From an uncultured delta proteobacterium (GTDB lineage Bacteria; Desulfobacterota; Binatia; UBA9968), in contig CAWDPO010000044.1 of NCBI GenBank assembly GCA_963804165.1, positions 1-33,562 on the forward strand: a stretch of 33,562 nucleotides of DNA, in the 5' to 3' direction. Positions 1 to 33,562 of the stretch are shown one piece after another (positions within the stretch are counted from its first letter, which is position 1; each line of letters begins with the position of its first letter). The position numbers were made by a program, and so were the translations under genes. Under the pieces are notes generated by a model, which searched no databases, was not told the origin of the DNA, and was given only the letters and a program-made list of their open reading frames with translations.

Positions 1-447
1 CCCGAGCAATGTGCACGCCCCACGCCATCGTTTAGCTAGCGCATAACAAAGCGGTCAGCCAACTAATGCAAAAAAACCGTTAAGCGCGCTCGTCATGGAT
101 GCCAAAATACGAGGGTTCTTAAAGATGAGAAAGAGCATAAGTGTTATAGTCAAGAACAATTTGGCTGGCAAGAGCACATCTTGTTTGGCGCCGCGCTTTA
201 CGAGTAAACCTCCTTTGCTCTCTGACATTACGTTACGACTGATTTCCTCCTGGCGACCCTCTCCCATACAAGCTGACCAAGCGAGCCACCATCACGGCAA
301 GGAATAGCTGGCCTCCGACCCCTTCGACGATGGCGAGGCCGCGTGCCACATCGCTGCGCGGAACGATTTCTCCGTAGCCGAGAGTGGCAATCGTGACGAT
401 GAAAAGGAGCATGTGCTCGTTTCCGAATTCCGCGTGCTAACCCTCGC

Positions 448-819
448 TCATCGTCCCATGCGCCGGTCGTAAGCGCGCGAGATATCGTTGGCCAAATTCG
501 CATCCCCACCTTGAGGCCCGCGCGCTGAGATCTCCACGCGAACTCTTCCGTCCGCCTGGGTCATAACAGTGATCGTTACATCGCGGCTATCGTTGGCGCC
601 GGTGATAACTCCCCGCGCTCGATCTTCAGACGCGATGCGAACACCAACATCTTGCGCCGCTCCTACGGCAGCGGTCCACGACCGCTCAAAGCTGTTAGCA
701 GGAGGCGCGTAAGCAGGGACGGGCTCATAGACGACACAGCCCGTGACGATAATCGGCACTGCTACGAGGGCTATTGCAAAGCGAGCTATCACTATGACGA
801 TGAAAACTTTTGCTTTCAC
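448..819 (-). CDS. Hypothetical lipoprotein (123 aa)
   Basis: GTG start, basic N-terminus, hydrophobic stretch ending in a lipobox-like IVTG-C, then a compact alpha/beta-looking domain. Confidence 0.75.
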   Translation of the reverse strand: MKAKVFIVIVIARFAIALVAVPIIVTGCVVYEPVPAYAPPANSFERSWTAAVGAAQDVGVRIASEDRARGVITGANDSRDVTITVMTQADGRVRVEISARGPQGGDANLANDISRAYDRRMGR

Positions 820-1071
820 TATGCTGTTCTCCCGTGGTCGGCCTTAGCGAAGCGAGACTGCAAAGAAACGTTGTAGGACCACAACCTATTGCGCATTCAG
901 CGACATGCGCGCTTGAATATCTCGATTCATGCTCTAGCGCAGGTCTACAAACGCCTGATCGAGCGACCAGAGAAAACGGAGTTTCTTTTTAACTTCATTT
1001 CCGTTCTCTCCCGTTAGTTTTCCCGCCCTTCTTCACCCGCCACTCATCCCCGGCCCCTCTGTCACATCTAC

Positions 1072-1517
1072 TTACTTCATCTTGATTATCAGTCCACTGG
1101 TGCCTAGTTGGAGCTTGGCGCCCTGAGAAACTGAACGAATGTGAATAATCACTCCATCCTGATTCTTAGCACCATACCGCCCACGCCTCCGGCCAGTGTA
1201 ATCCCGGCTTCAGCGGCCACGTAGGTTCCCGCCAACTTCGCGCTGTCGGTCAAATTGTATACGTCCCCAGTAGCACTCGCTTTGCTGATGCCGAAATCTA
1301 CCAGCGTCAAACCGTCGATGGAGAACGGGTAATCTTTCCCTTTGAAATTGAGTTTCCCATCGCCCTAGGTCACGCCGATGCCGGCAGCAATCGACTTGCT
1401 CTCCATCGTTACTTTTCCCGAAGGCTTCGCACTCTCTCCCGACATGGCAGTCGTTACGAGAACCGTCAGCACCAAAAAAGATAAAATCGATCGTGAAAAC
1501 CACCGAAGACTAAACAT
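1072..1517 (-). pseudogene. Disrupted secreted protein resembling DUF1134/EipA-like proteins (~148 aa)
   Basis: Not in the ORF track. GGAGG RBS precedes ATG at 1517. Manual translation: MFSLRWFSRSILSFLVLTVLVTTAMSGESAKPSGKVTMESKSIAAGIGVT*GDGKLNFKGKDYPFSIDGLTLVDFG...GGVGGMVL / NQDGVIIHIRSVSQGAKLQLGTSGLIIKMK*. In-frame TAG at 1365-1367 and a 1-nt deletion near 1164 (span 446 = 3n+2). Confidence 0.75.
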
Positions 1518-1791
1518 GTGAACCTCCTCTAATCTATGGACTCTAGGTTTTGCCAGAAACTTTTTTCTGCTTTGCTCTTCACTTTTCGACCAGCGTCATA
1601 CCCACCGAATCGTTCATACAAGCCTCCTTTCTTTCCACCGCTCGGTCGCGCCTTTTTTGCGCCCTTGGGTTGAATGAGGCTCCAAAAACGGTGCACAGGA
1701 TGCGCTTATTCCGTCGATCACACTTGATTTGCGCGCTTCCGGTCAGCAATCCGGTGTCTTCAGCCGTCCTCCCTTTGCCTTCGCGGCTTTT

Positions 1792-2036
1792 TCAGCCGGA
1801 CCGCTTAACCACTTCACGCGCCTTCTTTTGCGTTTCTTCGAGTTCGAGCATCAGCTCGGAGGCCGTGAAGTACTTGAAGGTGTTGCGCACGTAGGTCGTC
1901 GTTTCGATGCCGACTTTCTCCGCCGTGACTACCTTGACGTTGTTGAACCACTTGTCCGGATCGAGATTACCCTTGGCGGCTTCCTTGCGCATGCTGGCGA
2001 TTCGCGCCGGACCGGCGTTGTAGGCAGCAAAAAAGA
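1792..2036 (-). pseudogene. Orphan 3' fragment of an MltF-like lytic transglycosylase
   Basis: Encodes AAYNAGPARIASMRKEAAKGNLDPDKWFNNV...ETTTYVRN (SLT AYNAG motif). Inverted, diverged copy of ~30005-30254. Confidence 0.85.
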
Positions 2037-2039
2037 GAC

Positions 2040-2163
2040 GCGATGAGCGCCACCGGAGAATTCGCCGGAGCTCCTACGGAGGCACGGAAGAGCTCAGCGT
2101 GCTGTAATTTTGTTTCAGCGGTCGCCGTGTACAAGCGACCCTCGTCCATGCGGCGCTCATCGC
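2040..2163. repeat. 124-bp segment bounded by a perfect 12-bp inverted repeat, with internal hairpins
   Basis: GCGATGAGCGCC (2040-2051) pairs with GGCGCTCATCGC (2152-2163). Internal stem GGTCGC/GCGACC (2120-2140). Confidence 0.5.
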
Positions 2164-2478
2164 TGACGGCGGAACTCCGCGTGTGAAGGGGGGAGCCGCA
2201 GTACCAGTCTCTACGGCCCGCGCAGAATTCACCCGTCAAACCTCTTTACGACAATAGTTTAGCCGCCGATGCGTCGTTCAGAAAAATAATCCACGCGCGC
2301 CGCAAATGAATGCTTTGAAACATCGCGCGCGCTCCATCACATCATCCGTCTAAGTCGCGCGTAGCCGTCCTTGATTTCGTCGATTGCGAGCTCCAGAGAC
2401 GCGCTTATGGGTTCTTGTCCGGCGCTTTGTACAGTTGTGAATGACTAGCCAATGTGACGATGGGTCATCCGACGCATA

Positions 2479-2769
2479 TCAGGCGCGCGCCATCGCGCCC
2501 TTGATGAGCCCGATGACGAGCGTCACTAAAGCTCCGCCCAGGCCGCAGATCGCGATGTTGCCGATCAGGGACCCGGCATCGAGAGCATCGCTGCCAGAGC
2601 CGGTAGCTATGCCGAGCGACTGTAGAATCACGCCAACAATCCCACCGCCGAGGACGCCGAGTAACGAATCTCCGGTTGGCCCTAAGCTCTGATCTTTCAG
2701 AGCGCCGCCCACCATGTTGCCGCCGATGGCCCCGCTGATCAGACTGGCAATCAAATTGCTCATATCCAT
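2479..2769 (-). CDS. Small glycine-rich membrane protein (96 aa)
   Basis: GGAG RBS; three Gly-zipper hydrophobic segments (LISGAIGGNMVGG, LLGVLGGGIVGVIL, ICGLGGALVTLVIGLI); lies downstream of aqpZ. Confidence 0.85.
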   Translation of the reverse strand: MDMSNLIASLISGAIGGNMVGGALKDQSLGPTGDSLLGVLGGGIVGVILQSLGIATGSGSDALDAGSLIGNIAICGLGGALVTLVIGLIKGAMARA

Positions 2770-2952
2770 TGGAATCTCCTTCCGAGGAAGGATTTGTTTC
2801 TCGCGCTTTCATTTGCGCCTTCGTCTCGAAAAACTTTTACGGCCTAAGTGCGTGATGTGCCTCACTGACGTGCCATCGCCAGTTGAAGCGTACTCGGGCG
2901 AGCCTGTTCAGCCCTCGAAAGGGTAACTCGAACGGGATATGAAACATCGCGG

Positions 2953-2984
2953 ATCGCCGCGAGCCCGGGGCGCTTCGCGGCGAT
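2953..2984. terminator. GC-rich hairpin just downstream of aqpZ (possible terminator or mRNA-stabilising stem)
   Basis: Perfect 10-bp stem ATCGCCGCGA/TCGCGGCGAT starting 9 nt after the aqpZ stop; no strong U-tract on the minus strand. Confidence 0.35.
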
Positions 2985-2993
2985 TTCATACCG

Positions 2994-3728
2994 TCATGCC
3001 ACTTTCGCCGCAACCTTTGTCGCCCGCGCAGGAGCGATTTCCCCCGCGATGGCGCGGTAGCTCACCCCGCCTAAAGCGGCGCCGATCAGCGGCGCGACCC
3101 AGAAAAGCCAAAGTTGATCCAGTGCCCAGCTTCCGACAATAAGTGCCGGCCCAGTGCTTCGTGCGGGATTCACCGAAGTATTGGTCACGGGAATGCTGAT
3201 CAAATGAATAAGTGTTAGAGCCAATCCGATGGCGATCGGCGCAAACCCTGCGGGCGCGCGCTCGTCGGTGGACCCGAGAATGATCATCAAAAACATGAAT
3301 GTCATGACCACTTCAGTGACGAAGCCGGATACCAGCGAGTAACCGCCCGGTGAATGCTCCGCATAGCCGTTGGACGCAAGCCCACCAGCGAGGTCAAATC
3401 CCGCCTTGCCGCTGGCGATCAGATAGAGCAACGCCGCTGCGACGACGGCGCCGATCACCTGGGCAATAATGTACGGAATAGCTTCGGATGATTTGAAGCG
3501 CCCCCCGACAACTAACCCAACGGTAACGGCCGGGTTCAAATGACAACCTGAGATATGACCGATCCCAAATGCCATCGTGAGCACGGTTAGACCGAAGGCG
3601 AGCGAGACGCCCAAGAGTCCAATGCCTACGTTGGGAAATGCCGCGGCAAGAACGGCGCTGCCGCACCCTCCCAATACTAGCCAGAAAGTTCCGACGAACT
3701 CCGCTGCCAGACGATTCGTGAGTGGCAT
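2994..3728 (-). CDS. aqpZ: Aquaporin Z
   Basis: [28 protein letters not shown] and [10 protein letters not shown] (both NPA motifs), LWLFWVAP; GAGGAG RBS. Confidence 0.97.
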
Positions 3729-3873
3729 AGTTTTCTCCTCTCTATAAGTCTTGTTTCAAACAACTGTATGCAACGGTCACTGCCTTGCCATCGCCGCCTT
3801 GAGGAAAGCTTTTATTTCCTCTTCGGTGTCCCGGTTCATCTTTGCGAATCTATAGTTTTCCTACGATAGCTGG

Positions 3874-3912
3874 CATCGGGCGTTCCCTGATTTTGCGTCC
3901 GTTTTTCCTTAG
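3874..3912 (-). promoter_or_regulatory. Bipartite candidate transcription-factor site upstream of aqpZ
   Basis: Gene-sense CTAAGGAAAAACG-N10-CAGGGAACGCCCGA-TG; recurs upstream of 4-5 other genes in the window. Confidence 0.7.
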
Positions 3913-3982
3913 CCTGAAGAATTCGGAACCGTTTCCGCCGCTGATCGTTGAGGTGCGCCAAAACGCGCGGCACGAGACTCAG

Positions 3983-4807
3983 TCACCCGAGCAGAAACAC
4001 AAGAAAAAACATCTGGAAGACGTTGGCGCCAATTTTCCACGATAAATTGAGCGTTGTAGCGCGATTGACATAATCAACGCGGACTTCGTTGGCCAGTCGC
4101 TCCAGCCTAGCTTTGATCCCGCCCTCCGCCTTTGCAGCCCGCTCCTGCAGCGAAACAATCTTCGCCTCGGCTTCAAGCTTGATTGACGCGGCGCGAGATC
4201 TGGCCCGCTCTTTCGTCGCCTGTAACCTGTCCTTTTTTACCTTCAGCATTACTTGCAGTTGGTCCTTCGATTGATCGCGCGTGTGTAATAGTTGCCCCTC
4301 GATGGTGTGGATTTCGCGGTGCAAAGCGTCCATCTCGTTGGCTATCTGCGCATCCATGACTTCGCGTCGCACACAACGAAATACAATTCCGCCCTGGGAT
4401 TCGAGCAAAGTATCGATGGGGGTCAGCCGTTCCTCGTCGACCTCGGACACAATAGCTGCTGTTCCGGGCAATAGATGGCGCGATACTTCATCGAGAAAGC
4501 CGCCGTCGACACCAACGTTCGCCAGTTCTAGCATCAAGTCAGTGGTGCATTCTGCTGTGGCCTCCTCCGCGGATTGCCACGAGTGACCGAGTAAGCCGAT
4601 TAAACTACGAGTGGCTGTTGCGAGAGCCGGATCTCGAGAATTTTGATCGCGAGCGAAATTCACGATGACAATCCTTTTAAAGCCTTTTACGATCACCGCC
4701 AAAGCGTACACCAGTACCACGCCCTCAGTACTCAGTTCCTTCATCGCGCGCGCAGCGGCCGACGCCTGTCTTTCAGTTTCAAATACCGCGACAAGCATGT
4801 TATCCAT
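3983..4807 (-). CDS. DUF1269-like protein with C-terminal coiled coil
   Basis: MLVAVFETERQA..., GVDGGFLDEVSRHLLPGTAAIVSEVDEE, then a helical tail (EAEAKIVSLQERAAKA); GGAG RBS. Confidence 0.75.
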   Translation of the reverse strand: MDNMLVAVFETERQASAAARAMKELSTEGVVLVYALAVIVKGFKRIVIVNFARDQNSRDPALATATRSLIGLLGHSWQSAEEATAECTTDLMLELANVGVDGGFLDEVSRHLLPGTAAIVSEVDEERLTPIDTLLESQGGIVFRCVRREVMDAQIANEMDALHREIHTIEGQLLHTRDQSKDQLQVMLKVKKDRLQATKERARSRAASIKLEAEAKIVSLQERAAKAEGGIKARLERLANEVRVDYVNRATTLNLSWKIGANVFQMFFLVFLLG

Positions 4808-4902
4808 CGTAAACTCCGTTTTTGCCCGTATTCGCTTTTTATCTTTTCACTTTCACGGTAGCCGCAGATGAGGTCTCTGGACCGTCGTGGCGCTAAACTC
4901 TG

Positions 4903-4919
4903 AGCGAGCTTCGTGCCTT
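4903..4919 (-). promoter_or_regulatory. Candidate sigma-54 (-24/-12) promoter for the DUF1269-like gene
   Basis: Minus strand AAGGCACGAAGCTCGCT: GG-N10-GC with GGCACG, ~95 bp upstream of ATG 4807. The -12 box is TCGC rather than TTGC. Confidence 0.45.
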
Positions 4920-4928
4920 GCCTGTCGA

Positions 4929-5987
4929 TCATTTGGTATAGTTTGGACCTTCGGTTTTCATGCTGGCAACTTGCACCTCGGATCGGAGATTCGGTTTTGA
5001 TAACTCAGGCATTGGTCGATTCCATCCAACGTCGCCTTCGAGCGAGCGGAATTTTTTACGCTTGGCATCGATCATTCCCAGGTAATGGTAGATGCGACCC
5101 TTGCTACGATAGCGCTTCCGCTCTTTGCCTATCAACGTGTAATAGACATACTGCGCATTCGCGCGTACAAGATTAAACCCTATTTGAACATGACTGCGAT
5201 CGCTAATCAGCAATCGACTCCTGCCTTGTTGCCAGTGTCTCTTTATAAAGTATTCGTCGGTCAATCGGTTCCGGTCCACGTGATGGTACACTACGGCGTT
5301 GGGCGCAAGTCCGATGGCGATACCCCCTTGCGTCAACCGGGAAGCGAATTCTACGTCTTCAGATGTTCCCGCAGCACCTGGACCCAAACGTTCGTCGAAT
5401 CCCCCGATGCGATCGAAGGCGCCGCGCCGCACAAAAAAATTAGACCCATTCAAGGATCGGACTTCCTTCAGACTCGAGTCGTGATCGACAATCGGAATCG
5501 TTCGATACCGTTGGTTTAATCTCCGCACCTCGGGATCATCTCCCGCCGGAGATTGAAGTCGAACCGTGCCTTGTCCGGCACCGTATCCACTCGTGTTAAA
5601 AAACGTTTCAATAGACGTTAGCCACGTCTTGTCCACGACGACGTCATCGTCTAAAAATGCCAGGACGTTACCCGTCGATAGGCGCACGGCGTCGTTAATC
5701 GCTGCCGATTTTCCGCCCCGTAGAACCCGCAGAAAACGGATTGTCGTTGGAAAGGACCCGGCGATCCCCGTGAGGTACTCATAAGTATCGTCCCGTGAGT
5801 TATTATCGGCAACAATGATTTCCGGCACGATCCGGTCAATTGCAGTTAGTCGTTGGATGCTGTCCAGGAGGTGAGAAAGTATTTCGCGTCGATCTTTGGT
5901 GGGAATAATGATCGTCGGTTGAAATGGCATAGCCATCCTCGTCTGCGCGTGGCAAGAGACGTTCCGTTTATCGCTATCAACCGCCAA
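4929..5987 (-). CDS. Glycosyltransferase family 2 (GT-A fold); likely start at ATG 5930
   Basis: IIIPTKDR, IIVADNNSRD, FLDDDVVV (DxD), IGGFDERLG, SEDVEF; GAGG lies 6 nt before ATG 5930. Confidence 0.92.
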   Translation of the reverse strand: MAVDSDKRNVSCHAQTRMAMPFQPTIIIPTKDRREILSHLLDSIQRLTAIDRIVPEIIVADNNSRDDTYEYLTGIAGSFPTTIRFLRVLRGGKSAAINDAVRLSTGNVLAFLDDDVVVDKTWLTSIETFFNTSGYGAGQGTVRLQSPAGDDPEVRRLNQRYRTIPIVDHDSSLKEVRSLNGSNFFVRRGAFDRIGGFDERLGPGAAGTSEDVEFASRLTQGGIAIGLAPNAVVYHHVDRNRLTDEYFIKRHWQQGRSRLLISDRSHVQIGFNLVRANAQYVYYTLIGKERKRYRSKGRIYHYLGMIDAKRKKFRSLEGDVGWNRPMPELSKPNLRSEVQVASMKTEGPNYTK

Positions 5988-6307
5988 TTGAAGTGCTGGC
6001 TTTAAATAATCCGAGCCTATGATTGATGCTGTACTCTCGCGAGGCTAACCTGAACGGCGCTCGGTGGCTATCAGGCACTCGCTGATTTGCGACCTCCGAA
6101 AACCTGAGAAGGGGTAGCGCGATTTGCGCGCGGTAGACAGAGCTAGAGGAATGCCTATGGATAACGCCCGAGAACCCGCCAGCCGAAAAATCCAATATTC
6201 TAGTAAAAGTGACGCCACCCGATTGATATAAGGTACAGTCGGGTGCTTGGCGGGTTGGGGTCAGGGCAATAGTGTCGCCGGTGTCGTCATAGACGATAGC
6301 AAGGTAA

Positions 6308-9300
6308 CTAATTGTCTTTTAAAGCGTCGAAACCATTTTTACTACTTCGCCGCTGCAAATCATTATTCTTTTCACGGGCAGGTCTCTGAAGGGCCAGCTT
6401 GCTCATGCGGGAACGTAACGTGTTGGGATGCAGCCCTAAAATCACCGCCGCCCCCTTCGGCCCTTCAATCCGCCAATTCGTTTGATGCAAGACCTCTAGA
6501 ATATGGGCTTTCTCTAGGTCGGCCAACGTGGCCTCTCGTTCGGCAGTGATCGTCTCTGGGATTGAAGTTGGTTTCCCGTTCGAGCTCTTGCCCGGGTTGC
6601 GGTCAATCACACTGTCTTCTACCTTCCACCCTTCTGGCAGTTGGAGGGTTGGACCTGTGGAGGTGACGGTCGCTCTGCCGATCACATTCTCCAACTCGCG
6701 CACGTTGCCGGGCCAACTGTAGCCCTGCAACGCTTCGATCACTTCACTCGGTATTTTCCCAAAACTCTTCCCCAACCGCCGCCCCGCTTCCTGTAAAAAT
6801 ACCTCTGCCAATAACCCAATGTCTTCTCTGCGCTCCCTCAGCGGCGGAATCTCGATCGGATAAACATTTAACCGATAGTATAAATCGGTGCGAAATCTCC
6901 CCCGTTGCGCCGCTTCGCTCAGATTGCGGTTGGTCGCCGCGATCACCCGCACATCGACCTTGACCGTCTTGCCGCTCCCCACCCGCTCAAACTCCCCCTC
7001 CTGCAATACCCTCAATAACTTCGACTGCAGCCTTAACGGCAGTTCGCCCACCTCGTCGAGAAATATCGTCCCCCCATCGGCTAACTCAAACCGTCCCACC
7101 TGCTTGGAGACCGCCCCCGTAAACGCTCCCCGCTCATGACCAAACAACTCACTCTCGATCAGCTCCCCAGGCAGTGCCGAACAGTTCACCTTCACCAACG
7201 GCCGCTCCCGCCGCCCGCTCTTCTCATGTAACAACCGCGCCACCAATTCTTTTCCCGTCCCGGTCTCGCCCAACACCAACACCGTCATGTCCGTCCGCGC
7301 CACCCGCTCCACTTGCTCTAAAACCTTCGCGATCCCTTGACTCTCCCCGAGGATCTCGCCGTACCGATGAACACCCGATACCTCAGAGCGCAAATACACG
7401 TTCTCCGCTTCCAACCGCTCCTTTAACCGCCCCACCTCCGCTAGTGCCTTCTTCAACTCTTCCTCCGCTCGCTTGCGGTCCGTGATGTCGCGGCCGACCC
7501 CCTGCATTTCAATGACGCGGCCCTCTGAATCAATTAGCAAATGATTAGTCCAGCGCTGCCATCCCACACTTCCATCCGGTCTGGTAACCTCGTGCTCGTG
7601 CTCGCTGGTTTTCGTCTCGGGATATTTGCAGAGCATTTCCATATGTTCGAGGACGGCATTGCGCGCGCTCAGCGGAATAAGCTGCAAAAATTTCGTCCCG
7701 ATTAGCTGTTCGCGTGATCTTCCGAAGTAGCGGCAATAAGCATCGTTGACGAAGGTCAGCGTCGTGTCAGGCAAGTTGCGGCAAATCAGCTCGGCTTGAG
7801 TTTCCACGACGTTGCGATACCTGTCTTCACTCTCACTCAGCGCATCCTCCACCAGCTTTCGCTCGGTGATGTCGGTTACCGCGCCGATGTAGCCTAAGAA
7901 TTCCCCTTGAGGACCGAATCGCGGCGAGCCCGTGTCGATGACCGACCGGTATTGCCCGTCGTGGCGTCGCAATCGGTAATCAAATTGGAACGGCTCACGG
8001 TTCTGCATTGCAACCTCGGCGAGCTTTTTGATCGCTTCCCGATCGTCCGGGTGGATACTCGCGAGCCAGCCGAACCCAAGTTGTTCTGCGAAAACCGTTC
8101 CCGTAAATTCAGTCCATTGTTTGTTCACGTAGGTGCATCGACCCAGAGCATCGTTGATCCAAATTATGGTGGGAACATAGTCGGCCAGGTAGCGGAAGCG
8201 GGCTTCGCTTTCCCGCAAGGTGTCCTCCATGCGTTTTCGCTCGGTGATATCCGCGACAATACCGCCGGTCGCATAAACATTTCCGCCTCCGTCGAAGAGC
8301 GGAAACTTGTAGACGACACTGGTATGCAGGCCGTCATCGTGAGCGGCAACTTCCTCGAATTGTGACGCCGATCCGGTTTTGAGCACCGTGAGATCATTGG
8401 CGCGAAACGCAGCGGCTTCCTCGTGAGGAAATAAGTCAAAATCGGTCTTTCCGACGATGTCTTCGGGCGATAAATGCGCGGGTATCTTGAACCGCAAGTT
8501 GGCATATAGATAACGGCCCTCCGGGTCCTTGAGAAAGATGATGGCGGGGCAGTTGTCCATGATCGTCTTCAGCAAAGTCTGATTTTCGCGCAGTGATTCC
8601 TCGGCGTTCTTGCGCGCGGTAATGTCGCGCACCATGGTGAGAATCTGCTCGTCTTGGTAGCGAATCATGCGAGCTTCAAAATGGCGCGTTTGCTCATTCA
8701 TCGGTAAACTATATTCGTGAATGACCGGCTCACCCGACTCGCCCGCGCGTTTGAAGCATTCCAAAAAAACCTCAGCAACGTCATTAGGAAGCACTTCGCT
8801 CATGTTCTTGCCAAGAAAGTTTTCCGGCCGCAGCAACAGATCCCGGGTGTCTTTGAAGTGACAGTCCACATAAACACCGTCGATCGTTTGGATAAACATA
8901 AGATCGGGCACGGCATTCAGAATTGCGCGATTCTTGGTTTCGCTCACCGTCAAAGACGCGTTTGCGTGTTCCAGCTCCAAGCATTGTCCCTCGACAGCTA
9001 ACTCGGCGCGCTTTCTCCGTCGCTGCTGCAACCAGAGAGCGATCACCAGCAAACTCTCGATGACGAGAAGAACGGCAACCCCAAGAATTTGCCATCGATA
9101 CTCCTGCCAAAGCGTGGGTTGCCGAAATAGGACGATGGTATCCGGCGATAACCGCTGCTCGTTCAGACCCCAATGTTTCAACTGCCGCCAATCGACGGTC
9201 AGAGGGGTCGACGGCGGAAATTCCACGGCTATCTTGTCAGGATTTTCACCCGCGAGAATCCGCGCGATCAACTTTCCTGCTTGTTGAGCATTGCGATCGA

Positions 9301-10138
9301 AGTTTGTCAGCGCCCCGCCGACAATCCCCAACCCCATGAAGTCCTCGTAGAACCCGTAGACGGGCGTTGCGGATACGTTGGCCAATTGGGCCATGACGTC
9401 GCGCGGAATCGTCGTTTTCCCCTCAGCGTCTTGGAACATTGACGTGTACAAAACGACCGTGTCCCGGGGCAGCGTGCTTACCGTCTCGAGAATTTCCGGC
9501 AGCGAGTGATGGGTGAGATAGGTGACCTTTACTTTCTGTTCATACGGACGCAGGGCGCTCTGCACGAGCGGAATCCACGCTTGATCAGTTGCCGTGACTC
9601 CGCTCACGACTACAACATGGCCGGCGTTCGGTTGGAGACGAAATGCCAACCTCAAGGTGCCGGCAAAGTCGATTCTTCCGACTACCCCGGTAACGCGTCG
9701 GCCGAGTGAGCGCTGGCGCACAGCGCTCTCTGAAGCGCCCAAGAACACAACGGCTGAGTCTGGCCACAACTGAGTGCGATGCTTGAGCACAAAATCAAGC
9801 GTCGGCATTTGTACGGTCATGACGATATCGAATTTCCGATCGCGGTATTTTTGCCGAAGAAAGCTGGCAAAGGCCGACTCGTAATCCGAGTTGGCGAGAC
9901 TCGGCGGGTCAAAGGATTCCGAGTCAAAATCGATTGGCTGTGGTCCCGCGGCGGCAACGATCTCCCGCATCATGCGCTCGACGATCACGTCGCCTGGGAT
10001 AAGCGTGTTTGCGCCATGCAAAATCAACATACGGCGAGGAATCTCTGCGTGAGCGCTCGCGCCAATGGCGAGCCAAAGCAGACCCATAATGAGAGCTAAA
10101 GACAGGCTTCTGAATATTCGTCTGACCCTGGCTGGCAT
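6308..10138 (-). CDS. Sigma-54 EBP1: signal peptide, extracytoplasmic substrate-binding-like sensor, TM, 4 PAS, AAA+, Fis-type HTH (FhlA-like C-terminus)
   Basis: Walker A GETGTGKE, ESELFGHERGAFTGA, Walker B IFLDEVGEL, WPGNVRELEN, HTH GAAVILGLHPNTLRSRM, four DITxRK PAS ends, TM WQILGVAVLLVIESLLVIALWL. ATG 10138 (GGAG RBS) chosen over the ORF-track start at 10324. Confidence 0.93.
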   Translation of the reverse strand: MPARVRRIFRSLSLALIMGLLWLAIGASAHAEIPRRMLILHGANTLIPGDVIVERMMREIVAAAGPQPIDFDSESFDPPSLANSDYESAFASFLRQKYRDRKFDIVMTVQMPTLDFVLKHRTQLWPDSAVVFLGASESAVRQRSLGRRVTGVVGRIDFAGTLRLAFRLQPNAGHVVVVSGVTATDQAWIPLVQSALRPYEQKVKVTYLTHHSLPEILETVSTLPRDTVVLYTSMFQDAEGKTTIPRDVMAQLANVSATPVYGFYEDFMGLGIVGGALTNFDRNAQQAGKLIARILAGENPDKIAVEFPPSTPLTVDWRQLKHWGLNEQRLSPDTIVLFRQPTLWQEYRWQILGVAVLLVIESLLVIALWLQQRRRKRAELAVEGQCLELEHANASLTVSETKNRAILNAVPDLMFIQTIDGVYVDCHFKDTRDLLLRPENFLGKNMSEVLPNDVAEVFLECFKRAGESGEPVIHEYSLPMNEQTRHFEARMIRYQDEQILTMVRDITARKNAEESLRENQTLLKTIMDNCPAIIFLKDPEGRYLYANLRFKIPAHLSPEDIVGKTDFDLFPHEEAAAFRANDLTVLKTGSASQFEEVAAHDDGLHTSVVYKFPLFDGGGNVYATGGIVADITERKRMEDTLRESEARFRYLADYVPTIIWINDALGRCTYVNKQWTEFTGTVFAEQLGFGWLASIHPDDREAIKKLAEVAMQNREPFQFDYRLRRHDGQYRSVIDTGSPRFGPQGEFLGYIGAVTDITERKLVEDALSESEDRYRNVVETQAELICRNLPDTTLTFVNDAYCRYFGRSREQLIGTKFLQLIPLSARNAVLEHMEMLCKYPETKTSEHEHEVTRPDGSVGWQRWTNHLLIDSEGRVIEMQGVGRDITDRKRAEEELKKALAEVGRLKERLEAENVYLRSEVSGVHRYGEILGESQGIAKVLEQVERVARTDMTVLVLGETGTGKELVARLLHEKSGRRERPLVKVNCSALPGELIESELFGHERGAFTGAVSKQVGRFELADGGTIFLDEVGELPLRLQSKLLRVLQEGEFERVGSGKTVKVDVRVIAATNRNLSEAAQRGRFRTDLYYRLNVYPIEIPPLRERREDIGLLAEVFLQEAGRRLGKSFGKIPSEVIEALQGYSWPGNVRELENVIGRATVTSTGPTLQLPEGWKVEDSVIDRNPGKSSNGKPTSIPETITAEREATLADLEKAHILEVLHQTNWRIEGPKGAAVILGLHPNTLRSRMSKLALQRPAREKNNDLQRRSSKNGFDALKDN
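6624..7489. repeat. Direct repeat copy A (866 bp, AAA+ cassette)
   Basis: Aligns without gaps to 15146-16011 (offset 8522); about 8 mismatches by manual count. Confidence 0.97.
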
Positions 10139-11076
10139 CGTAAACTCCGGAACCTCGGTATAGGATGTCAGAGAAAATATCACACCTCCCCGTGACATCT
10201 CCACCGTTGAGTTTCGCCCGCGTACGTCTCCGGGAAACTGACATGGGGGCCGGATAAGCCACATGCGCATCGCTTCGCGGAATCCATTAAGGATCCAGAA
10301 ACTTGCGCTGCCGTGCTGCGACAAACCAATAGAAGTGCAGGGAAACCAGGAAACTATCGGTTCTCGAAATTCGCCGGACTGGATGGGCTATCGCGTTTCA
10401 GTCGATTCGCTGATGCCTCAGCCTCGTAACGAAAGGCGCAAGGGTCATCGGGGTGTTCACTGCATTCCCGCAGTTTCTTCAGGGCGTAAAGACCGACAAT
10501 CGCCAGTCCTTCTGCGGAACTTCGCTAACCAGCATGGGCCAGCCTCGGTAGGCGTTCCGCCTCTGGTCGTTTTTCACACCCGGTAACAAGAGCGAAAGTC
10601 ATGGCAAGCGCAAGACTCGACAACTCCTGTTTCATATTTGTCATAGGGGCCTCTCTCACGCGAATGATTCCTATGCATGTTGGCATTCGAAATTTTCACG
10701 CCATTGATCCAACACACGGTAGATTTTACTTGTTCGCTCTGCTTGTCCGAGCCGATTCAAGTCTCGAATCGCAAGCGACAACTTTCTGCTGCGATCGATC
10801 CACGTGTATTCAATGTACGGTCGCTTTGATACTACGAAATGCCTGGCCGGGAGGTCGAAATTCCTTAGAAGCTGTTATTCTCCCGGCGATGGAACGAAGT
10901 AGGAAAGGCAAATGAAGGCTCGAAGAAAAAGCGAGGATAACCCAAACACTCAAATTACTATTTTATTTTGTTCGAAAAATCTGTCGATGATAAGACCCGA
11001 CGATTTCACCGACTGTTAGCTTGGTAAAAGCGCAATTCGTCAAGGCCGCGCCTTACGATTAGCTTCCGGGATTGAG

Positions 11077-11110
11077 GCGTGTGCGCCGCAGCCTATTGCG
11101 CCGCACACGC
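11077..11110. terminator. Hairpin downstream of the OmpA gene
   Basis: GCGTGTGCG/CGCACACGC 9-bp stem extended by CGCA/TGCG; no clear U-tract. Confidence 0.3.
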
Positions 11111-11181
11111 TCGTTCAATCTCAAGCCTTTATCTAGTTGCTTTCACAGCGACGGAGGAAGCTTTGCGCGCTCTCCTTCCGT

Positions 11182-11892
11182 TCATTGGACTTTGATCTCG
11201 ACGCGACGGTTTTTAGACCGACCTTCCCTGGTCTTATTGTCGGCGATCGGTTTGCTTTCGCCAAACCCTTGACCGGACACACGACCCGTGTCCACGCCCT
11301 TCTTCACGACGTAATCTTTCACCGAATTGACGCGCCGTTCAGAGAGCGCTTGGTTGTAAGCCTCGGTACCGACATTATCCGTATGACCGGAAAGGCCGAC
11401 TTTCTGGTCCTTGTTCTCGTTCATAAACGCAACCAAGCGATCCAAAATCGCTCCGGCTTCCGGCTTGACGTTGCTCTTATCAAAGTCAAAGAGAACGTCG
11501 TCCAAAATGATCGTCCGTTCGACCTTCGGCGCCGGTTTTGGCGGTGGTGGAGGCGGCGGTGGCGGAGGCGGTGGCGCCGCCTTTGGTGGAGGCGGCGGTG
11601 GCGGAGGTGGTGGTGGCGGAGGCGGTGGTGGTGGTGGTTTCGGATCTTCAGTCATGAGGTAGGCTAAACCACCGCAGATCAAGGCCCAGGAGGTCGCACC
11701 GATTGCCGCCCCGACGGCCTCATTGCGATGTTTCCCGTTGACCCCTTGATGTGCAACTGCAGCTCCACCGGCAGCACCCATCGCACCGCAGGTCGCGGCG
11801 CCGACTAGGGCAGCCTGGTTCTTCGTCATCCCCGTGCAGCCCGTCAGAAAAAATCCCAGCACACCCAACGCTAGCTGTCTATTGTGCTTCAT
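11182..11892 (-). CDS. OmpA-family peptidoglycan-binding lipoprotein with glycine zipper and polyproline linker
   Basis: Lipobox LTG-C; VLFDFDKS, GHTDNVG, NQALSERR, GFGESKP, NRRVEI. Confidence 0.95.
   Translation of the reverse strand: MKHNRQLALGVLGFFLTGCTGMTKNQAALVGAATCGAMGAAGGAAVAHQGVNGKHRNEAVGAAIGATSWALICGGLAYLMTEDPKPPPPPPPPPPPPPPPPPPKAAPPPPPPPPPPPPKPAPKVERTIILDDVLFDFDKSNVKPEAGAILDRLVAFMNENKDQKVGLSGHTDNVGTEAYNQALSERRVNSVKDYVVKKGVDTGRVSGQGFGESKPIADNKTREGRSKNRRVEIKVQ
11539..11637 (-). repeat. CCN codon tract encoding Pro18-KAA-Pro12
   Basis: Direct codon count; only CCA, CCG and CCT are used. Confidence 0.95.
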
Positions 11893-11991
11893 TTTTCCCC
11901 CTCGATGTTTTAATTTCGGAGAAAATTCCGACCCTCGCCGATTCTACACAACGAAACTGTGCAAACGTAAAATAGTCTTAGGATCAGTGCA

Positions 11992-12030
11992 ATCAGGAAA
12001 ACCCCTAGTCTAACCGACGTTTTTCCTTAG
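11992..12030 (-). promoter_or_regulatory. Bipartite candidate TF site upstream of the OmpA gene
   Basis: CTAAGGAAAAACG (identical 13-mer to the aqpZ site)-N10-TAGGGGTTTTCCTG. The second box reads CAGGAAAACCCCTA on the opposite strand. Confidence 0.7.
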
Positions 12031-12154
12031 GTTCCCAAAACGTTTTTTGAGCACCCGCCGTATCGGGGCTTATCCACAGCGATTGCGTCACTTTTGTCGG
12101 AGACTCTCAAGATTTACGAAAGACTTCGCGCATGTACTTAAATTTCATCGTCGT

Positions 12155-12871
12155 CTAAAGCGAAGTCAAACCTTCACGGATGCAATATTTTGTCAGGCCG
12201 GCAGTGGTTCGAATACCGAGTTTATCCATGATCTGTTTACGATGGGTCTCGATCGTTTTCACACTCACTTCGAGGGTGGCGGCGATCTCTTTTGTCGACT
12301 TGCCGTCCGCGATCAGTTGCAGGACTTGCAGTTCCCTCCTGGTGAGCCGTTGCACATCGGCAACGTTCTTCATCGACAAAGCTGTCGCTTCGTTTTTTAA
12401 CGCAGCAGCGGTGGTGATCGCCGGACTCAAATACATTCCACCTTTAGATACCGATCCCAACGCAGCGGCGAGATCCTCCAATGCGGAATCTTTGAGCAGA
12501 TAGGCGGAAGCTCCTGCCTGCAACACTTGAAGAATGTAATTTCGCGTCGCATGCATAGAAAGCACGACGACCTCGATGTCGGGCTGCTGGGATTTGATCT
12601 GCCGGGTAGCATCAATTCCGTTGAGATTGGGTAATACGATATCCATGACAACAATGTCGGGATGAAACTCCCTGGCCTTTTTCACCGCCTCGTACCCATC
12701 ACTTGCTTCCGCAACACATTCGTAGCCGAGCTTTTCTTCAAGCAACGACCGGAGGCCCTCGCGCATCATTCTATGGTCTTCGGCGATCAGAACACGTCGA
12801 TGGGTGGAACTGTTTTTTTGTGATCGGTCCATGCCACGCGCGGCTAAGGCTACAGTTTGTCGGTTCGGCAT
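12155..12871 (-). CDS. NarL/FixJ (LuxR-HTH) family response regulator, RR2
   Basis: IAEDH, VMDIVLP (phospho-Asp), YLLKD, LTRRELQVLQLIADGKSTKEIA...SVKTIETHRKQIMDKL. Confidence 0.95.
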   Translation of the reverse strand: MPNRQTVALAARGMDRSQKNSSTHRRVLIAEDHRMMREGLRSLLEEKLGYECVAEASDGYEAVKKAREFHPDIVVMDIVLPNLNGIDATRQIKSQQPDIEVVVLSMHATRNYILQVLQAGASAYLLKDSALEDLAAALGSVSKGGMYLSPAITTAAALKNEATALSMKNVADVQRLTRRELQVLQLIADGKSTKEIAATLEVSVKTIETHRKQIMDKLGIRTTAGLTKYCIREGLTSL

Positions 12872-12928
12872 TTTGGCGATGTTGACGCTCCCATGTGACA
12901 GTGTAATTCACGACGGCCCAGAAAATCC

Positions 12929-12968
12929 CATCGGGGTTTCCCTGAATTCTTAACTCGAAATCTCTTAG
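12929..12968 (-). promoter_or_regulatory. Bipartite candidate TF site upstream of RR2
   Basis: CTAAGAGATTTCG-N11-CAGGGAAACCCCGA-TG. Confidence 0.7.
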
Positions 12969-13002
12969 ATTGAAGGAATAGACGCTGTGTTACTTGCACA
13001 GG

Positions 13003-13650
13003 TTAATGGACTGACGTGATTCCTTCGCGGATCGCAAATTTAGTTAGATAAGCGATATTGGGCAGGTTCAATCGATCCATAATTTGCCGGCGGTGGGTCT
13101 CAACCGTTTTAACGCTCACGTAAAGGCTGGCAGCTATTTCTCTCGTGGATTTTCCCTCGGCAACCAGTTGGAGCACTTCGCGTTCTCGGCAGGATATTTT
13201 AGGGAGTTCACATCGAGACTCTGACAACCACTGCGCAACCGCTCTTCCAACCACGACGTCGGCAACATTTGACCCAATGTATTTTCGCCCCGCCAAAACC
13301 ACTTCTAACGCGCTGCTAATCTCCTCAATCCCCGAGTCTTTGAGCAAATATCCAGAAGCTCCAACCGCGAATGACTCCATGATGAAACGGGTTTCATTGT
13401 GCATGGACACAACCAACACCTTAACATCAGGAAATTCGCGATGGATTTGCCGGGTAAATGCGATTCCGTCGCAGCCTGGCATGCCAATGTCACTTATGAC
13501 AGCCGCCGGTTTGAGTTTTGCGACCAGCCTGATCGCAGCACGACCGTCGTCTGCTTCGCCGACAATTTGGAAATTCTTCTTTTCGAGAACGGACCTGAGG
13601 CCCGCTCTAAATAGGCGGTGATCATCTACGATTATGATTCTCGGCTCCAT
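13003..13650 (-). CDS. NarL/FixJ (LuxR-HTH) family response regulator, RR1
   Basis: IVDDH, ISDIGMP, YLLKD, REREVLQLVAEGKSTREIA...SVKTVETHRRQIMDRL; starts 4 nt after the kinase stop. Confidence 0.95.
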   Translation of the reverse strand: MEPRIIIVDDHRLFRAGLRSVLEKKNFQIVGEADDGRAAIRLVAKLKPAAVISDIGMPGCDGIAFTRQIHREFPDVKVLVVSMHNETRFIMESFAVGASGYLLKDSGIEEISSALEVVLAGRKYIGSNVADVVVGRAVAQWLSESRCELPKISCREREVLQLVAEGKSTREIAASLYVSVKTVETHRRQIMDRLNLPNIAYLTKFAIREGITSVH

Positions 13651-13654
13651 AATC

Positions 13655-14488
13655 TTAGCAGGCGCGATCGATCGGCAGAGTAATCATCGCTCTGGTCCCC
13701 TTGCCTACGTTAGAGAAGATGCGCAAGTGTCCGCGGAGAGGCGCGAGGCGAGCGCGGACACTGAACAATCCGAACCTACCGATGCTCAAGTCGGAGAGAA
13801 CTGTCTTATGGCGATCAAAGCCCTGGCCGTCGTCGGATACTTCGGTCACGACTGAGCCGGGTTTACGCGTCATAACGATTTTCACGCGAGAGGCGCGGGC
13901 ATGTTTGACTACATTGAAGAGAAGCTCGCGCACCGCCCGAAAAAGAACCTGCTGGACTTCGTCTTTCAATTCTTTTGGCGTCAAATCGAGATTGGCCGTA
14001 CAAATCAATCCGTGTTTTGTTTGTATCTCGTCCACTAACGATTGCAGAGCAGCCGTGAGGCCAATCTCGCACAGATGTTCCGGATACAATTCGTTAATGA
14101 CTGTACGCGTATGGTGAATAAGCTCACCAATAATCTCCTCGATTTCTTCGGCGTAACCGATGTATTGTGGAGGCAGCCTTTCCAACAATTGTCCTAACTT
14201 CATTTTTGCCACCAAAAGATCTTGGCCGAAGTGGTCATGTAGCTGTTCGGCAATCTTTTGTCTTTCATTCTCTTTAACGGAGGTCAATTCGCGTGCTAAC
14301 GCCTTAAGGGCCTCCTCATACTTCGCGGCTTTGATCGATGCGACGGTGGCAATAGACAAAACGTGACGAAAACGATCCCTGTCGAAACCCTCGTCGAGAA
14401 CGGCCTTTGGGAGATTCGCACCAGTAGAGAGTATCGGGGCTACAAATGAATCTCCGCGGAACTTGCTCGATGATCGGACTTTTTCCAT
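13655..14488 (-). CDS. Cytoplasmic HisKA_3/HATPase_c histidine kinase without a recognisable sensor domain
   Basis: ERQKIAEQLHDHFGQDL (H box), ELLFNVVKHA (N box), DDGQGF (G1), GRFGL (G2); AGGAG RBS; no TM segment. Confidence 0.92.
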   Translation of the reverse strand: MEKVRSSSKFRGDSFVAPILSTGANLPKAVLDEGFDRDRFRHVLSIATVASIKAAKYEEALKALARELTSVKENERQKIAEQLHDHFGQDLLVAKMKLGQLLERLPPQYIGYAEEIEEIIGELIHHTRTVINELYPEHLCEIGLTAALQSLVDEIQTKHGLICTANLDLTPKELKDEVQQVLFRAVRELLFNVVKHARASRVKIVMTRKPGSVVTEVSDDGQGFDRHKTVLSDLSIGRFGLFSVRARLAPLRGHLRIFSNVGKGTRAMITLPIDRAC

Positions 14489-14529
14489 AAGTCTCCTTGA
14501 CGCACGTTACACAATCGCTCAGAAAAGGC

Positions 14530-14545
14530 GCAATTAGGGTGCCAA
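14530..14545 (-). promoter_or_regulatory. Sigma-54 (-24/-12) promoter of the kinase-RR1 operon
   Basis: TTGGCACCCTAATTGC is an exact TGGCAC-N5-TTGC match, ending ~41 bp before the kinase ATG. Confidence 0.85.
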
Positions 14546-14721
14546 AAGACAAGGAAACGGAGCCGACGATCTAAGATAAGGCTCGTCGGCCCAAGAGTGG
14601 CTCCGCTGGTTCAGCGTCGAAGGTTTATTTTCAAGAAGGCGAGAAATGCAAATGCGGCGACACCGAGACCACTAATCAGTAAAGAGAATTTGGCCGGTAA
14701 ACCTCTCAATAGCTGCTACAA

Positions 14722-14734
14722 AATTAAGCAGTTA
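14722..14734. promoter_or_regulatory. Candidate IHF site
   Basis: AATTAAGCAGTTA has one mismatch to WATCAANNNNTTR, in an AT-rich tract between the putative enhancer and the sigma-54 promoter. Confidence 0.45.
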
Positions 14735-14835
14735 TTTAGTATAGAAACCAATGCGAGTAAATCATTGTTAACTGTTTTTGACATGGTCAAACAGGGCACG
14801 GTTAACCACTAAGATTGCTAATCAGACACCGACCT

Positions 14836-14873
14836 ACTCACTATTTCGTGGTTTTACCACTAAATTTCGTGGT
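14836..14873. promoter_or_regulatory. Candidate upstream activating sequence (tandem EBP sites)
   Basis: Near-palindrome ACCACTAAATTTCGTGGT (14856-14873); ATTTCGTGGTTTTA repeated at 21-bp spacing; ACCACTAA also at 14668 and 14805. Confidence 0.6.
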
Positions 14874-14874
14874 T

Positions 14875-17800
14875 TTAGCCAAGAACTCCAGAATTTATCG
14901 GCCTGTGGATTTCGAGTTTCTTCATGCGCGAGCGTAGCGTATTGGGATGCAGCCCTAAAATCATCGCCGCCCCCTTCGGCCCCTCAATCCGCCAATTCGT
15001 TTGGTGCAAGACCTTAAGGATGCGCGTCCGTTCGAATTCCTCCAGCGTTAATGGCAGATCCCCACCGTCATTCTGGCTTTTGCTTTTTTCTGGAGTTACT
15101 CCAGCAGGTGATGCATGTGAAAAAATCTCGGCCCCTTGAGCTCGATTCCACCCTTCTGGCAGTTGGAGGGTTGGACCTGTGGAGGTGACGGTCGCTCTGC
15201 CGATCACATTCTCCAACTCGCGCACGTTGCCGGGCCAACTATAGCCCTGCAACGCTTCGATCACTTCACTCGGTATTTTCCCAAAACTCTTCCCCAACCG
15301 CCGCCCCGCTTCCTGTAAAAATACCTCTGCCAATAACCCAATGTCTTCTCTGCGCTCCCTCAGCGGCGGAATCTCGATCGGATAAACATTTAACCGATAG
15401 TATAAATCGGTGCGAAATCTCCCCCGTTGCGCCGCTTCGCTCAGATTGCGGTTGGTCGCCGCGATCACCCGCACATCGACCTTGACCGTCTTGCCGCTCC
15501 CCACCCGCTCAAACTCCCCCTCCTGCAATACCCTCAATAACTTCGACTGCAGCCTTAACGGCAGTTCGCCCACCTCGTCGAGAAATATCGTCCCCCCATC
15601 GGCTAACTCAAACCGTCCCACCTGCTTGGAGACCGCCCCCGTAAACGCTCCCCGCTCATGACCAAACAACTCACTCTCGATCAGCTCCCCAGGCAGTGCC
15701 GAACAGTTCACCTTCACCAACGGCCGCTCCCGCCGCCCGCTCTTCTCATGTAACAATCGCGCCACCAATTCTTTTCCCGTCCCGGTCTCGCCCAACACCA
15801 ATACCGTCATGTCCGTCCGCGCCACCCGCTCCACTTGCTCTAAAACCTTCCCGATCCCTTGACTCTCCCCGAGGATCTCCCCGTACCGATGAACACCCGA
15901 TACCTCAGAGCGCAAATACACGTTCTCCGCTTCCAACCGCTCCTTTAACCGCTTCACCTCCGCTAGTGCCTCCTTCAACTCTTCCTCCGCTCGCTTGCGG
16001 TCCGTGATGTCATGAGTGACCGCAAGTTGCGCGACGATACTTCCGTTCTTCGCCCGCAGCGGCGCAGCGTGCGACTCCATCCAGCGTCGCTTGCCCTTGA
16101 GTCCCACGATTTCAAACTGGGCGACTCCTCTTTCTCCCTGACAAACCCGGTCATGCAGTTTCTTATAGGTAGCGCGCCACTCCGGCGCGACGATCGCGAG
16201 AACGGACTGTCCGACGACATCGTCTAAAGAATCGGCCTGAATCATGGCTAATCCGGCCGGATTCATATCCAACAAGCGAGTATCTGGTGCCACCAGTTTC
16301 ACACATTCCGGTTCTGATTCAAAAATTGTGCGCCGCAGACTTTCGCTATCGCGTAGCGCCTCCTCGACTTGCTTGCGCTCGGTGATGTCGATAGATAACC
16401 CGAGCAATACCGAGACGTGACCATCGGACCCAAAAATCGCGTGGCCTCGGCCGGCGATCCAGCGAATCGAACCGTCAGGCCGGACGATTCGATATTCACT
16501 ATCGGAAATTTCCGTGGTCTGAAGATCTCGCTCAGCTCGCAAGCGAATCTTCTCGCGATCTTCCGGATGGACCATGGCCAAAAAATCTGCCTGATTCGAT
16601 TTCAGGCTTCCCGGAGTCACACCCAATATGCGCTCTAGTCCCTCAGACCGTGTAACCTTGCGAGTGTCAACTTCCAATTCCCAATACCCCATCCGAGCAC
16701 TTTCCATTGCAAGCTTCAGTCGCGCCTCGCTTTCACGAAGGGCCCGCTCCGCCCGCTTGCGCTCAACGAACAGTCCCATTTGGCTGCCGACGTTAGACAT
16801 CATTTGGAGCAGCGCATCGTCGGGCTTACGAATCTCGCGGCTAAAAAAACCCATGACACCGAAGGCTTCGTCGCCTCGATGGATGGGGAACGCGCAAGCG
16901 CTATGAAGACCTGCCTCGGCGGCCAACGACTTGCGCGAAAAATTGTTATCAGCCGTTACGTCGGGAATCCACGCGGGTTGACAGGTTTGCCAAACGCGGC
17001 CCGGCGAACCGACACCGGGGGCAAAGGTAACTTGCCGACTCGCGGACCAGAATTCGGCTAAGTCTTGCGATGGCAAGTGCCAGCTTGCGCGAGATGTCAG
17101 GATGTTTGTTCCCTGGTCTACTTGCCAGATTTCGCCGTATTGCCAATCAAGACAGGAACAGATCGATTGCAAGATTTTCGGCGCAGCCTCGGCCATCGAA
17201 GCAGACTCCGAAAGTATCCGGGTGATGTCGTATTGTGCATTTAGCCGGGACTCCGCTTGCTTGCGCTCGCTTATATCCACGGCAGAAGCCATATACCCGA
17301 GGAAGATGCCGTCGGGCCCGAAGCGCGGCATACCGTTATTGAGAATCCATCGATATTCGCCGTCAGCTCTGCGCAACCGATATTCCATTGAAAAGTCTTG
17401 CCGTCTGTCAAAGGATTCCATGTACGTCCGGAGAAAACGATCAAGATCTTCCGCGTGGACTCCTTCGGACCAGCCGTTGCCAAGCTCCTGGTCAAGCGTT
17501 CGTCCCGTGAAGTCGAGCCAACCTTTGCTAAAAAACGAGCAAAGTTTGTCCGTGCTGGATACCCAGATCATTATGGGCGCCGCGTCCGCAAGATTTCGAA
17601 ACCGATTTTCGGTCTCGCCGAGGATCTGTATTTTCTCAAACCGTTCTGCAAAAAGAGACGCCAGCAGAAGAAGCGGGAAATAAAGAACAATCAAGAACAT
17701 CTGTAGCCAAAAAATATTATCGGCCGGCAATTGGCTAACGAAGGGACCATTGCCAGCAAGTGCATTCATCATCGTCATGAACGCAAACGCTAGAAATGAA

Positions 17801-19530
17801 AGCGAGAGGCCAACCAGTCCCAAGCGAACCGCTGCCCACAACAAGAACGGCAGGGGAATATAGAGCAGCGCAGGGAAGTTGCCCAAGGCGTGTGATTTTA
17901 GACCGAAAACTCCAATACCACTGCCGAGTAACCCCGCTAGTATGACGATCATCTCCATCCACTGTTTGAGGGAAGCTCTCTTGATGATTTCCGCTCCGCG
18001 GGTCGAACCGAGTACGATGCCGGGAGTTAGGATTAAGAAGGGCAACAAGTTAGATAAAAATGCATGACGCCATTCCAACCAAATGTTGTCGCTTCCATAG
18101 CCGACGGAAATTCGGATTAGCGGCCAGCCCCAAGCCATCAAAGCGGTGGCTGCGGTGATTTGGCCTACGAAGATAATGCTACGGCGCAAATTTCCAAGAT
18201 CGCCATTGATTGCTCCGAATTGGCGTACGGCTAAGGCCGTCACTACCACAAGAGCGCAATCGTAGAGGTAGTACAGGTCAAGCTCCAATCCGGGAGTGCC
18301 GAACTGTCTCTGGGCGACGACGTGAGCAACTGCACCAGCCAGCAAGAACACCGACCAGTAGCGTGGTGGATTAAGCAACAGCGCAGCTAGCAGCACTGCA
18401 TTGGCAGGCCAAAGGGCGGAGAAATACGACGCTGGATACACGAACGCCAGATCCACCAAAGAGCCGAAATAGTAGGCGGCCCACATCGCGATCGCAGTCA
18501 GTCCGAGACTAAGGTACAGGGATAGTCGTTTACCATTGAAGGCCGCGTTCCACGGCTTGATCTCACGTACGACTTCCGTTTTGTACTTTTGCTCCTCGAC
18601 AAACGCGGCGAGAAACATTATCGGGAGAACAATTGCCATGAGAAAGAGCTGAAGAGATAAAACATTGCTTTGCGGGAATTGACTGAGAAAAGGACCATTC
18701 CCCTGGAAAGCACCACAAATTGATGTCATCACAACGAGCAAAAATGCCGTGCTCGCTCCCAGTTGTCCAAATCTCACCGCGGCCCACAGAAAAAACGGCA
18801 GCGGCAAATAAATCAATACAGTCATCGCTCCTGGGCCGACGGTTGCCCAACAGAATACCGTCAAACCAGTCGTCAACAGCCCAAATGCCAAAATAGAAGC
18901 CTCGGCACCCCGCCACCAGGAAATGCTGCGCAAGAAAGCCGCACCGCGATCAAACCATAGGATAACGAGGGGAGGAATCATGAGGGCGGCCAGAACATTC
19001 GATGGAAAGCGCATCAGCCAAGTTTGCCAATAAGTATTTCCCTTCCAGCCGACGAGCGAGACGAATGACGCATCGATAAAGGAGCCCAGAAACGGCGCGA
19101 GAATCGCCACAGCGAGGTAGATAGCGAGGTTTTTTAGACCGGCAAAATCTGCTTGACGTTCGACGAAACGGCGCACACAAATTGCGCCGATCAATGCTTC
19201 CGCAGCGTTGCTAATAAACCAAAACAGAATCAGCAAAATTGGCACGCCGCTCTGTAACTGGACGGCTACGTGGACCGGGAAAACGCCGAGAAGCACTACC
19301 CACCAACTTCGAATCGGCATGAGCAGCAGCGCGGTGAAGACAATCGCATTCGGAGGCCAGAGTACGGAGACTGCGCTGTCCGGAAACGTAAGGGTAAACC
19401 CGATCAGCGAGCCGACATAGTATGCCCCACCAACGAGCAGACCGACGATGGACAACCGTATTGGAGAATTTGCGCGACGGTCCGGCTCGCCCGTCCGAAT
19501 AATCTGGTTTGTCGAAGTGGGCTCAATCAT
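14875..19530 (-). CDS. Sigma-54 EBP2: MASE1-MASE1-PAS-GAF-PAS-PAS-AAA+-HTH (1551 aa)
   Basis: Two MASE1-like repeats (VSVLWPPNAI / FSALWPANAV; YLPLPFFLWAAVRFG / YIPLPFLLWAAVRLG), GAF (GSPGRVWQTCQPAWIPDV...FPI), DITxRK motifs, GAFTGA, Walker A/B, HTH; GGAGG RBS. Confidence 0.95.
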   Translation of the reverse strand: MIEPTSTNQIIRTGEPDRRANSPIRLSIVGLLVGGAYYVGSLIGFTLTFPDSAVSVLWPPNAIVFTALLLMPIRSWWVVLLGVFPVHVAVQLQSGVPILLILFWFISNAAEALIGAICVRRFVERQADFAGLKNLAIYLAVAILAPFLGSFIDASFVSLVGWKGNTYWQTWLMRFPSNVLAALMIPPLVILWFDRGAAFLRSISWWRGAEASILAFGLLTTGLTVFCWATVGPGAMTVLIYLPLPFFLWAAVRFGQLGASTAFLLVVMTSICGAFQGNGPFLSQFPQSNVLSLQLFLMAIVLPIMFLAAFVEEQKYKTEVVREIKPWNAAFNGKRLSLYLSLGLTAIAMWAAYYFGSLVDLAFVYPASYFSALWPANAVLLAALLLNPPRYWSVFLLAGAVAHVVAQRQFGTPGLELDLYYLYDCALVVVTALAVRQFGAINGDLGNLRRSIIFVGQITAATALMAWGWPLIRISVGYGSDNIWLEWRHAFLSNLLPFLILTPGIVLGSTRGAEIIKRASLKQWMEMIVILAGLLGSGIGVFGLKSHALGNFPALLYIPLPFLLWAAVRLGLVGLSLSFLAFAFMTMMNALAGNGPFVSQLPADNIFWLQMFLIVLYFPLLLLASLFAERFEKIQILGETENRFRNLADAAPIMIWVSSTDKLCSFFSKGWLDFTGRTLDQELGNGWSEGVHAEDLDRFLRTYMESFDRRQDFSMEYRLRRADGEYRWILNNGMPRFGPDGIFLGYMASAVDISERKQAESRLNAQYDITRILSESASMAEAAPKILQSICSCLDWQYGEIWQVDQGTNILTSRASWHLPSQDLAEFWSASRQVTFAPGVGSPGRVWQTCQPAWIPDVTADNNFSRKSLAAEAGLHSACAFPIHRGDEAFGVMGFFSREIRKPDDALLQMMSNVGSQMGLFVERKRAERALRESEARLKLAMESARMGYWELEVDTRKVTRSEGLERILGVTPGSLKSNQADFLAMVHPEDREKIRLRAERDLQTTEISDSEYRIVRPDGSIRWIAGRGHAIFGSDGHVSVLLGLSIDITERKQVEEALRDSESLRRTIFESEPECVKLVAPDTRLLDMNPAGLAMIQADSLDDVVGQSVLAIVAPEWRATYKKLHDRVCQGERGVAQFEIVGLKGKRRWMESHAAPLRAKNGSIVAQLAVTHDITDRKRAEEELKEALAEVKRLKERLEAENVYLRSEVSGVHRYGEILGESQGIGKVLEQVERVARTDMTVLVLGETGTGKELVARLLHEKSGRRERPLVKVNCSALPGELIESELFGHERGAFTGAVSKQVGRFELADGGTIFLDEVGELPLRLQSKLLRVLQEGEFERVGSGKTVKVDVRVIAATNRNLSEAAQRGRFRTDLYYRLNVYPIEIPPLRERREDIGLLAEVFLQEAGRRLGKSFGKIPSEVIEALQGYSWPGNVRELENVIGRATVTSTGPTLQLPEGWNRAQGAEIFSHASPAGVTPEKSKSQNDGGDLPLTLEEFERTRILKVLHQTNWRIEGPKGAAMILGLHPNTLRSRMKKLEIHRPINSGVLG
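15146..16011. repeat. Direct repeat copy B (866 bp, AAA+ cassette)
   Basis: Near-identical to 6624-7489. Confidence 0.97.
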
Positions 19531-20145
19531 CCTTTATCCTCCGGTTCACAACGGGACATGGACACCGGTTCGAACAGTTGGCATGGGATTCTTTGCGCGT
19601 AGATGTAGGACTGATTCAGCTCATATTACACGCCGGATGGTTGTGCAACGATCACAGATAACCCGAATCAAACCGGCCGGTAAATCATCACGTTCATGCC
19701 GAGACAAGTTGATTACGGCCCGACGTGCGGGCGCTAACAGGTCTGCGAGATTCCTTTTGGAGACTCTTTAGCTGCTTTAATTTCTTCGAAAGAGTCCTCT
19801 TCGTTTTTCCCTGCACGTTAAGATTCATGTTCTTTCTCCAGAGCACTCACAAAATTTAACTGTTGCTTCGTCGCCATGCGCTTTTAAAACAATGCTGCTT
19901 TAATCATTTCCGAACAGATGTGTACGCGGAACCCAGCAGGGGAATTCCAACCGCGGGGCCACAAGATTCAGCCGACCGACATGAAATACAAAGGAGGATT
20001 TAGTATGCCGGCATTCTCCTTGAACAGAAGCAAAGAGAGAAGCCACCGGCCGTATTCGGGTGCATGCTAGTATTGAAATCGCGAATACACGGAAAAATTA
20101 AGAACGCGTCCAGCGGTTGTCAAGGTTTCCTATGATTCGGTTTCA

Positions 20146-20904
20146 TTAGGGAGTTTTTGCCCGCACTGCCTCGGTTGCCTTCGGCCAGAAGAGCTCGGCC
20201 CGGATGCCCCAGGTGCTTTCGAACACGTCGGGCAAGAGCAGCATGGCCATGTCGCAGCGCACGCCGTCGCATTGCCCGGCGATTCTCTCCAACTCGCCAA
20301 TCATCGCTTGCTGCAATTGCGGGTTGCCATAATTGAGCTGCAGCGTGTCGGGCCAGCCTTCGAAGTACGGGTCACGGCCATAGGCGAGCACCAGTGGACC
20401 ATTTGTGCTTTGTGCGCGGCAATAATTTTTCGGTGCGCGTTGCAAATCCGCCTCGCTGCCATGGACAAAAAAATCAGGATGCTCGTCGATCCACGGATGA
20501 TCCGGGGCCATGTGGTTGGGCACGAAGTCGAGCATCAGCTTCAATCCGCGTTGTTGAAACCGCTGTCGCAGACCTGCGAGCGACGCGTCGCCGCCCAGAT
20601 CGCGATGGACAGTGTAGTTTTGGATGGCGAACCCCGAGCCAGCGATATCCTTCTCTCGCAAGTCCGGCAGCGTCTCTTGAAATTCCTTGCGCCATTCCGG
20701 ATTCGCTCGCGAGATCGCCTGCCCAGCCGGACCGGTCTGCCAAACACTCAGGAACCAGACCCAGTCAAAACCCATCTCTGCGATCCGGTCCAGCTCGGCA
20801 TTGGGAATGTCATCGAGCGTCGCTTGCCGCCCGAGATTCTCTGACAATTCTGTGAGCCAGACACGGGCGTTGATTTGATAGAGCGAGCAATAGTGAGTAG
20901 GCAT
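20146..20904 (-). pseudogene. C-terminally truncated GH13 alpha-amylase-family protein
   Basis: LMLDFVPNH (region I) and DGVRCDMAM (nucleophile region II) are present. The ORF stops before the acid/base Glu (region III) and region IV Asp, and I see no continuation downstream. Confidence 0.8.
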
Positions 20905-21428
20905 GGTCGTCTGCCTTTCATTCCTTGATAGCAGTCTTTCACCGCCATTTCGTTTCCAGATCTCACGCCTGGAATTTCTCCCAGAACGCCTCGTCGATAT
21001 TCTTCAACGTTGAACCTCGCCGTACTCCCCGATAGCGGGCCAGCGCTGCGGCGAACACTCGCAGAGTTTGTAGACAAAAGTAATGCGGGCGACTCCCCGC
21101 TCTTAAGGGCTAACTTCGAATCTCTTGCAAAGGTCGCTGCAAAAATTCATGCGCAGTTTTACTTCTTGGTTATTATGTATCCCCGGCTGTCGAGAAAATT
21201 GACAGTCTGAATCACCTGATTGGTCGGCTCATAACCGCGGTAGACACAACAGTTTGAATGATGGAGCTCTTCCACTTGAGATGGCCGTTGGTCTTGAGAT
21301 TATCGGCCGAGTTCAAGATGGCCAGAACCAGCTGCATCAGTTCAGTATCAATGTCCTCCTTCCCTGCCACGTTCTTGATGTCTTGCGCGATCTGAGAATA
21401 ACTTCCATCGCTCGGCCGGTCGGCGCGA

Positions 21429-21824
21429 TCACTTCACTGCGTACTGCTTGGCTTTGCGGAAATATAGGTACGCGCCGACGCTCACGAAATTGATGACTAT
21501 CCCCATAAGGTTCCATAGGATCACCGGCCGTGAAGCAATCAACAAGCCGTAGTAGACCCAGGCTATTTGAAAGACACCGATGATGCCCGCCATCCTCGGG
21601 TTCATCCCCGCGCTTGACCGCCGCTTGAGCATTGCGACTAAGTCTGGCACGGCGGCAAAGGTCGTTCCAAATCCCGCCACAAAGCCAAGGATCTCGGACC
21701 GTTGAAACCTGGGGATGAACAGGCTCGACGTGTCGCGTATAACCAGGTCCTCACAGCCATAAAGTGTAAGAAGACTCAGCAAAAGAACACCGAGCGTCAT
21801 TTTATTGGAGCAATTCATATTCAC
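21429..21824 (-). CDS. SemiSWEET/PQ-loop family transporter with an N-terminal lipoprotein-like extension
   Basis: GFVAGFGTTFAAVPDL...RRSSAGMN, AWVYYGLLI, PVILWN; three TM helices; AAGGAAG RBS. Confidence 0.85.
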   Translation of the reverse strand: MNMNCSNKMTLGVLLLSLLTLYGCEDLVIRDTSSLFIPRFQRSEILGFVAGFGTTFAAVPDLVAMLKRRSSAGMNPRMAGIIGVFQIAWVYYGLLIASRPVILWNLMGIVINFVSVGAYLYFRKAKQYAVK

Positions 21825-21972
21825 ATCGACAACTTCCTTTATAGGGGCTATTTAATTACCTTGTGCTTCCAGGCTTCGCCGGACATGAAATTGCGGAGAC
21901 GAGTATAATAAGCACGAATGTCGATCGGCAATACGAACAGGATTTAATGGATCGCGCATTGCGCCCGCTTCT

Positions 21973-24712
21973 TCACTTCCCGGCCGGCTTTTCTCCGCCT
22001 ACCTGCTCCCGTGTCAGTCGGCTGACAATTTGTTCGCGTTCCAACTCGAGATCTTTGGCCTCCATGCGGCCGAACAGATCGAGAAGGCGCGCGACCAAAC
22101 CAGTCCAGCCCGTCTGGTGGCTGGCGCCGAGCCCCGCCCCGTTGTCTCCATGAAAGTATTCGTAAAAAAGGATCAGGTCGCGCCAGTGCGGATCGTTCTG
22201 GAACTTTGCGGTCCCGCCGTAAACTGGCCGCCGTCCCTTGGTCGTCGCGCAGGAAAGTGCTCGCCAGCCGGCGCGAGATTTCCTGCGCAACTTCGAACAA
22301 CGTCATGTACCGCCCCGAACCGGTGGGACACTGAACTTTGAATTCATCGCCGTAGAAATTGTACAGGTTTAGCAGCGCCCGAATGATCAGCGCATTGACC
22401 GGCATCCAGACCGGTCCGCGCCAATTGGAGTTGCCGCCGAACATGCCGGTATTCGATTCACCGGGCAGGTACTGGACCTTGTATTCCTGATTCCCCGACA
22501 TGAAACACAAACGGATGTTCCAGATGATACCGCGACAGAGAGCGAATGCCGTGGGGTCCGAGAAACTCGTTCTCGTCGAGCAGATAGGCGAGCACGCGCT
22601 CCAACTTCTGCTTGTTGAGGATCGACAGCAGACGACGTCCCTTATAGCCGATAAAACCCTCACGGGTCGGGGCCACATGGGAAACCACCTCGGGATGGCG
22701 TTTGCGGAACAGCGCGATCATCTCGAACAGTCTCGGGTAACGCTCTGCGGCATCGGCCGCGAACACTGTACTCGCGCACAACGGCAGCAGTCCCACTAAT
22801 GACCGCACTTTCAAACGCATCGCCTGGCCGTCGGGCAAACGCAGCAGATCATAGAAAAACCCGTCCTGTTCGTCCCACATCTCGTCGTGATGCTCGCCGA
22901 TGCGGTCCATCGCGTAGGCGATCCACAGGAAATGCTGGATGAACTTGAAGGCGATCTCCTCATACATCTTCTGATCGTATTCGGTCAGAATGAGGGCCAT
23001 CTCCAGCATGCACTGGCAGTAAAACGCCATCCAGGCCGTTCCGTCCGCCTGCTCCAGAGAGCCCCCCGTGGGGAGTTGGGCGCTGCGGTCGAAGACGCCA
23101 ATGTTGTCGAGACCCAGAAAGCCGCCGGCGAACACGTTGCGGCCCGAAGGATCCTTGCGGTTCACCCACCAGTTGAAGTTCAGCATCAATCCCTGAAACG
23201 AGCGTTCCAGAAACCGCAGGTCCGCCCGGCCGAGGTTCTGTTCCATCTTGTAGAGGAAAATTGTGGCCCAGGCGTGCACCGGCGGATTGACATCGCTGAA
23301 GTTCCACTCGTAGGCGGGAATTTGCCCGTTGGGATGGAAATAGAGGCCGCGCAGCATCAGCAGCAGTTGATCCTTGGCAAAATCGAAGTCGACCAGCGAC
23401 AGGGAAATCGTGTGGAACGCCAAATCCCAGGCCGCATACCACGGATACTCCCACTTGTCCGGCATCGAGATCACGTCGGCATTGAGCATGTGGAACCATT
23501 CCGTATTGCGCACGTCATTGCCGCCAGATTGCATGAGCGGATGACTCCTGTGCTCCACCAGCCATTGATCCAGATCGAAGTAGTAGTACTGCTTGCTCCA
23601 GAGCATTCCCGCCAGTGCCTGGCGATGCACCCGGCGTTCATCTTCGTTTAGGGAGTTCGGCGAAATCCGGTCGTAGAATTCGTCAGCGTCGGCGATCCGG
23701 CTTTTGAATGTCCTCTCGAAACCGCCGAAGGCATCTTCTGTCTTGGCGGCCGCCAGGCGCAGGCGAACGGCCTTGCTTCCGCCGCCGGGCACGTCAAGGA
23801 CATAGTGCGCCGCGGCCTTGGTCCCAATCTTGGCGGGATTCACCGCCTGGCGCTGTCCCGAGATGAGGTACTCGTGGAACGCGTCCTTGACATAAGGAGA
23901 CGCATTGGGCTGGCCCCAAAGACGGGCGCATTGCTTTCATTCTCGGTGAAGAGCAACTCCGGAGCGCCCTCGCAATATAGCCAGTAGTCGCCAAGCTCAG
24001 AGTGTGTCGCTTGAATTGCATCGGAGCCCACTTCGCGCAGCGACGGCTTCGACTGATCCTCGCCCCAAGACCAGGTGTTGCGGAACCAGAGTGTCGGCAA
24101 GACATGAAGGCGAGCCGCTTCAGGTCCACGATTGTGCACCGTAATGCGAACGAGGAGGTCTTCGGGACTTTCCTTCGCGTACTCCACGAACACGTCAAAG
24201 TACCGGTCGTCGTCGAAGATGCCGGTGTCGAGCAGCTCGTACTCAAACTCTTCCCGCGATCGTCTCCGGTTGGTCTCGATCAGGTCGCGGTAAGGATACT
24301 CCCGCTGCGGGTACTTGTAGAGATACTTCATGTACGAATGCGTGGGAGTGCTGTCGAGGTAGAAGTAGTACTCCTTGACGTCCTCGCCGTGGTTCGCCTC
24401 GTTGTTGGTGAGCCCGAACAGGCGCTCTTTGAGGATCGGGTCGCGCTCGTTCCACAGCGCCAGCGCAAAGCATAGCCGTTGCTTGTCGTCGCAGATTCCT
24501 CCGAGCCCGTCCTCGCCCCACCGATAGGCTCGTGAGCGCGCCTGGTCATGGGTGAAGTAATTCCATGCATCGCCATTTTCGCTGTAGTCTTCACGCACGG
24601 TGCCCCACTGGCGTTCACTGAGATACGGACCCCACTTCTTCCACGGGATGCCCGCCTCGCGCGCCTCGTTCAACCGTTTTTGCTCAGTGACATCGACAAT
24701 CACAGGGTCCAT
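21973..24712 (-). pseudogene. GH63/MGH1-like glucosidase (~912 aa) split by three frameshifts
   Basis: [83 protein letters not shown] lie in successive frames. Shifts at ~23925 (-1), 22493-22496 (+1) and 22235-22237 (+1); span 2740 = 3n+1. Could be intact if the indels are sequencing errors. Confidence 0.88.
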
Positions 24713-24835
24713 TGCTTGCCTCCGCCGCGTTTAAGCCGGTAAAAAAGTTATTGCTCTTGAATAAGCCGCACCGCCGTACCAAATCACGCCTTGAATGAAT
24801 CATCCTGCAGATTGTTGGAGCCGCGGGTCTTCCGC

Positions 24836-24875
24836 CATCGGGGATTCCCTGATTTCGCGTTTCGAAGTTCCCTAG
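24836..24875 (-). promoter_or_regulatory. Bipartite candidate TF site upstream of the glucosidase
   Basis: CTAGGGAACTTCG-N11-CAGGGAATCCCCGA-TG. Confidence 0.7.
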
Positions 24876-24991
24876 CGGGAGTTATTACTTATCCACAGCA
24901 AGAAAGCGAGAGCACGGAAGCAGCTCAAATAAAAAGGTCACGGCATCCGGCGAGCTTGGTCCCGGTGTTTGCCGACCCAGTCGGCGACTCA

Positions 24992-27370
24992 TTACTCCAT
25001 CGCCACGACCCACTCGGCCGGGTCATCCAGGTTTGCTCCCTTGGGACGAACCGCGCCCCCGATCTCCAGGTCGCGCCAGTGGAGCGGGCCGTGGACACCA
25101 TGCAGTATCAATCGCACCCGTCGCGCAGAGCCCTCGACGCGGACCTCCATGAAGCTCTGAAAGAACGGGGCTCGATTGAAGTCGAATATTCCGGAGAGCG
25201 CTTCTACCGAGGCCGGCCAGGCTTTGAAGCGCTTGATCCACCACCACACCGGCCACTTCCAGCGGCCGGTCTCGTTCTCGAGCTTCGTGCGGACAGCCTC
25301 CGTGCTCGGGTAGAATGCCCAGTCCCGTACAGGCGCCGCTGAAGGCCAGTCGAGCGCCGTGCCGATGCTGAGATAGGCGCCGCCTCCGCCGTTGACGAAG
25401 TGATGCATCACCCCCGGGCCGTCGCCGCTGTTATATTCTTCCCGATAGTACTCGAAGTCGTGGGTGTCTCCCGCCATTACGATCGGAATCTTATACTGCC
25501 GCAGGAGACGGTGGATGCTACTGAATGTTTCTTCGGTGCCTTGGTAGCCGCCGCCGGCATAAAGCGGATGGCCGAGGATCACCGTCGTGAACCGGCCGCG
25601 CGCTCGCGACAGCGCTTGTTCAAGCCACCGAGCCTGAGCGCGGTCGATGCGGCGCAGGATGCCGGTGTCAACGGCAATGAGAGAAAACTCCCGCCCGTGG
25701 ATCTCGAAAAACGGAGCGCGCTGTTCGGCAGTGCGAATACCGTATTCCTTCCGCAGCCGAGCTGCTTCGCTTATCGCACTGGCGACATTTGGCCGATCCG
25801 GGGGAGTGATCAGCGCCGTCAACTCCTCGCGCGCGTCCATCGAAACCTGCGCGGCCACAGGTTCCATCAAGTTCGCAGCAAAACCATCTAGCGCGCTGAA
25901 CCAGTCATGATTGCCGGGAATCGCGTAGATCGGCTTCTCGAAGCCTTTGAACGGCAGATAGAAATTGAACTCGTAGTCGCGCATCGCGCCGCCAGGATAG
26001 ATCACGTCCGACGACACGACGAGAAACTTCACGTCCGGACGCCGGCCAAGTTCCAGATAGCGGTCGCGCAAGGACGCCTGCGATGGATCGCCTTCGCCGG
26101 GATCGCCGATGACGAGAAAGCTGAAATCCGTGGCGGCGCTCACGCCTTCGGGTCGTACTTCGAACAAAGAATCCTTGGCCGCGCCGGTCGGCAGCGCTTG
26201 CCGCTCGACGGCCGCGATCATCGCCTCGCGCCAGACATCAGTGCGCGCTTCGGCGACTCTCTCCCAGAAGGCGCTCGCCCAGTTCTCTGTGTTGAAGTAC
26301 CAGCTGAAGCCCCAGATCGGATTGATGGCGACGACCACGGCCACGATGGGCAAGCCCATGCGCAGCCACTGTGAGAGAGCGACGCGCAACGAACCGCGCG
26401 TGAGCCGCAAGCGCACGCCCCACCGTAGCCGGCTGTCGAGCCACCAATTCACGGCGTGCTCACCGAGACCCAGGTTTTTCGTGTTGGTCTGATGCGAGAG
26501 GCGGCGTTCCCAAGCGCGCCGTTCGATGGGCCGCGTGAGCCTTCGCAGCGTGAGCCAGAGGGGAAGCGCAAGCACCGCGACCAGCAACGCCGAAAGTGCA
26601 TCGCCGATGACGGCAACCAGCGGCGAAATCAGACCAAGCCAAGTCCAATCTGTTTGCAGACGTCCGGCGTGGATGGCGAAGAACACCAGGATCATGACGA
26701 CGATCCAGAAGGTGTCGATCGGCAGCGCCACCTTTTCGCGCTCGACGGCGGCTACACGGAGCCGGCCAAACTCGGCGTGCGGCGGTAGGCACAGTCGTTC
26801 ATCCGGATGTTCGTTGGCCATCTGAGCGACGTCGACGTCTTCGACGCCCTCGTCCGGAGCGAAGAGCGCCGTCCAGCCGGTGGACATAATGTAGAGTCCG
26901 AGCCCCACCCCGAGAACAACGGCACCCGTAGAGGCGCCCTGCCGCCAAATCAGCAGCGCCAGCAGGAGATTGACGATGCCGTTAAAAATTGTCCACCAGC
27001 GCGCGTGACCGAGCTTATCCGTGAATGCTCTCACGATCTTCGTGATGCCGTCCGCCACCATAAATAGCGCGACGAATGCCAGCAGTCCGCCAATCACCAT
27101 TACCGGCCGGGCGAAAAGCAGCAGCCCGCCGAGAATCATCAGCACGCCTGTGAGATAGGTCGTCGAGGTCGGCGATTGCGTTCGCAGGCCTTGAATGACC
27201 CCGATCACACCGGCGACTAGTACGATGAGACCCAGGATTGAAATCGCCCATCCGCCTGCACTGAAAGGCGTGACGATGGCAATCAGGCCGAGCACCAACA
27301 ACAGCGCGCCATAAGCGCGCTGTGAAAAGGAACCGAGGCTCGTCGAGAAACGGCGGCTGCTATCAAGCAT
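24992..27370 (-). CDS. HdeD/DUF308-like membrane domain fused to a calcineurin-like metallophosphoesterase
   Basis: About six N-terminal TM helices plus further TMs, then GDPGEGD, SSDVIYP, GNHDW, GHPLY, AGDTHD. ATG 27370 preferred over 27481; start uncertain. Confidence 0.85.
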   Translation of the reverse strand: MLDSSRRFSTSLGSFSQRAYGALLLVLGLIAIVTPFSAGGWAISILGLIVLVAGVIGVIQGLRTQSPTSTTYLTGVLMILGGLLLFARPVMVIGGLLAFVALFMVADGITKIVRAFTDKLGHARWWTIFNGIVNLLLALLIWRQGASTGAVVLGVGLGLYIMSTGWTALFAPDEGVEDVDVAQMANEHPDERLCLPPHAEFGRLRVAAVEREKVALPIDTFWIVVMILVFFAIHAGRLQTDWTWLGLISPLVAVIGDALSALLVAVLALPLWLTLRRLTRPIERRAWERRLSHQTNTKNLGLGEHAVNWWLDSRLRWGVRLRLTRGSLRVALSQWLRMGLPIVAVVVAINPIWGFSWYFNTENWASAFWERVAEARTDVWREAMIAAVERQALPTGAAKDSLFEVRPEGVSAATDFSFLVIGDPGEGDPSQASLRDRYLELGRRPDVKFLVVSSDVIYPGGAMRDYEFNFYLPFKGFEKPIYAIPGNHDWFSALDGFAANLMEPVAAQVSMDAREELTALITPPDRPNVASAISEAARLRKEYGIRTAEQRAPFFEIHGREFSLIAVDTGILRRIDRAQARWLEQALSRARGRFTTVILGHPLYAGGGYQGTEETFSSIHRLLRQYKIPIVMAGDTHDFEYYREEYNSGDGPGVMHHFVNGGGGAYLSIGTALDWPSAAPVRDWAFYPSTEAVRTKLENETGRWKWPVWWWIKRFKAWPASVEALSGIFDFNRAPFFQSFMEVRVEGSARRVRLILHGVHGPLHWRDLEIGGAVRPKGANLDDPAEWVVAME

Positions 27371-27507
27371 GATGATTTCAGATGATTGGGATGTTCGGCT
27401 TGCCGTTCTTGGCCATTTGCTTCCGCTCGACGCGAATCTGAAAGTTAGCGTGCAGCGCTTGCCTTTGCAGTGGTGGCTCACGCTCAGTCAAAGTTCTCGG
27501 CCCGCGC

Positions 27508-27701
27508 TTAGAACTGCGGCGGTTCGCTGTTCCAACTGGCCGGGTCCGCACCCATCTTTTCGCCGAGGTCCGCGAGATTGTTCATGGTCTCTTTGATGAA
27601 CGTTCCAGGAACCGGCGGGAACCAATCACCCGGATTCGACACGATACGCACCTCCGCCTCGGCCTTCCGCTTGAACCTCGCTATATCGGCCATCGCGAAG
27701 A
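27508..27701 (-). pseudogene. Tandem 3' fragment of a patatin-like gene
   Basis: 27521-27701 aligns to 27819-27999 (offset 298): FAMADIARFKRKAEAEVRIVS...KETMNNLADLGEKMGADPASW. Confidence 0.85.
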
Positions 27702-27763
27702 ACATTCGACCTCCCATCAGTAGCGGGCCCGTGGTTTTTCTCTCCCTCGGCCACGTGGCATCG

Positions 27764-29038
27764 TCAGGATGGTTTCGTTTCAGCTTCGCTAACGGGCTGC
27801 GCAGTGTAAGATTCGCGCGGCTCGCTGCTCCAGCTCGCCGGGTCCGCGCCCATCTTTTCGCCGAGATCCGCGAGATTGTTCATGGTCTCTTTATTGAAAA
27901 TCGCCGGCACGGGCGGAAGCCAGTCGCCGGGAATTGACACGATACGCACCTCCACATCGGCCTTCCGCTTGAGCCGTGAGATCTCGGCCATCGCGAAGAG
28001 ATGCCGCACCGCGGTCGCCGTAGCCGCGCGCGTGGATGTCTCCAGGCTGCGTTGAATGACTGCCCGCCAGTTAGGCGCCACCGGTTTAGGCATCGGACGG
28101 AACTGATTGTTGAAAATCACCCAGAAGCGAAACTTAGGATCGCCGTGGTTCGGATAAGCTTTCTGCCATAGGGCCGGCAGGCTGTCTTCTTCGGCTATTC
28201 GCCCGCCGTAGATAATATTTCCCGTTACCCCGCCGTCAACGTAGAGCTCTCCGTCGATCATGCGGAACGGAAACGCGCCGGGTATCCCCGCCGAGGCGAG
28301 TATAATATTGTGGACGCGCTCAATCTGTCCCGAATCGGCAACCCGCTGCGCTTCCGCCACCAGGTCGAACACCCGCGGCTGTCCTACGTCAAGCTCGGTC
28401 GTGTTGACTAACAAAATGCGGCCGTCAGCGCCCGCCTTCGCGATCCGGCGAAGCATGTCCACGGTGATGTGGTCGCGTATCTCGCGCTCCAGTCCAGGCA
28501 CCTCGGCGAACGAAATGTTGTCCGGCAAGAAATAAAGATATCCGCGCTGCTTCACCCAATCCTTCTTCGGGTTGCGATACATGTTTACGATCTGTTCGAT
28601 CGACTGCTCGTCGCCCAAAAATGCGAACGGGGCGATCAGCGTCCCCGTGCTTACTCCAGTGACGGCGTCGAATTCCGGCTTGGCCAGCGGGTGAGACGAC
28701 GGCACCTTCTGCCAACCTTTGAGAAATCCCGCGCCGAAAGCTCCCCAGTCGCCCCCACCTGAGATGATCAGAATATCGACCGACGGTGGTTCTTTCCGCC
28801 CGCTGGCGGCGTCCTGGTCGTACTTGGCCTTGATGCGTTCAACCAGGCGGCCGAACAACTCGCGGGCTGCTTCGGACAGCTCCTCGGCCGTGCTGCGCCG
28901 TCTAAGGAGATCCTCGGGCGCAACCTGCGGGCGTCTTAGCGAGGCGCCATAGCCCCACAGTGGCCGTTCTGTGATGGCTCCCACCAATGAGAGCAATCGC
29001 CGGCTGGCGACCGCCGCCCCAAGGCGGCACCGCGGCAC
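27764..29038 (-). CDS. Patatin-like phospholipase; true start possibly ATG 29072 in another frame
   Basis: SGGGDWGAFGAG, GVSTG (GxSxG), ASAGIPGAFP, YVDGG. Confidence 0.9.
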   Translation of the reverse strand: MPRCRLGAAVASRRLLSLVGAITERPLWGYGASLRRPQVAPEDLLRRRSTAEELSEAARELFGRLVERIKAKYDQDAASGRKEPPSVDILIISGGGDWGAFGAGFLKGWQKVPSSHPLAKPEFDAVTGVSTGTLIAPFAFLGDEQSIEQIVNMYRNPKKDWVKQRGYLYFLPDNISFAEVPGLEREIRDHITVDMLRRIAKAGADGRILLVNTTELDVGQPRVFDLVAEAQRVADSGQIERVHNIILASAGIPGAFPFRMIDGELYVDGGVTGNIIYGGRIAEEDSLPALWQKAYPNHGDPKFRFWVIFNNQFRPMPKPVAPNWRAVIQRSLETSTRAATATAVRHLFAMAEISRLKRKADVEVRIVSIPGDWLPPVPAIFNKETMNNLADLGEKMGADPASWSSEPRESYTAQPVSEAETKPS

Positions 29039-29424
29039 CCACGAGAAAGATTAAAGATGTTCTTGTTCGCATAGGCTGGCCTATAACGCCCAATGGGCTT
29101 GAGCGAGCGCGAGTATTGCAACGATCGTCATAGAGATGGTTCTACTTGACACTGGAGATTCCATGTGACGGAAAACTGGAACACCGTTCCCTCGGCTAAC
29201 TACTTTAAACGCATATAGCTCAAACTTTGTGAAGAGCGCAAATCAATTTAGGCGACACGAGGATTGTAGATCCTCTGCCCAGGGAAACTCAGAATCACGG
29301 ATGTGCACTTGATTTCGAGTCTCGTGACGATTAGCGAGACCGACAACCAATAGCAAAAGCCAACAGAAAATCCGCGGCTCTCTCCCCTCCTCTCTGTGCA
29401 TGAATGCGCGTGTTTTTCGATACA

Positions 29425-30254
29425 ACACGAGGATATGATGGAGATGCTGAACGTCGGGTTGCTCGAGGCCATCGTCGTCGATGACTGGAAGGCCAAGATG
29501 TGGGTTCAGTTGCTCCCGAACCTCAGGGTCAACGAGAAGGCCGTCTTGCGCTCCGGGGGCGTGATCGGTTGGGGAATCCGTAAGGGCAGTCCCAAGCTTG
29601 ATGCCGAGCTGAATGATTTCTACGTCAACTTCATGAAGAACCAGGGCACCCTCAACTGGCGCAAACAGGAATACTTTAAGCGGATCAAGCAAATCACTAA
29701 CTCCACGGGCTCCGACGAGGCGAAGCGCTTCCTTGAGACCCTGGAGTTCTTCAAGAAGTACGGCGAGAAATACGGCTTCGATCCGCTGATGCTCGCTGCC
29801 CAGGTTACCAGGAATCACCTCAACCAGAATGCTAAGAGCTACGTCGGCGCCATCGGCGTCATGCAGTTGATGCCCGCCACCGCCGCCGAGATGAAAGTCG
29901 GCGACATCAAGGTCACCGAAGCCAACATCCATGCAGGGACGAAGTACATGGACCAGTTGATGACCAGATATTTTCCAGACGCGAAGTTTAGTGAAGCAAA
30001 TCGCTCTCTTTTTGCTCTTGCTGCCTATAACGCCGGTCCGGGGCGAATCGCCAGCATGCGCAAGGAAGCCGCCAAGGGTAATCTCGATCCGGACAAGTGG
30101 TTCAACAACGTCGAGATCGTCACGGCGGAAAAGGTCGGCATTGAAACGACCACCTACGTGTGCAATATCTTCAAGTACTACACCGCCTAAACTGATGCTG
30201 GAACTCGAAGAAACGCAAAAAAAGGCGCGTGAGGTGGTTAAGCAGCGGAGCTGA
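29425..30254 (+). pseudogene. N-terminally truncated, frameshifted MltF-like lytic transglycosylase
   Basis: End of a binding-protein domain (EDMMEMLNVG...IVVDDW...WGIRKGSPKL), then GAIGVMQLMPATA and AAYNAGP. Catalytic YQES is out of frame at 29806-29817; a 2-nt deletion at ~30188 creates a premature TAA. Confidence 0.88.
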
Positions 30255-30480
30255 AAATCCTGAGCAGAAGTCTGCCTGTTTTTCGGTTTGTCGTCGGTGT
30301 GATCCTCGAGTGATTTTGTGGTCGCTTATCCTAGTGGCTTGCATGACTTCCCGTGCCGGGCGATTCCCCGAGGCAACGCGGCGAATGGTACCGATCTCAA
30401 CAGTGATGCAGCGCGCCAGTTCATTTCGACGTCCAAGGAAAGGTCAACACCTCTCAGCATGCATATCTCTTAGAGATGTC

Positions 30481-30519
30481 CTAAGGAAATTCGTAATAGA
30501 AATCAGGGCGACCCTGATT
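30481..30519 (+). promoter_or_regulatory. Bipartite candidate TF site upstream of the PLD gene
   Basis: CTAAGGAAATTCG-N10-CAGGGCGACCCTGA; also forms the palindrome AATCAGGG-CGA-CCCTGATT. Confidence 0.7.
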
Positions 30520-30626
30520 AGCAACCTCAAGGCGGCATTTCATAATAAAATTCTAAGGGACTGACAGACGATAGACGATCGCGGTGCCAATCTCTTGCAC
30601 CGTCCCTTAACCAGGAGAGGTGAAAC

Positions 30627-32176
30627 ATGAGGACAAGATACTTGTACAAAAGCTTGTTGCCGATTTTCGCCATCGCCTGCCTTGTGAGCGCGTGCGCTCC
30701 CGCGATCAACTGGGATTACCCGCGCAAGCCGTCAAATACCTTCGCACAGCCGGAGACCACCACCGTCGGCGCACTGTTTCAGGAAGCGGCGGACAAACAT
30801 CCGGGAGTATCCGGCTTCTCTATTATTCGGCAAGGCGGTCAGGCGTTTATGGCTCGGCTGGCGATGGCCGACTTAGCCGAAAAGACGCTCGATGGGCAGT
30901 ACTACATCTGGGATGGCGACACCACCGGCCTGATTTTGGCCGACCATCTGCTGCGTGCCGCGGACCGCGGCGTCCGTGTGCGCTTGTTGATCGACGATCA
31001 TTATATGTCGGAGAGTAGAGACAACAACATTGCGGCGCTCGACGCCCATCCCAACATTGAGATCCGTTTCTTCAACCCGGTCAGGAACCGGCGTTGGCGC
31101 ATGATGAGCTTCTTGGCCGAGTTTGGCCGCGTCAACCACCGGATGCACAACAAGCTGTTCGTTATGGACAACGCCGTGGGAATTGTCGGCGGACGCAACA
31201 TCGCGGATGTCTATTTTGGCGTGAGTACAGCCCATAACTATCGCGATCTCGATGTTATGAACGCCGGTCCGATCGTCAACGAGATATCGGCGAGCTTCGA
31301 TATGTTCTGGAACAGCGAGTGGGCACTACCCGTGGCTGCGGTCGTGGAAAAGCGCGCCACCGAACAGGATTTGGAGGACTGGAGGAAACGGCTAAAGGAA
31401 AAACTCGCCGCCACCGCCTATCCCTATCCCATCGACGAACACCTTGCTGGCCTCCGCGACCGCTTGGTCCAGATCCGGGACAATTTCATCTGGGCCCCGG
31501 GCAAAGTTTTCGTCGAGCAGCCCTCCAGGGTCGACGCCAATGCGGACAACGTCATCGCGTCGGCTCTCCGCGCAACGGGCAAGTGAGGTAGAGCGAGAAG
31601 TGTTGATCGAGTCGCCGTATTTCGTGCTGGGCGACGCGACTATCGAGAGGGTGCGACAACTCACGGCGCGAGGTGTCAAGGTGCGTGTGTTAACCAATTC
31701 CGCGGCCTCTCATGACGTGCTCCCGGCGCTTGCGGGCTATGTCTATTCGCGCAAGAAACTGCTCAATGCCGGCGTCGAGCTGTACGAGCTGCGTCCGGAT
31801 ACCAATATGCATCGGGACTGGTCGGTGTTGGCGGGCAAATCGCACGCCGCGTTGCATGCCAAGTCTCTTGTGTTCGATCGCAAGTCCGTGTTCATCGGCA
31901 GTTTCAATCTCGATCCCCGATCGACAGGCCCTCAACACCGAGATCGGCGTGATGATCGACAGTCCGGAGATTGCCGGGCAGGTGGGAGAGTTGATGGATG
32001 AAGGGGTCGCCCCCGGCAGCGCCTTTCACGTCACGCTCGACAAGAACGATAATCTGGTGTGGACCAATGAGTATCACGACTCAAAAGTCGAGTACTACAC
32101 AGACCCCGACACAAACTTCTTTTATCGGTTTATCGTCGGCGTCATCGGCATGCTGCCGATTGAGGACCAGCTATAG
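30627..32176 (+). pseudogene. Phospholipase D family lipoprotein (ClsC/YmdC-like, ~515 aa) split by two +1 frameshifts
   Basis: Lipobox VSA-C; HKD motifs RMHNKLFVMD and LHAKSLVFD; GGRNIAD, GSFNLDPRS. Shifts at ~31570 and ~31927; span 1550 = 3n+2; AGGAGAGG RBS. Confidence 0.88.
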
Positions 32177-32190
32177 AGGAGGCTGAGGCG

Positions 32191-32298
32191 GTGGCTGGAA
32201 TCTTTACCAAAGAGACGATGAACAATCTTGCCGGACCTCAGCGAAAAAACGAGACGCGGACCCGGCGAGCTGGAGCACCGAACCGGCCGCCGTTTTGA
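32191..32298 (+). pseudogene. Third, inverted and degenerate copy of the patatin 3' end
   Basis: AAAGAGACGATGAACAATCTTGC...CGCGGACCCGGCGAGCTGGAGCA matches the KETMNNLA...ADPASWS coding sequence, with several indels. Confidence 0.8.
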
Positions 32299-32610
32299 GC
32301 AATTACTATAGCCAACTCGTTGCCGATGCTGGAGCCGCTGAGTTTGTTGCGCCCCCGCGGAAAAAATTGCCAGAGAAAATTTTCCGACCAGATACCAACC
32401 ACAGCGGCACGCGCAGCATTTGTGCCCACGGGAGAGTCGACTCGATGCGATTTACGAACATCTCCGGCGCGACGCTTCTGCTTTAGAACGTCTCGGCATG
32501 AGGACTGCGTATTGTGGTTGATTCAAATCGTCGTGGCATTTGACGCGTTATAAAAATGGCCGTTTATACGATTTAGGGCTAGTACATCTACTAAAGCTCT
32601 TATGTCTGCA

Positions 32611-32648
32611 CTCAGGTATTTAGAACCAAAATTGGGTAAAACCCGATG
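32611..32648 (+). promoter_or_regulatory. Degenerate bipartite TF site upstream of the 193-aa gene
   Basis: CTCAGGTATTTAG-N9-TGGGTAAAACCCGA-TG. Confidence 0.45.
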
Positions 32649-32785
32649 TTCATACAAAGCGAAAGTGATAAGATTGCCCGTGTCGCACGACAATCAAATG
32701 CCAAAGCACGGGTTTCGGAATTGCGCTAAAACGCAATGAAATTGACCGTGGGACAACAAATCCAAATACAAATAAGGAGAAATAT

Positions 32786-33367
32786 ATGAAAACATTCGGG
32801 ATGATACTGACCGCGGTCATGCTGCTTGTGGGGCTAACATCGGTGACGATTGCGCAGCAGACAGACAGCGAGGATAAGAGCGTTAAGCCTAGTCGAGTTA
32901 CTGTAGACGTGGTCAAATTGACCGGCACGGTTAAAGCCGTTGATCTTGAAAAGAAAACCGCCACCGTGGAAGGATCGGGTGGTCGAGTGGTCACAGTGGA
33001 TGCGAAGAATGCGAGAAATCTGGACCAGGTTAAAGTGGGGGACAAAGTGACGCTTACGTATACGCAGGAGCGGGCCGTGTTCGTAAGAAAGACCGATGAG
33101 CCACCCAGCGCATCAGAGGCACGATCGGTGCAATTGGCACCCAAGGGTCAAAAACCGGGCGGAGTCATTGCCCAGACGATTGAGCTGACTGGCAGCGTAG
33201 AATCGGTCGACCCCAAGAAGCACATGATTGACTTGAAGGGTCCTGCCGGCAACGTGAGAACCTTTGCGGTCGACCCTGCCGTGAAGAATCTCAGTCAAAT
33301 CAAGAAAGGCGATCAGGTCGTTTTGAGATTCACTGAAAGAGTAGCCCTGAGCGTTGTGAAGCCCTGA
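32786..33367 (+). CDS. Secreted protein with two tandem OB-fold-like beta repeats
   Basis: TAAGGAG RBS, Sec signal (TIA-QQ), internal repeat LTGTVKAVDLEKK...NLDQVKVGDKV / LTGSVESVDPKKH...NLSQIKKGDQV. Confidence 0.88.
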   Translation: MKTFGMILTAVMLLVGLTSVTIAQQTDSEDKSVKPSRVTVDVVKLTGTVKAVDLEKKTATVEGSGGRVVTVDAKNARNLDQVKVGDKVTLTYTQERAVFVRKTDEPPSASEARSVQLAPKGQKPGGVIAQTIELTGSVESVDPKKHMIDLKGPAGNVRTFAVDPAVKNLSQIKKGDQVVLRFTERVALSVVKP

Positions 33368-33562
33368 GCGGTCTTAAAACTGGCTAAAGGTAGGCCGAGG
33401 GCAGTGTCGGCCCGCTTCTGGGACAGCACCAGGTTGCTGGTGATGCCCCCGCGAGCAGCTGTCAATCCCGCCTCACAGGAGCAAACGTCCTCCCGAGCTC
33501 GGCATGACCCTCCATCTGGTCACGCACGCTATGGAGGGAGTCCTGTGAAGATTATCAGCTTG

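Follow-up and report, generated by a model that had tools for sequence, protein, structure and literature searches.

A conserved two-part promoter element confined to three small contigs of a Binatia genome and its proposed NarL-type regulators

In a 33,562-nucleotide contig from a Binatia genome (the whole of which is referred to here as the window), one two-part motif recurs upstream of genes for an aquaporin, an OmpA-family protein, a response regulator and several other products. What is this motif, and which protein reads it? A first-pass annotation described it as the operator of a local regulon, bound by one or both of two response regulators, RR1 and RR2, encoded in the same window. 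The Binatia are a widespread soil lineage with, to our knowledge, no cultured member, and a literature search found no paper on gene regulation in the group. Here we describe the anatomy, distribution and conservation of the element. The repeated two-part motif is real, and it is very probably the landing site, within the promoters themselves, of RR1 and/or RR2.

The six bipartite sites reported first were re-read, and their letters, coordinates and gene-sense orientation all agree with the sequence. All six turn with the strand of their gene, with box 1 as the distal box. A seventh site, upstream of a GT2 glycosyltransferase gene, was found by a matrix scan trained on other genomes (Table 1). 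At all seven sites the distance from the C of CAGGG to the start codon is 73-161 nt. One site (24836-24875) had been assigned to a glucosidase; the site itself stands, but the gene directly downstream is a 290-aa ORF, which the GH63-like glucosidase follows with an overlap of 4 nt. The box 2 of the PLD-like site is a perfect palindrome, shorter by one base. Two lone second boxes, reported at 29280 and 10338, were discarded as noise: they score 3.9 and -1.4 bits as box 2, and 620 places in the genome reach at least 8 bits. A 12-mer present upstream of both the OmpA and the 290-aa-ORF site, GCTGTGGATAAG, was also rejected, as its distance from box 1 differs between the two; by estimate rather than computed control, chance should yield such a repeat in 33 kb.

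Table 1. Coordinates of the two-part sites, the sigma-54-type promoter and the regulatory genes in the window
Feature	Position	Strand	Details
Site of aquaporin (MIP) gene	3872..3913	-	35.1 bits; TAGATT at +37..+42 (3847-3852)
Weaker site of GT2 glycosyltransferase gene	6066..6110 (C of CAGCG at 6084)	-	22.4 bits; profile R1 E 9.3e-4
Site of OmpA-family gene (directly after RR2)	11988..12032	-	30.3 bits
RR2, receiver + GerE (LuxR-type HTH) response regulator	12155..12871	-	Pfam: Response_reg 1.1e-30, GerE 1.6e-18; proposed binder and own target
Site of RR2	12928..12970	-	Box 1 12956-12968, box 2 12928-12946; 42.2 bits, top site of the genome; profile R1 E 2.5e-6
RR1, receiver + GerE regulator, RR2 paralogue	13003..13650	-	Pfam: Response_reg 1.4e-28, GerE 1.1e-16; proposed binder, kinase co-expressed
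HisKA_3 histidine kinase, short (277 aa), without recognisable sensor domain	13655..14488	-	Pfam
Sigma-54-type promoter TGGCACCCTAATTGCG	14529..14544	-	1 mismatch to TGGCACN5TTGCW; 41 nt before kinase start codon
Enhancer-binding protein, MASE1-PAS-GAF-PAS-sigma-54 AAA+-HTH_8	14875..19530	-	Pfam; candidate activator of kinase-RR1 promoter
Site of 290-aa ORF heading GH63 / SWEET / amylase-fragment gene row	24833..24878	-	36.7 bits; profile R1 E 1.2e-8
Site of PLD-like gene	30479..30519	+	31.5 bits; profile R1 E 1.1e-5; CATAAT at +37..+42 (30541-30546)
Site of CusF-like 193-aa gene (first reported as a weaker site)	32609..32650	+	25.3 bits; TG-n-TAAGAT extended -10

Box 2 is an 18-bp palindrome, ATCAGGG-N3/4-CCCKAT. 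Its left half recurs in degenerate form 22 bp upstream as box 1, CTAAGGnATTTCG. Of 29 sites, 21 have box 1 beginning at -24, 6 at -23 and one each at -22 and -25, so that the AGG-to-AGG offset is 22 bp, about two helical turns, as proposed earlier. Downstream of the boxes, 30 of 80 sites have a TAnnnT -10 element beginning at +37, and 46 have one beginning within +35..+39; it is missing from that interval in 34, and control windows of equal size (n=11) contain it in 1-9 of 80. After box 2, 42/80 sites carry T-T at +14/+15, and 20/80 a full TTG. A predicted -10 starting 37 nt after the start of box 2 would place the box centres near -43 and -65. The description of the element as an operator is incomplete, since it also carries promoter geometry (a -35 TTG and a -10 at a fixed distance).

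The symmetry of box 2 could also belong to RNA, in which case it would be transcribed as a leader or attenuator and would not be a DNA site. A 7-bp stem is possible and 75.2% of cells pair, but shuffles reach 76.2%, and the covariation score is 0.082 versus 0.087 in shuffles, with 339 of 500 shuffles as high or higher. The half-sites ATCAGGG and AATAGGG vary without compensation, the predicted -10 falls downstream of the element, and Rfam 15 gives no match in the window at the gathering score. We give this explanation hardly any credence.

The closest known system is DevR/DosR of Mycobacterium tuberculosis, which has a similar tandem-box layout. DevR promoters have two boxes, one primary and conserved, the other secondary and weak, at -42.5 and -63.5; binding to them is cooperative, and activation depends on helical phase (PMC3177182). 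Further likenesses to the DevR system (PMC3177182) are a NarL/LuxR-family response regulator, a primary box that is an 18-bp palindrome around a G/C core, stress-type target genes and, as predicted here, the regulator's own operon as a target, cooperative binding and activation. The combination of a primary with a degenerate second box about two helical turns apart is found here as well. A proximal box near -42.5 over the -35, as in DevR, would follow here from the predicted -10, at the frequencies given above. Unlike in DevR/DosR, the box reads ATCAGGG-N3/4-CCCKAT, the primary box is promoter-proximal at every site seen, and a short HisKA_3 kinase is encoded behind a sigma-54-type promoter. 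Among solved relatives DevR (3c3w, E 3.7e-23) is not the nearest, as VraR (7ve6) reaches E 3.7e-34. LuxR, of the same HTH family, offers a second parallel: the lux box, a palindrome of ~20 bp near -42.5, takes the place of the -35 or overlaps it and supports class II-type activation. LuxR differs from the RR1/RR2 system in sensing an autoinducer, in being no phosphorylated response regulator and in using one box.

Overlap of box 2 with the -35 could suit repression equally well, with RR1/RR2 blocking RNA polymerase at the -35 region until a signal removes the regulator. Box 2 does abut or overlap the -35 position, and some of the promoters with a full TTG (20/80) might work unaided. At most sites, however, the -35 is weak or missing by that same count, the phased second site ~22 bp upstream is a hallmark of DevR-type activation, and a site on the regulator's own gene fits positive feedback. 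Known nitrogen regulators activate amt promoters, where the element recurs in other phyla (see below). Repression is improbable in our judgement, and activation is the preferred reading.

How far does the element extend through the genome? The host genome (G000) is a 7.5-Mb Binatia MAG, and at 81% completeness and 5% contamination it may lack further sites elsewhere. The pattern CTAAGGAAANNCG-N9-12-CAGGG has 2 exact matches in the window and 0 in 100 shuffles. A loose regular expression finds 5 matches in the whole 7.5-Mb genome, 4 in the window and 1 on contig C22. A position matrix trained solely on the sites of other genomes yields 20 matches above a threshold of 16 bits. The top 15 (20.2-42.2 bits) lie on C44 (the window; 7), C22 (7) and C21 (1), and the remaining 5 (16.4-18.1 bits) are scattered over the genome. 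A profile search places 13/13 matches on the same three contigs. The best sites are restricted to these small contigs, which supports the claim of a local regulon.

The orthologous promoters of related Binatia have kept the motif while their flanks have diverged. The RR2 site is retained upstream of RR2 orthologues in six loci (L024, L025, L026, L027, L028 and L063). Equivalent sites precede the OmpA genes of L024, L025 and L063 and the MIP gene of L063. In L026 a near-identical site precedes the GT2 orthologue, and an orthologous site of 34 bits stands in front of the orthologue of the CusF-like gene. A further site in L026 (19139) is near-identical to the MIP site, but the ORF picked after it encodes a 106-aa PG_binding_1 protein rather than a MIP.

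RR2-family genes (E 1e-60 or better) are present in 9 genomes of the genus, all 9 with the motif; of the 22 genomes without one, 4 have the motif and 18 do not, a contrast that is overstated because related genomes are not independent. Three genomes, G013 (4 matches), G042 (3) and G043 (3), have the motif without any RR2-family gene, even at a limit of E 1e-45. In G013 and G042 (MAGs 93% and 84% complete) the sites are on contigs of 5.6-6.8 kb, and one adjoins a regulator 34% identical to RR2. G043 stands as an exception. These counts come from the profile search; a strict exact pattern was abandoned, as its 10 matches in 6/31 genomes compared with 4 in a reversed control and it caught just 2 sites of G000.

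RR1 and RR2 share 43-45% identity. The receiver residues D32, D77, S105 and K127 (RR2 numbering) are invariant, and D31 nearly so, in an alignment of 10 sequences, and the recognition helix SVKT[IV]E[TS]HR[KR]QIMD[KR]L is (nearly) invariant across RR1, RR2 and 8 homologues from other phyla. Neither protein reaches the cut-off of the NCBIfam equivalogs NarL, NarP, GacA/UvrY, RcsB, MctR, EvgA, UhpA or FixJ. The scores against curated cut-offs (MctR 193/300, GacA 154/280, NarL 145/250, RcsB 80/235) place RR1 and RR2 outside the named orthologous groups NarL/NarP, GacA/UvrY, RcsB and MctR. The receiver and GerE domains, the conserved acidic pocket with its lysine and, as predicted here, dimers on inverted repeats are common to all of these. 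The earlier comparison with RcsB boxes (TAAG...CCTA) holds at the family level and, given the RcsB score, no closer. Confinement, conservation in Binatia, co-occurrence across phyla and within the genus, and the common recognition helix all support the suggestion that RR1 and/or RR2 are the probable binders. A search outside subscription journals found nothing published on the regulator subfamily or on its operator. Four soil metatranscriptome runs (X15-X18) contain contigs that match segments of the genes for the kinase, RR1 and RR2 with 90-99% likeness; they are uninformative on starts, strands and levels.

The two-part motif is present before RR2 and was not found before the kinase gene by the matrix scan. 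The kinase gene is preceded by the sigma-54-type promoter, an element found at the same place in 7/9 related loci holding both regulators. The enhancer-binding protein is the candidate activator of this promoter, a role proposed from gene position. Could this protein or the second enhancer-binding protein of the window, or an alternative sigma factor, read the two-part motif, the boxes being an upstream activating sequence for sigma-54 in the one case and -35/-10 elements in the other? The window holds two large sigma-54 activators, and TGGCAY occurs within the spacer in a few sites of other phyla. However, none of 10 GG-N10-GC matches upstream of the six first-reported genes looks like a sigma-54 consensus element, the candidate at aqpZ is wrongly spaced, and TGGCACN5TTGCW with up to 2 mismatches has 20 matches in the window where 15.4 are expected. 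A sigma-70-type -10 is present at a constant distance, and the symmetric palindrome of box 2 does not suit a sigma element. In 13 cassettes from other phyla the regulator is accompanied by no enhancer-binding protein among the scanned ORFs, and a HisKA_3 kinase precedes it in 12 of the 13. Such binders are very unlikely. The motif as a sigma-54 promoter in itself was rejected on wrong spacing and unconserved GG/GC: no good GG-N10-GC (-24/-12) lies at or downstream of it, and the sole good element near these genes is the one before the kinase.

We think it likely that the copies of the element are activator-dependent sigma-70-type promoters with two sites for NarL/LuxR-family regulators, bound by RR1 and/or RR2 as part of a cascade. 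Box 2 would be the primary palindromic site of one regulator dimer, centred ~43 bp upstream of the transcription start and touching a weak -35 (TTG). Box 1, near -65 and about two helical turns further up, would bind a second regulator unit in a cooperative manner. The enhancer-binding protein would turn on the kinase-RR1 operon from its sigma-54 promoter, and RR1, phosphorylated in response to a presumed signal, would turn on RR2, which probably reinforces itself. Along with RR2, about 13-15 promoters on the three small contigs would be switched on. Their putative targets are the aquaporin, OmpA-like, CusF-like and DUF2092 envelope proteins, a glycosyltransferase, the PLD-like enzyme and the GH63/SWEET sugar row. 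For the Binatia this offers a concrete candidate circuit, from a sigma-54 activator through kinase and RR1 to RR2 and about 15 promoters, with an operator defined to the base. The DevR-style layout of a strong proximal and a weak phased upstream box appears to reach beyond mycobacteria.

The element also occurs outside the Binatia. A matrix built from the window's own sites only was run at a threshold of 22 bits on 80 loci (1.13 Mb) fetched by RR2 homology. It found 69 sites in 49/80 loci, and 0 matches on both strands of the other 7.42 Mb of the host genome. An ammonium transporter gene lies downstream in 28 loci from many phyla, with the site between the regulator gene and the transporter gene; other downstream genes are glutamate dehydrogenase (3 loci) and the cognate HisKA_3 kinase (2). 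In five genomes of other phyla, with 150 candidates scored in each, the amt promoter is the one strong site per genome, and 2 further matches are marginal. This speaks against a global nitrogen regulon, and the regulator in these phyla looks dedicated. With the motif assigned to a whole NarL-type subfamily, targets should be predictable in hundreds of MAGs, and the amt sites point to an unstudied control of ammonium uptake in Zixibacteria, Krumholzibacteriota, Ignavibacteriota, Gemmatimonadota and others.

Two known proteins were considered as NarL-type nitrogen regulators and dropped. DVU3220 of Desulfovibrio is an NtrC-type protein. It is named as the probable nitrogen regulator, targeting the amt operon, in passages that leave its family unstated (PMC3333781). 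GnfM of Geobacter is a sigma-54 enhancer-binding protein according to PMC2995071.

The distribution would fit an undescribed, ancient module of kinase, regulator and operator. Judged by record titles, ten or more phylum-level groups would use it as a dedicated one-promoter switch for the gene of an ammonium transporter or a glutamate dehydrogenase, with a short HisKA_3 kinase that shows no sensor domain. In Binatia the regulator would have been duplicated, the kinase-regulator operon placed under sigma-54, and the operator carried to 10-15 promoters in one genomic island, where it would serve genes for envelope, water-channel and sugar functions. We hold this history to be about as probable as its opposite; if true, it would make the growth of a single-target system into an island-wide regulon traceable. 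In a quick tree, the RR1 and RR2 clades are sister to a 49-row multi-phylum clade, and three other NarL-type regulators of the host genome fall outside that clade on long branches.

All six bipartite sites described in the first-pass annotation are present in the window exactly as quoted, and in each, box 2 is nearer to the gene than box 1. The window is the entire 33,562 bp contig (C44) of a metagenome-assembled genome (MAG) of 7.5 Mb in 46 contigs, which is 81% complete with 5% contamination. An exact sub-pattern of the site matches twice in the window vs 0 in 100 shuffles. A looser expression finds five matches in the whole genome, four in the window and one on a second contig, C22. A two-block position matrix trained on 29 sites, all from other genomes, gave 20 places above 16 bits in this genome. 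The best 15 matches (20.2-42.2 bits) all fall on C44 (7), C22 (7) and a third contig, C21 (1), which together make up about 80 kb in a genome of 7.5 Mb. Two of the seven sites on C22 use one common palindromic box 2. The remaining five places score 16.4-18.1 bits and are dispersed. The scan recovered the site before the CusF-like gene, which had been considered weak, and added a seventh window site (Table). The two "lone second boxes" proposed earlier amount to noise, at 3.9 and -1.4 bits.

The consensus of 76 aligned sites is CTAAGGnATTTCG, about 10 variable bases with AAA at the end, followed by ATCAGGGAnTCCCCGATTG. The palindromic box 2 (ATCAGGG / CCCTGAT) has a centre of 3-4 bases, and its half-sites vary from ATCAGGG to AATAGGG. 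Box 1 (T-A/C-AGG-G-ATTTC) resembles the left half of box 2. Counted from the C of CAGGG, it begins at -24 in 21 of 29 sites (-23 in six), so the AGG cores are 22 bp apart, or about two helical turns. Of 80 sites, 30 have a TAnnnT hexamer beginning exactly at +37 and 46 have one that begins within +35 to +39, as compared to 1-9 of 80 in eleven control windows of equal width. A T-T follows box 2 at +14/+15 in 42/80 sites (TTG in 20/80), where a -35 would fall, 17 bp before the predicted -10.

If the hexamer is taken as -12 to -7 of a predicted start, the centre of box 2 would fall near -43 and that of box 1 near -65. Boxes in these places relative to the predicted -10 indicate that the element is a predicted promoter that includes its regulator sites, not an isolated operator. 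The notion of an RNA hairpin in place of a DNA site is not supported, because the sites show no covariation, the window has no Rfam match, and the element is 5' of the predicted -10. A reading as a sigma-54 or alternative-sigma site fails on the wrong spacing and the symmetry of box 2. The same regulators could repress rather than activate from the predicted promoter, which we consider improbable. Soil metatranscriptome contigs overlap the kinase and regulator genes but are uninformative on transcription starts.

The site is conserved beyond this genome. In related Binatia, sites are kept before the orthologous RR2, OmpA, CusF-like and glycosyltransferase (GT2) genes while the flanking sequence differs. 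An independent matrix trained only on the window sites of that annotation (threshold 22 bits, both strands) gave no match of at least 22 bits in the other 7.42 Mb of the genome, and 69 sites in 49 of 80 loci (1.13 Mb) fetched from public genomes by RR2 homology. A MIP gene is also downstream of a site in locus L063. Other Binatia have a site before FGE-sulfatase-type and sulfatase genes (Table), so regulon content differs between species.

A sequence-only profile of the site, R1, was run over 31 genomes of the genus and matched in 13. R1 matches occur in all nine genomes whose RR2-family gene reaches E 1e-60 or better (8/8 without the unpublished genome G005), and 18 of the 22 without such a gene have zero, counts that come from related, non-independent genomes. 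The nine are G000, the genome studied here (13 matches), G003 (10), G005 (8), G006 (2), G014 (1), G017 (5), G018 (10), G019 (1) and G044 (12). The exceptions among the 22 are G013 (4), G042 (3), G043 (3) and G016 (one marginal match). The contigs with the G013 and G042 sites are 5.6-6.8 kb long; one site is at the extreme contig end, and one adjoins a regulator 34% identical to RR2. Sites are clustered in better assembled relatives too: all 10 R1 sites of G003 are on one contig at 182-335 kb, and 10 of the 12 in G044 are inside 65 kb.

Outside of Binatia, the site is nearly always tens of bases 3' of the regulator gene, on the same strand and before the next gene. At 28 loci this next gene encodes an ammonium transporter (amt); three loci have a glutamate dehydrogenase gene there, two that of the cognate HisKA_3 kinase and one a MerR-type gene. 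By record title the loci come from Zixibacteria, Krumholzibacteriota, Ignavibacteriota, Gemmatimonadota, Eisenbacteria, Riflebacteria, Edwardsbacteria, Anaerolineales, Ca. Acidoferrum and others. Among 13 loci inspected closely, 12 have a HisKA_3 kinase 5' of the regulator, and 10 have an ORF of 241-257 aa after the transporter (L064, L078, L083, L084, L086, L087, L096, L097, L099 and L102), four of which match Pfam Gcw_chp. The kinases of these cassettes can be as small as 257-306 aa and show no recognisable sensor domain. When R1 was applied to five genomes from other phyla, it found one strong site apiece among 150 candidates scored per genome, namely the amt promoter. The regulator system therefore looks dedicated to amt in those phyla and expanded only in Binatia.

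A receiver + GerE regulator is the only DNA-binding protein adjoining the site in the loci examined, both in the Binatia island and in the amt cassettes, making RR1 and RR2, the two such paralogues of the window, its candidate binders. They share the helix SVKT[IV]E[TS]HR[KR]QIMD[KR]L and the receiver catalytic residues with eight homologues from other phyla. A quick maximum-likelihood tree unites an RR2 clade (11 rows) with an RR1 clade (13 rows) and a third, small clade in a group of 27 rows, next to a multi-phylum clade of 49 rows; three further NarL-type regulators encoded by the genome are far outside on long branches. RR1 and RR2 fall outside every named NCBIfam equivalog, and their nearest solved relative is VraR. 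Our literature search found no paper on this regulator subfamily or its site.

We take DVU3220 to be NtrC-type. Both it and GnfM were dropped as precedents: the available passages on DVU3220 are silent on its family (PMC3333781), and those on GnfM show a sigma-54 activator (PMC2995071). The layout of the sites, known here from sequence alone, matches that of DevR/DosR promoters. DevR promoters have two or more boxes in tandem, of which the primary is conserved and the secondary weak, with Dev boxes at -42.5 and -63.5 in the tgs1 promoter, cooperative binding, and activation that depends on helical phase (PMC3177182). RR1 and RR2 are not DevR orthologues.

The operon of the HisKA_3 kinase and RR1 is without a bipartite site. 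Before the kinase gene is a sigma-54-type promoter (Table), which seven of nine related loci holding both regulators also have at the same position, and directly upstream of the operon is the gene for a MASE1-PAS-GAF enhancer-binding protein. Both the window and locus L024 have, some 300 nt 5' of the sigma-54 promoter, AAAACCACGAAAT repeats and an ACCAC-N8-GTGGT palindrome; L024 has a similar AAAACCACGAAA pair upstream of the same promoter. These repeats could serve as the enhancer of the neighbouring MASE1 activator. The RR2 site is the best in the genome, and RR2 lies 58 nt downstream of the site proximal to the RR1 stop. The simplest reading is a two-step switch, its order inferred from position only, in which a sigma-54 activator would turn on the kinase and RR1, and RR1 would then turn on RR2 and the island genes. 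Another sigma-54-type element of good quality (Table) is followed by no obvious gene on the plus strand; aqpZ, which comes next, is on the opposite strand.

Coordinates of sequence features in the window, contig C22 and related loci
Feature	Sequence	Position	Context
Seventh bipartite site		window 6066-6110	upstream of GT2 gene; other-genome matrix scan; absent from first-pass annotation
Sigma-54-type promoter	TGGCACCCTAATTGCG	window 14529-14544	41 nt before kinase gene
Two exact 14-nt direct repeats	ATTTCGTGGTTTTA	window 14843-14877 (and 14802-14812)	21 nt apart, overlapping ACCAC-N8-GTGGT
Second sigma-54-type element	TGGCAATCAAATTGCT	window 2745-2760 (+)	
Hydrolase and amylase region		window 20146-23843	hydrolase ORFs 21944-22678 and 22458-23843
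Site identical to L093 promoter		C22 15690-15727	
Double-flanked box 2		C22 19430-19471	
Double-flanked box 2, relative		L026 2519-2531	
Sites before sulfatase-type genes		L029 10977; L031 6998; L104 (G013:C38) 6739	other Binatia

C22 and C21 contain paralogous or decayed versions of the window genes (enhancer-binding-protein fragments, OmpA, amylase-family, GH63, CusF-like and OprB porin genes) and an IS110 transposase gene. In the window itself, a GH63/MGH1-like hydrolase is in two overlapping ORFs and an alpha-amylase-family gene is a 252-aa fragment, which could be frameshift, decay or assembly error. Because several genes are split on the three contigs and the MAG is incomplete, assembly errors or decay are possible there. 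One C22 site is identical to a regulator-gene promoter in locus L093; the sequence after it differs, so it looks like a rearranged copy. Another C22 site has a perfect palindromic box 2 flanked on both sides by box-1-like elements, with a DUF2092 gene on one side, and may be a divergent double promoter with one common primary site. This double-flanked box 2 is kept in a relative (L026).
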